Source: an uncultured Planctomycetaceae bacterium (GTDB lineage Bacteria > Planctomycetota > Planctomycetia > Isosphaerales > Isosphaeraceae). From it: 64,000 nucleotides of DNA. Of this stretch, positions 1 to 64,000 are shown in pieces. The stretch lies in NCBI GenBank assembly GCA_963833985.1, contig CAWIAD010000002.1, positions 2,016,001 to 2,080,000 on the forward strand. Reading direction: 5' to 3'. The first letter of the stretch is position 1, and every line of letters starts with the position of its first letter. The position numbers and the translations under genes were made by a program. The notes beneath the pieces were generated by a model. The model was given only the letters and a program-made list of their open reading frames with translations, was not told where the DNA came from and ran no database searches.

Positions 1-1274
1 AGTCCGACATCGACCCGGAATTCCCGAGCGTGTCGCGCCCGACGTTCAACACGTATCCACCGCCCGCCTACCGGTTTGCCGAACCGGGCGACACCATCGA
101 CCACGTCGCCATCTACGTGGCCGCGGCAGCACTGGTGCTCTCGGCATGGGGCCTGGTCCGCGGCACGCGGAGACGGCTCTGGATGGGTGCCCTGGCACTC
201 TCCCTCGCCGGTTTCTGGCACGCCGCGACCCCGGGGCGCTCATGGACGGCTGGCACGGCCTGGGCTGGCGGACGATCTACCATCCGGAAGTCGACTGGCG
301 GCTGCGCATGGCCCTCGCGGGCGCCGCGCTGGCGCTGCTGCTCGTGGCGGCCTGGAGCCTGCGGGAACGGCCGCTCGTGGTCCTCTGGAATGAGGCACGG
401 GCGCAAGGAATCGCCTGGCTGCTGATTGCGTCCGCGCTGCTGCTGGCCGCTCGTCAGGTCGGCTGGATCGATCGTGAGCCGCTGGGCTTCTGGCCGCGCT
501 GGATCTACGTCTGGGGCTTGCTGGCCTGGGCCCTGGCGCTGCTGCTGGCGCTTCCTCGCCACCCGGCGAGGTTCCGGCAGGTGGCCATCATCGCGAGCCT
601 CGTGGCCGTCTGGCTGCTCCTGGATTTCACGGGACGGGGGCTACTCTGGTATCAGCGTCCCCTGCATCGCCTGCGCGAGGTGGTTCCCGGGCAGGTCTAC
701 CTGATGCGCCATGCCCACCTACGAGGGACTGGTGCTGGCCCAGCAGCGCCACCATTTCCGGACCATCATCAACCTCTTCCCCGAGCACACGCCCCAGCGC
801 AGTCCTCTGGTGGACGAGGAACTGCGGTTTATCCGCGAGCATGGCCTGAGCTACATCGGCAACTATGCCCGCAACGACGCCTCCGGCGAAGCGTTCATTG
901 CCCGGACGCTGGCGGTCGCCCGTGATCCAGCCGCCTGGCCGATCCTGGTCCATTGTCACGCCAGCATGGATCGTTCCCCCGCCTGGATGGGCCTCTACCG
1001 CTTCGTGGTGCAGGGATGGCCCCTGGCGGACGCCCTCCGCGAGCTCGAGCAGCATCGCGGCCTGCGTCCCAAGGCGTCGGTCACGCTGCTCTACAATCGG
1101 CTCCTGCCGCAGCTTGCACCGGCGTGCGCGGCGAACGACCCGACCGTGCCCATCCTCCGAGCATGCGCCGCGGGGACCGTTGACCCCGTGACCCGTTCCT
1201 CACCGTTGCCGCCCGGCCGAGATGAAAACCACGATGCCCAGGCAATCCAGGGTTCTACGAGCCTGAGGCGCTGA
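1..1274 (+). CDS. Polytopic membrane protein with C-terminal Cys-based (PTP/DSP-type) phosphatase domain; 5'-partial, two apparent frameshifts (~235, ~706)
   Basis: Hydrophobic segments continue from ORF 30..425 into 146..925 and then 711..1274, which has the C-X5-R P-loop ILVHCHASMDRS. Confidence 0.7.
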
Positions 1275-2088
1275 GGGGTGCGGTCCGGCGGATGCGGGCC
1301 AGCCAGGCTTTCGGTTCTGCCGGGCCGGTGCTCGATGCACCGGGGGAATCCGTGGTCTGGAACCGGCTTTCGCGGATCGTCTCGACGGTCCAGCCATCGT
1401 GGAACGCCGCGCGGATCTCGGCCTGCGTGACTCGCCGGGGGCCATTGCCGGGCGGTTCCTGGTCGCTGAAGCAGAGGAGATGGAAGACGCCTCCGGGGCG
1501 GACCACGTGCGCCAGTCCGGCGACGTAACGCGATCGATCGGCGTCGCCGAACGTATGGAAGAGTCCGCTGTCGACGGCGCTGTCGAAACTGCGGCCGAGC
1601 TCGTCGAGCTTCAGGGCATCGCCCACCAGGAACGTCGCATTCGACCCGCGCTCGCGGGCCTTTGCCTTCGCTCGCTCGATCGCCACGGGCACGAAATCGA
1701 GTCCCACCACCTCATGGCCTCGAGAGGCGAGGTAGAGGGCGATCTCGCCCGTCCCGCAGCCGACATCCAGCACCGAGCCCTGGATCTCCCCCGCGTTCTC
1801 CAGCGCGACGAAGGCCGGCTGAGGTCCGGCGATGTCCCAGGGCGGACGACCCGTATACGCGTGCTCGAAGCCTTCCCGGCTCATCGACCGCGCCGGCCGC
1901 CTGGTGGGACCCGGAGCCGCGGCAGCCGTTCCTGCCGCGTCCCCCCGCGCCGCGGAGCCCGCAGCGCCGTGGCGGCCTTCTGCCTGGTCCAGCAAGCGGG
2001 GTGCGGTCCACCAGAAGGCCAGCGCCACAACGATGATCATCAACATCGTCGACAGCAGCCCCCAGCGGCCGGCGCGCTTCGCGGTCAT
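1255..2088 (-). CDS. Class I SAM-dependent methyltransferase with N-terminal membrane anchor
   Basis: VLDVGCGTG motif I, FDSAVDSGLFH, VRPGG; preceded by PPWDIAGPQP. Confidence 0.85.
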   Translation of the reverse strand: MTAKRAGRWGLLSTMLMIIVVALAFWWTAPRLLDQAEGRHGAAGSAARGDAAGTAAAAPGPTRRPARSMSREGFEHAYTGRPPWDIAGPQPAFVALENAGEIQGSVLDVGCGTGEIALYLASRGHEVVGLDFVPVAIERAKAKARERGSNATFLVGDALKLDELGRSFDSAVDSGLFHTFGDADRSRYVAGLAHVVRPGGVFHLLCFSDQEPPGNGPRRVTQAEIRAAFHDGWTVETIRESRFQTTDSPGASSTGPAEPKAWLARIRRTAPLSASGS

Positions 2089-2334
2089 GTTCGTGAAGTT
2101 CCTCAGGTCCGGGAGCCCCTGCTGGTTCCATCCCGCACCGACGACGTTGTCGGGTGCGCTGGGATTCGTCCTTCCATCCTCGCCGCCGGAACGCTCGATG
2201 GGAAGGCCGTCGTGCCGCGGGCGCCAGGCAGCCTCTCTGACCCATGATTCTGGCGGGCTGAAGCATGTGCCCTTCAGACTCCCTCCTCTTCAGCTTCCCC
2301 TGGCATGTGGCGACCATAGGTGCGAATGTTCAGT

Positions 2335-2934
2335 CTACTTTAGTCTAACTATCGAAGCCGGTTTCTCCATTTCACGGGGAACCATTACAGGATGGGCAGG
2401 AGACGATTCTGACTTTCGACTCCTGGCCCCTTTCCGGCTCCAGAGCCGGCGGAAGGCAAGCAAACCCGTGATGCCGCCCGCCAGCAGCGCCATCGAGGTC
2501 GGTTCCGGGACAGGGGCCGTTGAAACCGTCAAATCGTCGCGCGCCTTCATGATATTCGTCTCGGCAGGGCGGCCGTTTGACCCGGTGTACGACCACTCGC
2601 CGCTGACGAACATGGGTTTTGCATCTGTGCTCTGGAACGTGAAAGTCACCTTCCCGCCAGCCGCGAGTCCAAGATTGAATTCGGCATCGACGACGTCGCT
2701 GCCAAACAGATCGATCGTCCCCGCCGTCGCGGTGAGGATCGGGTCGGTAAGGCTGATGACGCCGCCGGTGCTTGTTTTCCAGTACGTGACGATGTCATCG
2801 ACGTCGCCGACGCCCGCGTTGTTTGTCAGGGTGACAGTGGTGACGTACATGCCTCCTGCGTGGCCTGGCGTCGCGAACGCCAGGCCGCTCAGGAGTCCCA
2901 CACCCAGCGCGATAGAAAATGATTGTTTCTTCAT
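2335..2934 (-). CDS. PEP-CTERM sorting-domain secreted protein
   Basis: Signal peptide; VPEPTSMALLAGGITGLLAFRR followed by basic residues. Confidence 0.85.
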   Translation of the reverse strand: MKKQSFSIALGVGLLSGLAFATPGHAGGMYVTTVTLTNNAGVGDVDDIVTYWKTSTGGVISLTDPILTATAGTIDLFGSDVVDAEFNLGLAAGGKVTFTFQSTDAKPMFVSGEWSYTGSNGRPAETNIMKARDDLTVSTAPVPEPTSMALLAGGITGLLAFRRLWSRKGARSRKSESSPAHPVMVPREMEKPASIVRLK

Positions 2935-3508
2935 TGATCATCCCGGAATGTGGCTGTTCGAAATCCGTCATCCCTCGCGTCCATCAACGCGGCTGACAAC
3001 GACAAGTTTCACGCATTCGGACGGTGGACTTAAGATGGATCTACTTGTGCGTGAGTTGACCGCGTCGCCGCAACGTCCAGGCTCTGTGCCGGCTCGGTTG
3101 TAACTTCTGCCAACCATCCCACCGGGCAGAAGCAAGGTGCAGCGATATGTTCAAGGGATGCCGCTCAACCGAACTGAGCAAACCAGGTCACCCGCTCCTG
3201 GTAGCCCGCTATCTTGTGCGTCGTTTGCAGACGCCCTCCAAGGAGTAACTTATGCGCCTAGCCAATCCGCCACCGGATTGCAATACGAAAAAACCTCGAT
3301 GCAGTTGAGATCCAGAGGCGGAGGATGGGGGTTCCTGACTTCGCGCCTTAAGGCTGGCGCAAGCGGCTCGTAGATGCGGGCGAAACCATACCAGGTGACT
3401 GGCGTCCGCAGCCGGCGGACATGCACCGCACCTTCCTCGCTCTCTCTGGCTTGCATCAAACTCTGTCTCGGCAGCCTACAACAGCGCTACAGTCAGACGC
3501 TCTGAGGT

Positions 3509-6500
3509 TCAGAAATCATTCATTCCGTAAAAAATTGAAAATCGTCTCGATGACTGTCGCGACGATGCGATAAGCGACGTCCGGGGTGCGGGCCAGGTTG
3601 TAGAGGACGAGGCGAGCTGGGCCGCGGTGACCTCGGCGGCTACTGTTGCAAGATCGGCCTCGAACGTCGGCTTCAGAATCGGGACAACGATCGCCGGCGC
3701 GGCGGAGCTGTCAAGCTCGACCCTGATCTGGCCGGTGACTGCCACATCGGCGGAGAATTCGGAGGTGTTTCCATTCGGGTCGGTCGCTGTTGCGCTGACC
3801 CACCGGCCTACGGAAACGGGCGCGTTCAACGTGAGCGAGAAGCTCGCATTGCCCGAGTTGTCGGTGATCACAACGAAGGTTCCGATGAGCGTACTCCCCT
3901 GACCATAGCCGCTGGGGTCGGCCGCAGAGTTGGAGAAGAACTGTAGTGTGTAGGTTGTGGCCGGCACGCCTGTCAACGTGCCCGACACGATCGTGGCCCC
4001 CTTTCTCGTGACAACTGAGGACAGGACCGGGTAGTTCTGCCCGTTGTTCGGCGTGACGGCTGAATCATTGGGCGTCACGCCGTCATCTCCCAGATCGATC
4101 CCGAGTCCTGCGTTGGCGTAAATCGTGTTCGACAGGATCGCGTCATTGATGCTCGTGTCGCTGCTATTGCTGCCCACCGTGATTCCATTGCCGTGGTTAT
4201 GGGAGATGATATTTCCGGAGCCGGCGGCAAGCCCGCCGATGATGCAGATCTGCGAACCTCCGTTGAGGTTAACCCCGTCAGAGGTGTTCCCCAGGGAAAG
4301 CTTGCCCGACCTGTCGGTCCCAATCCAGTTTCCCTGGGCAAGGTCCCTCGATGAGTACTGGATTTCGAGCCCGTATTTGCCGTTGGCTGCGATGACGTTA
4401 CCGGCGCCGGCAGCCGTCCCGCCGATCGTGTCGTCGTAGCCGGCCTCGTAGACACCATCGGTGATGTTGCCGAGCGCCACTCTCCCGGTCTTGTCGGTAC
4501 CTACGAGATTCCCCTCGACCGTATTGTTGTTCGAAGAGTTGACGATTCCGATTCCCGAGTACCCGTTGCCCGAGCTAACGTTCCCCGCGCCGGGGGCCGT
4601 GCCTCCGATGAGATTAAGGGAGGAGCCGTCGCGTACGCTGATGCCGTCGTAGCCATTGCCCATCACGCTGGTCCCGGCTTTATCGGTGCCGACGTAATTT
4701 CCTTGGACCGTGTTTCCTGACCCGCCTTCGAGGATGATTCCGTACTGAGCGTTGGCCGAGATCACGTTGCGTGCGGCGGAAGAGGTGCCGCCAATCTGGT
4801 CGCTGAAGCTGTTGACGTAGATCCCGTCACCCAGGTTGCCGAGTGATTTCTCACCAGTTTGATCGGTGCCAATCAGGTTTCCCTGGACGTAGGTCTCGGT
4901 CGCGCCATAGTAGATCGACAGGCCGCTCGCAGCGTTGCCGGACAGCAGGTTCCCCGCGCCAGTGGTCATTCCACCGATATAGTTGTTCGACGAGTTACCC
5001 TGGACGTTCACGCCGTCGAAGCCGTTTGGCACCGCGTAAGTCCCGCTGACGTCCGTTCCGACGTAGTTACCGATAACGGAGTTGCCGACTCCCGAGTCGA
5101 GCTCGATGCCGAAGAAACTGTTGCCGGAGACGACGTTTCGGGACGCGGAAGACGTCCCGCCGATCACATTACCGGTTCCGTTCACGTAAACTCCCGCGCT
5201 GCCGTAGGAACCGTTGCCTAGGGGCTCTGATCCGCTTGGGCCGGTTCCGATGTAGTTCCCCAGGACGTTGTTGTAGGAGCCACCCTGCATACTCATGCCG
5301 TCGCCGCTATTACTGGAGATGATGTTCCGACCTGCGGGAACACTGCCACCGATGGTGTTCAGATTGCTCGTGATAAAGATGCCGGCGTTGCTGTTTCCGA
5401 TGCCATGCGAACCGGAGGTGTCGGTGCCGATGAAGTCCCCGGCGATCACGTCGCCGTTCGCTCCGACCAGGTCGATGCCGTCCCCGGGGAAGCGAACGAT
5501 CTCAAGCCCCTTCACCGTGCTCCCTCCTCCGGCCAGGACCAGGCCGGTGTCGCCAGAGTAGGAAGGGAGCTTCGAGCCGTCGAGAACAATCTGGATGACG
5601 GCGTTGTCTCCCGCAGCCAGCGTGTTCGGGTTGGCGCCGGTCTGCGTGTAGCCGTCGATGACTGTCGGGTGCGATAGCGCGGGGAGCGGAGTCAGCGGGC
5701 TGATGGTGAACGGCCCGGTCCCGGGGATGGCGAACCTGATCGTGTCGGGTGTCGCGCTGGTGGCGAGATTGGCGCTCGTGATTGCCCAGCGAAGCGAGCC
5801 GGTCCCGCTGTCATTCGCGTTCCTCACCACGAAAACTTTCGGCTGCACGATGATGGAAACGGTCGCGAGGTTTGAGGTTCCGTCCGCGCCGACGTCTTCA
5901 TAGGTATAAGTGTCGTTGCCGACGTAGCCCGCTCGGGGCGTGTACGAGAACGAGCCGTCCGGGTTCAGGGTGAGCACGCCGTGCGCCGGACGGGAGACGA
6001 GTTGCGAGGTGAACGCATTGCCGTACACGTCGAAGTCATTGGCCTGGACGCCGGGGGCCTGGTCGTTCAAGGTTGTCCCGGTGTCAACGCGATACGAGTC
6101 GTTGACAGCCACGATCGGGGTCGTGGACGCGATGACCGTGGCATCGGCTGAGAACTCGGAGGTATTTCCGTTCGGGTCGGTGGCCGTCGCTGACACGGTC
6201 GTGCCGGGCTGGGGCAGGAAGCCAGCGAGAAACGAGGCGTGGCCGGAGCCGTCGGTCGTGACGCTCGTCGTGCCCAGGAGTGCCTGACCTTGGCCGTAGC
6301 CGCTCGGGTCGGGTGAGGGGTTTGTGAAAAACTGAAGCGTGTACGTCGTGTTGGCGGCAGCGTCAAGAGTGCCCTTGATGTACTCGTTCTCCGCGTAGGT
6401 CGCCGCATCGGAGATGAAGGGATAGTTTTGCCCGTTATTCGGCGCGCTGCCGGAATTGTTTCGCGTCACGCCGTCGTTGCCAAGGTCGATACCGAGCTTT

Positions 6501-9500
6501 GCGTTGCCGTAGATCGCGTTCGACAGGATGGAGACACCGGAGACCGTGTCATTAGGGCTCCCGCCAACGGTAATGCCGTTGCCGCTGTTGTAGGCAATGA
6601 CGTTCCCCGCGCCGGCCGCCGTGCCGCCAATCTGGTCGTTTCCGCCGCCGAAGTACGTTGCGGTGAGGAACAGGCCGCTGCCATCGTTCCCCAGGGGATT
6701 CATTCCGGTCGCGTCGGTGCCGATCAGGTTCCCTTCGATGACCGCGCCGGTAGTCTGATCCACGTCGATGCCGTCATAGGTATTTCCCGAGATGACATTG
6801 CCGGCCCCGGTAACTGTCCCACCGATGACGACGTTGTTGTTCGTTTCGAGTTCGATCGCCGGCTGCTGGCTCGTACTCGCGTTCGGAATCGCGTAGGAAC
6901 CAGAAATGTCTGTACCGACGAGGTTTCCCTGGATGAGGTCGGTGCCCGCGCCGGCATAGTAGAGAGAGGTTTGATCGAAGATTGCTGGACCGAGGTTGCC
7001 CGAGATGACATTTCCCGCACCCGGGACCGTTCCGCCGATCTGCGTCCCGCCTGAGAAAGAAAGCACAATGCCTTCACCGTTACCAATGGAACGGAGGCCG
7101 CGGGCGTCGGTGCCGATCAGATTCCCCTCGATGACCTCGCCACTGGTGGCTGAAATGGGGCCCTGGTCGCCAACCTGGATGCCTGCACCGTCTCCCGAAA
7201 TGACATTACCGTCGCCGGGGGCGGTGCCGCCGATCAGCGTGTTGGGGCCGGCCTGGATCCAGATACCGACGCTGTAAAAAACATCCCCGTCGGCCACAGT
7301 GCCCGTGGCGTCGAGGCCGATGATGTTTCCCTCGATGACTGTCCCCGGTGAACCCGCCGTTGTGTTCTGCGCCGCTATCTGAATACCTTCGGCGGCATGT
7401 GAGAGGACGTTCCCGGCGCCTGCCGCGGAGCCGCCGATCGTGTTTCCCGGCGCATCGGTCAGCGACACGGCCGGCCCACTAAGTCCGCCGTTGTTACCCG
7501 ATCGGTCCGGTCCGACGTAGTCGCCTTCGAGCAGGTTACCCATAGCACCGTCCTGGAAGACCACGCCTCCACTGCCGCCAGCGATGACGTTCCGGTCGGC
7601 CGGGTCGGTGCCGCCGATCGTGTCGGACGACATGGCATCCACGACCAGGTTGTTATCGTTTCCCTGGTTGTAACTGAAGCCCAAGACTCCCGAAGGATCA
7701 AGGCCCAGGAAGTTCCCCGTGATCAGGTCTCCCGAGCCTCCGTGAGCGTAAATGCCGAACTGGAACCCGAGGATCGAGAGCCCCCGGACGTCGATGCCAC
7801 CCCCTTCCAGGTCGAGCCCGTCGCCTGCGTGATAAGTATCATAATAGAATGCCTCACCACTAATCTCGATCTGGATCACGGCGTTGTCGCCAATGGCCTG
7901 CGTGTTGGTCGCCGAACCCGGCTGGCTGTAGCCGTCGATCACCGTGGGTCGGGTGACGGCGGGAAGCGGCGTGACCGGCTGAATCACATAAGGGCCCGAC
8001 CCGGTGAGGTCGAAGTCGATCGTGTCGGGCCCTGGGCTATTCGAACCGTCGGCAGTCGAGATCGCCCACCGCAGCGATCCGACGCCCGAGTCGTTCGAGT
8101 TCGTCACGACCAGCGTTTTCGGGTTGACAGTGATGGTGACCGTTGCAGTGTTCGAGTGGCCACCCTGGAAACGATCGCGGTAGGTGAACGAGTCGGTTCC
8201 CGTAAATCCCGAGGCCGGCGTGTACGAAAACGAGCCATCCTGGTTCAGCGTGATCGAGCCGTGCGCTGGACTGGCCACGACCTTCGATGTATATGACACA
8301 CCCGGTTGCGAGAGATCATTCGCCTGCACGCCCGGCGCCGCGACGACCACGGTACTGTTGATGTCGGTGCTATAGGCGTCGTTGACCGCGTAGACGGGCG
8401 TTGATGAAACGACAATCGGGACATCGGCAGAGAACTCAGAGGTGTTCCCATTCGAATCGGTGGCCGTCGCGCTGAGCACCGTGCCGGCAGGCAGCTTCAC
8501 CGGAAACGTGTCGGTAAAGCTGCCATTGCCAAGATTGTCGGTCGTCACGCTGAGCGTCCCCAGGAGCGTCTGGCCCTGGCCGTAGCCGCTTGGGTCGGAT
8601 GAGGGGTCGGCGAAAACTTGCACCATGTAGGTCGTGTTCGGCAGGTCGGCGATCGACCCCTCAAGAGCCGTGCTGGACGAAAAGCCAATGGCCGCGTTGA
8701 TGACTGGGTAAGGCTGGAGACGATTAGGCCCGCTCGGGTTGCCGCCGGGAGTATTCGGCGTCACGCCGTCGTCGCCGAGATCGATGCCGAGCTTCGCGTT
8801 GCCGTAGATCGCGTTCGACAGGATCGCGTTCCCCTCGGAAGTGTCGCTGGTGCTGGCACCAACGATCACGCCATTGCCGCCGTTGTACGCAATGATATTG
8901 CCAGCGCCGGTGGCCGTCCCGCCTACCGTATTGTTTGAAGCGCTGTCCTGTAGGTTTATCCCGTCGCCTCCATTACCGAGGTTGAGTGTCGCGGTTGGGT
9001 CGGTACCGATCCAGTTGCCCGCGATCATATTGTCGGCGGCAGCAGAGTAGCCCTGGATCACGACGCCATCGCCGGTGTTCCCGGAGATGACATTGCCGGC
9101 GCCGGTGGTCGTGCCGCCGATTGTATTCCCAGATCCGCCCCCGATGGTAATACCTGTTCCGTTGCCCAGGGGGGTTGTGCCGTTAATGTCGGTCCCGATC
9201 AGGTTGCCCTGCACAACGTTGTTCGAGGAAAACTGCATCTCGATCCCGGTCCCGTTGCCGGAGATCAGGTTGCCCGCGGCCGCCACGCTTCCGCCGATCG
9301 TATCACCACCAGCACCGTCGATTTCGATTCCCGTGCCGTAGCCGTTCGAGAGGGAAATCGTGCCCGTGGGGTCTGTGCCGATCTTGTTCCCCTCGATCAC
9401 GGCCCCATTGCCGTTCAGCGCGACCGCGTAGTCGTATTGCCCGGCAATGACGTTTCCCGCGCCCGGTGTCGTGCCGCCGATCAGGCAGGAAGATCCTCCG

Positions 9501-10255
9501 TCGTCGATGCCATCAAATGCGTAGCTGTTGATGGTCGACTGTCCCGATGCTCCGATGCCAATGAAGTTCCCCTGAACCATCGCGGACGAGCCGTAGTCGA
9601 GCTGGACTTCGTCGAACTCGGTCGCGGCGATGATGTTACGCGATGCCGGGGCCGTCCCGCCGATTGTGACGTTGGAACCGCCGTAGTTCACCTCTACGCC
9701 GTAAAAAAGGTTGCCGTTCGCGGAAGTGCCCGTAGGGTCGGTTCCGATAAAATTGCCCTGAACCGTGACGCCTGACGCCCCAACGTAGATGCCATCATCC
9801 CAGTGACTGATCACGAGCCCCTGCACCGCGCTCCCCTGCGCCTCGATATCGAGCCCGTCGCCATAGCCGTAGTAGCCGTTGCCGGCCTGTGTTCCGTCGA
9901 TCACGACCTGGAGGACGGCGTTGTCGCTCGTTGTCTCTGTATTCGGGCTTGAACCCGGCTGGCTGTAGCCATCGATCAAGACGGGCGTTGTGATCGACGG
10001 CAATGCCGACGTGGGTTGGATGACGAACGGACCGGTGCCTGGGATGTCGAAGTTGATCGTGTCGGTCACGCCGCTGTCGCCGTTGACCTGGTCGATCGCC
10101 CAGCGCAAGGTCCCGGCGGAGCCATCATCGGCCGTACTGGTGACGGTGTACGTCGAGAGCAGGCAGCGCTCCTCGAGCCGGAAAAGAGAAAATGCAGTCC
10201 TTCGATGGCGGCGAGAGTCCCTTCGACCAGGGGTGCGTTCATTGCGGAAGAGCAT
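3509..10255 (-). CDS. Giant extracellular protein (2248 aa): three beta-helix modules separated by Ig/cadherin-like domains
   Basis: N-terminal RRH..LEERCLLS planctomycete extracellular motif; three copies of (S/T)LRWAI...GN-rich repeats...ATATDxNGNTSEFS; AVNDxY..LNxDGSFSYTP Ig-like linkers. Confidence 0.85.
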   Translation of the reverse strand: MLFRNERTPGRRDSRRHRRTAFSLFRLEERCLLSTYTVTSTADDGSAGTLRWAIDQVNGDSGVTDTINFDIPGTGPFVIQPTSALPSITTPVLIDGYSQPGSSPNTETTSDNAVLQVVIDGTQAGNGYYGYGDGLDIEAQGSAVQGLVISHWDDGIYVGASGVTVQGNFIGTDPTGTSANGNLFYGVEVNYGGSNVTIGGTAPASRNIIAATEFDEVQLDYGSSAMVQGNFIGIGASGQSTINSYAFDGIDDGGSSCLIGGTTPGAGNVIAGQYDYAVALNGNGAVIEGNKIGTDPTGTISLSNGYGTGIEIDGAGGDTIGGSVAAAGNLISGNGTGIEMQFSSNNVVQGNLIGTDINGTTPLGNGTGITIGGGSGNTIGGTTTGAGNVISGNTGDGVVIQGYSAAADNMIAGNWIGTDPTATLNLGNGGDGINLQDSASNNTVGGTATGAGNIIAYNGGNGVIVGASTSDTSEGNAILSNAIYGNAKLGIDLGDDGVTPNTPGGNPSGPNRLQPYPVINAAIGFSSSTALEGSIADLPNTTYMVQVFADPSSDPSGYGQGQTLLGTLSVTTDNLGNGSFTDTFPVKLPAGTVLSATATDSNGNTSEFSADVPIVVSSTPVYAVNDAYSTDINSTVVVAAPGVQANDLSQPGVSYTSKVVASPAHGSITLNQDGSFSYTPASGFTGTDSFTYRDRFQGGHSNTATVTITVNPKTLVVTNSNDSGVGSLRWAISTADGSNSPGPDTIDFDLTGSGPYVIQPVTPLPAVTRPTVIDGYSQPGSATNTQAIGDNAVIQIEISGEAFYYDTYHAGDGLDLEGGGIDVRGLSILGFQFGIYAHGGSGDLITGNFLGLDPSGVLGFSYNQGNDNNLVVDAMSSDTIGGTDPADRNVIAGGSGGVVFQDGAMGNLLEGDYVGPDRSGNNGGLSGPAVSLTDAPGNTIGGSAAGAGNVLSHAAEGIQIAAQNTTAGSPGTVIEGNIIGLDATGTVADGDVFYSVGIWIQAGPNTLIGGTAPGDGNVISGDGAGIQVGDQGPISATSGEVIEGNLIGTDARGLRSIGNGEGIVLSFSGGTQIGGTVPGAGNVISGNLGPAIFDQTSLYYAGAGTDLIQGNLVGTDISGSYAIPNASTSQQPAIELETNNNVVIGGTVTGAGNVISGNTYDGIDVDQTTGAVIEGNLIGTDATGMNPLGNDGSGLFLTATYFGGGNDQIGGTAAGAGNVIAYNSGNGITVGGSPNDTVSGVSILSNAIYGNAKLGIDLGNDGVTRNNSGSAPNNGQNYPFISDAATYAENEYIKGTLDAAANTTYTLQFFTNPSPDPSGYGQGQALLGTTSVTTDGSGHASFLAGFLPQPGTTVSATATDPNGNTSEFSADATVIASTTPIVAVNDSYRVDTGTTLNDQAPGVQANDFDVYGNAFTSQLVSRPAHGVLTLNPDGSFSYTPRAGYVGNDTYTYEDVGADGTSNLATVSIIVQPKVFVVRNANDSGTGSLRWAITSANLATSATPDTIRFAIPGTGPFTISPLTPLPALSHPTVIDGYTQTGANPNTLAAGDNAVIQIVLDGSKLPSYSGDTGLVLAGGGSTVKGLEIVRFPGDGIDLVGANGDVIAGDFIGTDTSGSHGIGNSNAGIFITSNLNTIGGSVPAGRNIISSNSGDGMSMQGGSYNNVLGNYIGTGPSGSEPLGNGSYGSAGVYVNGTGNVIGGTSSASRNVVSGNSFFGIELDSGVGNSVIGNYVGTDVSGTYAVPNGFDGVNVQGNSSNNYIGGMTTGAGNLLSGNAASGLSIYYGATETYVQGNLIGTDQTGEKSLGNLGDGIYVNSFSDQIGGTSSAARNVISANAQYGIILEGGSGNTVQGNYVGTDKAGTSVMGNGYDGISVRDGSSLNLIGGTAPGAGNVSSGNGYSGIGIVNSSNNNTVEGNLVGTDKTGRVALGNITDGVYEAGYDDTIGGTAAGAGNVIAANGKYGLEIQYSSRDLAQGNWIGTDRSGKLSLGNTSDGVNLNGGSQICIIGGLAAGSGNIISHNHGNGITVGSNSSDTSINDAILSNTIYANAGLGIDLGDDGVTPNDSAVTPNNGQNYPVLSSVVTRKGATIVSGTLTGVPATTYTLQFFSNSAADPSGYGQGSTLIGTFVVITDNSGNASFSLTLNAPVSVGRWVSATATDPNGNTSEFSADVAVTGQIRVELDSSAAPAIVVPILKPTFEADLATVAAEVTAAQLASSSTTWPAPRTSLIASSRQSSRRFSIFYGMNDF

Positions 10256-10955
10256 TGTTGTGTTCCTCAGTGAGGCTCTTGGAAAAAACCCGAAGCGCGC
10301 AGCACGGCTTACAAACCACCCCGGACCGTCGGAGTGCTTTTCGCTCTGACTAAGGCACGATGTGTTGACTTGAAACCCTATGCACGACCATGAAAATGAC
10401 GATCCACAGCGACCTGGCCTCCCCGAACGAAAGATTCTTGAAGCATTTCAATCTGCGGGAGCTCGCGAGGCACAATCAATGGGACCTGCCCACCAACTCT
10501 CTAATACGTGCAGTCTCCGGTAACCTTACACGCAGCAGTTAAGAAAACTGGAGAAAACGTCGCAACGCTGATTCTGCGACGGAGGTTGCGGCATACGAGG
10601 CCGCCGAAGTGTTGTCGGACCGATGCCAGGCAGCACGGAATCAATTCCAGTACGTAACGGGAACGATCAAACCTCTGATGCGGACATCTGAAAGGTGCCA
10701 GCCCCGTTGATTCGTATTCCTGCTTGAAAGTTGAGAAAGCGCAAGTGAGAGTTGAAAAAGTAAGATGTCAAGAGTTGATTCGCGTCGTAATCATTGGTGG
10801 CAGTTTATTGTCGAGTTTCGAACGCGGCTTGGTCATCCCCTTGGATTGATGCAAGATGCACGCATGCCAGCACGCAATTCTTTCCGTGCAAGAGCGTCGC
10901 TGGACTTTCCGCTCGAATCCCTGGCCTGGATTCCCACGGAGGGGGAATCACCTAG

Positions 10956-12229
10956 CTAATCGATCCACCGCGGATAGAACTGCCCGGGCAGGAGGGCCCT
11001 GGCGGCCGACTTGTCAACCAGGCTCGGGATGATCTCCAGAACGATCTCCCTGATCGACCCGCGCGCGCCGAAGAATGTCCCTTCCAGGCCCTTGGCCAGC
11101 GCCCGGCGCGAGCCTGACCCGTGAGCCCCTCGGTCGAGCGAATCAAGGCGCGTCCATATCGGTCGCCGATCGTCTCCCTGACTCGAATCCGCGGCTGGAA
11201 TACCGCGCCGCAAGACCAGTCGTAAGGGTTCGGCATGTCGAACTCGAAGATCCGGTGCAAGGCATAATACAGGGCAACTCCACTGCCCGGATCGGCTTCC
11301 CCCTCGGCAATCCGCCGCCGGACCGCCTCGATCGAAGCCACGTCAAGCGGGACGTAGTCGCCGCGATCGAACCGGGTGCGCGACGCCTGAGCGGCGAGCA
11401 CGGCCTTGAGCGTGCTGAGAGCGAGGCGGTCTTCACCGGCGAGTACCTCGCCCGCCGCGCGGAGCAGCAGGGACTCCTGAAGCGACTCGCCGCGGAGCTT
11501 CGCCCGGGCGATCAGCGAGTCGACCGCGGCCGGGGCGATCGCTGCGGTGTGGAGCTCCAACGGGGCTTGGAACTCGTCGAGCGCCCGACGGCCATCCAGA
11601 TAGGCCAGATAACCACTCAAGTCCGACGGGTCGGCAGCGCGTATTTCGGCCACACAGTCGGAGTAAAATCGGGAGATGAAACGGGGATCAATCTCCGAGA
11701 GTCCGGTGACCAGCTCGGCGGCCCGCAATTCGCCCTTGAGCGCCTGCGCCCGGTTCAGCGCCGCGCGGAGCCGTCGGCCCCGCTCACGCAGCGGCGCGAG
11801 ATAGTTCCAGTACGCCTCCGGGGTCTGGAAGGCATCGCGGTATGTCGTCCGAGCGTAAGGCCGACCATCGGCCAGCGCCAGGACGACCGTCGGCACCGAA
11901 GCGATTCCGTACCGCTCCTGAAGCTCCTCGTACCGCCGCTTGCGATCCGGTGGGATCAGGCTCCGCGCCGGCAGGTCAATATCGACGAGAACGAACGTGT
12001 CGCCCGCCCGCTCGATAAACTCGGCTCTGGAAAGAATCCGCTCCTTCAGCCACTTGCAAGGTGCACACCAGTCGCTGCCACCAAAGTCGATCAGGAGGTC
12101 TTTTCCCTGCGCCTTTGCGGCGGCTCGCCCCTCTTCAAACTCCAGGCACCGCGGCTCCCCGGCCTGGACGGACGGGAAGAAGGACCCTGCCAGGGCCACC
12201 AACAAGACCAAGCGGCGACCAGACTTCAT
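10956..12229 (-). CDS. Secreted thioredoxin-fold protein (WCAPC); frameshift near the C-terminus (~11103)
   Basis: Signal peptide MKSGRRLVLLVALA; LLIDFGGSDWCAPCK; the C-terminus continues in the frame of 10956..11213 (ALAKGLEG...PRWID). Confidence 0.75.
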
Positions 12230-12246
12230 GGCGACCTCCCAGCTAG

Positions 12247-14246
12247 CCCATGTTTGGGGTGAGATCGCCTTCCGCGCGACTGCTGCCACGCATAATTCCT
12301 CTATTTTCCAGGGGTTGGCGAGCGGCATACCCGTTTTTTTCCGAAAAGTGTAGTGACAATATCGACGCGATTACTTCGGAATTTACCTTGATTTCGCCTT
12401 GAAATCGGCGCGTTCCGTCGTGATACTTCACGACATGTACCTGAGAACCATAAAAGTCCGGTCGTCCAGCGGTGCGCTGAACGAGTACGTCCGCGTCGTC
12501 GAAGCCTATCGCGACAACGGTAAGGTCAAGCAACGCACCGTGGCCGATCTGGGACGCAAGGACCTGCTTGCGGAATTGTTTCCCAAGCTAAAACGCTTGC
12601 TCGGTCAAGATGTCGAGTCGGAGTCCGCTGGGGACGAGGATCTCGACATCCTGGACGCTTCCACCTGGGGGCCGGTCCTCGCCGTCCGGGCCTTGTTCGA
12701 CCAACTCGGGCTCTGGACCATCCTCGACGAATCACTCGGCAAAGCCAAAGGCGTGCCGTTTACTGACCGGGCCTTCGTGCTCATTGCCAATCGCCTGATT
12801 CACCCCGCCAGCGAACACGGCTTGGCGGGGTGGCTGGAGACCGACTTCGTCTGTGATCGCCAAGGCCGCCGTTTTGTTCCTCGCTGGCACCAGCACAAGC
12901 GGGTTCGCGTCGACTTTCGCCAACTGGAGTCCTGGTACCGGACCCTCGATCAACTCGTGGACGCCAAGGAACGGATCGAGGTGGCTCTTTATCACCGCCT
13001 TCGCGACCTGTTCAGTATCAAGCCGGACCTGGTGCTCTATGACATCACGAGCACCTACTTCGAGGGAGCTGGACCGGCCAACTTCGCCAAGCATGGCTAC
13101 AGTCGGGACGGCAAGCCGCACAACGTCCAGGTGATCGTCGGAGTGGTGATGGTGGGCGGCTGGCCGATCGCTCATCACGTTTGGGCCGGCAACGAAGTCG
13201 ACCACCAGACCGTGCAGAAAGCCATTCGTGATCTGCACCAGCGATTTGGTTTCAGCCGCCTCGTTTTTGTCGGCGATCGAGGCATGATCACCAATGACAA
13301 TCTGGAAGCGATCACTGGCGACAAGCATGGCTATCTTGTGGGCGTGAAGCGAAGGCGGAATGCAAAGTTGACCAAGTGGCTGGCTGCCCTCGACGATGCC
13401 AAGTGGATTTCTTGCCCGGTAGGGATCACCGCCCGGGAAAAGACCAATCCACCGCGCACTCGGGCGCAAGAGGTGCCGTCAGGAGTTGAAGGTTTGCGGA
13501 TAATCATCGTCGATTCCGACGAGCGCCGCGAATACGAGCAAGCCATGCGTCAGAAGGCCATGGAGCGGACACATCAATCGCTCGAGAAGTTGCAGGGGCG
13601 TGTGGCGGCAGGGAAGTTGAAACAGCCCGAGAAGATTGGCGCCGCAGCCGAGCGCCTCCTGCAACGAAACCATGGCTATCGTTACTATTCGTGGGACCTC
13701 GACAAGGGGATTTTCCGCTACTTTGAGAACACGAAGGGTCTGACCAATGAGCAGGGAATCGAAGGCAAGTATGTGATCGCCACGAGTGAAGCAGCGCTCA
13801 GCGTGCTTGAGGTCGTGGCGATCTACAAGGACCTGAGCGATGTCGAGCGCGGGTTTCGCCAGCTCAAGGACGTGCTGGCCATGCGGCCGATTTATCATCA
13901 GATTGAGGAACGAGTAAAAGCACATATTTTCGTAGCTGCACTGGCATTACTGGTCCAGCGGCTATTGCACCGCCGACTTGAGCACGCTGGGATAGATTTC
14001 TCTCCAGAGAGGGCGATGCAAGCTCTCTCCACGCTCCGGGTGGTGACCCTCCGTCTCGACGATCAGCCCGAACGGCAAGGAGTCAGTGGAGGCTGCCCCG
14101 ATGCGCGGCGGGTCCTGAAGGCGCTGGGCTTAACCGAGCTCAGGCCGCCAGCACCACCGGAAGACGAAAAAACCGTGATGTAGTGACAATCTGAAAAATC
14201 GCCCCTTGCGCCGCAAGGACTTAGGGCGACCCACCCCAAACATGGG
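12247..14246 (+). mobile_element. Insertion sequence, IS1634-family-like, 2000 bp
   Basis: Terminal inverted repeats CCCATGTTTGGGGTG (from 12247) and CACCCCAAACATGGG (to 14246); CTAG at both 12243-12246 and 14247-14250; single transposase. Confidence 0.9.
12435..14183 (+). CDS. IS1634-family DDE transposase
   Basis: YVRVVEAYRDNGKVKQRTVADLG N-terminus; LYDITSTYFEG, HGYSRD, VGDRG, YKDLSDVERGFRQLK, RPIYH. Confidence 0.9.
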   Translation: MYLRTIKVRSSSGALNEYVRVVEAYRDNGKVKQRTVADLGRKDLLAELFPKLKRLLGQDVESESAGDEDLDILDASTWGPVLAVRALFDQLGLWTILDESLGKAKGVPFTDRAFVLIANRLIHPASEHGLAGWLETDFVCDRQGRRFVPRWHQHKRVRVDFRQLESWYRTLDQLVDAKERIEVALYHRLRDLFSIKPDLVLYDITSTYFEGAGPANFAKHGYSRDGKPHNVQVIVGVVMVGGWPIAHHVWAGNEVDHQTVQKAIRDLHQRFGFSRLVFVGDRGMITNDNLEAITGDKHGYLVGVKRRRNAKLTKWLAALDDAKWISCPVGITAREKTNPPRTRAQEVPSGVEGLRIIIVDSDERREYEQAMRQKAMERTHQSLEKLQGRVAAGKLKQPEKIGAAAERLLQRNHGYRYYSWDLDKGIFRYFENTKGLTNEQGIEGKYVIATSEAALSVLEVVAIYKDLSDVERGFRQLKDVLAMRPIYHQIEERVKAHIFVAALALLVQRLLHRRLEHAGIDFSPERAMQALSTLRVVTLRLDDQPERQGVSGGCPDARRVLKALGLTELRPPAPPEDEKTVM

Positions 14247-14633
14247 CTAGTCCGATGATGGTCGGACATGCATCGCTCGTCCCTTCGGTCCGGGCTCGGA
14301 CAATTGTTTTAGTCCAGCCGGCACATCGTGCCGGTTCTAGTGCAACCGCGGAAATAACCAGGCAAAATGCTGCGGACGGGGCCATGGCGGGCCCTGGAGC
14401 GTAAGTAAGTGATCAGGAGTCGATTTGGCCCACGAAGGTCTCCAGACTTGTTCTCTGTTCCTCACACCTGAGCTTTTTCCACGGCAGAGGAGAATGATCA
14501 TGCCGATGATCCGTGATGGCTTCGATGCGATGGAATGCCCCGGCATCCTGAGAAGCCGGGGCTCCGAATCCAGGAGATTGAAAGGTGGCACAGATCCTGC
14601 CGCAAAGCTTCTCGAAAGCCGGTGCCCATGCCC

Positions 14634-14833
14634 CTATCTCTCGTAATGGTCTCTTTCGACGCCGTCGAAAAAAGCCCGTGTTTCGGCAGCACCGCTTGAA
14701 CAGCCGCCCACTACCGCACGGGCATGGGTCGTTGCGACCGAGCTTCTCTCTCAGTTCCTTGTCACCGTGGACGACCCTGCGGCCCCGCTTGACATGGGTT
14801 TCGCTAAGGGTAGCCTCGGCGCCGCTTCGACAT
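14634..14833 (-). CDS. Small SEC-C metal-binding protein; two apparent 1-bp insertions
   Basis: [20 protein letters not shown]; removing one base near 14806 and one in the A-run near 14670 gives [17 protein letters not shown]...[11 protein letters not shown]. Confidence 0.7.
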
Positions 14834-15128
14834 GGATTCAAAAGGAGTTCCCGTCTTCGTTCAAGTCGGGTCGCATGGTCCACCTCCTCTGGCAGAGATC
14901 GAATCGGTAATCTGAGGGAAGAGGTGCGGTACGCACCGTCCCCGAGGTAGACAATGTGAGGCTCGCCGAAGTTCGTGGCATCCGCTACGTCTCCCAACAC
15001 CAGGAGCTGCCGTTTCCCTGCTTCCTCCGTCTGCTCAGGCTGCCCTTGCAGGGTGTGCCGGGCCTTTGGGCTTTTGCTTATGCAAGACTACGAGGCGATT
15101 CAGCCTCCCAACCGGAGAGCTCATTGAC

Positions 15129-15662
15129 GTGCCCACGTTGAACATGCCCCTCATTCTCCATGGCATCCTTGAAGCGTATGTCCTTCCTTGGGATGGCGAT
15201 CACGGGATTGCGCACTCGGCGCGGGTTCTCGAAAACGGGCTGCGGATCGCCGAGGAGGCCGGAGCCAGCATCGAGGTCGTGCAGCTCTTCGCCATCCTCC
15301 ACGACTCCCAGAGAATCAACGAAGGTGGAGACCCCAAACATGGTCCACGAGCTGCCGCCTTCGCCCTGGAAGTGCGAGGGCTGCTGTTCGACCTGCCTGA
15401 CCACGAGTTTCGCCTGTTGCACCGCGCGTGTTCGGGGCACACTCACGAGCGGTCTCATCCCGATGTCACGATCCAGACCTGCTGGGACTCCGATCGTCTC
15501 GACCTTGGTCGGGTGGGCATCACCCCGCACCCAGGTCACCTTTGCACGGAGGTTGCAAAGCGGCCAGAGATCATCAGGTGGGCTGACGACAAGGCGACCC
15601 TTGGCGTCGTCCCGGAATTCGTCAAAACGGCATGGGGCATCGATCTTTACAGCAACCAGTGA
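15129..15662 (+). CDS. HD-domain protein
   Basis: HGIAHSARV...AILHDSQR...HG...CWDSDRLDLGRVG; start codon uncertain. Confidence 0.8.
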   Translation: MPTLNMPLILHGILEAYVLPWDGDHGIAHSARVLENGLRIAEEAGASIEVVQLFAILHDSQRINEGGDPKHGPRAAAFALEVRGLLFDLPDHEFRLLHRACSGHTHERSHPDVTIQTCWDSDRLDLGRVGITPHPGHLCTEVAKRPEIIRWADDKATLGVVPEFVKTAWGIDLYSNQ

Positions 15663-15670
15663 TGGATGAG

Positions 15671-15946
15671 TCAGCATCCACACGACCTCGGACGGCGGGC
15701 TCTGGAGCAGCAACCAGGGAGCACGGCTGCGAGAACAGCCTGGTCGAACCTGTCTTGCCGCAGATCCTCAGCCGTGATTGAAGTGTCCTCGATCACATCA
15801 TGGAGCAGCGCCACGATCTTTGCCGGTTCATCCGCCACGGCGCTCATGACTCGGAGTGGGTGAAGGATATAAGGCTGACCGTCCTTGTCCTCCTGCCACT
15901 CGTGAGCTCTGGCGGCGATCTGCAAGGCCTTCTCGATGGATGCCAC
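15671..15946 (-). pseudogene. Truncated RelA/SpoT-hydrolase-like (HD_4/Mesh1-type) protein
   Basis: GGAGG RBS + GTG; ALQIAARAH..Q.DKDGQPYILHPLRV...LLHDVIEDT; similarity stops after AVLAAV and the KxADR motif is missing. Confidence 0.7.
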
Positions 15947-16103
15947 GATGTCCTCCGCAAGTGATATGTCAGAATGCGTCGATGTCAGGATCGACTTCAC
16001 CGGCCGGGTGGCGCTGCGTGCCGGGATGTGCCTGGCCAGGGTCGTGTTCGGGTCGCTCTCGAGCGAGAGGTCCTGTTATTCTCACTGTCACGTAGCCAGG
16101 TGC

Positions 16104-16724
16104 TTATCCGCCTCGGCGATGATCGAACGGGACCAGTTCGCTCGTCCCGGTGTCGAACAAGGCGCAGCAACCATTACACACCGCCTGGACCGCCACGAAG
16201 TAGCGCTGTGCGGCATCCAGGACGACTGGTCGATCTCCCGACCATGGCTGAACACCCTCTGGGTTCGCCAGCATCCAGTGATGGAAATGCCCGACAAAGA
16301 TGAGCCGGCCCGGGACCGCTGCGAAGCTCCGAGCCAGTTCTGCCGGCGTTTCAGGAAACCCCTCGAAATACCACAAATCCTCGATCAGCTCGGGGTTCAG
16401 CCAGGGTTCGACGTGGCTGAAATGACAGCCGTCAAGTTCCAGGCGGGGCTGAAGGCCACCCATGAATGCCAGAACAAGCTCGCTATACCTCTGCCGGTCT
16501 TCGGTTGTCGGATTGTCCCGGCAGAGACCGAAGTCGTGGTTGCCCCAAACGCCGATTGCACCGGCCTGGGCGAGGAGATCAATGGTCTCCTCCAGGCGGG
16601 GTCCCGTCTCGAACACGTCACCGAGGAACACGATGCGGTCGGACCCCTGCTCACGGAGGACATCAATCGCCCACCGCAGGTGACTCACGCTCTCGTGAAC
16701 ATCTGCCAGGATTCCGATCCTCAT
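16104..16724 (-). CDS. Calcineurin-like metallophosphoesterase
   Basis: ILADVH, FLGDV, GNHD, FSH, GHFH motifs. Confidence 0.85.
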   Translation of the reverse strand: MRIGILADVHESVSHLRWAIDVLREQGSDRIVFLGDVFETGPRLEETIDLLAQAGAIGVWGNHDFGLCRDNPTTEDRQRYSELVLAFMGGLQPRLELDGCHFSHVEPWLNPELIEDLWYFEGFPETPAELARSFAAVPGRLIFVGHFHHWMLANPEGVQPWSGDRPVVLDAAQRYFVAVQAVCNGCCALFDTGTSELVPFDHRRGG

Positions 16725-17035
16725 AAGGCACTCCCGCAATGCATCGAGCAACAGGAGAGAAACGCCAGGAGTTCCGTGTGGAATGCTGCCGGATCAGGCT
16801 GTACGGGGCACACAGGCAAGCAAAGCAAGGACCTGCCATGCAGCCTTCCAGTGTAGCCTTCCCATGCAACCTCTGTCAGGATCCGAGGAGCCTGGCCGGC
16901 GGCAACACGATCGCGAGGGCAGCGCGGCTGCTGCCGACTGACGAGCATCCGGAGGCCGTGGGATTTTGCGGTGAGGTTGCCGGCGCGGTCCGCCCTCATG
17001 CGAGAAACTTCCTTGTCAAGCACGTATCGTAAGCC

Positions 17036-17455
17036 CAATACCGTTGAAATAGAGTTAACGAAAAGGGGCAAGAGGCTTGCGACAGACTTGTTCCCACGCT
17101 CTGCGTGGGAACACCGCTCGGGACGCTCTGCGTCCCATGGATTTCCCAGCCTCAGCACGGGCCCAATCGACGCGGAGCGTCGCAGACGGCATTCCCACGC
17201 GGAGCGTGGGAACGAGGAACAAACATACAAAATTATCTACGCTATAAAAATGCTGTGATATGTGAGAGTCTTGTTCCAACGCTCTGCGTGGGAACACCGG
17301 TCGGAACGCTCTGCGTCCCATGGGTTTTCCCGCCTGAGCACGGGCCCAATCGACGCGGAGCGTCGCAGACGGCATTCCCACGCGGAGCGTGGGAACGAGG
17401 GACAAACATATGCCTGCACTCAATTGATCGCTATTTCAATATTTCAACGGTATTG
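17036..17455. mobile_element. Non-autonomous MITE-like element (420 bp) with REP-like cargo
   Basis: Perfect 16-bp TIR CAATACCGTTGAAATA / TATTTCAACGGTATTG; 10-bp direct repeat ATCGTAAGCC at 17026-17035 and 17456-17465; no transposase. Confidence 0.9.
17087..17410. repeat. Two ~141-bp tandem units (period 183 bp) built from REP-like palindromes
   Basis: Each unit: GTTCC(C/A)ACGCTCTGCGTGGGAAC, GG(G/A)ACGCTCTGCGTCCC, CGACGCGGAGCGTCG, TTCCCACGCGGAGCGTGGGAAC; units at 17087-17227 and 17270-17410. Confidence 0.9.
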
Positions 17456-17712
17456 ATCGTAAGCCTGTCACCCCCCGGGGCGTAGCGCCAGAAACATGAC
17501 TCGCATCGACCGTCCTGCCTGATGGAACTCGCCGGCTTGCTGGTTGGCAGGGGCGGGTTCGCATGGAGACCGACCAGGCGGCCTCAGTGCTTGCAGTGTT
17601 GATCGCTTGCCAAAGCAGATGAGCCGCTCAATAATAAAGCGATTCCTTTCGTGACGGAACGTCCCGGTCGATTGCCGCAAAGGCTGGCGTACTTGCACGG
17701 TCAGGGGGACGC

Positions 17713-18420
17713 ATGAACCTCGTTCCCATGAACTTCTACTTGATCTTCATCGCAGTCGCGGTGCTGATGGTCGTCATCTCGATTGCCTCGGCCATCGCCA
17801 GGGCGCACCGCCGGAGGGAGCTCAGGGGGTTCGCCTCGAGCCAGGGCTGGCTGTTCGCGGCAGCGCGTGACCAGCGGCTCAGGGAGCGATTTCCCGAGCT
17901 CGGCTGCCTGAACCGGGGCGAGCCACCGCGCTATGCGTTCAATCGCATGAGCGGTACGACCGGCGACCGGCGGTTTCTCGCCTTCGACTATCACTACCAG
18001 GAATCACACACCGACAAGGACGGTGCGCGGCACGTGAGGCACGTCGTTTTCTCGGCCGTGATGATCGCCAGCCGCGTGCCCCTGAAACCGCTGCTCGTCC
18101 ATCCCGCCTCGGTGATCGACTGCGCACTCGGGTTCCTGGGAAAGTCCCGAGTGGAATTCGAGTCGGCCGAGTTCAACCGCGAGTTCTCCGTGAGCAGCCC
18201 CGACCGGCGCTGGGCTTTTGACGTGATTCATCCCCGAACCATGGAGTTCCTGCTCGGCTCTCCACGTTACTCGATCCAGTTTGGCGACGGAGTGGTCCTG
18301 GTCTGGAGGAGCTCGACGTTCAGCCCGCGCGAGTTTGCTGAAGCGCTCGAGCTGGGAACCGGGCTGTTCGATCGCCTGCCGGATTACCTGCTGGAACAGC
18401 AGCGTTTGACCGTGAGTTGA
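17713..18420 (+). CDS. Membrane-anchored conserved hypothetical protein (DUF3137-like), upstream of LemA
   Basis: N-terminal TM helix; VEFESAEFNREFSV...HPRTMEFLL. Confidence 0.65.
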   Translation: MNLVPMNFYLIFIAVAVLMVVISIASAIARAHRRRELRGFASSQGWLFAAARDQRLRERFPELGCLNRGEPPRYAFNRMSGTTGDRRFLAFDYHYQESHTDKDGARHVRHVVFSAVMIASRVPLKPLLVHPASVIDCALGFLGKSRVEFESAEFNREFSVSSPDRRWAFDVIHPRTMEFLLGSPRYSIQFGDGVVLVWRSSTFSPREFAEALELGTGLFDRLPDYLLEQQRLTVS

Positions 18421-18421
18421 A

Positions 18422-19024
18422 GTGAGGCAACGCATCATGGCGGAGCTACAGAGCGTTGACGTTCCCTGGCCGCTGATCTTCCTTGGGGTGATCGGCGTGC
18501 TGCTCCTGTGGTTGATTATCAACTACAACCAGCTCGTGCGGTTGCGCCTGCACGTGGCCGAATCGTGGTCGGGGATCGACACGGAGCTGAAGCGGCGCCA
18601 CGACCTGATTCCCCGCCTGGTGGAAACGGTGAAGGGCTATGCCCGGCACGAGCGGGCTGTCATCGAAGCCGTTCTTCAGGCCCGCGACCAGGCGGCGAGC
18701 ACGCCAGGCTCCCCGCGCACACAGGCCGCGGCCGAGAACGCGCTGGTGCATGAGATGCGCATGGTTCTCGGGGTCATCGACCGGTATCCGGAGCTGAAAG
18801 CGGGCGAGCATTTCCTGCGGCTCCAGCACGAGCTGTCGAACACGGAGGACCGGATCCAGGCTGCCCGCCGGTTTTACAACGGCAATGTCCGCGACCTCAA
18901 CACCTGCATCGAGGGCTTCCCGTCGAACCTCCTCGCCCGCTGCCTGGGCGTGCAACGGGCCGAGTTCTTCGAGGTCGAGGCCGCGCTGGCCGCGGACTCG
19001 CCGGCGGTGTCGGCAACCCGGTAA
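18422..19024 (+). CDS. lemA: LemA family protein
   Basis: YNQLV..WSGIDTELKRRHDLIPRLVETVKGYA.HE; YPELKA; TEDRIQAARRFYN; FPSN. Confidence 0.9.
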   Translation: MRQRIMAELQSVDVPWPLIFLGVIGVLLLWLIINYNQLVRLRLHVAESWSGIDTELKRRHDLIPRLVETVKGYARHERAVIEAVLQARDQAASTPGSPRTQAAAENALVHEMRMVLGVIDRYPELKAGEHFLRLQHELSNTEDRIQAARRFYNGNVRDLNTCIEGFPSNLLARCLGVQRAEFFEVEAALAADSPAVSATR

Positions 19025-19143
19025 CAGGACGTCCCCCGGGCACGCAGGCGACGCGTGTCCGGAAGGAAGCTGGCGGAACAGGGTTTGAGATGCGGGAGCA
19101 CGGACCGCGGACCCATCGTCCCGGGATCATCCTTGCCGATAGC

Positions 19144-20140
19144 TCAGTGCGAGGCTTCCGGCTCGGTGAAGATGCTGGCCGCCGGCAACGCCCGGCGCAT
19201 CGAGCTCAGGCCCGCGTTGCTGACCCGTGTGCCGCACAGGTTCAGCACCTGAAGCTCGCTCAGCGTCGTGAGGTGTTGCAGGCCGGCGTCGCTGACCTGA
19301 GTCTGGCTGAGGTCGAGCGCTTGCAGACGAGTGAGCGCGGAGAGGGTCTTGAGGCTGGGGTCGCCCACGCGCGTACGGGACAGGTTGAGCGACCAGAGTT
19401 TCGTCAGACCGCGCAGACGGGTGATACCCAGATCGCCGACCCGGGTCCCTTGCAGGTTGAGCTTGCGAAGGTCGGTCATTTCTTCCAGGTGCACCAGGCC
19501 CGCGTCGCCCGCCACGGTCTGCTCGATGTCGAGCAGGCGAAGTTCCTTCATGCCTTCGAGATGAGCCAGGCCGGCGTCGCTGATGCGCGTCCGCGCCAGT
19601 CCCAGCTCGCTGATCCGGGTCAGGCCCGCGATCCGTGCCAGCCCCTGGTCCGTCACCGCGGAGCCCGTCAGGTAGAGCCAGCGGAGCTCGGCCAGACCGC
19701 CCAGGTGATCAAGTCCCGCATCGCTGATCCCGGCGCCACGGAGCGAGAGCCGCTGAAGCTTGACGAAGGACCGCACCGCGGCCAGTGCACTGTCGGTCAC
19801 GCGCGGGCCGTCGAGGTAGGCCGTGACCACGGGAGCCCGTGGATCGTCGCCCGCGCGCTCGATCGTGCAGCCGATCGCGCAGGCGAAGGATTGCCATGGG
19901 AGCGTCCGGAGTTCCGGCCCGGTCCACCAAAGCGGCCGATTCGGCTCGGGCCGCCTGCTCCCGGACCGAAGCACTGTCCGGGGCACTAGGAACCGGGGTC
20001 GCGGACCCGGCGGAGCAGCCGGCCGCGGCCGCGCTCAGTGCCATCAGCAGGCGGAGCAGAGGGCGCGGGTACGCTTCAGCGAGGAAGCGGTTCGCGCCGG
20101 CGGTGCTGCGTCGACGATCGCGCTCAATCCTCGTCCGCAC
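19144..20140 (-). CDS. Leucine-rich-repeat protein, probable lipoprotein; frameshift ~19880; start uncertain
   Basis: 24-aa repeats LxxLxLxxTx(V/I)xDAGLxHL; N-terminal LLRLLMALSAAAAGC lies in another frame (19709..20140). Confidence 0.75.
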
Positions 20141-20978
20141 CTTTCAGGTCCACTTCTGCAAGGCCCATCTGCTTGGCGATCCTGGAAAGCTGGTCTCGAA
20201 CCTCAACCATGTCTGCCGGGCGATTGTCGGGTCTGGACTGGAGGCAGCCGATGATCAGGGTGTTGAGGTCGTTGGGGATGCGCGGGTTCAGCTTGTTCGG
20301 AAGGGTGACCTTCCGCTCATCGCCCGGCTTGGGAATGGCACCCTGCACGAAACGGCCGGTGAACATGCGATACATCGTGGCACCGAAGTTGTAGATGTCG
20401 GTCTTCTGGTCGACCGTTTTCTCGATGGCCTGTTCCGGGGCCATGAACTGCGGGGTGCCCTGGATCCGGTCCTTGTTCTGGCCGCGGATCCAGGCGGTGC
20501 CGAAGTCGATGAGCTTCACCTGGCCATTCTTCGAGAGCATGATGTTCTGCGGCTTCAGGTCGCCGTGGAAGACGCCCCGGCGGTGCATGTGCGCCAGAGC
20601 GCTGGCCACCTGGCCGAAGATGAGCACGAGCTGGCCGAGCTCCGGCGCCTCCACCTCCTCGAGGCTCTTGCCGTCCACGTACTCCATGAGCAGCTCGCAG
20701 CCGGTGACCTTGAACCAGGACTTCTTCTGGCGGAAGTCATAAACCTTGGCGATCGTCGGGTGGTTCAGCTTCTGGGCGGCCTCGTACTCGGTCTTCGCCT
20801 GCTGGACGTAGATCTCATCCTCGGGCTCCTGCTTGCGAATGATCTTCAGCGCGTAGCGTTTGCCTCCGGAGGTCTTATCGCTGATCAAGAAGATCTTGCT
20901 GCCCGCGCCTTCGCCCAGCTCGTTCACGACGCGGTATTTCATTGAGGAGAGCTTGGGCGTGCCTGGGACGTTCGCCAT
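20124..20978 (-). CDS. Ser/Thr protein kinase
   Basis: LGEGAGS, YALK, HGDLKPQN, DFG, GTPQFMAPE, TDIYNFG. Confidence 0.92.
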   Translation of the reverse strand: MANVPGTPKLSSMKYRVVNELGEGAGSKIFLISDKTSGGKRYALKIIRKQEPEDEIYVQQAKTEYEAAQKLNHPTIAKVYDFRQKKSWFKVTGCELLMEYVDGKSLEEVEAPELGQLVLIFGQVASALAHMHRRGVFHGDLKPQNIMLSKNGQVKLIDFGTAWIRGQNKDRIQGTPQFMAPEQAIEKTVDQKTDIYNFGATMYRMFTGRFVQGAIPKPGDERKVTLPNKLNPRIPNDLNTLIIGCLQSRPDNRPADMVEVRDQLSRIAKQMGLAEVDLKGADED

Positions 20979-21126
20979 GGAGAGCCTCGTTCGATCGATT
21001 CCTGGTTGAGCCATCACTTGCACAAACACGTCGTCGGGTTTCGCCCGGGCGATCTTCGGCCCATCATGGCCGGCTCGTGGGCCACCGGCAACGGCGTCGC
21101 TGATCCGTCCGGGCGGGTTCATTGCA

Positions 21127-21701
21127 TCAATTGAGGATCTTCACCAGCTCCACCTCGAAGATCAGGTTGGACTTCGCCGGGATCTTCTTCCGCTCCTGTT
21201 CCCCGTAAGCCAGCTTGTAGGGGATCCAGAGCTTGCGCGTCTCGCCGACCTTCATGCCGGGAAGTCCCTCCTCCCAGCCGCGGATCAACTGCCCCGTGCC
21301 GATGGCGACCTTGTACGGGTCGCTGCGGTCGCGAGTGCTGTCGAAGACTGTTCCGTCCTCGAGCTTTCCAACGTACTGGAACAGGGCCACTTGCCCGGGC
21401 TGGAGCGCATCGCCGGTGCCCTCCTTGAGCGTTTCGTACTTGACTCCGTTCTTGGTGACCTTGGTCTCTCCCCTGGCCGTGGGCAGGGCGGGCGTGAATG
21501 CCGGCTTGGCGGAGTCTCCCGTCTTGGGCACGATGGCCAGGGTTTCGCCCTGCCCTGCGCCGGGTCATTCACGTCCGGGGCCGTCCGGGGAATGACCGTT
21601 CCGGGCGGGGTCGTGGCTGTGATCTGCTCGGGGGCGTCACAGCCCAGAAGGGCCAGGACAAGCCCTAGACATCCCCGGGTTATTCTCTGCCATGAGCTCA
21701 T
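21127..21701 (-). CDS. FKBP-type peptidyl-prolyl isomerase, lipoprotein; frameshift ~21553
   Basis: YVGKLEDGTVFDS, LIRGWEEG, GMKVGE, LAYG, IPAKSNLIFEVEL; signal peptide LALLGC in the upstream frame. Confidence 0.85.
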
Positions 21702-21892
21702 CACGTCTCTCCCACCTGAGCTGACGCAAACCAGAGGAATGGATGGAACGTCGGCCCGGCCCACGAAAGCGGGGACCGCCTCATCGCCGCGCGGAGGTTG
21801 CTGCCGCCAAGATGCTCCATTATGTCACGACCGGGCGGGAATCGACCAGATCTCAGCTCTCGGCTCCGAGGTTTTGACGCATGTCCGGGCTG

Positions 21893-22637
21893 TCAGTGAC
21901 CGGCGCCCGCGCACGGCAGTGGTCCGCCGTCCGGATCGGCCAGGACGACGCGGCTGACGGTGATCTGGCCGCCAAAGCAAGCCGCGACGTCCAGCCCCGC
22001 GCGCCTGGCGCGCTGCTGGTAGTTGCCCGTGTACGTGGCCGCGCCCGGCTCGAGAAGGTAGTCCAGCGGCAGCGGGGAAGGGTCCACGGGGCAGAAGACG
22101 ATCTCGGGTTCCGCGGCGCCGGCAGCCGGATGGGGAAGATTGACGTTCCAGAACGTGCCCGGCTGCCACGGCAGGGCCATCACCTGCCGAAGCACGCGGC
22201 CCGCCCGGATCGCCGCCTGGTCCCAGTCGATCACTCGCCCGCGGGCGATGTAGTGCGAGAGGGCGATGGACGGCACGCCGCGGATCGCGGCCTCGCGCGC
22301 GGCAGCCACCGTGCCCGAATGGTGGATGTCTGTCCCCAAGTTGCCCCCTGCGTTGATGCCCGAGAGCACCCAGCCCACGTCTTTTGCCAGCGCTGCGATG
22401 GCCAGCCGCACGCAATCGACGGGGGTGCCGGCGACGGCCAGTTTCTCCGCGCCGCCGTCGGTGATCCGGATCGGCGCGTGCGTCGTCACCTGGTGCCCGC
22501 ATCCCGAGAGCCCGTCGCAGGGTGCGATCACGCGGCACTTTCCCAGTCCCTGTGCTGCGCAGCAACGCCTCCAGGCCGGGCGCCAGGATCCCGTCGTCGT
22601 TGGTCAGCACGAGAACCGGCCGTTCCTGGTCCATCAT
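21893..22637 (-). CDS. surE: 5'/3'-nucleotidase SurE; frameshift ~22555
   Basis: VLTNDDG..APGL, then GTPVDCV, VLSGINAGGNLG, SGTVAAARE, NVNLP in the next frame. Confidence 0.9.
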
Positions 22638-23053
22638 CGCTGCTCGCTGCTGTTATGTCCGGTGGTTGCGCATTGCCAGCAGAATGGATCGCCTGACGCG
22701 GATGACGGCCGTGGCCTGTTGCGGGGGCGGCGAGCCTGAAAGAACCTGGCCACTCTGTCCCGGCAGAAACCATTGACGCCGTGCCCGCGCTACGCGCACT
22801 ATCTGGCAAGCCCGCAATCCGCCTCGACATCGATCGAACAGGGAAGCCGGAGCAGGTAGCGGGTGCGGACATGACCCTTCCGGGTCCGACGGGCCGATGC
22901 CATCCGCCGAGGTCGCCGTCTCGCCCCGGCGTGCGCCCGTACGTGCAAGGCGTCATCTTCTCTCCACGACGCTCGGAAGCTGCCATGGACGAACCGCCTC
23001 TCTCTCCAGGAATCTCCGGCCGGCGCAGGCGCGGAGGCGACCACGACATCCTC

Positions 23054-23542
23054 ATGCCGGGCCCGGCGGCCGACGCCGCCCCCGCTGCCCAGGCACCCAA
23101 TGCCGAGACCGCCCGGGCTGCCGGCGAATCCGCGGCAACAACCCGCCAGGCGCGGTTCGCGCTGCCGGTCTCCGCACTCGGCCCGCTGTTCCGTCATCGC
23201 TTTGAGCAAATTTATAGATGCCGTATCGATTATCAAATTGACGTGAGCAACCGCGCCACGCTGCGCGTGCTCGGCGGCTACTACAAGTCCCGGCGGCTGG
23301 TGCGGGTGTACGCGCGCGACCGGGAACTGGGGGTGCGGCCCCTGGAGGAGCTTTTCGATACCTTCCTGCACGAGATGGCGCACCACCTCGAATACACCGA
23401 ACCCTTCTCGTTCTCCGCCCGGTCGTGCGGCCGCGTGCCCGGGCGGATGCACAGCCGCCTCTTCTGGAAGATCCTTGGCGAGCTGAAGTACCGCTGGGCG
23501 TACCAGCAAAAGCGGCGCGATGGCACCGCCGTACGGCCCTGA
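23054..23542 (+). CDS. HExxH (SprT-like) zinc-motif hypothetical protein; start uncertain
   Basis: TFLHEMAHH...H..LFW. Confidence 0.6.
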   Translation: MPGPAADAAPAAQAPNAETARAAGESAATTRQARFALPVSALGPLFRHRFEQIYRCRIDYQIDVSNRATLRVLGGYYKSRRLVRVYARDRELGVRPLEELFDTFLHEMAHHLEYTEPFSFSARSCGRVPGRMHSRLFWKILGELKYRWAYQQKRRDGTAVRP

Positions 23543-23615
23543 TTCGGAGGTGAAGCGCCGGGGCACGATGGCCACGCCCCGGCTCCACTGCGATCAGGTC
23601 AGGATGCCGCCCGTT

Positions 23616-24161
23616 TCACTTGCCGGCGATTCCCAGCTCCTTGAGCTTGGACGCGACGTCGTCAGCGGCCTTGGCGGTCACCACCTTCTTGTCGATGGCG
23701 CGGATGACGCCCTCCTTGTCAATGTAGAACGTCCAGCGCTCGGGGACGGGCCGGCCTTCGTGGACCACGCCATACGCCTTGGCCACGCTCTTGTCGGGAT
23801 CGCTCAGGATGGGGTAATCGCAGTTCAGCGATTCGGCGAACTTCTTGTTGTAGTCGGGCACATCCACGCTGGCCGTGAAGTACGCCACGTTGAGCCCCTT
23901 GAGCAAGTTGCCTCCCTGGGCGAACGACTTGCATTCGGCCGTGCAGCCGCCCGTGAACGCCTTGGGAAACCAGGCGAGCACGACGGCCGACTTGCCCTTG
24001 TACTCGGCCAGTGAGTGAACCTTGCCGTCGGATCCGGGGAGCGAGAACTCGGGGGCCGGCTCGCCCACTTTGGGCTCGTCGGCCAGCGCAGCAACGGCGC
24101 TGCCGGCGAGCAGGAGACCGGCTCCCAGCAACACCGCGGTGGCTCTGAGGTATCGGCTCAT
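23616..24161 (-). CDS. Peroxiredoxin (BCP/PrxQ-like) with signal peptide
   Basis: KVGEPAPEFSL, WFPKAFTGGCTAEC, ILSD, RWTFYIDKEG. Confidence 0.88.
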   Translation of the reverse strand: MSRYLRATAVLLGAGLLLAGSAVAALADEPKVGEPAPEFSLPGSDGKVHSLAEYKGKSAVVLAWFPKAFTGGCTAECKSFAQGGNLLKGLNVAYFTASVDVPDYNKKFAESLNCDYPILSDPDKSVAKAYGVVHEGRPVPERWTFYIDKEGVIRAIDKKVVTAKAADDVASKLKELGIAGK

Positions 24162-24456
24162 GGGGAACTCCTGTTGCAAGCAACCTGGGCGGGAATGGAA
24201 ATCTCGATGGCGGGCGGTACGGCGAGTCCGCATCGCATCCAGCGCGCGTTTCGCCGCAACTGCCAGGTGATGAAAGTTATCAGCCGGTTGCCGCGGGTGC
24301 AACGGTTACCGGGCCTTTTACGACCGCGGCTGGCGGTGCGCCGCTTCGTCTCCGGCATGCCTCGACCTGCCCGCGCGCGGGCCGGTACACTGGGACGATC
24401 GCCTCGCCGTCGTGGCGGGGGATCGTCAAGCAGGGTTTCGAGTACGGAGCGTGATC

Positions 24457-27270
24457 ATGTCCGCGGTGAGTCCGCCCGAGCCGCGGCCCGGCCCGGAGAC
24501 GAAACGGCCGCGGGCAGCTCGGCAGAGCGGGGCGGCATATTCCCCCGCCCGGGGAATGCGCGTCATCGATGCCTGCCTGATCACGCTCTTCCTCGGGCTC
24601 ACCTTCCTGCTGGGCATCTTTCCCCTCAAGGATGCCGACTATTACTGGCACCTGCGCACCGGCGACCTGATTCGCCAGTCCGGACAGGTCCCCCGGGTCG
24701 ATTTCTTCACCTTCACCCGCGCCGGAACTCCCTGGATCGACCTGCACTGGATCTTCCAGGTCGGCATCAGCTGGATTCGCGAGCATGGGGGGGTGCCTGC
24801 GCTCACCCTGGCGAAAGCCGTCGTCACGAGCCTGGCGGTGTTCTTGCTGATCACCGCACGGCGCCGCGCGTGGCCGGTCTGGACGATGATCCTCGCCTGG
24901 CTGCCCGCCCTGCTGGTTCTGAGCGGGCGGATGTACGTGCGGCCTGAGACGCTGAGCCTGCTCTACCTCGCGCTCTACCTGGCTGTGATTTGCCGCTGGG
25001 ACCGGTATCCCGCGCTCGCCTGGCTGTTGCCGGCGGTCCAGGTGGCGTGGGTGAACTCGCATGGCCTCTTCGTTCTGGGTCCCATCATCCTGGTTTTCGC
25101 GCTGATCGACGCGCTGCTGCGGCCGGGGGCCCTGGACGCCGAGCGCGCGGGCTGGTGGCGGATCACGGTGCCGGCCTGCGTGGCCACGGGGTTGGCCTGC
25201 CTGCTGAACCCCTACGGTTTGCGGGGGGCCCTCTATCCCCTGGAACTGGCCCGGACGATGAGTAACCCGATCTTCTCCCGGAGCATCGCCGAGCTGACGC
25301 CGATTCCGCTGTTCATCGAGAAGTCCGGCCTCGGGAACCTGCCGCTCCAGCTTCACCTGGCAGCCATGCTGCTGGGCGCGCTCAGTTTTCTGGTCCCCAT
25401 GGTATGGACGCTGGCCGTACGCTGGCGAAGGTCCGGCGGCGATACCGGCGCAGACCGCGGAGGCGCGCGGACCCCACGGAAGCGCACCAAGAAGCGGCGT
25501 CAGGCGGCGGAGCCCGCGGAGACCGAGGGGAACTGGCGGCTGAGCCCGTTCCGGCTGCTGCTGTACGGGGCCTTCAGCCTGCTCAGCCTCCAGGCCACGC
25601 GCAACAGCCACCAGTTCGCGGCGGTCGTCGGCACGGTCACGGCCTGGAACCTGGCCGAGTGGGCCGCGGCCCGGCGTGCACGCGCCGGCCGGCAGAGCGG
25701 CGAGGACGCCGGCGCCGGCGACCTCCGTCCTCGCCTGCTGACCCTTGCCGTGCTGGCGGTGATGCTGCTGTGGGTGGGGAGCGGGCAGTTCTACGCCATG
25801 ACCGGCGAGGGCCGGACGATCGGCTGGGGCGAGGAGCCGCTCTGGTTCGCCCACGATGCCGTCAGGTTCGCCGGTGCGCCGGGGATGCCCGAGCGGTTCC
25901 TCAGCTACCACAACGCCCATGCCTCGGTCTTCGAGTATTACCACAGCCCGGAACGCGAACACGGGCCGGGCCGCACGGTCTTCACCGACCCGCGGCTGGA
26001 GATCGCCGGTGCCGAGCTCTTTGACGAGTACCAGAAGCTGGGGGACCGGATCACGAAGGCCAGCCCCGGCTGGGACGACCAGCTCGACCGCATGGGCCGG
26101 CCGACGATCCTGGTGGACCACGTGGACAACGCGGGCATTGGCGCCAGCCTGCTGGCCAGCCGCCACTGGAAGTGTGTCTGGTTCGACCCGATCGTCGCCG
26201 TCTTCGTGCACGACAGTTACCCGGCCGCCAGGAGTGGCGCCGTCGATTTCGGCAGCCGTCATTTCCGGCCCGATCCGGCCACCGAGCCGCAAGGGCCCGC
26301 GGCGCTGCTGGCCTCCGCGAAGGGCCTGCGCAACTACTTGAACTTCGGGCTGGGACGTGGCGACATTTCCCGGCCCCTGGTCTGGCTGGCCGAGGACCAT
26401 GCCCGGCGGCTCGTGGAGACCGACCCGAACGCCGCGGACGGCTGGAAGACGCTGGGACAGGTGGAATTGCTGCGTGAGCCCGCGGCCGCCCCCGTGGCCC
26501 GGTTCCGTATGCCCTTCGACCCGGTGTTCGACCTGCCGCTGGTGCGCGCGGTTTATGCCTTCCGCCGCGCGGCGGAGCTCGAACCCCGAGACTTCATGAC
26601 CCTGATCGGACTGGAACAGGTCTTCGAGACCCGGCAAATGGACGAGGCGGAGCTGCCGGTGCTCGATCGTCTCCGCGAGCTGCGCCCGATCAACCGGCTG
26701 CAAAGGGCGCACCTGGTCCAGGCGGATGCGACACGGGCACAGCTCCGCGCCCGGCTTGGCCCTGCGCCGGACACATCCTGGAAGAACCTGGGCGAGCTCG
26801 ACCGGGTCGTGACGGCGCAGCTTGCCAGCGGCCGGGCCGCCACCGCCGCCGAGACCCTGGAGCGTGCGCTGCCGCCGGAGAAGATGCCCTGGGAGTTACT
26901 CGACCGGGCCGCCACGCTGCGTCTGCACCTGGGCGAGCCCGAGGCCGCGCGGCAGCTCTGGCGAGGCGCGGCTGAGGTTCCACACCCCGCCGTGCGCGAC
27001 GCCCGGCTGGCGGCCGCCTTTCTGGCCGAAGGGCAGTTCGGCGCGGCACGCGCAGCCTACGAGCGCGCGCTCGCGGCGGACCCGGCTCTCTTCGAGGCAC
27101 ACTATGGGCTGGCCGTACTGGAACAGGACGCGGGCCGGGCGGACCCGGCCTACCGTCATTCGCTGGCTGCCATCGAGTCGGCCCCCGGCGACGTCGCCCG
27201 TTCCGCCGCCCGCGCCATGGCCTCGGCCCTGCACCCGTTCGCGCAGGCCGAGGCCGTCCGGACTCAATAA
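24457..27270 (+). CDS. Polytopic membrane protein (GT-C glycosyltransferase-like N-terminus) with C-terminal TPR repeats
   Basis: DADYYWHLRTG loop after TM1, RPE, WVNSHG.F, NPYG; many TM helices; TPR-like ARAAYERALAADP..FEAHYGLA. Confidence 0.7.
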   Translation: MSAVSPPEPRPGPETKRPRAARQSGAAYSPARGMRVIDACLITLFLGLTFLLGIFPLKDADYYWHLRTGDLIRQSGQVPRVDFFTFTRAGTPWIDLHWIFQVGISWIREHGGVPALTLAKAVVTSLAVFLLITARRRAWPVWTMILAWLPALLVLSGRMYVRPETLSLLYLALYLAVICRWDRYPALAWLLPAVQVAWVNSHGLFVLGPIILVFALIDALLRPGALDAERAGWWRITVPACVATGLACLLNPYGLRGALYPLELARTMSNPIFSRSIAELTPIPLFIEKSGLGNLPLQLHLAAMLLGALSFLVPMVWTLAVRWRRSGGDTGADRGGARTPRKRTKKRRQAAEPAETEGNWRLSPFRLLLYGAFSLLSLQATRNSHQFAAVVGTVTAWNLAEWAAARRARAGRQSGEDAGAGDLRPRLLTLAVLAVMLLWVGSGQFYAMTGEGRTIGWGEEPLWFAHDAVRFAGAPGMPERFLSYHNAHASVFEYYHSPEREHGPGRTVFTDPRLEIAGAELFDEYQKLGDRITKASPGWDDQLDRMGRPTILVDHVDNAGIGASLLASRHWKCVWFDPIVAVFVHDSYPAARSGAVDFGSRHFRPDPATEPQGPAALLASAKGLRNYLNFGLGRGDISRPLVWLAEDHARRLVETDPNAADGWKTLGQVELLREPAAAPVARFRMPFDPVFDLPLVRAVYAFRRAAELEPRDFMTLIGLEQVFETRQMDEAELPVLDRLRELRPINRLQRAHLVQADATRAQLRARLGPAPDTSWKNLGELDRVVTAQLASGRAATAAETLERALPPEKMPWELLDRAATLRLHLGEPEAARQLWRGAAEVPHPAVRDARLAAAFLAEGQFGAARAAYERALAADPALFEAHYGLAVLEQDAGRADPAYRHSLAAIESAPGDVARSAARAMASALHPFAQAEAVRTQ

Positions 27271-27303
27271 ACCGGATCGGCCGGGCACGGGACGCGCACG
27301 GGT

Positions 27304-27720
27304 TCAGACGCCGGCGCCGGCCTTCTGCTTCACGGGCTTGGTGCGCGCGGTCTTCCAGTCGTCGTACAGCGCCTTCAGCTCCTCGACGGTGACGCCGCCA
27401 TGGTCCTCGCCCGAGTGCCAGCGGCCCATGAGCACCGTGAGGCGGTCGCGGAGCGGCCCGCGGGGCAGGAACTTGCCGTGGAACTTCTTCAGGACCTTGA
27501 GCCGCGGATCCGCCGGCGGCCTCGGCGGCGCCTTGGGCTTCTCCTCCTTGGGAGCGGCCTCGGCGCCTTCCTTCTCCTTCTTGGCCTTGGCTTTGTCCTT
27601 GTCCTTGTCTTTGTCCTTCGGCTTGGCCTCGCCCTTGTGCTGCTTGCCGTCGCCCTGCGGATGGGCCTTGGCCTTGGCTTTGTCCTTGTCTTTCGCCTTG
27701 TCGCCGTCTTTACTGGCCAT
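27304..27720 (-). CDS. Hypothetical protein with Lys/Asp/Ala low-complexity N-terminus
   Basis: GC3-rich codons; KDKDK repeats followed by a globular-looking DPRLKVLKKFHG...LYDDWK. Confidence 0.65.
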   Translation of the reverse strand: MASKDGDKAKDKDKAKAKAHPQGDGKQHKGEAKPKDKDKDKDKAKAKKEKEGAEAAPKEEKPKAPPRPPADPRLKVLKKFHGKFLPRGPLRDRLTVLMGRWHSGEDHGGVTVEELKALYDDWKTARTKPVKQKAGAGV

Positions 27721-28469
27721 CAATTCGTTCCTGATTGCTGCCCGATGCGTGCTCCGCGGAGCAAACCGTCGGACGTCTCGATCCGCGTGTCTGTGACGGA
27801 GCGCTTCCGATAGCGCGACGTCGTCTCTGCCGGCGGGTTCCGTCGAACGCTCTCCGGCAAAATCCAAGCTTCTTAACTTACTCGAACCCGGCCCGGCCTG
27901 ACAAGCGCCCCAAACGCGGGCCCGCGGTTCGCCCGGGTTCCGCGGCTCAATGTAACGAACTCCGGTTTTCTCCGGTATGGTGAACAGTCAGAGGCCGGCC
28001 CTTGTGGCAAGGCATGCGGAAACAAGAATGGGAGCGTAGCACCAAACGTGCTGCCGGCGTGCCTCACCCCGTTGCTCTCCGAACCCTATCAGGTGGTACG
28101 GGGTTCCCATCTTGGCCTCTCAGTCGTGGCAAAACATTCCGAGCTCGTCACGAAAACTGAGACTGATCAGTAGATTTGAAGAGGCAGGAATGAAATCTTG
28201 TCCCACGCGAGACGCTTGAGGGTCAATGGCTGAGGCTCGCCGGCGGCACGCCGGTTCCAGCGGTCTCATCCCTTTATTCCGCATACCTGGCCACGACCAT
28301 CGGCCGCTGATTGTTCACTCTGTGCAACAGACTCTACCATTGTGGGACAGCCTCTGAGCTTGCCGGCAGCGGGCCCTGCGAGGACCCGTGCTCCGGATGC
28401 TGCCTTCGTTGCTGAGGACTACCCTGGGCGCCGTCGCACCGCGTGACGCGGAAGCCGGCTCGCTCTTCC

Positions 28470-28830
28470 TCTCGGTTTGCACCGTCTCGCGCAGGAAGCT
28501 GAGCACCACCGCATGGAAGAAGGCCTTCATGAGAATGACACACACACACACGCTCGATTGTGGCGTGCCCCGCCGGATTGCCGGGTGTCAATTGGTAAGC
28601 GCAGGCCGCTGGTAAGCGCGCAGGCCGCCCCGGATTGGTGGAGTGCCGAGAATCAGGCTCGCCATGAAATGGGCCTGGATCAGTTCGTCGATGTTGACGA
28701 AGTTCGCCAGATCGCGGCCGAATCATACGTACCGGTCGGCCGGGTCGATCACGGGCGGGTTCCGCGGGTCGGCACAATCCTGAACGTCCAGGAAGTCGGC
28801 CTCGTCGGTGAGGAAATCGGGCCGGTGCAA
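28470..28830 (-). pseudogene. Degenerate fragments of a vanadium-dependent haloperoxidase-like gene
   Basis: DFLTDEADFLDVQD...DPADRYV*FGRDLANFVNIDELIQAHFMASLIL with an internal TGA at 28723-28725, then CVILMKAFF; both resemble bromoperoxidase segments as I recall them. Confidence 0.5.
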
Positions 28831-28971
28831 CGCACCCTGCGCCATGGCGCAGGCGCATGCGGCGCACGCGGATCGCCCGTCGAGCCCTTGCAAATCAGGG
28901 AGAGCGCCGTGATCATCAAGTAAACCCCAGCACCGGGGCGAGGCCGGTAGGGGCGCGGGGGATCGAGCCTG

Positions 28972-29868
28972 ATGCACTGGAAAGACAGGGTTTACGGAGA
29001 GGTCTCGATCACCGACCCGGCGCTTCTTGAGCTCGTAGCCACTCCCACGTTCCAGCGGCTGCACGGAGTCCGGCAGGCGGGTCCCTCCGCGATCGCCTTC
29101 TCGTTCAAGGACGTGACTCGCTTCGAGCACAGTCTGGGCGTGCATCTCATGCTCGGCCGCCTCGGGGCGGATTTCAAGCAGCAGGTCGCCGGGCTGTTGC
29201 ACGATATTTCGCACACGGCCTTCTCGCACGCGGTCGATTTCCTGGTGACGTCCGACGAGCAGGACCATCACGAGCGATTGAAGCCGCAGATGCTCGACCG
29301 TCCCGATATCGTCCGCGGCCTTGCGAACATGGGATACCATCCCGAGGACTTTTATGACGATACCGTTTATCCTCTGCTCGAGCGCTCCCTGCCGAACCTC
29401 TGTGCCGACCGGCTCGACTACTTCCTGCGCGACGGGCTGGCCTGCCGGGTGATCGCGCCCGTCGAGGTTCGGTGTATCCTTGAGGACCTGGTCGTCATCG
29501 ACTCGACGATCGGCTTCACCGAGCTGGGCGTAGCACGGCGAGCCGCCGCGCTCTTCGGAGTAATGAACCGCGACTGGTGGGCCAGCCGCACCGAGGCATT
29601 CATTTACAACGAATTCGCCGATGCCCTGCGCGAGGGCTTCCGGCTGGGGGTGCTGAACGATGGCGACCTGCTCACCGAGGACGCCCTGGTGCTGGCCAAG
29701 CTCGACGCGGCGCACAGCCCGCTCATCACCGCGAAGCTGGCGGCGATCCGCCAATTCCACCCCGGACTGCTCGCAGGATACACCCCTCGCGTGATCCCCA
29801 AGGAGCGCTGGCTTGATCCGCCCGTGAAGTGCGGGCAAGGATTCCGGCGGATGTCCGAGTTTCGCTGA
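28972..29868 (+). CDS. HD-domain phosphohydrolase (SAMHD1/dNTPase-like)
   Basis: FQRLHGVRQ, TRFEHSLGV, GLLHDISHTAFSH, ADRLDY.LRD. Confidence 0.88.
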   Translation: MHWKDRVYGEVSITDPALLELVATPTFQRLHGVRQAGPSAIAFSFKDVTRFEHSLGVHLMLGRLGADFKQQVAGLLHDISHTAFSHAVDFLVTSDEQDHHERLKPQMLDRPDIVRGLANMGYHPEDFYDDTVYPLLERSLPNLCADRLDYFLRDGLACRVIAPVEVRCILEDLVVIDSTIGFTELGVARRAAALFGVMNRDWWASRTEAFIYNEFADALREGFRLGVLNDGDLLTEDALVLAKLDAAHSPLITAKLAAIRQFHPGLLAGYTPRVIPKERWLDPPVKCGQGFRRMSEFR

Positions 29869-30040
29869 AGAGAGCGGGTCTCCCTCGTCCAGGGACTGAG
29901 CTGAGGTCGGTGAAGCAGGCAGCAACTGGAATCGAAGTGTGGAACGGCCCCGGAACGTCATGGCGATTCATTGCGGCCGCGAGCCGGGGCTTGCTAGACT
30001 GAATCTCGAAATCGAGTCAACTACCTCTCCGGTTTGACCC

Positions 30041-30481
30041 TTGCGAGCGAAGACCGTGCGATTGCTTGCAGATTCTCAGGCGCTCAGGGATGCTCTCTCG
30101 TGGAATCCAGACGGACTCGTACCGGCGATCGTCCAGGACGCAACAAGCGGCGAAGTGCTGATGATGGCCTGGGTGAATCACGTCGCGCTGGAGAAGACGC
30201 TCGCGCTGGGACAGACGCATTTCTATTCCAGGTCGCGGGGCTCCCTCTGGCACAAGGGGGCGACTTCAGGACACGTCCAGGAGGTCGAATCGATCCACGT
30301 CGACTGTGACGGCGACGTGCTCCTTATCAAGGTCCGCCAGCACGGCGGCGCCTGCCACGAGGGCTATCGCTCCTGCTTCTACCGCCGCGTGAACGAGGCC
30401 GGAACGCTCGAGGTGGATGCGACACCAATCTTCAGCGCCGCCGACGTGTACCGGGGCAAGCCGGAGCCGCCGCCGAGGTGA
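30041..30481 (+). CDS. hisI: Phosphoribosyl-AMP cyclohydrolase
   Basis: [45 protein letters not shown]. Confidence 0.95.
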
Positions 30482-30865
30482 TCCACCGAGGCTGAGGGGC
30501 TCGCGCACGCGCTTGTGCGAACCATTTTCTCCCAGCGCCCCACCGCCCGACCCGCAGCCGCGAGGCCGCGCCCTGCGCACGAGCGCGGAGCGACCAACAC
30601 TTCGGCTTCCGCGGTCACGAGCTGGCGCACTGCGCCCGGAGTCGAGCCCATGAACGAGGGCTCACCCAATTCCTGCTTCTGGACCGTCTGGTCTCGCGGA
30701 GTCGAGCTGGGGAGCAGCCTTCGCCAAGCCTGCACGCAACCGGTCTTTCGCGGCGCGGGCGTGAGCTATTAAAATACGGACTTCCGCACCACCGGCAACC
30801 AACCCGCGGACGCGAGGAAAGAACGCGTGCCGCGCGTGCCGGCTGACCATACGAGGAATCGATTG

Positions 30866-32023
30866 ATGCGAAAACCGCGACTCATGACGCCTGGTCCCGC
30901 GAACGTTCCCGAAGAAGTGCTCCTGGAGCTGGCCCGGCCGGTGATCCACCATCGCTCGGCCGAGGCCAAGCAGGTCATTGTCGAGGTGACCGAGGGGCTC
31001 AAGCATGTCTTCCAGACGCGGAACGACGTCCTGATCCTCACGGCTTCGGGAACGGGGGCCATGGAGGCCGCGGCCGTCAACACGGTACCGCCGGGCGGCA
31101 AAGCCCTGGTGCTCAGCGCGGGCTACTTCGCGGCGCGATGGGGAAGTATCTGCAAGGCTTACGGGATCCACGCGGTCACGCTGGAGACCGAATGGGGCCA
31201 GCCCGTGGATCCCGGGCAGGTTGAGAACGCCCTGCGGCAGCATCCCGATACAGCCTGCGTGATGGGCACCCTGAGCGAGACCTCGACGGGCACCGGCCAT
31301 CCGGTCGAGGCGATCGGCAAGGTGGTCGCAGCCACGCCGGCCGTATTCGCCGTCGACGGCATCTCCGGCGTGGGCGCCATGGAGTGCCGGACCGATGAGT
31401 GGGGCATCGACCTCCTGGCCGTGGGCTCGCAGAAGGCACTCATGCTGCCGCCGGGTCTGGCGTTCCTGGCGGTGAGCGACAAGGCCTGGGCGAAGATCGA
31501 CGCCTTCGAGGCGCGCAGTTTCTACTTCAACCTCAAGGCGGCGCGCAAGAAGGCGAAGGAGTTTGACACGCCCTATACTCCGGCCCACACGCTCATTCTC
31601 GCCTTGCGGGCCTCATTGCGGCGCATCAAGGAGGAGGGCCTGGAAAACATCCTGGAACGCCACCGCCGCATGAGTGAGGCGTGCCAGGCGGGTGTGCGTG
31701 CGCTGGGGCTGGAGCTGTTCAGCGCCCGGCCGGCCGAGGGGCTGACGGCGTTCCGCGTTCCCGAAGGTTTCAAAGATACCGACATCCGCAACAAGCTGAC
31801 CGAACGCTTTGGCATTACCACGGTGGGCGGCCAGGACAAGCTCAAGGGGAAGATCATCCGCATTGGCCACATGGGCTACACTGACGAGATCGATGTGGTG
31901 GCCACCCTGGCGGCGCTGGAGATGGCGCTGGGTGAGCTGGGATATGACGTCGAGCCGGGCGCCGCCGTGACGGCGGCCCAGCAGGTCCTGATGGGCAAGC
32001 GCACCGCGGCCGCCGTGGGTTGA
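30866..32023 (+). CDS. Class V PLP aminotransferase (alanine-glyoxylate/serine-pyruvate family)
   Basis: LMTPGP, SGTGAMEA, VDGIS, GSQKALMLPPG, RIGHMG; lies upstream of serA. Confidence 0.92.
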   Translation: MRKPRLMTPGPANVPEEVLLELARPVIHHRSAEAKQVIVEVTEGLKHVFQTRNDVLILTASGTGAMEAAAVNTVPPGGKALVLSAGYFAARWGSICKAYGIHAVTLETEWGQPVDPGQVENALRQHPDTACVMGTLSETSTGTGHPVEAIGKVVAATPAVFAVDGISGVGAMECRTDEWGIDLLAVGSQKALMLPPGLAFLAVSDKAWAKIDAFEARSFYFNLKAARKKAKEFDTPYTPAHTLILALRASLRRIKEEGLENILERHRRMSEACQAGVRALGLELFSARPAEGLTAFRVPEGFKDTDIRNKLTERFGITTVGGQDKLKGKIIRIGHMGYTDEIDVVATLAALEMALGELGYDVEPGAAVTAAQQVLMGKRTAAAVG

Positions 32024-32051
32024 GCCGCAATTTGGGGGTTTTTTCGTGCCG

Positions 32052-32577
32052 GGATGATGGGAGCCGTAGGGTGGGTCGAGCGAAGCGAGGCCCACCAGCA
32101 GCCGCGGGAATGCACGGAGAGATGAGATGAGCTGGTGGGCCTCGCTGTGCTCGACCCACCCTACGAATGATGAAAGAATACTTTGCGTGAGCGTGCTTCG
32201 ATCTGTGGCCGGTGTGCTCACCTGGCGCGGATGATGGGAGCCGTAGGGTGGGTCGAGCGAAGCGAGGCCCACCAGCAGCCGCGGGAATGCACGGAGAGAT
32301 CAGATGAGCTGGTGGGCCTCGCTGTGCTCGACCCACCCTACGAATGATGAAAGAATACTTTGTGTGAGCGTGCTTCGATCTGTGGCCGGTGTGCTCACCT
32401 GGCGCGGATGATGGGAGCCGTAGGGTGGGTCGAGCGAAGCGAGGCCCACCAGCAGCTGCGGGAATGCACGGAGAGATGAGATGAGCTGGTGGGCCTCGCT
32501 GTGCTCGACCCACCCTACGAATGATGAAAGAGAGGCTCGGAGTCGTAGGGTGGGTCGAGCGAAGCGAGGCCCACCAG
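32052..32577. repeat. BIME-like tandem array of GTAG-type REP elements (177-bp period, 7 REP units)
   Basis: CGTAGGGTGGGTCGAGCGAAGCGAGGCCCACCA alternates with inverted TGGTGGGCCTCGCTGTGCTCGACCCACCCTACG; units start at 32052, 32229 and 32406, with a final REP at 32544. Confidence 0.92.
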
Positions 32578-32638
32578 AACCCTGGGCCGGGCTGCTCACG
32601 AGAGCGCGGTCCGCTGTCTTTACTGGAGAGCTTCAATC

Positions 32639-34272
32639 GTGACCCACCGCGTTCTGGTGACAGACAAGCTGGCCGAAGAGGGACTGGTGCTGCTACGCGC
32701 CGAGAAGGGCATCGAAGTCATCGTCGACACGAAGCTGGCGAAAGATCCTCAGGCGCTCAAGGCGGCGCTTGCGGAAGCCGACGGCATCGCGGTCCGCTCG
32801 GGAACACAACTGACCGCGGAGATCCTTCAAAACCAGCCGCGGCTCAAGGCCATCGTCCGCGCCGGGGTGGGCGTGGACAATATCGACGTCCCGGCCGCCA
32901 CGCGCCAGGGCATCGTCGTGATGAACACGCCCGGCGGCAACACGGTCTCGACGGCCGAGCACACCATGGCGCTTTTGCTCGCGCTGGCGCGGAATGTGGC
33001 CCCGGCCAACGACAGCCTGAAGACCGGCAAGTGGGATCGGAATACGTTCACCGGCACGCAGCTCGAGGGGAAGACGCTGGGGGTGATCGGCCTGGGCCGG
33101 GTGGGACTGGCGGTCGCCCGCCGCGCCCTGGGTTTCGGCATGACCGTGGTCGGATTCGATCCCTTGCTCTCCGCCGAGAAGGCGCTCGAGCACGGCATCG
33201 AGAGCCTGCCGCGCCTCGACGAGCTCTGGCCGCGGTGCGACTTCATCACCCTGCACACGCCGCTGAACGCCGAGACTCGCCACCTCATCGACGCCCGCGC
33301 GATCGGCATGATGAAGCCCTCGGCGCGGATCATCAACTGCGCGCGGGGCGGCCTGATCGACGAGTCCGCGCTGGTCGAGGCGCTCTCCGGCGGCAAGCTG
33401 GCAGGGGCGGCCGTGGACGTTTTCGATCCCGAGCCACCGCCCGCGGATCTGCCGCTGGTGAAGCATCCCCGGGTCCTGGTCACCCCGCACCTCGGCGCCT
33501 CCACCGAGGAGGCCCAGGTTTCGGTCGCGGTGGAGGCTGCGCGCCTGCTTGCCGACTACCTGGTGAAAGGCCAGGTCCGGTTCGCCGTGAACATGCCCAC
33601 GCTTGACCGGGCCGAGCTCGAGGACGTGCGGCTCTATCTCGACCTGGCCTGGCGGCTGGGCATGCTGCATGCGCAGATGGACCGGGGAACCATCAAGAGC
33701 GCGCGGCTGATCTACCGCGGCGAGTCCGCGAGCAAGAACACCAGGCTGATCACCGCGAGCTTCGCCGCGGGGCTCATGGAGTCCGCGCTGGAGCAGCCGG
33801 TGAACCTCGTCAATGCGCTTTCCCTGCGCACGAGCGGGGCCTGGAAATCGAGGAGCGCGCGGCCGACGCCCCGGGCGATTTCGGCACCATGGTCCAGAGC
33901 GAGGTCACAACCGAGCGCAAGACCTACGTGGCCGCCGGCACGCTCTTCGGCAAGCAGTTCCTGCGGCTGGTGCGGCTCGGCTCGTACCCGCTGGATGCCC
34001 ATATCGACGGCACCTTGCTGGTCTTCACCCACGTGGACCGTCCCGGTCTCATCGGCTTCATCGGCAAGACGCTGGGGGACGAGGGTGTGAACATCGCGCA
34101 GATGAACGTGGGCCGCGAGCACCAGGGCGGCGAGGCGATCGGCGTGGTGAACCTCGACAGCATCCCGACACCGGCGGCCCTGGAGACCCTTCAGCAGCAT
34201 CCGCACATCCTCAGCCTGAGCGTGATCACGCTGCCCTCCCGGGGAACGCTCCCGGCATGGCTGTCACTCTGA
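32639..34272 (+). CDS. serA: D-3-phosphoglycerate dehydrogenase; frameshift ~33825
   Basis: RAGVGVDNID, STAEH, GLGRVG, INCARGG, TPHLGASTEEAQ; ACT domain DRPGLIG in ORF 33889..34272; one added G restores LAHERGLEI. Confidence 0.93.
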
Positions 34273-34306
34273 GCTTCCACGCCAATCGACAGGTGAGGAG
34301 ACGGTC

Positions 34307-34738
34307 ATGGATATCAAGTCGCTAAACCCAACCAAGCATGCGCTTACGCTCTTCGACGAATTCAAGAGCTTCGCCTTCAAGGGGAACGTGGTTGACCTGG
34401 CCATCGGCGTGATCATCGGCGGCGCGTTCGGCAACATCGTCAAGTCGCTGGTGGAGAATATCATCACGCCACTGGTGAGTATCATCTTGCCCGGCGAGAA
34501 TCGTCTCGAGGAACGGCACCTGACGCTCCTCGGGCACGTAATCCACTTCGGCAAGTTCCTGGCCGACCTCATGAATTTCATGATCGTGGCCGCGGCTCTC
34601 TTCCTCTTCGTGGTCAAGTTCCTGGGCTGGATCTTGCGGCTCAAGAAGGAGGAGGCAGCCCAGGCCCCGCCGGAGCCGACGAAAGAGGAACAGTTGCTCA
34701 CCGAGATACGCGATCTGCTCAAGCAGCGCACCGCCTGA
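34307..34738 (+). CDS. mscL: Large-conductance mechanosensitive channel
   Basis: EFKSFAFKGNVVDLAIGVIIGGAF...LLTEIRDLL. Confidence 0.96.
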   Translation: MDIKSLNPTKHALTLFDEFKSFAFKGNVVDLAIGVIIGGAFGNIVKSLVENIITPLVSIILPGENRLEERHLTLLGHVIHFGKFLADLMNFMIVAAALFLFVVKFLGWILRLKKEEAAQAPPEPTKEEQLLTEIRDLLKQRTA

Positions 34739-34744
34739 GCCCGT

Positions 34745-37206
34745 TCATCGGCCACCCAGTTCAAGCCGCGTGCGTTCCGCCGGCACTGAACTCTCGGGGA
34801 GCGCTGGCACGGGCAAGCGCGGCTGAGCAAGCAGGCGGACGGCATCTGTTCCCTCCGTGATTTCCACGAAGCTGTCCGGCTTCAGCCCGTGGAATGCCTG
34901 GCTTTTCCTGCTCGCCGGCCAGTTCACGGTGACCGCGGCAATCGATGCGGCATCTCCCAGCCCGATCAGTTGCACAAGGCTGCTTCCTCCATAGCTGGTG
35001 GCAGCACCGATCGTTCTGTAGATTGAACGAACGGTGCCGTCGGACTTTTGCAGATCAACGCGGAGATTTGCGCCGCAGCGCAGCGCGGTTGGTCTGCGTC
35101 CCCACCAGCTTGACCTTCAGCCAGTGCCTGTCATGCCCCGGGTTCTGAAAGAGCACGTTGTAGGCGGCATCTCCCGGTACGGCGCCACCGACTTCGAGGA
35201 AGAGGTCCAGGTTGCCGTCACAGTCCCAGTCGGCCAGGGAGACGCCGTGCCCCTTTTGCAGGTGTCCGGTGCCCGAAGATTCGCTCACGTCTTCAAAGCG
35301 CTCGCCGCCGACGTTCTTGTAAAGAATGGCGGGCATGAGCGCCGAGTAGTCGGGCCGTCCCGTGCCGAGATAGAGATCGAGAAAGCCGTCGTTGTCGATA
35401 TCGCCTATGCCCATTCCCATCGCCAGGACCACCTTGTCGAGGCCAGCCACAAGCGAGACGTCCTGGAAACCGGCCTTGCCCCGGTTCTTGAAGAGGCGCG
35501 GATGAGCGGCCTTGCCGTTGCTCTTTCCCAGGAAGGCTGTCGCCCAGTCGTTCATCGAGGCCGCGTAGTCGACCACGAAAAGATCAAGCAGTCCGTCGTT
35601 GTCGTAATCAAGGCAGCCGCATGTGAAGCTCACCAGCGGCTCGGTGATTCCCAGCCGCGGAGCCACGTCCTCGAAGGTCCACTCGCCACGGTTGTGGTAA
35701 AGCCGGTTCTCCTGCGCAATTGGAGACGAAGATGTCGAGCAGGCCATCGCCGTCAAAGTCGCCGCACACCGCGGCCTTGGCGTAGCGATCGTTGGTGACA
35801 CCCGCCTGCCTGGCGACGTTGACGAAGGTTCCGTCGCCCCGGCTGCGGTACAGCCGGCACTGGTTGATCTTGTCGCCCACCAGGACCGTATCGCCGGCAA
35901 AAAGTCCGTCGCCGCCGGCCGACGCGAATTCCCCGCAGACGAAGAGGTCGAGCCGGCCGTCGTTGTCGAAGTCGCCCCAGACGGCACAGTGCGAGGCGAT
36001 AGGCTCTCCCAGGCCAGCGGCCGCCGTGACATCCTCGAAGACCCCGTCTCCCTTGTTCCTGAGCAGTGACAGCGGCGCGGGGTTTTCCCAGCCGCCCCGT
36101 AGCATCACCACGTCGAGCAGTCCGTCGTTGTCGTAATCGGCTTGTGCGCAGTTGACCGAATAGACCTGTGCGCTCAGGCCCGCGTGCGACGACACGTCGT
36201 CGAATGACCCGTTGCCCCGATTCAGGAAGAGCGAAGCCCCCAGGTCCACATCATCCGAAGTCGTGAAGATGTCGGGCAGGTTGTCTCCGTTGAAATCATC
36301 GAAGATGCTGCCCCCGGCCAGGTTTGCTCCACGCGTGCTCAGGCCCGCCAGCGGCGCGATGTTGCGGAACCGGCCCACATCGATCCGCGACCGGAGTCCC
36401 TCCATCGGAATCAAGAACTCGGCGGGCACGCTCTCGGGATACTTGCCCAGCGTCATGTAAGCCACATTCAGCAACCAGCGCACGCCCATGTCCTCGGGCC
36501 GCTGGCGGAGGTACTCGGTGAATTGCTGGATCGCCGCGCTGGAGCCGGAGGTCTTCTGATGCACGGCCTGCCTGGAAAGCGGAAAAATGCAGCTCGATGG
36601 TCCGATGCACTCAATGCAGTTCTCGGTCTCTCCCCGCCTCAGATGGATCACGCCCAGCAGTGCCCGCAAGTTAATCTGAAGACCGTTCGGAGTGCCGGGT
36701 GCGCCCGCGTCGGCAATGGCCCGCTCGGTCCAGAGCGCCGCGTCGTTGAATTTCCCCTGGTACATCAGCAGCAAGATCAGCGAGTACTCGGCCTTGAGCC
36801 TGCGCACTGCCTGGTCAGGCACACCGTCGGGGACGGATCTCAGCTCTTCGAGGCAGGCGCGAATGCCACGCTCAGAGCGGGTTGCGATCGCCGCCCGGAC
36901 GTCCGCCAGCGAACTTCGGTCCGCGATCGGTCCCGTGAAACGGGTGGCGGTGCCGAAGCCGGCGTTCTCAAAGCCCTCGGTCGTGAACAGCGGAAAACGG
37001 AACTCTTGCGATGGCGACGGCTCGCTTCCCGCGTTCGCCGTCGCGGGCATCCACCGGGAGCCCGCACCATCATGTTCGCCCCCCAGGGCGACAGCAAGCT
37101 TCCCCAATCGCGCCACCGTTTCCGGCTGACTCAGCGCAAGAACGCCAAGTGTTGAGAGAACCAGGCAGATGCATCCAGCCAGTGTGAGCCGAAGCAGCAT
37201 TCTCAT
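34745..37206 (-). CDS. CRTAC1-family FG-GAP repeat / ASPIC-UnbV protein; frameshifts ~35715 and ~35070
   Basis: Multiple D(F/Y)DNDGxLD repeats across ORFs 35608..37353 and 35055..36032; HWLKVKLVG..TNR and IGLG..VNWP ASPIC-type tail in 34745..34975. Confidence 0.85.
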
Positions 37207-37554
37207 CAGCCGTGCCTTTCGGAGACCAGGGCGACTTGCAGACGTGAGGCAGAGAATGTGAGCCCACCTCTTCATCTCAGAGCGGCAAAAAGCGAGCCGT
37301 GGCCCCGAATTTCTTAGGAGAACCGCACAGGGTTTGACTCGGTGCCCCGACACAGTGTCCCGGCGGTTTCTGAGATGGTGCCTCCGCGCTCGATCCGCGT
37401 CACGAGTCAGGTCGGAATTGCGGCCGGAGGGTGAGCCGAAAGCGAGTCGGGAATGTGAGAAGATGGGCAGGAAGATTTGTGCCCGGCGGTCTGGCGAAGC
37501 GCGGGGCTTCGCCAGATCGGGGAGGTGATGGATGTGCAGGAACTGTTTGGGTGC

Positions 37555-39030
37555 TCAGCCGAGAGCCACGGTCACCGTCTTGTGCTCGGTGTAGTTGTCG
37601 AGCGCCTTCTCGCCCAGCTCGCGGCCGAGTCCGCTGCTCTTGAAGCCGCCGAACGGGGCCGCGGCGTCAAACACGTCGTAGCAGTTGATCCATACCGTGC
37701 CCGCACGGATGCGGTTGGCGATCGCGTGGGCCTTGCCGATGTCACGCGTCCACACCGCCGCGGCCAGGCCGTAATCGGTATTGTTCGCGCGCTGGATCAC
37801 GTCTTCGATGTTCTTGAACTTGAGTACCTGCATCACCGGGCCAAAGATCTCATCGGTGGCGATGGCCATGGCGTCCTTGACGTCGGCGAAGACGGTGGGC
37901 TTGATGAAGTATCCCTTGTCGCCGAATCGCTCGCCCCCGCTGACGCACCGCGCCCCCTGTGCCTTGCCCTTCTCGATGTACGAGAGAATCTTCTTGAACT
38001 GACCCTCGTCGATCTGCGGCCCTTGCTCGGTGCTGGGATCAAACGGATCGCCCAGCTTGCGACTGGTGCTGCGCTCCGCAAGCCGCTCGACCATCTTGTC
38101 GTAGACCGGCTCCTCCACCAGCAGCCGGCTTCCCGCACAGCAGCACTGGCCCTGGTTCAGGAACAGGCCGAGCATGGCCCCGTCCACCGCGGCATCCAGG
38201 TCGGCGTCGGCAAAGACGATGTTCGGGCTCTTGCCGCCCAGCTCGAGGGTCACGCGCTTGAGCGAATCGGCCGCGCTCTTCATGATGATCTTGCCGGTCG
38301 TCGTCTCGCCCGTGAAGGCGATCTTGTCGACGCCCTTGTGCGCCACCAGCGGTGCGCCAGCCGTCTCTCCGAAGCCGGGAACGATGTTGATCACACCCTC
38401 GGGGAAGCCCGCCTCGAGTGCCAGTTCGCCCATCCGCAGCGCCGTGAGCGGAGTCTGCTCGGCCGGCTTGAGCACCACGGTGCAGCCGGCGGCCAGGGCC
38501 GGGCCCCATTTCCAGGCCACCATGAGCATCGGGAAGTTCCAGGGGATGATCTGCCCGACCACCCCCACCGGCTCACGCCGGGAGTAGCAGAAAAAGTTGC
38601 CGCGGACGGGAATGGTCTGGCCGTGGATCTTGTCGGCCCAGCCGGCATAGTAGCGCAGGCAGTCGATGACCAGGGGCAGGTCACCGTTGCGGCTCTCGCT
38701 GATCGGCTTGCCGTTGTCGAGCGTCTCGAGCTCGGCCAGCTCGTCGATGTGCTCCTCGATCAGGTCAGCCAGCTTGAACATGAGCCGGCCGCGGTCACGC
38801 GCATCCATCTTGCTCCAGGGCCCGCACTCGAACGCCTTGCGTGCGGCCTTGACGGCCAGGTCGATGTCGGCCGCGTCACCCTCGGCCACCTGGGCGATGA
38901 CCTCCTCGGTCGCGGGATTGATCGTCGCGAACGTCTTGCCGCTCTGGCTGTCGCGGAACTTCCCATCGATCAGGAGCCTGGTCTGAAAGGAAGGGGCCGC
39001 CTTGCGGCGCGGTTCGGTCACGGTGGCCAT
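37555..39030 (-). CDS. NAD(P)-dependent aldehyde dehydrogenase
   Basis: [54 protein letters not shown]. Confidence 0.95.
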
Positions 39031-39291
39031 GAGTCGAGTTCCTTTCATCGGAGCGAGTCGCGGCACATGGGGAGAGGGATTGCCGCCTTTGCGCGTCCGC
39101 GCCAGGCAGGCCGCTACGGGCATCTTACGGGTCGGCCTGGTACCATTCAAGGTAAAGCCCGCTCCTGGTCCAGGGGGGCTCACTTCCGTCTCTCGCTGAT
39201 CGCGTGTCGTGGTTTCGGCGGGAGAATCCAAAATCGTCGGAACCGAGAGCCTTCAGGCTGCACTCTCAGAGATGGATCACCTGTTCGGGAG

Positions 39292-41274
39292 ATGTCGGTC
39301 ATGTCTCAGGGAGACCTCGCCCCGGTGCAATCGTCGCTGGTGCGCCTGCTCACTCATGGAACCATGACAGGGGCAGGCGAAAGCCAGATCCTGGAGCGAT
39401 TCCTCGCGCACGACGATGATTCCGCGTTTGAAGCTCTCCTTACGAGGCACGGCCCGATGGTGCTGGCGACCTGCCACCGCATCCTCGACGATCCGCACGA
39501 TGTGGAAGACGCCTTCCAGGCCACGTTCCTGGTGCTGGTCCGCAAGGCCCCATCGATCCGCGACCAGGCCGTGCTTGGTCCATGGCTTCATGGTGTGGCC
39601 CGGCGGGTTGCCGTGCGGTGCCGGGCGAATACCCGGCGCAGGCGGCAACGCGAACGTTCGGGCATGGAGATGACCACGTGGGAAGATCGCCGCGCAGACC
39701 ATTCCGACGCACATGAGCTTCGCGCCGTCATCGATGAGGAAGTGGCCCGACTGCCCGAGCACTATCGGCGAGCCCTTATCCTGTGCGACCTGGAAGGCCA
39801 GACTCAGGAGCAGGCGGCGGCGCAGTTGTGCTGTGCGGTCGGCACCGTCAAGAGCCGCCTGGCACGGGGTCGCGACAGGCTGCGGTCGCGCCTGGCACGC
39901 CGCGGCCTGGCCTCGTCGGCGGCCGTTGTGGCCCGGACGCTGGCACCCGAGCCGGCCTCGGCGGTCACTGCCGAATTGCTGAAGTCGACACTTTCGGCCG
40001 CGACCCGGTTTTCGATGTCAGGCGGCACGACAGCCGGGACCGTCTCGGCTGCGGTCGCCACGCTCGTTCAAGAAACCCTCAGGAGCATGAGCATGAACGC
40101 ATTCAAATTCGCCACGGCCCTGCTGACGGCTACGGGGCTCGTCGCCACCGGCGCGGGCGTGCTGGCCTACCAGGCACCCGGAAAGGCCGCACCCCTGCCA
40201 GCGGCCGGAGCGGATCTCAAGAAGGCGGAACCTGCCACCAACCCGAGCCCCGAAACCAGGAAAGTCGAGGCCGGAACTGAAACGTCTGAGACTCGATCGA
40301 TCGAGGATCTGGCCAGGGCACGATTGAGGGTGGCGGAGAACATCCTGAATCGAAATCAGGCATTGGGCGTGGAGGGTCCGTTCGCCGATGAGAGTTTCGA
40401 TTTCGTCCGCACCAGCGCGCTCCGCGTGCTGGAGGCCGAGCGCGACCTGCATCGCGACCGGGCCGGCCAGATCGCTGCGCTCGAGCGTTACCTCAAGACC
40501 GTCAAGGAACTCGAGGCCAAGACACGGTCGCTCGCCGATTCCAACAGGGTGTTAGCGGGAGAGTACTATCGCCTCGAGGCCGAGATGTGGCTCGCGGAAG
40601 CCCGCGAAGGCAAGGATACGAAACGCCCCGGTCCGAACCTCGGAGCTTCCGCCGGCGCGGGCGTTCGCCCTGGCACCGATCCGAAGTCCCAGGTGCTGCT
40701 GTCGCGGCTGGAAGAGACCATCCCGATGCGGTTTGCCAACCCGACGCCGCTGGGCGACGTGCTCAAGTACATTGAAGCCGCCACGTCGAGTCACGGCCGC
40801 GAACCGATCCAGATCTACGTCGATCCGGTCGATTTCTCGGACGGTGAGAACAAGAGTGGAGACCTCATGAAGAGCCCCATCACGATGGATCTGGAGGGGG
40901 TCCCCTTGCGGCGAGTTCTCAAGTTCATTGCCGAGCAACTCGGCATGGGTTACGGCATCAAGGACGGCATGGTGACGATGCGGCCGCCCGACATGCGCAA
41001 ACGCAACTGGCAAGAGCTGCTGGTGATGGAAGAGTCGTTCCCGGAGTCGTCGCCGCTGGCGACCGAGGTCGAACGGGCGCGGCGCGGTGAACTGAGTACC
41101 GCCGAACTCGAGCAGTTGAACGAGAAGATGCAGGCCATCGAGGCCGTGACCAGGCGCTACTCCGAGATCCGGACCGTGCTGCGGCCGGGGATGGGCATGA
41201 TGATGAACCGTCCCGCGGGTGTGACGCCCGGAAGCCCGGCGCAAGTGGGTCAGCCTGGTGGACCTGCCAGGTGA
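39292..41274 (+). CDS. ECF sigma factor with transmembrane segment and long C-terminal extension
   Basis: AFEALLTRHGPMV, DVEDAFQATFLVL, GPWLHGVA, LPEHYR..LILCDLEG, GTVKSRLARGR; hydrophobic stretch ATALLTATGLVATGAGVLA. Confidence 0.9.
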   Translation: MSVMSQGDLAPVQSSLVRLLTHGTMTGAGESQILERFLAHDDDSAFEALLTRHGPMVLATCHRILDDPHDVEDAFQATFLVLVRKAPSIRDQAVLGPWLHGVARRVAVRCRANTRRRRQRERSGMEMTTWEDRRADHSDAHELRAVIDEEVARLPEHYRRALILCDLEGQTQEQAAAQLCCAVGTVKSRLARGRDRLRSRLARRGLASSAAVVARTLAPEPASAVTAELLKSTLSAATRFSMSGGTTAGTVSAAVATLVQETLRSMSMNAFKFATALLTATGLVATGAGVLAYQAPGKAAPLPAAGADLKKAEPATNPSPETRKVEAGTETSETRSIEDLARARLRVAENILNRNQALGVEGPFADESFDFVRTSALRVLEAERDLHRDRAGQIAALERYLKTVKELEAKTRSLADSNRVLAGEYYRLEAEMWLAEAREGKDTKRPGPNLGASAGAGVRPGTDPKSQVLLSRLEETIPMRFANPTPLGDVLKYIEAATSSHGREPIQIYVDPVDFSDGENKSGDLMKSPITMDLEGVPLRRVLKFIAEQLGMGYGIKDGMVTMRPPDMRKRNWQELLVMEESFPESSPLATEVERARRGELSTAELEQLNEKMQAIEAVTRRYSEIRTVLRPGMGMMMNRPAGVTPGSPAQVGQPGGPAR

Positions 41275-41311
41275 CGGAATCAAGATCTGTCCCGCATCCA
41301 GCTCGGATGGC

Positions 41312-42295
41312 TCAGTAGCTCGATGCGCTGATGACCTCGCCCCCGGCGATCGTCCCGACCGCCGTCCACAATCTCGGCTCGATCGAGTCCTTGATGAACC
41401 GCACAGCGCCGTCGACCGTCGCCAGATTCACTCCTCCCGGGTGCCGGCTCGATGCGGTGTCAACGACCGGGCAGCCGTGATCGGTCGTGCCGCCCAGCAG
41501 ACAGCTTGGCTGGTTGGGCGGCAAGATGTGATTGTAGCGCGTGTAGAAGAGAGCCCCGTCGCCCCAGCGCTGGCCTGAAAGCTCGTGCGGCACGGTATAG
41601 CGGGAGGTGAACCCGGGAGTCAGGTTCTGGCAGGCAGCCTGGTTCCGACCGATCAGGTAGAAGTCGGCTCTCATGTCAGTGAACGCGGCGGTGCCCAGGC
41701 AACGCTCGCTGAAGAGTGCGGTGTTGGAAGTCCCGTCGGTCACCTGGGCAACCCGCACGGCACTCTGGTACCAGAAGATTCCCGTGTTCCGGCCGGTACC
41801 GTCGGGCGAGTCGGCCGCCAGGTTGTAAGGAAGCGTGCCCGCGTTGCCGCGATAGCTGTTGTGCCCCAGGTCGTACGGATCGGCGCTCCAGTCCGGGTCG
41901 GAAGGGCACAAGAAGGAAGAGACCTTCGTGGCCAGGGCCGTCTGGTTGGGCGGTCCGTAAACGGGGTCGGCCATCCAGGCGACACCGCTCAGATTGATTG
42001 CGTTGTACAGGCCGGTCTGCTCGAGTTGAGGCAGGAGCTGCGATTGGGTTGACCAGCGCGGTACGCGTCCCGGGCCCGGCGGCGCACTGCCGCCCACACC
42101 ATAGGGATAGACGCCGTGAGTCGACTCGTAATTCGCCGTCGCCAGTGCCAGTTGCTTGAGGTTGCACACGCACTGGGCCCGCCGCGCGGCTTCGCGAGAG
42201 GATGCCACCGCGGGCACGAGAAGACCGCAGAGGATCCCGATGATCAGGATCACGACCATCAGCTCCAGTAGCGTGAAGCCACGATTCCGGCCCAT
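41312..42295 (-). CDS. DUF1559 prepilin-type protein (H-X9-DG motif)
   Basis: GFTLLELMVVILIIGIL, REAARRAQC.CNLKQ, CPSD, DGTSNT, SRHPGGVNLATVDG. Confidence 0.93.
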   Translation of the reverse strand: MGRNRGFTLLELMVVILIIGILCGLLVPAVASSREAARRAQCVCNLKQLALATANYESTHGVYPYGVGGSAPPGPGRVPRWSTQSQLLPQLEQTGLYNAINLSGVAWMADPVYGPPNQTALATKVSSFLCPSDPDWSADPYDLGHNSYRGNAGTLPYNLAADSPDGTGRNTGIFWYQSAVRVAQVTDGTSNTALFSERCLGTAAFTDMRADFYLIGRNQAACQNLTPGFTSRYTVPHELSGQRWGDGALFYTRYNHILPPNQPSCLLGGTTDHGCPVVDTASSRHPGGVNLATVDGAVRFIKDSIEPRLWTAVGTIAGGEVISASSY

Positions 42296-42386
42296 GACGC
42301 ACCTCCGGAAAAACGTCTTCGGCGTTCGAAGTGTCCCTCTATCTTACATTTGTCATTGAATCTTTCAAGACGCTGGTGGTGAACCT

Positions 42387-43478
42387 TCACCACTTATCGA
42401 TGGGTCCGGCCGGCACGGGGACGTGCAGATCGAAGTGGCCGGGCAGGCCGCTGGACGGACCGGTGTCGCGGACGGCGGCGAGTGTCTCGTCGAAGAGCGC
42501 GGCGCTGGAAAGCTGGACGAGGCGCAGGTAGAACGGCTTCGGCATGCGCGTGAAGTGGTAATACCACTTGAGGATCTTGCGAAACTGGAGGCAGGCGTAG
42601 AACTCGCCGCGGCGGTCGACCAGGCCATGAAAATGGCGGCTCATCAGGTCCAGACGTTCTTCGAAGCTCGGTTCCGGGCCGGTGGTGCCGGTGCGTACCC
42701 AGCAGGCGAGCTGGCGGAAGAAGTAGGGATTGGCCAGAGCGCCGCGGCCAATCGAGACCGCCGCGCAGCCGGTCTCCTGGAACATCCGCGCCGCGTCCGC
42801 GATGGTCCGCACGTCGCCATTGGCGATCACAGGGATGCGCTCGACGGCCTCGACCACGGCGCGGATGCCTGCGCGGTTCACCGCGCCTGAGAAACCCTGG
42901 GCACGCGTCCGGCCGTGCACGATGACCCCGGCCGCGCCCACCTGCTCGAAGGCGCGCGCCAGCTCCGGCGCGGTGAGCGATTCGTCGTCCCACCCCAGAC
43001 GCATCTTGATGGTGACCGGCACGGTCACGGCGCGCACCACGGCGGCCACCAGCTCGACGGCGCGATCGACCTGGCACATGAGGGCGGACCCGCCACCGCT
43101 ACGAACCACCTTCCGGACCGGGCATCCCATGTTGATATCGACAACGCTTGCCCCGTTTCCCTGCACCCAGCGCGCGGCTTGCTCCATCTCGGCGATCACG
43201 TGTCCGTAGATCTGGATGGCCAGCGGGCGGTCGGCCGGGCAGGTCTCGGCCAGCTCGATCGCCCGGCGCCGTTTTTCGATGAGCGATCGGGCGTTGACCA
43301 GGTCGGTGGTCGCCAGCCCGAGCCCGCCACACTGACGCACGGCCAGCCGAAACGCCAGGCTGGTGTAACCGGCCAGCGGTGCCAGGAAGAATCGCGAGGG
43401 CATTGCGACACCGCCCAGCTCAAGCGGCTCGCGGACAATCGCCGGCGCCGAGGGGTACAATGCGGGCAGGTGTGACAA
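42387..43478 (-). CDS. dusB: tRNA dihydrouridine synthase
   Basis: LAPLAG, DINMGCP, KMRLGW, VHGRT, ANGDV, IGRGALANP. Confidence 0.9.
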   Translation of the reverse strand: MSHLPALYPSAPAIVREPLELGGVAMPSRFFLAPLAGYTSLAFRLAVRQCGGLGLATTDLVNARSLIEKRRRAIELAETCPADRPLAIQIYGHVIAEMEQAARWVQGNGASVVDINMGCPVRKVVRSGGGSALMCQVDRAVELVAAVVRAVTVPVTIKMRLGWDDESLTAPELARAFEQVGAAGVIVHGRTRAQGFSGAVNRAGIRAVVEAVERIPVIANGDVRTIADAARMFQETGCAAVSIGRGALANPYFFRQLACWVRTGTTGPEPSFEERLDLMSRHFHGLVDRRGEFYACLQFRKILKWYYHFTRMPKPFYLRLVQLSSAALFDETLAAVRDTGPSSGLPGHFDLHVPVPAGPIDKW

Positions 43479-43547
43479 CGGGCTGACCTCCTGGAGACGC
43501 CGGACGGCTCGAAAACCTTATTCTATTGGTGCGGACCCTGAGACACG

Positions 43548-44810
43548 ATGTCAGTTGGCGATCCTTCCAGCAACGGAATCGACGCGGAAGCCTGGGTGCT
43601 GGATACCGAGCCAGGCCAGCGGCTGCTGGCTGAGGCGTCCGCGATCCGCGATCCACGTCCGGCCGATTATACGCGCTGGAGGAAGATCGCATCGGCCCCG
43701 CGGGTCGCTGCCGCCGTCCGGCTGGCATCCTGCCGGGCCAGGGCAGGCGCGAAATTCTCACGCGGCAATCGCATGTGGCTCGATCCTGTTGGAATGGAGC
43801 AGGCCACCAGCGAGGTCGTCGCCCGGTACAAGGCCAGACGCTTCGAGACGGAGCATGTCGTCGACCTCTGCGCCGGGATCGGAGGCGACACGATCGCCCT
43901 GGCGGGAAGATCGAAGGTCATGGCCGTCGATCTCGACAGGGCCATGTGCCGCCGGCTCGCCTGGAATGCTGCCGTCTACGAGGTCGCGGAGCGCGTGCTG
44001 CCTTGCCGCTGCCGCGCTGAGACCTTTGCGATCCCGCACGGGGCGTGGGTTCACATCGACCCTGACCGGCGCTCCGGCGGGCCAAGGCGAGCCAGACTGC
44101 TGGCTGATTACCGTCCCGGCATCGAGTTCCTCAGAAGCCTGATGATAGCTGCGCCTGGCGGTGCCCTCAAGCTCAGCCCCGCCAGCGACTTCGCCGTCCA
44201 TTTCGATCGACCGCAACTCGAGATCGAGCTGATCAGCGTGAGCGGCGAATGCAAGGAGGCGACGGTCTGGTTCGGTGCCGCGGCCACCTGCCGGCGCCGG
44301 GCCACGCGACTTCCGGAGAACGTCACCTGGACCGACCGTGATGGCGATTCCAGGCTGGGTTTCCAGGTTCCCGCCGTACCGGTCTCCACGTTTGTCTTCG
44401 ATCCCGACCCCTCCCTGCTCCGCGCCGGACTGCTCGATTCATTCGCCGCGGCTCATGGGCTGAACCGGATCGCGGCCGATGTGGATTACCTGACCAGCAA
44501 TCGGCTGCTGAACGCGCCGTTTCTTACCGCCTTCGAAGTCCAGAGCGTCCACCGCCTTGACCTCAAACAGCTCCGGCGCCTGGTTGCCGAGCAAGACCTT
44601 GGGCCGCTGGAGATCAAGATCCGGGGGCTGGACCTTGCACCGGAACACGTCCGCACACAGCTTCGTGCCCGGGGCACGCGTTCGGGAACGCTGATACTTT
44701 CGGGAGGCACTGGACCGGCGCGAGCGATCATTGCCCGCCGAGTGGTCGCGGAGACCGCCACTGGCGGGACCGAAGCAAACGGGGAGGACGGGCCCGGGGT
44801 TCGCGAATGA
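43548..44810 (+). CDS. Class I SAM-dependent methyltransferase with THUMP-like C-terminus
   Basis: EQATS, VDLCAGIGGD, HIDPDRR, KLSP, ECKEA..WFG, DPDPSLLRAG. Confidence 0.82.
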   Translation: MSVGDPSSNGIDAEAWVLDTEPGQRLLAEASAIRDPRPADYTRWRKIASAPRVAAAVRLASCRARAGAKFSRGNRMWLDPVGMEQATSEVVARYKARRFETEHVVDLCAGIGGDTIALAGRSKVMAVDLDRAMCRRLAWNAAVYEVAERVLPCRCRAETFAIPHGAWVHIDPDRRSGGPRRARLLADYRPGIEFLRSLMIAAPGGALKLSPASDFAVHFDRPQLEIELISVSGECKEATVWFGAAATCRRRATRLPENVTWTDRDGDSRLGFQVPAVPVSTFVFDPDPSLLRAGLLDSFAAAHGLNRIAADVDYLTSNRLLNAPFLTAFEVQSVHRLDLKQLRRLVAEQDLGPLEIKIRGLDLAPEHVRTQLRARGTRSGTLILSGGTGPARAIIARRVVAETATGGTEANGEDGPGVRE

Positions 44811-44843
44811 GAACAGGATCGGAGACTGAAGTCGAGAGGGCGT

Positions 44844-45617
44844 CTACTGCGGCTTGAGCACTTGTGCCCGCATCTGTGCCTCGAGTCGTTCCGCACGTTC
44901 CCGAGCCGCGGAGAGTTCGCGGGCAATCGAGTCGCGTTCCTGCGTGAGGGCATCGCGCTCGTGGACGGCGGCATCGCGTTCCTGGACCACGGCATCGCGC
45001 TCGTGGATGGCGGCATCGCGCTGCTGGACGGCGGCATCGCGCTCCTGGGCGAGTTCTCCGAACGTCAGGAATCGCTGTCCGGCCGGGTCGATCAGGATGA
45101 GTTCCCCCTGGGAAAGATCGAAGCGAACTCCGAGTCGGGGACTGACCCAGCCGTTCATCGGGTTAATTTCCTCGAGCCGCTCGCCCGCACGCATCCAGCC
45201 GTCGCACTCGTACGACTCGGGATCGTACACATAGTACTCCTCGATCCCGTACCGCTGGTAGAAGTCGAACTTCTTGACCATTTCTCTGAGGCGGTTTCCC
45301 GGCGAGAGGATCTCGAAGACGACCTGGGGTGCGATGCCGTCCTCGACCCATTGCATGTAAGATCCTCGGTCGCCCTTGGGACGTCCGAAGACGACCATGG
45401 CATCGGGCGCCTGGCGGATTTCGGGAGATCCCTCCACCGGATACCAGAGCAGGTCGCCGGCCACGAAGACGTCGGGGCGATCGCGAAAGACCCGCTCCAA
45501 TCCTTCCTTGATGGTGACGATCCAGCGAAACTGGACGGTATTCTCCGCCATCGGGTTCCCATCATCCTCGGGATAAACGACACGAGCCTTCACGGGCAGG
45601 GATGTCGAGATGCTCAT
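44844..45617 (-). CDS. Uma2 (DUF820) family endonuclease, copy 1, with heptad-repeat tail
   Basis: YPEDDGNPMAEN, APD..VVFG, VFEILSPGN, YGIEEYYVYDP; tail of (Q/H)(E/Q)RDAxx repeats. Confidence 0.9.
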   Translation of the reverse strand: MSISTSLPVKARVVYPEDDGNPMAENTVQFRWIVTIKEGLERVFRDRPDVFVAGDLLWYPVEGSPEIRQAPDAMVVFGRPKGDRGSYMQWVEDGIAPQVVFEILSPGNRLREMVKKFDFYQRYGIEEYYVYDPESYECDGWMRAGERLEEINPMNGWVSPRLGVRFDLSQGELILIDPAGQRFLTFGELAQERDAAVQQRDAAIHERDAVVQERDAAVHERDALTQERDSIARELSAARERAERLEAQMRAQVLKPQ

Positions 45618-45788
45618 GGGGAAACCCTCTTTGCCGCATCCGGGCCTCTTACGGAATCTCCTGCCAACATCTTACACGCTCCGGCCATGGGCGTGAATTC
45701 GACAGCTTCCGCAGTCACCATTGAAGCCGGAAAGGCAGACGATGTGGTGGCGGCTGGACCATCGAAGGCGTCGTCGCCGCTCAGCTCG

Positions 45789-45815
45789 TGACCGGGTTCC
45801 GGTAGAAGCCGGTCA
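45789..45815 (-). terminator. Hairpin just downstream of tRNA-Ser
   Basis: TGACCGGgTTC..GAAgCCGGTCA inverted repeat 12 bp after the tRNA 3' end; no clear U-tract. Confidence 0.45.
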
Positions 45816-45826
45816 AATCATGGAAG

Positions 45827-45914
45827 CGGAGGAGGTGGGATTCGAACCCACGGTACCCCGGAGGGGTACACCGGTTTTCGAGACCGGCCGTTTCAACCAC
45901 TCAGGCACCCCTCC
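45827..45914 (-). tRNA. tRNA-Ser(CGA), CCA not encoded
   Basis: GGAGGGG/CTCCTCC-G acceptor, anticodon arm CCGGT-CTCGAAA-ACCGG, long variable arm, GGTTCGAATCC T-arm. Confidence 0.95.
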
Positions 45915-46006
45915 GGACACTGGAAGCCGTGGCCGGGCCCGGGCTTTCCCGTGAATGCACTGCGCCAGACGGTAGGTTTCCCGATATCCATTGGAGTTGC
46001 TGGCGT

Positions 46007-46738
46007 TTACTGCGGCTTGAGCCCTTGTGCCCGCATCTGTGCCTCGAGCCGTTCCGCACGTTCCCGAGCCGCGGAGAGTTCGCGGGCGATCGAGTCGCGT
46101 TCCTGCGCGAGGGCATCACGCTGCTGGATGGCGGCATCGCGCTGCTGGACGGCGGCATCGCGCTCCTGGGCGAGTTCTCCGAACGTCAGGAATCGCTGTC
46201 CGGCCGGGTCGATCAGGATGAGTTCCCCCTGGGAAAGATCGAAGCGAACTCCGAGTCGGGGACTGACCCAGCCGTTCATCGGGTTAATTTCCTCGAGCCG
46301 CTCGCCCGCACGCATCCAGCCGTCGCACTCGTACGACTCGGGATCGTACACATAGTACTCCTCGATCCCGTACCGCTGGTAGAAGTCGAACTTCTTGACC
46401 ATTTCTCTGAGGCGGTTTCCCGGCGAGAGGATCTCGAAGACGACCTGGGGTGCGATGCCGTCCTCGACCCATTGCATGTAAGATCCTCGGTCGCCCTTGG
46501 GACGTCCGAAGACGACCATGGCATCGGGCGCCTGGCGGATTTCGGGAGATCCCTCCACCGGATACCAGAGCAGGTCGCCGGCCACGAAGACGTCGGGGCG
46601 ATCGCGAAAGACCCGCTCCAATCCTTCCTTGATGGTGACGATCCAGCGAAACTGGACGGTATTCTCCGCCATCGGGTTCCCATCATCCTCGGGATAAACG
46701 ACACGAGCCTTCACGGGCAGGGATGTCGAGATGCTCAT
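46007..46738 (-). CDS. Uma2 (DUF820) family endonuclease, copy 2 (two heptads shorter)
   Basis: Same core as copy 1; 243 vs 257 aa. Confidence 0.9.
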   Translation of the reverse strand: MSISTSLPVKARVVYPEDDGNPMAENTVQFRWIVTIKEGLERVFRDRPDVFVAGDLLWYPVEGSPEIRQAPDAMVVFGRPKGDRGSYMQWVEDGIAPQVVFEILSPGNRLREMVKKFDFYQRYGIEEYYVYDPESYECDGWMRAGERLEEINPMNGWVSPRLGVRFDLSQGELILIDPAGQRFLTFGELAQERDAAVQQRDAAIQQRDALAQERDSIARELSAARERAERLEAQMRAQGLKPQ

Positions 46739-46947
46739 GGGGAAACCCTCTTTGCCGCATCCGGGCCTCTTACGGAATCTCCTGCCAACATCTTACACGC
46801 TCCGGCCATGGGCGTGAATTCGACAGCTTCCGCAGTCACCATTGAAGCCGGAAAGGCAGACGATGTGGTGGCGGCTGGACCATCGAAGGCGTCGTCGCCG
46901 CTCAGCTCGAGACCGAGTTCCGGTAGAAGCCGGTCAAATCATGGAAG

Positions 46948-47008
46948 CGGAGGAGGTGGGATTCAAACCCACGGTACCCCGGAGGGGTACACCGGTTTTC
47001 GAGACCGG
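46948..47008 (-). other. 3'-portion copy of tRNA-Ser (att-like site bounding the island)
   Basis: 61 bp matching 45827-45887 with one T-loop substitution; identity ends at the start of the anticodon stem, where composition changes. Confidence 0.85.
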
Positions 47009-47065
47009 ACACCTCATCCCCTAAGTACCAATGATAGCAACGACTTGAGTTCCAGGCAATCCGAG

Positions 47066-47086
47066 TGTTGCACCGATTGTTGCACC
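47066..47086. promoter_or_regulatory. Candidate integrase arm-type sites
   Basis: TGTTGCACC twice (47066-47074, 47078-47086), about 60 bp inside the att-like boundary. Confidence 0.5.
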
Positions 47087-47276
47087 CAAACGCAAGATTT
47101 GCCCACATTCCCCTCGGATCTCCAAGCCGTCGTTAGGGCCTGGTCAGGCCTTCCCGCTCATGTTCGTGAAACGATTTTGACGCTCGTTGTCGTCGCAGGT
47201 ACGTGTCAGGATCCCACGTCATGACCTGCCGAACGCTACCCTCATCAACCTTCGCGAGCAAGGGGTACCTAGCATC

Positions 47277-48125
47277 ATGGAACTCGCAGTACTCATCCAG
47301 GCCTTCGAACCGATCATGGATCCTACGGGCGAAGCCTACATTCAGGTCTGCACTAAAGGAGCGATCGAGCCCATTCAACTACCACTGGAAGCTCTCCCAG
47401 CTCGACGCCTCATAAGGGCCGAACTGTCCAGGATGCTGGGGGGAGTACTCCCAACGGATCATCAGACCCGCAGCTGCATGGATGTCCTTTGGGCTTGGGC
47501 GTTCTACGGGAACCGCACGGTGGCCGCGTTGAGCCTCGAATACCTGTTAACTTACGATCCCGTCGCTCAAGCAATCATGGCTCTTTACAAGAAAGGCGGT
47601 GCGAAACAGCCGGCAAAACCACTCCTGTCCACCTTGGCCAGAATCGCCAAAATGGAAGACATCGACATCACAAAAGGGAATTGGCCTGCCAACGAGGACG
47701 CCTTGGGCTGCCGACTGAGAGCCTTCGTCGAGCCATTCGCGAAAGCGGGTATTGCGATTACGTACGACTATAAGGCTCGGCCACGGACTTGGTGCATTCC
47801 TCCGAGGATTCGACCAAGTGGCGTAAGTGACAGCAAAGTGTCGGATGCAACTGCCCACCACGTAATGGATTCCGCCTCACCAGACACTTTGGTCCCCTCC
47901 TCAGGAACCCCCCTACCACAAGTGACATGGCATGTCGCATCGGTAGCCACAGAATCTGCTCGGAGCCAGGAGGATCAGGAAATGGATCTCCTCACGAACG
48001 GCTCGGAATTGCCGCGGAGTAACTCATGGCCGAGCTTGGGAACAGACGCCACCCACGAGCATGACCGGGACGATGAGATACCGTCAGACGAGGAGATCCA
48101 ACACCTTTGGGAGACCACTCGATGA
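47277..48125 (+). CDS. Hypothetical protein resembling non-catalytic flanking domains of mobile-element primase/helicases
   Basis: WPANEDALGCRLR..GIAI winged-helix-like segment; acidic low-complexity tail; ATGA overlap with the next gene; start uncertain. Confidence 0.6.
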   Translation: MELAVLIQAFEPIMDPTGEAYIQVCTKGAIEPIQLPLEALPARRLIRAELSRMLGGVLPTDHQTRSCMDVLWAWAFYGNRTVAALSLEYLLTYDPVAQAIMALYKKGGAKQPAKPLLSTLARIAKMEDIDITKGNWPANEDALGCRLRAFVEPFAKAGIAITYDYKARPRTWCIPPRIRPSGVSDSKVSDATAHHVMDSASPDTLVPSSGTPLPQVTWHVASVATESARSQEDQEMDLLTNGSELPRSNSWPSLGTDATHEHDRDDEIPSDEEIQHLWETTR

Positions 48126-48964
48126 CCGTTCAGCAAAAACCACTTATCACTGCCAAAGAGGCTGAGACTGAAATCCCAGATCTCGAGGCGATGTTTCTGC
48201 CTGATAACCTACGCCGATACTTGGAGACGCGGCTGAACAACCCTCCTGAAAATGATGCCAACCTCCTGATCGAGGGAGACCCTGGAACTGGGAAAACAAG
48301 CGTCGAGATCGCCTTGATCCGACGACGACTGAACAATCCGAAACTCTTCAGCGGGGACTTCGAGGAGATCGTACAGGAGCCGGGCAACGAGGCATTGAAC
48401 GAATACGATGCCCGGTTCTTCCAGACAAAAACATATGGTGGTATCTATGTTTTTGTAAGAATCGACGGAGGTAGTGAAAAGAGAGTCTGTCTCGAGGAGA
48501 AAGTCCAAGACGTCATTTGGAGCCAAGGCGACCACAAGTTCGTTCTCCTGGATGAGGCAGGAGAGCTCTTCTTCCGAGGAATGGAAGAGTGCCTGCGTCC
48601 TTTACTCACACACCCCCGAGTAACCACGTACGCGAATGCCCAGAACTTTCACAGCAAGCGGAGAACGGACAAAAAGGCGGAGGAAGAAGCCCGACTGATC
48701 GCATTCCTGCGACGTTTTACGCACCGGTTCCACATGACGAACCCCACGCCCGATCAGCTCACTCGACTGCTGATCCGCCGTATGAAGCATTGGAGGATTG
48801 AGTTGGACCATCCATCCACACTTCGTCTATTGGTTGAAAAGTCCGAGTGTGTCGTGGGCTATGCCATACGTCCGCTGATTCGGGCTATCGACGATCCTGA
48901 TGGACGACGAATGCTTACTCGGAGAATCGTCGAGGAAGCTGACGTCAATCCGCTGCTCGGCTGA
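48122..48964 (+). CDS. AAA+ ATPase, clamp-loader/RFC-like
   Basis: NLLIEGDPGTGKTS (Walker A), KFVLLDEA (Walker B), AFLRRF (Arg finger), helical lid. Confidence 0.75.
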   Translation: MTVQQKPLITAKEAETEIPDLEAMFLPDNLRRYLETRLNNPPENDANLLIEGDPGTGKTSVEIALIRRRLNNPKLFSGDFEEIVQEPGNEALNEYDARFFQTKTYGGIYVFVRIDGGSEKRVCLEEKVQDVIWSQGDHKFVLLDEAGELFFRGMEECLRPLLTHPRVTTYANAQNFHSKRRTDKKAEEEARLIAFLRRFTHRFHMTNPTPDQLTRLLIRRMKHWRIELDHPSTLRLLVEKSECVVGYAIRPLIRAIDDPDGRRMLTRRIVEEADVNPLLG

Positions 48965-49152
48965 TCGCCATCAGGTAACTCTACATAAATAGTTACATAT
49001 ATCTATTCAATGGCTAGCATCAATGTGCGGCCCAAAGGCTCACGAGCAGATTCCAGTCTCGCCGAGAGCAATATCAAGCAACTAATGATATTGGGATTCA
49101 TTTGGGGGTATGGATTGAAGAGTTGAATTCATACCCTTGGGAACCCAAGACC

Positions 49153-51474
49153 ATGTGCATTCCGCAAGAACGTCCCACTAATGATGGGAACCAGACCGAA
49201 GGAACCAACCCTGCTAGTCCATCCCTCCCTCGGACGCGAGACGGTCGGATCAAGTCGCGTCTCTCCTGGGAGGAGAAGCTCCAGATCCTCGACCCTCATT
49301 CAGCTCCCAAGGCAACCGAAGCTCGCCTGATCGAGTTCGCGAAGCTTCTTGCGTTCCGGGTCTCAAAAGCATCAATTACCAAGGTCGGAAAAGGTCCCCG
49401 TGCCTGGACCTCTCTGGTCGTTCCATTGACTCTTCTCCACATCGCTCGCCATCTCCTGGCGGATCAAGTTCCGACTCTGCCTCCCCAATGGATCGCCTCA
49501 CGGAGCTTATCGACCAGCGTTTTGATGGCGATTGATGTCGACTCGGACAGGACTCCCGGAGCCATGCTTAATGCCAAACGCGATTTGCTCCGAGATCAGA
49601 CGATGAAACCAATCGAGGCCCCTGACGACCCTCTCAGACAGCAAGTTCTCTCAAAGCCTGCGGATTACAAAGCTCCCTTCGCTCAGCGGAACCGAGAAGT
49701 GCTTTCTGCCCTCAGACTCTTAGGACTGAATCCGAGAAATCCAAGAGAGGTGTTGGTCCAGCACACCCCGTCGGGGGGTAGGCATTATTATGTATTCTTC
49801 GACACACCCAATCACCTTGATCAGTACCGAGCCTTGCTCGAAGCTGCGGGACTAAGGCACATCCCCGGTCAGATAGAGTTCTTTCCATCTACGTCTCAGG
49901 GTCTGCGGCTTCCATTTGGCTTCATACCCGGGAGGACACACGACCCCACGGCCTGGATTCAATTCATCGACGACTTCTCGAATGGCCGGATTCGTAGATT
50001 CTCACTGCAAACCCTTTACGAGAACCTGACGCGAAGAACTGAGACTTCAAATCTTGATCAGGAACCTTCGGATCGGCAAAGCAGACCCACCAAACCAAAA
50101 TCAGGCTCGGAGATCTCTGAGGGAAACCGGATCTTACATGGAACACCGAAGCATGTCCGGGTGCGGCCAGCACCGCTGACTGAGCCCCCTGGGCTCTCGA
50201 TGGAACCTTCCTTAGTCGAGCATTCGGCCGACCATTACCTACGGATCATCCAGAACCGCCCGCAGTCTCGAGAGGAGGCGAAGATTCTCTGGAAAGCCGG
50301 GATCCAGATATTCGGTACGCGGACTCAGATCCTCAAGCACTTGGCCGCCCACCTGATCTGGTTCAAAAACGTGTCTTCCGATCAGGCCGCCAAGTTGCTG
50401 ACCCAATGGGCCATGGATCCTCGACACCAGAGCCGGGACATTCAATCTGATCTGCGTGATGGCACTGCCAAGGTGACAGGCCAGATTGCTGAGATTTGTC
50501 GTTGGCATGGCGAACGAAAGGCGTCTCCGAATTTACAGGTCCAGCCGTCAGTCGATTCTCGGCCTCGCTTCGCTCCTTCGGAGCTTTGTGCCCTACACGA
50601 CGCTATTCAGTCGGTACCACCCAACGAGCGAAGAGATCTGAGTCACTTTCTTCTTAGCTTTCTGGGTTTTGCCAAGTCCCATGGGAAGCCGGCTGAAGAC
50701 GGATCCGGTTGGATTGCTTCAGCGGATGTAAAGGCGGTGATACGGCGGTGGCCCGGTTGCCAACATATGAACTATAGATATCGAATGCAGCTTGCAATGG
50801 CCGCCCGGGTATTCACGTTGGTCAAAGAGAAATGGCAGCGTCCAGGTGGCGGAGGAAGACCCAGAACCTACCTGTTGAATGTTCCAATAACACCGTCAGA
50901 AGCCTGGACACAAAGTTACGAGATGGCTTTGAAATCCCTCATAAGCATCACCTCACCGCAACATCCAACAGAGGAAGAAAGAACCAGGGACCATGTCTCA
51001 AGTTTCCCACGCGAATTCATCGACGAGAGAAGATTCGACGACATCAACTGGCACCCCGACGAGCATTCCGTTGACAAGGGACCTCTTTATCAGAGGAGTG
51101 CCCAGGGAACTCTGGGAGAGGCTTCACATCAACGCAATCCAGAGCGGACTCAGACTGAAAAACTATCTGATCCGCCTCCTGAAGGATGCCCAACCATTCC
51201 CACCGGAATAGGAATGCGGAGCTCACGGCGACATTTGCAGGCTTGCCAAGCCGATCTACGCCGATTTGGACTCAATTCAGAACCTCACCGGGAATTACCG
51301 ACACCGATTGTAGACCGGTCTGTCAATATGGAATCCATGAAGCAGGCACTACTGAATCTTCGAACCACCTACATTGAAGCACGTCTCAGGAATGAGGGGC
51401 TTGCCAACTTGGAACGTCCTACTCCACAAGTTCCCGTGAACGACTCGAAAGACGACACGACAAGAGGCCCATGA
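49153..51474 (+). CDS. Archaeo-eukaryotic primase (AEP)/prim-pol replication protein with PriCT-like domain
   Basis: MAIDVD (DxD), TPSGGRHYYVFF (His motif), IEFFP...GLRLPFG; GTR..IL..LA PriCT-like helix; RPRTY wing-like end; the last ~160 aa look unstructured. Confidence 0.75.
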   Translation: MCIPQERPTNDGNQTEGTNPASPSLPRTRDGRIKSRLSWEEKLQILDPHSAPKATEARLIEFAKLLAFRVSKASITKVGKGPRAWTSLVVPLTLLHIARHLLADQVPTLPPQWIASRSLSTSVLMAIDVDSDRTPGAMLNAKRDLLRDQTMKPIEAPDDPLRQQVLSKPADYKAPFAQRNREVLSALRLLGLNPRNPREVLVQHTPSGGRHYYVFFDTPNHLDQYRALLEAAGLRHIPGQIEFFPSTSQGLRLPFGFIPGRTHDPTAWIQFIDDFSNGRIRRFSLQTLYENLTRRTETSNLDQEPSDRQSRPTKPKSGSEISEGNRILHGTPKHVRVRPAPLTEPPGLSMEPSLVEHSADHYLRIIQNRPQSREEAKILWKAGIQIFGTRTQILKHLAAHLIWFKNVSSDQAAKLLTQWAMDPRHQSRDIQSDLRDGTAKVTGQIAEICRWHGERKASPNLQVQPSVDSRPRFAPSELCALHDAIQSVPPNERRDLSHFLLSFLGFAKSHGKPAEDGSGWIASADVKAVIRRWPGCQHMNYRYRMQLAMAARVFTLVKEKWQRPGGGGRPRTYLLNVPITPSEAWTQSYEMALKSLISITSPQHPTEEERTRDHVSSFPREFIDERRFDDINWHPDEHSVDKGPLYQRSAQGTLGEASHQRNPERTQTEKLSDPPPEGCPTIPTGIGMRSSRRHLQACQADLRRFGLNSEPHRELPTPIVDRSVNMESMKQALLNLRTTYIEARLRNEGLANLERPTPQVPVNDSKDDTTRGP
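50993..51211 (+). CDS. Ribbon-helix-helix-like protein nested in another frame of the primase ORF tail
   Basis: DLFIRGVPRELWERLHINAIQSGLRLKNYLIRLL; similar to 53418..53642. Confidence 0.65.
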   Translation: MSQVSHANSSTREDSTTSTGTPTSIPLTRDLFIRGVPRELWERLHINAIQSGLRLKNYLIRLLKDAQPFPPE

Positions 51475-52279
51475 GCCTGGCGTTAACTTGTCACATAGAC
51501 TAATCAAGTCATCCGAAACTCGGGGCTCCTAAAGTCCCAATTAAGGTCATCGCCATGCTCCGCATGGGGCGTTGGAGTCTGGGTCTCAGCCTTAGAGGTC
51601 CATCCCTCCATTCGTAATACGATAGCTTATGAATGCTGATGCTTTGAGTTTCGAGTGGTTCTTAAGATCCTCTTCACGCGAAGCCTACAGGCTGTTTACC
51701 TCGGATAGTTCGCCCTGTGCCAGTGCTACTGAGTGTCTGATTGGGATTCTCAATTCAGTATTCGATCCAGTTCTACATCTTCATCGTTCTAATTCTGCTC
51801 ACGAGCAGGCCCCGTTTTCTCATCCCGGACACGTAATTGTATGGACCTTCTTGTTCCTCTAGGACTGAAAGGACTACCCCCAGTCTAAAGACCATGGGCT
51901 ACCGTGAAATTCCTCCCTCTGCAATTCAAACCTCACCCGGTAACAGAACCTGACGTCTCAAGTCCGTGATCAAATCCGCCAGCGAAAACCTCTACACTTC
52001 ATCCCCTTGATAGTCTGAATGGTCTGGTTCACTTGTATTCCCCGGTCTCCACTGACGAGCAGAGGCTTGAGGTCCTGCTGGGTCGCGTCAACGAATTGCA
52101 ACACCTTCACATACAAGCAACCGCCTGTATCCGTTGCCACCAGCATCGAGATGCTAGTAGTTGACGCAGGTTGATGTGGGAGAACCACGAGAGGCTTTCG
52201 ATTCCGGCAGTAACTGAAAACTACCCGGGGTATCACAAAGGTGAAACTATTCTTGATTCTTCAGTCTCCAGGAGGAACC

Positions 52280-52468
52280 ATGCCCGAGACATCTAAACCC
52301 AAGAGTACCGACAAGCAGTCTGTTGCTGTCCTGAAGGGCAGTCCTGAGTTCCATGCTTGGTTCAGTCGATTCCAGCGACAATTAAGGCTCCCCGCCGCCA
52401 TTCTTCTGGACGCTGCCATAGCGGAGCTCGCCCGATCAAAGGGCTTCGAGGACCCACCCCCTCGTTGA
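52280..52468 (+). CDS. Small RHH-like DNA-binding protein (paralog A1)
   Basis: GGAGG RBS; VAVLKGSPEFHAWF...AAILLDAAIAELARSKGFEDPPPR. Confidence 0.7.
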   Translation: MPETSKPKSTDKQSVAVLKGSPEFHAWFSRFQRQLRLPAAILLDAAIAELARSKGFEDPPPR

Positions 52469-52702
52469 GCAGATCAGCTTCGGAGGACCCCGGCTCTATC
52501 GACGAACCTGAGATCCACAGCTGAAATCGTTTGATCATGCATCGTGAGCCAGAAAACACTTCCGTGCGAGCGATATGAGGATATCAAAGCAACGTAATCA
52601 ATATTCGGGATGATCGTAGATACGGAAATCTCAGTCGGAAGAACGGATGCCATTTCCTGACCGAGTGAGTTCAGAAGGGTGATCGCCCGTGAGGCCACAA
52701 CA

Positions 52703-53245
52703 ATGAATAATCTCCTTGAATATCTCCTGGACGCATACAACGTCCCACTGTCTCAACGACATAGAGCACTTGACCAGGATCAGTTGATCAAGATCGACGA
52801 TGAGAATAGTGGAGACGTCTCTTATCTGTTCTGCCAGATTCACGCTAGACTTCCTGATCCGCACGGCAAAGAGATCATTCTCACGTTTGACAAAGCTCCC
52901 TTCGGTCTAGCTGCAAGAGAACTAATCATCGAGCGAGACGGGACGATCGAGGAAACCTGGTTAGGTCCGATCGTCACGCTCCCTATCGACATCAAGAGCA
53001 TATCCTTCCTGAGAAAACTTGCCCGGACGGTTCGCAACACAGTCGGTCACAACCGTAGTTACGCGGACCCCAACTGGAAGTGGCTCTGCCCCCGCACTGC
53101 AACTTCCCTGGAACAGTTCGCGGACATCGTCATGGCGTATCGCAGTAAACGAAGGGCCGAGCTGCAGATAAATGACTCTCATGCTCGTCACCGTGCTGTC
53201 GGTGACCAAGCAACTGGGTTTGGAACTTCTTGCTTTGAAGGATGA
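52703..53245 (+). CDS. Hypothetical protein
   Basis: GAGG RBS, ATG, globular composition; family not recognised. Confidence 0.65.
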   Translation: MNNLLEYLLDAYNVPLSQRHRALDQDQLIKIDDENSGDVSYLFCQIHARLPDPHGKEIILTFDKAPFGLAARELIIERDGTIEETWLGPIVTLPIDIKSISFLRKLARTVRNTVGHNRSYADPNWKWLCPRTATSLEQFADIVMAYRSKRRAELQINDSHARHRAVGDQATGFGTSCFEG

Positions 53246-53417
53246 CCCTGCTTCATCGAGGTCGCCCGCAGTCGCCGAGAGTATCAGGTTCTCCATGCAT
53301 GCTCTTATTGGAGGTGAACGTTAGGCAATTCCACACGCGAGTGTGAGCATGTTGAATCGGGTAAATGAACTCAATGAAACCAACGTTCTCAATGCGATCA
53401 ATTAAACCGGAGCGGCA

Positions 53418-53642
53418 ATGAGTCTCAGGGATTTAAGCACGGCTTCCGCCACCTCGGTCGAAGCCCCTACGAAGCACAGGACTCCTGCTGGGCACAGAGT
53501 CATTCACCTGGTGGTTCCTGAATCCACGTTCGTCCATGTTCACAAGCAGGCACTGGAGTCCGGAATGCGGTTCTCGCAATACATGAATAAGTTCCTCTTG
53601 GAGGCATTCCCTTACTCATCTGGGCAAGGGTCCGCCTCCTGA
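53418..53642 (+). CDS. Ribbon-helix-helix-like protein
   Basis: GGAG RBS; VIHLVVPESTFVHVHKQALESGMRFSQYMNKFL. Confidence 0.65.
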   Translation: MSLRDLSTASATSVEAPTKHRTPAGHRVIHLVVPESTFVHVHKQALESGMRFSQYMNKFLLEAFPYSSGQGSAS

Positions 53643-53711
53643 ACAATGCCCAGTGCCGGGATGGCCGAGCACAACTTCGTCGATCCGGTTCAACAGAGAA
53701 AGGAAGTACAT

Positions 53712-54473
53712 ATGGCAAAACCTATTCACGAGCGGTCTCGCTACTACGACCTGGGTGACGATTTCGAACTGGCTTTGAGACGTGCTAAGCATGACGACTC
53801 CATTACCTTGCACTTACATAAGGACCTCATGTCTCAAATAGGCGTCGCTTTCGGCGATCGCGTGAACCTCTTTAGTGATGCCGGTGTTTTCCCCGATTCA
53901 ATTGCAATCGGCAAGGTGGATTACGGAGGTTCCAAGTATCGTCGCACTGCCCCGACTCGAGGTTCGGCACAGTTTCCACTGCCCAGAGAAAAGGTCAAGC
54001 AGTTCTTCCCCGACGATCAACGGCTCTATGTCCCCTTGAGACACGAGGTCGAGGATAGCCGACTGCTTTGGTTCTCACTTCCTCCCGGCAAGACCGCGAT
54101 AGAACTGGAGGACAACACCGCGTCCTCATCTCCGACACCAAGCACTAGCATCACTTCGGGCCAGGCTGCTCAAAACGAGATGGACTCGGAGGATGGTCTC
54201 CCCAGCGATCAGTCAGATTTGGAGGGCTCGGTAGATCGAACAGAACAGGAGAGCACTTGCACTACGGAGTGGGAGGAGTTTGAGGACGAAGCGGTCGCCC
54301 TCGACTGGGATGATTCTGAGATTGAAACCAACCCATTCTCATCATTCGACTCAGCTGACGCGGATACGACCGACGCTCAGCTCACGGCAAAGAGCGTCAT
54401 CGATGACACTTCGCTCGCTTCCACAACATCACAGGAAGATAACCAGCAATGTACGTTCGTGACGGGTCGGTAA
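53712..54473 (+). CDS. Hypothetical protein with strongly acidic, Ser/Thr-rich C-terminal half
   Basis: AAGGA RBS; globular N-terminus with LMSQIGVAFGDRVNL (AbrB/MazE-like beta-hairpin pattern); D/E-rich tail. Confidence 0.65.
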   Translation: MAKPIHERSRYYDLGDDFELALRRAKHDDSITLHLHKDLMSQIGVAFGDRVNLFSDAGVFPDSIAIGKVDYGGSKYRRTAPTRGSAQFPLPREKVKQFFPDDQRLYVPLRHEVEDSRLLWFSLPPGKTAIELEDNTASSSPTPSTSITSGQAAQNEMDSEDGLPSDQSDLEGSVDRTEQESTCTTEWEEFEDEAVALDWDDSEIETNPFSSFDSADADTTDAQLTAKSVIDDTSLASTTSQEDNQQCTFVTGR

Positions 54474-54671
54474 GGATACTGCTGATCTAGTTCGAACAGC
54501 GGTCGCCTAATCTCACGCACGCTATTCAATGCCTCGGTTCTGTGGGTCCCTCCCCCAGGTGAAATGCACAGATTCCGTCCAGATCCCTGGCCTTGAAGGG
54601 AACGGCGTGGGCTCTGAGGCAGCGGGGATCAAGGACATGGTTTGCTTTGACAAGCAACAAGGAAATCCACG

Positions 54672-55451
54672 ATGAAAAGGAACTTGAAGTTTCTTCTCGG
54701 CCTCGAGTGATCTCCGGAAGACCTAGTCCTCACCCTAATCACGCGAAAAGATCACTCAGCTCTTGGTTCCCTTGGTTTTCGGGAGGATCCCGTGAGAGAC
54801 GATTCAACTTACCATTCACAGATCGAGCTCACGCCAATTGCGATCTGCTTGACGCTTCCTCATGGAGGGCCTGGTGTTGTCCGACTCGCGGCTAGCAACC
54901 CCTTCCGAGAGGTAGAGGACGATCGCCTCGAAGTTCAGGTCGTCAGTCCCAGTGATTGTTGGCTCGTACGTACTCGTCAATCATCTTGGCTCCTGCGGAT
55001 GTTGGACGTCGAGAAGGGGGTTTTCGAGGTAGAGCTAACGATTGAGTTGGTAAACCATCTCATCAAACTCGGTAATCCTGGATACGAACGTCTCTATCCA
55101 TTTCCCAGGTTACGAAGTACGGGACGCCCGAAAATGGGTCAGTGCCGTGGCCTGTTGGCCTCTGCTCCATGGGGTCTCATGCTCATCGACCTGGAAGGCT
55201 CGCCACGGGATAAAACCTACGTGGATTGCGGGCAGGTTTTCAGTCCGTTATGGATCAAGCTAGCGTCTTGTCCCAGCTCGAGGTTTTGGGTAGCTCTGAT
55301 CTCCTCTGACAAGCTGGAGACCTTCAGAGTACCATTCCCTAAATTGATCAATACGACTCTGTCTCATGCAGTCCTGCAAGCGTCCCAGTCGGATGAAGGT
55401 GCTGACTACTTCCCAAGAATCGCTGACGAGTTGGATGAGTCTGCCCTGTGA
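54672..55451 (+). pseudogene. Hypothetical gene with early in-frame TGA
   Basis: AAGGA + ATG at 54672 is in frame with ORF 54792..55451 but interrupted by TGA at 54708-54710. Confidence 0.5.
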
Positions 55452-55519
55452 CGTTTTCGTCGAATTCCGGTCCGAATTCTGGTTTCGAGACTATTCATCT
55501 GACATCGGAGAATTAAGAA

Positions 55520-55795
55520 ATGCCGCGAACGTTCTGGACCCCGGAACGAGACCAACTTCTTCGAGACAAGTATCCGCTCATTGGACCAAAACTCACCGCG
55601 AGTCTCTTCGGAACATCTCGCCGGTCAATCATCAATCGGGCCCACCGACTGGGTGTGAGAGTACCGTATCCCAAGAATCGGGCCAGCCCCAGCTTTCCTC
55701 CCAAGTCCTGGTCATCGGCACAAAAACAATTGGCCACGGTCCTACTCGGTCTCTTTCAATCCGCCTCGATCACCCACTCGAACCGCTTGCTCTAG
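55520..55795 (+). CDS. GcrA-N/Myb-like HTH protein
   Basis: GGAG RBS; WTPERDQLL...ASLFGTSRRSIINRAHRLGV. Confidence 0.7.
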   Translation: MPRTFWTPERDQLLRDKYPLIGPKLTASLFGTSRRSIINRAHRLGVRVPYPKNRASPSFPPKSWSSAQKQLATVLLGLFQSASITHSNRLL

Positions 55796-56010
55796 CTCAA
55801 GTCCAGCCGAGGAGCACAGAACCGTTTGAGACCGCGTCCGTAGTTCTCGTCGCTCTAGGACGCGATATTCAGCCAAGGTCTGCCAAGGTCGGGGTCCTTA
55901 TGGTTGAGGTAGTTACTAGAACCTGAAAACCGAGCCTCCCAGGGAAACCCGTTTTATCCGGGGTAGCCAAAACGAAAACGAAAAGGTCCAAGGTTTCCGA
56001 GCGGCAATCC

Positions 56011-56201
56011 ATGCCCGAAACCCAGAAACCCCGAGATACGGAGAGACGGACGATTGCAGCCCTGAAGGGCGGTTCTGAGTTCCATGCCTGGTTTGGTCGC
56101 TTTCAGCAGAAGTTTCGATTGCCGGCCGCCACTCTCCTCGATGTCGCTTACGTGTGGAGCTTTGCAGAGCCCAAGGCTTCGATGAACCACCACCGGGGTG
56201 A
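56011..56201 (+). pseudogene. Frameshifted paralog (A2) of 52280..52468
   Basis: MPETQKP..LKGGSEFHAWFGRFQQKFRLPAATLLD; the shifted frame gives ELCRAQGFDEPPPG*. Confidence 0.7.
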
Positions 56202-56407
56202 TCCCATTTACCTTGGAGTTCTGGGCTCAGCCCTTTGGAGCAATACCAGATCCGACTCCAGACCAATCTCCCAGTCCAAGGCCGAGTATACCTGAGGGAA
56301 CTCGGCCAGGGTCCTACTCGAGCAACACGAGGCCATCACCTCGAGTGTTACGAAGATCTTACTTCCTGTGCCATCCACCCACCGAGAAGTTGAAAACGGA
56401 GAAAGCC

Positions 56408-57103
56408 ATGAGATCCAGGGATCCTGGTATATCCATCCGGTCAGCTGAACAGGGAGGTGTGCTTGTCCAGATGCAAGTGCCCCTGAAGTATGCCCGATGT
56501 ATTGGCATTGATGAACCTCCCATCCATTTGGTTCTTGTGACAACGAGAAAAGGGAAGGAACTCCGCCTGTCCAAGGAGGGTAGTAAGGGGGGCAGGCTCT
56601 TGGCAAGTACGGACAAGATACTCATCGTCGATGACTTCTTGAAGGTCACATTCCATCTCAACGGCCGACAATTCCGGAAAGTAAGACAACTTTGCCCTGA
56701 CTTCATCCCGAGAAGAATTGACTTGGACCATAAGGAGAGAACGCTTCTTCGATATGGCTTGGATGTCTTTGAGGTTGATTACGATGATAAGACGTACCAT
56801 GTGGTTATGATGCACGATCCAGAACTTATCATCGATGAAGATTCAGACGTAGCGGCAATCGTTACTCCGGTGACAAGTGATGGCAAATGGCAAGACGCCG
56901 CCAGCCCGCCAATGTACATCGATTGTACTGGACAACCAACTTGGACTGTGCCCCCGATTGAATACGTCACGGTGCGACCCAAGCAAATCAGATGCACGAC
57001 GCCATACGAATTATCGATCTTCGAAGTAGACCAGACTTCGTGGGATCGCGTTCTGCAGTGGCTGGACGAGAGGGGTGCTCGAGAGCAATCGGAAGGGAAT
57101 TGA
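56408..57103 (+). CDS. Hypothetical protein (paralog B1)
   Basis: GGAG RBS; aligns end to end with 58467..59153. Confidence 0.8.
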   Translation: MRSRDPGISIRSAEQGGVLVQMQVPLKYARCIGIDEPPIHLVLVTTRKGKELRLSKEGSKGGRLLASTDKILIVDDFLKVTFHLNGRQFRKVRQLCPDFIPRRIDLDHKERTLLRYGLDVFEVDYDDKTYHVVMMHDPELIIDEDSDVAAIVTPVTSDGKWQDAASPPMYIDCTGQPTWTVPPIEYVTVRPKQIRCTTPYELSIFEVDQTSWDRVLQWLDERGAREQSEGN

Positions 57104-57150
57104 AATACTGATGAATAAAACGATGCTTTTGTACCTTGCACGAGGAGAAC

Positions 57151-57833
57151 ATGGCCGAGTGAATCTCAATACTAGAAGGGGACACTTCTATCCCACGCGA
57201 AGGTAACTTGTCGTCTGTCGCAGAGGGCCCAGGCTGGTCTTTCGCGTGCTGGAGGACGACCTTCACTTGGGGTATTCGAGCGATTGATGAACTCGATCTG
57301 GAGTGGGACCCAGTAACCTATCAAACATTCCTGGTTAAGATGCCGGTCGGGTATGGAGAGGCAAAGCATGAAGAATGCTGTATCGGCAAGCCAGGTTACG
57401 GGTTTCTGTTTCAGGAATTTTCAATCAGACAACACGTTCAATCACAGGAGATTCCAGCCAAAATCGGCTGCTGATCAAGCCGTTCGGGCGACTTTTCTCT
57501 TTGCGAGCCCCTAAGAGCCATGAGTTTCCTCCTCCTATCAGCGTCGGTGAAGCCGTTTCTCATAACGTCGCTGATAGCGGCTAGGAACATAATGGGATGA
57601 TGTGCTGGTCCGAGAACGCCGGCAGGATCGACTACGTCCAGATCCCGGCAACATTGCTCCAGGACCCCATCCGTAACGGTTGCGAGTTCATAGAATGCGG
57701 CTTGAACCAATGGAACGAGGAACAGAAGGTCCGAATCGCCTCCCATCTTGAAAAAGAACTTCTCAGGCTCACAGATGAGTTCCAGCGAGATGCCTCAGCA
57801 CGCGGAAGTGATGTACTTCCGGTTGCCACTTGA
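57151..57833 (+). pseudogene. Degenerate hypothetical gene
   Basis: GAGGAG RBS + ATG GCC GAG TGA in frame with 57208..57474; pieces 57375..57584 and 57597..57833 share a frame across a TAG. Confidence 0.4.
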
Positions 57834-58466
57834 ATGTTGAAAAACCCGTCAATTATACGGCGGTTCTGATCATCTGAGGTAGAGAACTCTGCCCTCTCGG
57901 CCGGCCTAGCCTCAGCTCGAGAACCAAGAATTGGAACCTGGCCTCCTTCCTCCTTGTTGTCGCCCTGACAACCGTCATCCAATCACATCGACTTTATCAA
58001 CCCACTCTAGCCAGTCATCGGCCCCGGGAATCTCACGATTCCCCAAGGACCGCCTACGTCTCAAAAGCAGTACGCAACCTTCGAGGAGGATGCCCGCTCA
58101 GTCTGTCGCCGGGACCACTAGCATGACGTCGAGCATCGATCATCGACCGTCCAGCTACGATCGAGGAATGACAGGGAGCTGGTCCTCGTCGTGCCGCTGG
58201 ACTTTGTGGCCCGGCAGCGGCTTCTCGACCTACGGCGTGCCGAGGATCGGCAAGTCACGTCGGTAACGATGATATAGCAAAGAATTCCATTCATGTTTCG
58301 GGTATGAGAATTGACGAGAGCAAAGTGTTCTCGTGGGGAGAAATTGCCAAATTCGACCATCATTGCAGATTTGGCCAATTGCACAAACCACACTGATTAC
58401 GGTCCCGGCAGGCTTTCCGAGTGTTTTCTGGCGAATTCCTTTTCCTGCTCTCTTCGGAGATTACCC

Positions 58467-59153
58467 ATGGACTTCTTTGAAGGCGTGATTACTTACCAGC
58501 CACTCAACAAGGGCGGTATGCTAGTTCATTTTACCCTGCCCTTGACGACGGCTAGAGAACAAGGCTGGGATCAAGCTCCGGTCTATTTGACGCTCACGAC
58601 GGCATGCGAAAGCGGCATACGCTTGTCCAAGACTTCTGAGAGGAAGAGTCAAATTGCCGAGGTCGATAAACTGGCCGTGTTCGATGAGATGCTGAGGATT
58701 ACATTCCACTTGAATCATCGACAATTCCGGAAATTGAAATGCCGTACTCGTGGTCTCGTTCCAGACCATTTGGGTCTTACCAGAAATGGGATGGCAATTC
58801 GTCGGATGGGCCTTTACTTCTTCGTCGGTGAGATCCTGGATAGGGAGTGTTTCTTGGTAATTTTACATTACCCCGATTTCGTCATTGATCCAAGTGTGGA
58901 CACCTTAGATTTCTTTAACCCGGTGATAGTCAATGGCGTCTGGCAGAATGATCGTCAGAAGCCGCTGTATGTAGATCGCAACCTAATACCCACGGATTCA
59001 CGCCCGTCAATCGAGTACGTGCAACTGAAGCATAAGAAGATCAAGAGTAAGACAAACCAATTCGCTGTCTTTGAAACAACTGAGGCGTCGTGGGAACGCC
59101 TGAAGCGTTGGGGTGAGGAACGGTCCGCCCGTGAATCCTTAGAATCGAACTGA
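58467..59153 (+). CDS. Hypothetical protein (paralog B2)
   Basis: GGAG RBS; shares GGxLV, RLSK, TFHLNxRQFRK, IEYV, SWxR and ERxARE with B1. Confidence 0.8.
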   Translation: MDFFEGVITYQPLNKGGMLVHFTLPLTTAREQGWDQAPVYLTLTTACESGIRLSKTSERKSQIAEVDKLAVFDEMLRITFHLNHRQFRKLKCRTRGLVPDHLGLTRNGMAIRRMGLYFFVGEILDRECFLVILHYPDFVIDPSVDTLDFFNPVIVNGVWQNDRQKPLYVDRNLIPTDSRPSIEYVQLKHKKIKSKTNQFAVFETTEASWERLKRWGEERSARESLESN

Positions 59154-59654
59154 GCTGCTCCGGCTCTAAAGTGCTACTTGTGATCAAAGTCGAGTCCCTG
59201 CCGACCTGCAATTCAACTAATCCGAGGAAGGTCTCCATTCCAGTAATACAACACCATGCCACAGTTTTCTGTGGTTCTCCGTGGCAATGCCCAGGGCTTA
59301 AGATGCCTCAGTTCATGAATTGACGTCAGAAACGAGTTCTCGCACTCACAACTGAATAACAATCGATAATGGACTTGGGGACCACCCCCAGTGAACTCCT
59401 TCGACTAGTTCCACCACAACCACCGGAGCGATGAAACCGTTACCGTCTTCTGAAAGACTTGGAATTCGGGAAGTATCCGGAGGTCAACCAGTCAGCCTGA
59501 GCAGTGACAGAACTTCCGAAAGAACTGAAGCTGCAATGTGACATGAGATTTCAGAGCAATACGGTTCGAGGCGACGTGGATCTCGCTCAGTCTTAAAGGA
59601 TCGAGATTAAAGAAACAGCTAGTCAGGGAGGTAAGTCGGGAACTCTCTCTTCAG

Positions 59655-60266
59655 GTGGGTCTGAAGTATCCTGCCTCTCAACCGGGTAACGGGGTTTTGG
59701 ATAACTTATCCAAGCACCAAGCTTGTACCAGCATCGATCAGGTACTGGTAAATGCCGCACTCGCCAACCATCACATCCAACATTACCTGTCCGATCCTCC
59801 CCTAAACCGGATCTGGACGCTCGAAGCGATCGATCGGAATCCAAACGTCCTCGTCGAATTTGAGCACGTGACCGTCATTGGAGGGCCCGGGGAATTACTC
59901 GCAACAGCCAAGCACAAGAAATTCGGCCATTTTCTCGGCATCAAACCCCTTGGACTGGACGACCCAGTCCATCCCACTCGCATTCTCTTCATCTACGAGA
60001 TAACCAGCCCCTACAACCGACGCGTTGAGCAACGACGAGCTCTCAAACGGATGCTGGGCCGGCAGCATCGCTCGCTCGTTACCAAAGCCGCCAGGGCCAC
60101 CAACAGAGACTTCCTGAAGTTCGATCTCACTCCTGAAGGGGCCAAGGCAATCAATCGACGCCTCAAACTGGACCCCGGTCGTTTCTGGCGAGTGGCCAAA
60201 GGCAAGGAGTTCCTGGACCTACCAAAACCAGCCCTCCAACTCCTTCTGTTCGATCTCGATCAATGA
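59655..60266 (+). CDS. Hypothetical protein, basic C-terminal half ending in QLLLF
   Basis: 203-aa ORF with globular composition; start uncertain. Confidence 0.65.
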   Translation: MGLKYPASQPGNGVLDNLSKHQACTSIDQVLVNAALANHHIQHYLSDPPLNRIWTLEAIDRNPNVLVEFEHVTVIGGPGELLATAKHKKFGHFLGIKPLGLDDPVHPTRILFIYEITSPYNRRVEQRRALKRMLGRQHRSLVTKAARATNRDFLKFDLTPEGAKAINRRLKLDPGRFWRVAKGKEFLDLPKPALQLLLFDLDQ

Positions 60267-60562
60267 CCCGTTTGGCCCCGGCATGGAATCGGAAGGGGTC
60301 GTCCGGCTGGGCCACGGGGCTTATCGTCTGGGAGTCCAGTCCGACGAATGAATTCGGGGACCTCGATCTAAGTCTCATCAGTCGATCTTGATCTCGCTCC
60401 GCTAGGTCCGACCTGTGTCCCTGGGAGCCGTGAAGTCGGTGCGTCCAGTCCCATTTAAGTCAAAGGCTTGATTCGGACTCCATATCCTGGCAGCAGAAGA
60501 GAGCATTCGGCCCTCTGGCCCCCAGGTCAGCGTGGGTCATCATCTTGCACAGGACCAACTCG

Positions 60563-60898
60563 ATGAAGCCCAAACCCAAGAATGAAGCCAGGCATCGATT
60601 TCTCTATCGCGTCTGGTTGAAGGACTCGAAATGGGTGGTCCTCCGCCACCTTATCGTCAAACAGGGTCCCAAACGGATCGTCATCCGGCCTGATCCCTTC
60701 GATGAATTCAGCGAGGTAACTCGCCGTACGAAGCCCCTCGTTTACTTGGACCGTGACGAGTTTGAACGTAGTGGTTCGGCTTTCAGGATCCCCTTTGGTC
60801 GGCTCTACATCAGCAAAGAGGCGGCACGGTTCGAGGTGGAAATCCGGGCTCTCGAACACCTGGAAGCTCAAGAAGTCGATTCAGACAGTCGGAACTGA
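60563..60898 (+). CDS. Hypothetical basic protein
   Basis: AGGA RBS + ATG; same orientation as neighbours. Confidence 0.55.
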   Translation: MKPKPKNEARHRFLYRVWLKDSKWVVLRHLIVKQGPKRIVIRPDPFDEFSEVTRRTKPLVYLDRDEFERSGSAFRIPFGRLYISKEAARFEVEIRALEHLEAQEVDSDSRN

Positions 60899-61206
60899 TT
60901 CTCGCCCGGGCCGGGCTGAGTTTCCCACACCCGGCCCTCATCGATCCTGAAGGGGCCAATGCAATTCATCGACGTCTCAATCTGAACCCCGGTCGTTCGT
61001 TCGCCTCCGATTGCCACCGGAAAGCTCTTCTTATGTCCAGCTTTGGCGATCCATGAGTCAGTTTTGATGGTCAGGCAATCTGGTGATCTCCGATGCTCAG
61101 GTTCAACTTGTCATGAGATCGACGGCAGGTTGCCTAACCCCGGACCAGATCCGGATTTAAAGTTGCTCGCCTCGAAAACCAGCATCCAATAACAAGGAAT
61201 GGCATA

Positions 61207-61241
61207 AAATCGGATAGAATGGGACTTGAAATCGGATAGAA
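61207..61241. promoter_or_regulatory. Direct-repeat operator candidate
   Basis: AAATCGGATAGAA at 61207-61219 and 61229-61241 (22-bp period) in AT-rich DNA upstream of the HTH gene. Confidence 0.55.
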
Positions 61242-61306
61242 CAGGAATAGAATAACAGTGATGATTGAACTGAGCAACAATACCGGACACCTCAGCCAAG
61301 CAAACC

Positions 61307-62041
61307 ATGAAAGTGCTCCTGATCGAAGAAGTGGCGAACATCCTCCGTTGCTCCGAGCAGGACGTTGTGACCGAGATCGAATCGGGCAAACTCAAGGCCT
61401 TCCGAGTATCAGGGCAGCTGCGGGTGCTCGAAAGCGAACTCCAGTGTTTTGTGTCAGGGACCCCTCCGGTCCAAGCACTACAACCATCTGCCGAACACAC
61501 AGGAGCTAGCATGTCCTCCATCGTCACAGCCGATGCCGTGCTCGTGAAGGATCTGGCAATTCAGGTGGAATCGATGCCTGGTTTCACCTACGTCTGGCCC
61601 GACGGGGAGCCCAATGAATATAAGGACCCCTTGAGCATCACGGTCCAGCAAGGCGATAGGAAGGCCTACTTCATCATCGGGAAGGCGAGATCCCCCAAGA
61701 AGCAGCTCGGTCAGCTGCGGTGGCGTTACAACATCTTTCTGACCTCGACACCACGAAGTGCTCAGGGCCTGATCTCCGTGCTCGACTTTGTAGGCGGCAA
61801 CGAGTTCGATCAGGACCACCTGATGGCGAGCCTGATCCGCCACCGCGACGGGAGCTTGGTGAAGGAGTCCGACGCCATCCCGCCGGAGTACATCGGTTTC
61901 AGGCTCGTCCAGTTCAACAGGATCGTCCATGGCCCCTACGCCCGCAGTGGCCTGGCCGTCGTGGCCCAGAAGGACGACATCGAAACGATGATTCAGCACG
62001 CCGTGATCCGGGCAATTCAAAAGGGATGGCTCAAGTGGTAA
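61307..62041 (+). CDS. Excisionase-like (HTH_17) domain fused to an uncharacterised C-terminal domain
   Basis: LLIEEVANILRCS..V...IESGKLKAFRVSGQLRV.ESEL..F. Confidence 0.8.
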   Translation: MKVLLIEEVANILRCSEQDVVTEIESGKLKAFRVSGQLRVLESELQCFVSGTPPVQALQPSAEHTGASMSSIVTADAVLVKDLAIQVESMPGFTYVWPDGEPNEYKDPLSITVQQGDRKAYFIIGKARSPKKQLGQLRWRYNIFLTSTPRSAQGLISVLDFVGGNEFDQDHLMASLIRHRDGSLVKESDAIPPEYIGFRLVQFNRIVHGPYARSGLAVVAQKDDIETMIQHAVIRAIQKGWLKW

Positions 62042-62118
62042 GCCACTTCCAGGATCTGTCCGTGGCTCGACGCGTCTCTCACCTGGTCCTGTCCACCCTC
62101 TAACCCTGTGAGGCTCGT

Positions 62119-63162
62119 ATGCAGTACACACCAGAGGAATTCATCGACAGGTTCGCAGTTGCCGTAACGTCCTTGGAAAAACACTTCGCCGCTGCCCCGG
62201 ACCGACTCGGGGACGTAAACGTCGAGGCTGAATTGCGAGGTTGGCTAGATGGTAACGACAGGCCGCTACCCTGGGCCGGTTTCGGAGTTACGACCGACGA
62301 GTGGTTCTTCGTCACGACCCTCTATGGTCAAAGGACGCGGCCCCTTCAGAGGGCTTTGATCCGGCGGTATTTCCCGCTCTTCGTTCACGAGGCCGGACGA
62401 GACATCAGGAAGCTCAGTCCCGAACTCACTCGTGATTGGGTCCTGGACCACGACTGGATGAAGCCCCGCCTGTTCCGCATGGCTGCTATCCTCCGTGATC
62501 GGCAGTTGACGATGAAGGCGTACGTCAATCAATTGAGGGAGCTGGAGCAAGGAGCCACAGCGGAGGATCCCACTCCTGCCCTAGATGCCATCGTCAGGGA
62601 CCATCGGGCGTCTGGGTGGAAGACACTCAGTGTGTTCGTACGCGACTGCGTGGGAGGCAACTGCTTCCCAATCGACAGTCGAGTCGAGAAAGAACTTCTA
62701 ACTCGCAGATTGCCAATGGACGAGCGTCAGCTCGTGTCTCTGTCGCTTAGCGTGGGCAGGAACCCAAGGCAAGTCGCCAGGATGTTCTACGAGGCAGGGG
62801 GTGAAGGAGGAGATTTCTCGATGACGAACTTTCGACAATGGAGTTCTCCTGGTTCGCAAGGGAGCCACGTTGCTTTTCCGATGGAACAACCAAAATCGGC
62901 ACCTTTTCCATCAGAGAGGTCGATCATGATCCGCGAATTGACCAGCCTGAAGGGAGCAACATCGGGCTACATCTTGAATCTCTACGGAGGGCCGACGGGG
63001 AAGATCGGCAATGTTGTTCACCCATATGACTGCCCCCATCTGGGAATGATGAAGATACCCCCTCGAAAGATCTGGGGATCCTCCGTTGAAGAGCTGGAGG
63101 AATGGGTCAAAGCCCATGGGGGCCATCTGGATCCAACCACTCCGACATGCGGCAACGTGTGA
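62119..63162 (+). CDS. Hypothetical protein with HhH-GPD (endonuclease III-like) glycosylase motif and His/Cys C-terminal domain
   Basis: GWKTLSVFVRDCVGGNCFPIDSRV parallels the G.KTA......G.....D..V pattern, with catalytic Lys and Asp; C-terminal VHPYDCPHL...TCG. Confidence 0.55.
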   Translation: MQYTPEEFIDRFAVAVTSLEKHFAAAPDRLGDVNVEAELRGWLDGNDRPLPWAGFGVTTDEWFFVTTLYGQRTRPLQRALIRRYFPLFVHEAGRDIRKLSPELTRDWVLDHDWMKPRLFRMAAILRDRQLTMKAYVNQLRELEQGATAEDPTPALDAIVRDHRASGWKTLSVFVRDCVGGNCFPIDSRVEKELLTRRLPMDERQLVSLSLSVGRNPRQVARMFYEAGGEGGDFSMTNFRQWSSPGSQGSHVAFPMEQPKSAPFPSERSIMIRELTSLKGATSGYILNLYGGPTGKIGNVVHPYDCPHLGMMKIPPRKIWGSSVEELEEWVKAHGGHLDPTTPTCGNV

Positions 63163-63558
63163 AACCTCATGGGAAAGCTGGAGGGGCTGATTCATCAGGA
63201 GTCAGCCCCTTCTCCGTGCTCGACGCAATTTCAAGAGCTGCAATGGTCGGCCACGCCCCTAGTCGATGGGCCGCAGACGTCCGAAGGCCCCTGAAGACGA
63301 TAAAGTCGGTCAGAGAATAGGCTCAAGGCCTCGGCCAGCATGTTCGTGCAGTATCGCCTGTCCCATTCCCGCCTAGCTCTTCCTTGAACCGAGGTAGCCC
63401 TGGGCCTCTGACCCATCCACTTCGCACCGATTACATCTTCCAATCAAGAATCGGTCAGCGGAATCTCAATCCCCTCCAACGCGTTCGACCTCACCGCAGG
63501 GTAGTGGTCTCAGGGGCCAAACGCCCTCGATCACTCTCAACGCCGAGGAGTATCAATC

Positions 63559-64000
63559 GTGAGGAACCTGGATGAACTGAAGTCGGAGTGTGCCAGCCAT
63601 GGAATCACCGTCGCGTCTGAGGGGCGTGTAAGTAAAGGGCCCTACATCACTGCCCTGCGAGATCACTTCTGGCAACAGCACCACCATGGACAGCCTTTCC
63701 CGCCCCAGATACACCCCATGCTACTGGGTAAATGGGCCGACCTTGATCCCGCCGAGGTTCAACGAATCGAGGAAGAACCGGGCTGGATAGTCCAACCCAA
63801 ACTGGACGGCGTTCGAGCCCTCATGCACATCGAATCCTCAGGGATCCGGATCACCAGTCGATGTGTCAGCGAGGTCACCTACCGTCTGGGCGAATTTCAG
63901 GACAATCTGCCCCACTTGACGACTGGAATGTCAGGCCTCGAAGGAACGATCCTGGATGGCGAATTGGTCTTTCCGTCATCGACGTTGGACACCGGCAAAA
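63559..64000 (+). CDS. ATP-dependent DNA ligase family protein, 3'-partial (absent from the ORF track)
   Basis: GAGGAG RBS + GTG; my translation gives HPML, WIVQPKLDGVRA (motif I KxDG), ITSR and TILDGELV (motif III); open to the window end. Confidence 0.85.
   Translation, partial: MRNLDELKSECASHGITVASEGRVSKGPYITALRDHFWQQHHHGQPFPPQIHPMLLGKWADLDPAEVQRIEEEPGWIVQPKLDGVRALMHIESSGIRITSRCVSEVTYRLGEFQDNLPHLTTGMSGLEGTILDGELVFPSSTLDTGK

Follow-up and report, generated by a model that had tools for sequence, protein, structure and literature searches.

The window, by which we mean the whole 64,000-nucleotide stretch analysed here, ends inside a 73-kb island (C2:2,062,946-2,136,076, where C2 is contig CAWIAD010000002.1 and window position 46946 is C2:2,062,946) whose attachment (att) core sits within the reading frame of its own tyrosine integrase, 3' of the catalytic tyrosine. 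Because the att site is inside the integrase gene, the integrated island encodes an enzyme that has its full catalytic domain but no tail, and codon comparisons indicate that the detached tail evolves under protein-level selection although it is unfused while the island is integrated. This split integrase, rather than the set of replication genes, is the more unusual feature of the island. On balance we favour a reading in which the tail would be rejoined in frame by excision and would likely help the free circle to integrate, and in which an archaeo-eukaryotic primase (AEP) with a winged helix is predicted to replicate that circle.

The island is bracketed by a 63-bp direct repeat of tRNA-Ser(CGA), the left fragment sharing 98.4% identity with the intact gene, which lies 73 kb away, and GC content drops at 47 kb from ~0.62-0.67 to 0.51-0.57. 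An earlier note on this DNA had recognised an element from this att-like tRNA fragment, the composition shift and the co-oriented plus-strand genes, all of which hold, and the second att copy, complete tRNA-Ser(CGA) and integrase that it proposed to look for downstream are all present at the far end; the detached tail, the second tRNA-Ser(CGA) and the defence bulk had escaped it. Nor is the block fixed in relatives, as 6 of the 251 genomes in the class carry the AEP and a matching integrase lies beside tRNA-Ser(CGA) in one of ten same-genus genomes. No exact empty allele was seen among the ten same-genus loci because the 3' host neighbours vary between species. The tRNA at 45826 was ruled out as the native locus, since the flank conserved in 10/10 relatives matches the far copy instead, and C2:3,125,731, considered as a third tRNA-Ser(CGA), is by eye not tRNA-like. 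The repeats, the intact integrase and a site mostly integrase-free in relatives together identify, at the level of the DNA, a tRNA-integrated tyrosine-integrase island.

Table 1 Features of the island and its flank. Plain numbers are window positions; C2 marks contig positions.
Feature	Position	Strand	Remarks
Flank tandem duplication, 1.1 kb, 94.7%	44839..47008		Uma2 nuclease gene and tRNA-Ser 3' region
Extra intact tRNA-Ser(CGA)	45826-45914		Inside the 1.1-kb tandem duplication
Left 17 kb of the 73-kb island	46946..64000		Only island part inside the window
Left att core, 3' 63 nt of tRNA-Ser(CGA)	46946..47008	-	Also integrase-frame codons 430-450 on the + strand
Detached integrase C-terminal tail, 71 codons	47009..47224	+	Conserved two-helix motif at ~47117-47188
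Tandem 9-bp repeat, 12-bp spacing	47066..47086	+	Also in integrase-side arm, C2:2,135,836-2,135,856
ORF312, first gene of left-end module	47187..48125	+	Conserved; probable start ~47277; DUF3631-like lead only
Clamp-loader-like AAA+ ATPase, 285 aa	48107..48964	+	Family profile matches RFC/DnaX, E 6e-9
AEP: primase-polymerase, helical and winged-helix domains	49102..51474	+	Last ~190 aa unconstrained read-through
Ribbon-helix-helix (RHH) protein, 72 aa	50993..51211	+	Overlaps AEP gene in another frame; constraint lies on the RHH frame
Small regulators and unknown genes, variable	52241..61000	+	RHH-like 52241, 53418, 56011; weak GcrA-like HTH 55520
Paralogues 56198 and 58311	within 52241..61000	+	
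ORF188, ORF219, ORF203	within 52241..61000	+	Common to some related islands
N-terminal excisionase-type HTH protein	61307..62041	+	Candidate directionality factor; PF12728 E 5e-7
347-aa unknown	62119..63162	+	Weak HhH glycosylase-like lead
ATP-dependent DNA ligase, 374 aa	63559..64000	+	PF01068 E 1e-24; runs 683 bases past window, to C2:2,080,683
Defence cargo	C2:2,080,680-2,112,855	-	Helicase and PLD pair, DrmD-like SNF2, DrmMI/IIG-like methylase, SF1 helicase
Defence cargo, same block	C2:2,080,680-2,112,855	-	GmrSD, 1786-aa DEAD/MZB helicase
DUF932, PD-(D/E)XK nuclease, second recombinase, SIR2, REase-ARP, WYL genes	C2:2,114,124-2,132,804		
Tyrosine integrase	C2:2,134,727-2,136,463	+	Far end; catalytic residues intact; antisense through tRNA gene
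Native tRNA-Ser(CGA), intact, with right att core	C2:2,136,015-2,136,103		Far island end

Within the integrase, Y347 lies 83 codons before the att core, and when the frame is read across att, excision would restore the tail to give a predicted protein of 521 aa. The tandem 9-bp repeats shared by the two arms are likely arm-type integrase sites; similar shared repeats occur in 28 of 40 other pairs, a raw count from which the chance level is not subtracted. We compared reading frames in 40 planctomycete elements with a core repeat, leaving out the 69 of 109 tail matches that were unpaired. At many different tRNAs the tail is in frame with the integrase (36/40), and reading to it is stop-free in 34 of the 40 elements, against 10/80 for the other frames; four pairs do not keep the frame, among them the second element of the same genome (C1, tRNA-Met), and two more have a stop before the core. 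Relative to a sister element in genome G537, the tail motif carries 10 synonymous-only and 3 amino-acid-changing codons of 27 with second codon positions unchanged, while the linker beside it carries 4 and 11, respectively, of 34. This codon-position pattern therefore points to constraint on the protein rather than on the DNA.

The tail motif is present in 149 of the 251 genomes of the class and in 9,231 clusters at E<=0.001, and lies at the C terminus in 135 of the 147 best matches; a tryptophan in the tail is invariant. Natural fusions of integrase and tail are found in all three tail-bearing viral loci (3/53 viral loci overall) and again in P0092, P0140 and L106. A profile of the tail returned only chance-level matches among PDB sequences, and a single-sequence fold of P0095, a natural two-motif protein, was uninformative (mean pLDDT 42.7). 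The tail may resemble the dimer hooks, likewise of two helices, found in XRE/EspR regulators.

Some 55 kb, or three quarters of the element, is mostly predicted defence cargo. The DrmD-like protein, with a score of 425, falls short of the curated 610 cut-off, and no DrmB was detected, so that these matches allow the cargo to be called DISARM-like but do not show it to be DISARM. With an integrase at the tRNA end, low GC and clustered defence genes, the island resembles tRNA-targeting defence islands (DISARM-like, Druantia/DrmA-like, GmrSD, SIR2, WYL). The absence of capsid, terminase and conjugation genes, noted earlier for the left 17 kb, holds along all 73 kb for the open reading frames that we scanned (96 against Pfam, 47 against PHROGs and 55 against NCBIfam): among these we found no capsid, portal, terminase or tail gene, although highly divergent ones could escape, and no relaxase, coupling protein or VirB4, so that no downstream structural gene points to a known prophage family. 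Genome-wide, Terminase_6N and PF19044 each gave 0 matches. One coupling protein is encoded elsewhere in the genome, at C1:2,488,795. At 73 kb the island would be a large example of a PICI-like phage satellite, a kind of element that is small and depends on a helper for packaging.

It is possible, though we doubt it, that the island is a composite and partly decayed element, a phage or satellite remnant with accreted defence genes, which the AEP no longer replicates and which integrates and excises passively. Its mosaic content, a second recombinase and a recombinase fragment inside it, the missing transfer genes and the occurrence of the same integrase type in viral contigs would fit such an origin, as would an Atlas lead (0.87) by which ORF312 looks like the terminal domains of a bigger, helicase-type protein. 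However, the ORF312, AAA, AEP, RHH and integrase frames are all intact, and the genes compared with G537 diverge most at third codon positions. The left-end module lies directly behind a tRNA 3' fragment in L119, L120, L129 and G537; in G537, whose sister element has frameshifts and its two ends on separate contigs, left-end and right-end modules both recur at the same tRNA, and the left one is also found at other tRNAs.

We regard it as rather unlikely that the split gene is real but the tail swap is without regulatory effect, with the tail serving for stability or as an accessory module and the two forms recombining alike. The catalytic domain is indeed intact and ends ~60 codons ahead of the core, and the frame is lost in some elements. 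Moreover, the motif has no counterpart in 50 of 53 viral integrase relatives and is absent from several related AEP islands (L119, L129), where a tRNA fragment is present; the tail is therefore dispensable in the wider clade. Set against this are the strong protein-level constraint on the unfused tail, its retention at many tRNA targets and the phage Mx8 integrase, for which a swap of the C terminus is described as altering activity (PMC6070905).

The AEP (790 aa) has no match in Pfam, PHROG or NCBIfam, and since sequence searches of Pfam and the PDB were both empty, it was identified by fold search alone. In fold its model resembles CAPP Prim-Pol (Foldseek E 2.7e-6, Z 13.6), and the protein retains the conserved DxD, SGGxH and E241 motifs, so that the modelled fold and motifs I-III place the protein in the AEP superfamily; a marginal Prim-Pol match occurs in 1 of 67 family members. 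The helical domain (370-456) resembles PriX (Z 6.4, rmsd 2.5, 73 aligned), the winged helix (470-597) reaches Z 7.6, and Pfam gave no PriCT match. The last 190 aa were ruled out as a domain, the segment being unconstrained. As modelled, the architecture would be ColE2-like and the sequence family is probably new, and replication of the island through the AEP is predicted from this domain architecture. No AEP relatives were found in viral contigs with two patterns.

The RHH gene follows the AEP in 13/13 distinct genome loci and matches profiles of a 44-aa antitoxin (E 6e-4) and Arc (E 0.15), while the AAA gene accompanies the AEP in 3 of these 13 loci by tblastn (5 with two distant ones). The RFC/DnaX profile and Walker A/B motifs put the predicted ATPase in the clamp-loader clade. 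The AAA+, AEP, RHH, HTH and ligase labels of the earlier note are all upheld by these matches and those in Table 1, but its HhH-GPD-like label for 62119-63162 finds no family or PDB match, the nearest named Atlas clusters being Ogg-HhH at only 0.84. Its view of the 17 kb as one toolkit was also too broad, as ORF312-AAA-AEP-RHH is the sole recurring block.

An AEP serving defence or repair (CAPP- or TOTE-like, or end joining with the ligase) rather than island replication appears improbable. In fold comparisons the AEP domain comes closest to a CRISPR-associated enzyme and not to a Rep, the leading matches being CAPP, polymerase domains of LigD and a primase domain of TOTE type. A ligase gene is also found close to the AEP at this locus and at two further genome loci, and the island is rich in defence genes. 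Nevertheless, the C-terminal winged helix and helical domain are as in replication initiators, the RHH partner is constant, and elsewhere the AEP has DUF927/DUF3854 primase-helicases, a beta clamp and integrases for neighbours. Finally, that the motif is a small protein or DNA site beside att and independent of the integrase is very hard to credit: the best 150 database matches are all short proteins with no full-length integrase, and the four out-of-frame pairs are consistent with it, but the prevailing frame agreement with open linkers, the natural fusions and the protein-type codon pattern argue strongly against it.

Returning to the favoured reading, an excision-restored tail and an AEP-replicated circle, we propose the following sequence of events. 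The circle would be cut out via the tandem arm repeats by the integrase, probably assisted by the HTH protein of excisionase type at 61307. The free circle would then make the tailed integrase, in which a long unconstrained linker carries an amphipathic tail of two helices that probably aids subunit assembly for integration. Loss of the tail at insertion would lower or redirect activity and stabilise the island, as reported for Mx8. The AEP-helical-winged-helix protein may, judging from its architecture, bind and prime a putative origin like ColE2-type Reps, with the overlapping RHH protein controlling it and the clamp-loader-like ATPase perhaps recruiting host replication proteins. There are no recognised transfer genes, and travel is therefore most likely with a helper phage or another element, the weakest step of the model; the island would pay its way through its defence cargo.

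Perhaps the closest precedent is the tyrosine integrase of Mx8 (and Mx9), in which attP lies in the coding sequence and integration swaps the 3' end while the enzyme stays active (PMC6070905, PMC4383910). The island shares with Mx8 an att core in the integrase frame past the catalytic tyrosine and a retained catalytic domain. However, Mx8 Int has no match to the tail motif and is not among the 25 matches listed of 96 obtained with the island integrase by tblastn against phage records; furthermore, the island layout spans a bacterial class, many tRNA targets, and both cryptic islands and viral contigs, whereas Mx8/Mx9 are described as isolated bacterial cases (PMC6070905). In the archaeal suicidal integrases (SSV1, pTN3, pT26-2), att also lies within the gene, which is partitioned on integration, but their catalytic domain goes with the detached C-terminal part and both pieces are described as inactive (PMC7253208, PMC8371274); in the island it is wholly on the N-terminal side and only the 71-codon tail is detached. 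A review passage considers self-disrupting recombinases exclusive to archaea (PMC8371274).

To call the island an uncharacterised class, as had been suggested, is too strong, since cryptic tRNA-integrated elements with PrimPol-PV1 AEPs are already described (PMC5862659, section 11). Like these, it has an att-bounded AEP at a tRNA gene and no phage or conjugation genes, and, going by its modelled domains, it resembles ColE2 Rep, which is described as unwinding with its PriCT-HTH (PMC5862659), as well as RepE/RepS and PrimHYQ, in combining AEP, helical and HTH domains with no fused helicase. It differs from the PrimPol-PV1 and ColE2 types in its fixed overlapping RHH and clamp-loader-like ATPase partner. 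The string 'Planctomyc' is absent from the main text of PMC5862659, whose Table S1 or data files could list members of the AEP family seen here, and no planctomycete description was found in a literature search that covered mostly open-access journals.

More speculatively, and only as a tentative extension, integrases across the class may change direction through reversible edits to the gene that encodes them, with the tail as a built-in directionality factor, and the island may define a family of self-replicating defence islands with a new AEP-winged-helix initiator and its own clamp-loader-like ATPase. Shared by most genomes of a bacterial class, such a layout would be a mainstream form of integration control, and the split would account for ~9,000 clusters of short 'hypothetical proteins'. 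It also carries a warning that integrases cloned from the integrated state bear the wrong C terminus, and offers split integrases as tools for site-specific integration in planctomycetes. With the AEP-RHH module comes an unclassified candidate replicon, and the island illustrates how defence systems may move within the phylum.

Two copies of tRNA-Ser(CGA) sequence, located with ARAGORN and BLAST, bound the element, namely a 63-nt 3' fragment on the left and an intact gene on the right. Because of these repeat copies and the GC content between them (about 0.51-0.60 vs 0.65 genome-wide), the element is 73 kb long, with its left quarter in the window, which spans C2:2,016,001-2,080,000. The far copy is the native gene, because its upstream flank is conserved at 10 of the 10 same-genus loci fetched; a matching integrase lies beside that tRNA at only one of the 10, in G537, which carries a sister element. 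Outside the left boundary, the Uma2 copies of a tandem duplication differ by 21-bp coiled-coil repeats, and the extra intact tRNA-Ser(CGA) that this duplication yields is a possible second target site. On the right, relatives match both copies of a 102-bp duplication and not the DNA between them.

Coordinates of the island, of neighbouring features and of comparison loci (C1 and C2, contigs of the source genome; L-numbers, further loci)
Feature	Location	Remarks
tRNA-Ser(CGA) 3' fragment	window 46946-47008	left copy of repeat
Intact tRNA-Ser(CGA)	C2:2,136,015-2,136,103	repeat 98.4% identical to left copy
Integrase frame, start	C2:2,134,727	
Detached integrase tail	window 47009-47224	terminates in two-helix motif with invariant W and P
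1.1-kb tandem duplication	window 44839-47008	94.7%; Uma2 nuclease gene and tRNA-Ser 3' region
Extra intact tRNA-Ser(CGA)	window 45826-45914	upstream flank non-native
Exact 102-bp duplication	C2:2,136,074-2,136,175 and 2,136,665-2,136,766	tRNA 5' end and upstream region; flanks about 490 bp just outside right att
Paralogous genes	window 56198-57103 and 58311-59153	proteins 35% identical
53-bp direct repeat	window 60131-60183 and 60945-60997	89%; 814 bp apart, around a 117-aa ORF
Second element	C1:1,740,952-1,755,512	14.5 kb; tRNA-Met; same integrase type
Type IV coupling protein gene	C1:2,488,795-2,490,090	about 14 kb from weak integrase match
Beta-clamp gene	L119:13165-14307	complete; related tRNA-Cys island, downstream of AAA-AEP-RHH
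Two + strand genes	L001:10174-12479	inside defence block; one with actin/Hsp70-like ATPase domain
DUF932-to-WYL block	L002:18124 to L003:3783	DUF932/TIGR03299, ORF202, PD-(D/E)XK nuclease, ORF300, then WYL genes

The integrase at the far end of the island carries six catalytic residues (R216, K245, H311, R314, H337 and Y347) that are invariant in an 11-sequence alignment. In the integrated form, its frame crosses a linker, reaches the att core at codon 430 and runs antisense through the tRNA gene to end at 578 aa; across the excision junction, it continues into the tail segment and ends at 521 aa. The integrase gene is very probably split by att, with its tail detached. The two-helix motif is under selection: between the G537 sister element and the island it shows 10 synonymous-only and 3 amino-acid-changing codons (n=27), and the linker preceding it 4 and 11 (n=34). 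In the class, 149 of 251 genomes contain a match to it, and so do 9,231 clusters in the 50% library. The 150 top-ranking clusters span 32-361 aa, with the motif at most 15 residues from the protein end in 135 of the 147 in which it was re-detected, and 3 of 19 cluster members read by eye were unrelated low-complexity repeats.

A frame test set 109 motif matches from 41 well-assembled genomes against the integrase matches; 40 motif-integrase pairs (28 genomes) were formed by contig, strand and order before their frames were known, the other 69 matches falling outside the test. Together with the two elements of the source genome these make 42 pairs; the core repeat is absent in two and present in 40, one of which is the query itself. 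The tail is in frame with the integrase in 36 of the 40 pairs having a core repeat; the integrase frame is open as far as the core in 38 and stop-free to the motif in 34, and for the other two frames 10 of 80 cases are free of stops. The binomial value for the in-frame excess, 1e-13, is overstated, since kin are not independent. Targets of the tested pairs include tmRNA as well as Ser, Leu, Cys, Asn, Lys, Arg, Phe and Met tRNAs, on either strand. Out of frame are the pairs of genomes G340 (where the second of two motif copies was taken), G512 and G456 and the tRNA-Met element on C1; in G428 and G448 a stop lies ahead of the chosen core. The tRNA-Met element also has a stop before its motif, and is possibly decayed. 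Motif copies paired, facing or in tandem, at loci L009, L014/L023 and L066 and in P0094 and P0095, suggest stacked or remnant elements. In both arms of the island a 9-bp sequence is repeated in tandem with 12-bp spacing, and 28 of 40 other pairs share a tandem repeat spaced at 11-12 bp, a count without a chance control; such repeats are consistent with arm-type sites.

Fused forms also exist in nature. The motif lies downstream of the integrase at 3 of 53 viral-contig loci, each time in one frame through the tRNA fragment, and was not found at the other 50 in the 1.5-kb flank searched (less than 900 bases for 10). P0092 and P0140 are likewise single fused frames, these being partial proteins and possibly tandem or assembly junctions, and at L106 the motif is fused to the integrase with almost no linker. 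In four viral integrases (L181, L187, L188 and L217) the frame extends 149-196 aa beyond the catalytic domain without the motif, and three have a tRNA-like match in that extension; further types of integrase tail may exist. Accounts of Mx8 place attP within int, so that integration alters the 3' end of an enzyme that stays active (PMC6070905, PMC4383910). The Mx8 integrase C-terminus has no match to the tail motif of the island. Archaeal suicidal integrases are described as losing their catalytic half (PMC7253208, PMC8371274).

The 790-aa AEP protein has 70 relatives besides itself, and searches including Pfam, PHROGs and NCBIfam found no family match. Its predicted model (mean pLDDT 75.9) has an AEP fold, matching a CAPP Prim-Pol domain (Foldseek E 2.7e-6; Z 13.6, rmsd 5.0, 184 aligned) and also viral primases; similarity is middling between residues 370-456 and PriX (Z 6.4) and between residues 470-597 and winged helices (Z up to 7.6). 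Its C-terminal 190 aa are disordered, and their coding sequence overlaps the gene of a 72-aa RHH protein. Of the two frames, that of RHH is under constraint, its codons there being 22 synonymous vs 19 changing, as against 4 vs 36 in the AEP frame. The AEP family is patchily distributed, with members in 6 of 251 genomes, and RHH follows AEP at 13 of 13 distinct genome loci. The clamp-loader-like AAA gene, with RFC and DnaX as best profile matches (a similarity raised by two distant members), stands ahead of AEP at three of the 13 by tblastn, or five with two distant DnaX-like genes, and at two metagenome loci. A tRNA 3' fragment followed by an ORF of about 230 aa, AAA, AEP and RHH, in that order, occurs at Ser (island, G537 and, with an insertion, L120), Cys (L119), Pro (L129) and, judged by eye, Phe (L114) tRNAs. 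A beta-clamp gene lies 1 kb downstream at one locus, L119; none was found in the 73-kb island. Elsewhere, AEP is adjoined by DUF927 or DUF3854 primase-helicases, integrases or restriction systems; a ligase accompanies it at 2 of 13 loci and the 347-aa protein at none. At the same tRNA, the G537 element has a left module 56-76% identical in amino acids and a right module common to the island (integrase 90%), with frameshifts and with its modules on two contigs.

A greedy ORF set of the element was scanned against Pfam (96 ORFs), PHROGs (47), PADLOC (43) and NCBIfam (55), the remaining short alternative-frame ORFs being left out. Past the window, the island encodes a helicase-PLD pair, DrmD-like SNF2 and DrmMI/IIG-like methylase genes, an SF1 helicase, GmrSD, a 1786-aa DEAD/MZB helicase, SIR2, REase-ARP, WYL regulators, DUF932, a PD-(D/E)XK nuclease and a second tyrosine recombinase. 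A block running from DUF932 to WYL recurs whole or in part in other AEP islands (L109, L123 and G537) and is a possible recombination or anti-defence module. Two paralogues in the window lack a family match and may have an AbrB-like N-terminus. Capsid, portal, terminase, relaxase, coupling protein and VirB4 families had no match among the scanned ORFs of the island, and Terminase_6N and PF19044 had none across the whole genome (96% complete). The genome has one coupling protein gene, on the other contig; its surroundings may form a mobilisable element, one that could serve as helper.

The boundaries, the frame across att, the conservation of the tail and selection on it, the AEP fold and the gene order are observed; the course of events that we infer is as follows. 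The element would be excised from tRNA-Ser(CGA), the tail would favour integration, the AEP-wHTH protein would replicate the circle with RHH in control, and a helper would transfer the island. That the tail swap has a regulatory role is a reading we lean towards slightly, and the case for the AEP-RHH module working as a replicon is just better than even. Cryptic elements that are bounded by att sites at tRNA genes are known to carry AEP genes, and a helicase-free AEP-PriCT-HTH design is already described (PMC5862659); planctomycetes are absent from the main text of PMC12884075, and the literature searches turned up no paper on this family. The class-wide, Mx8-like tail-swapping integrase is a variant feature on a real island of known kind, and the unclassified AEP-RHH module is a variant feature of the same island.
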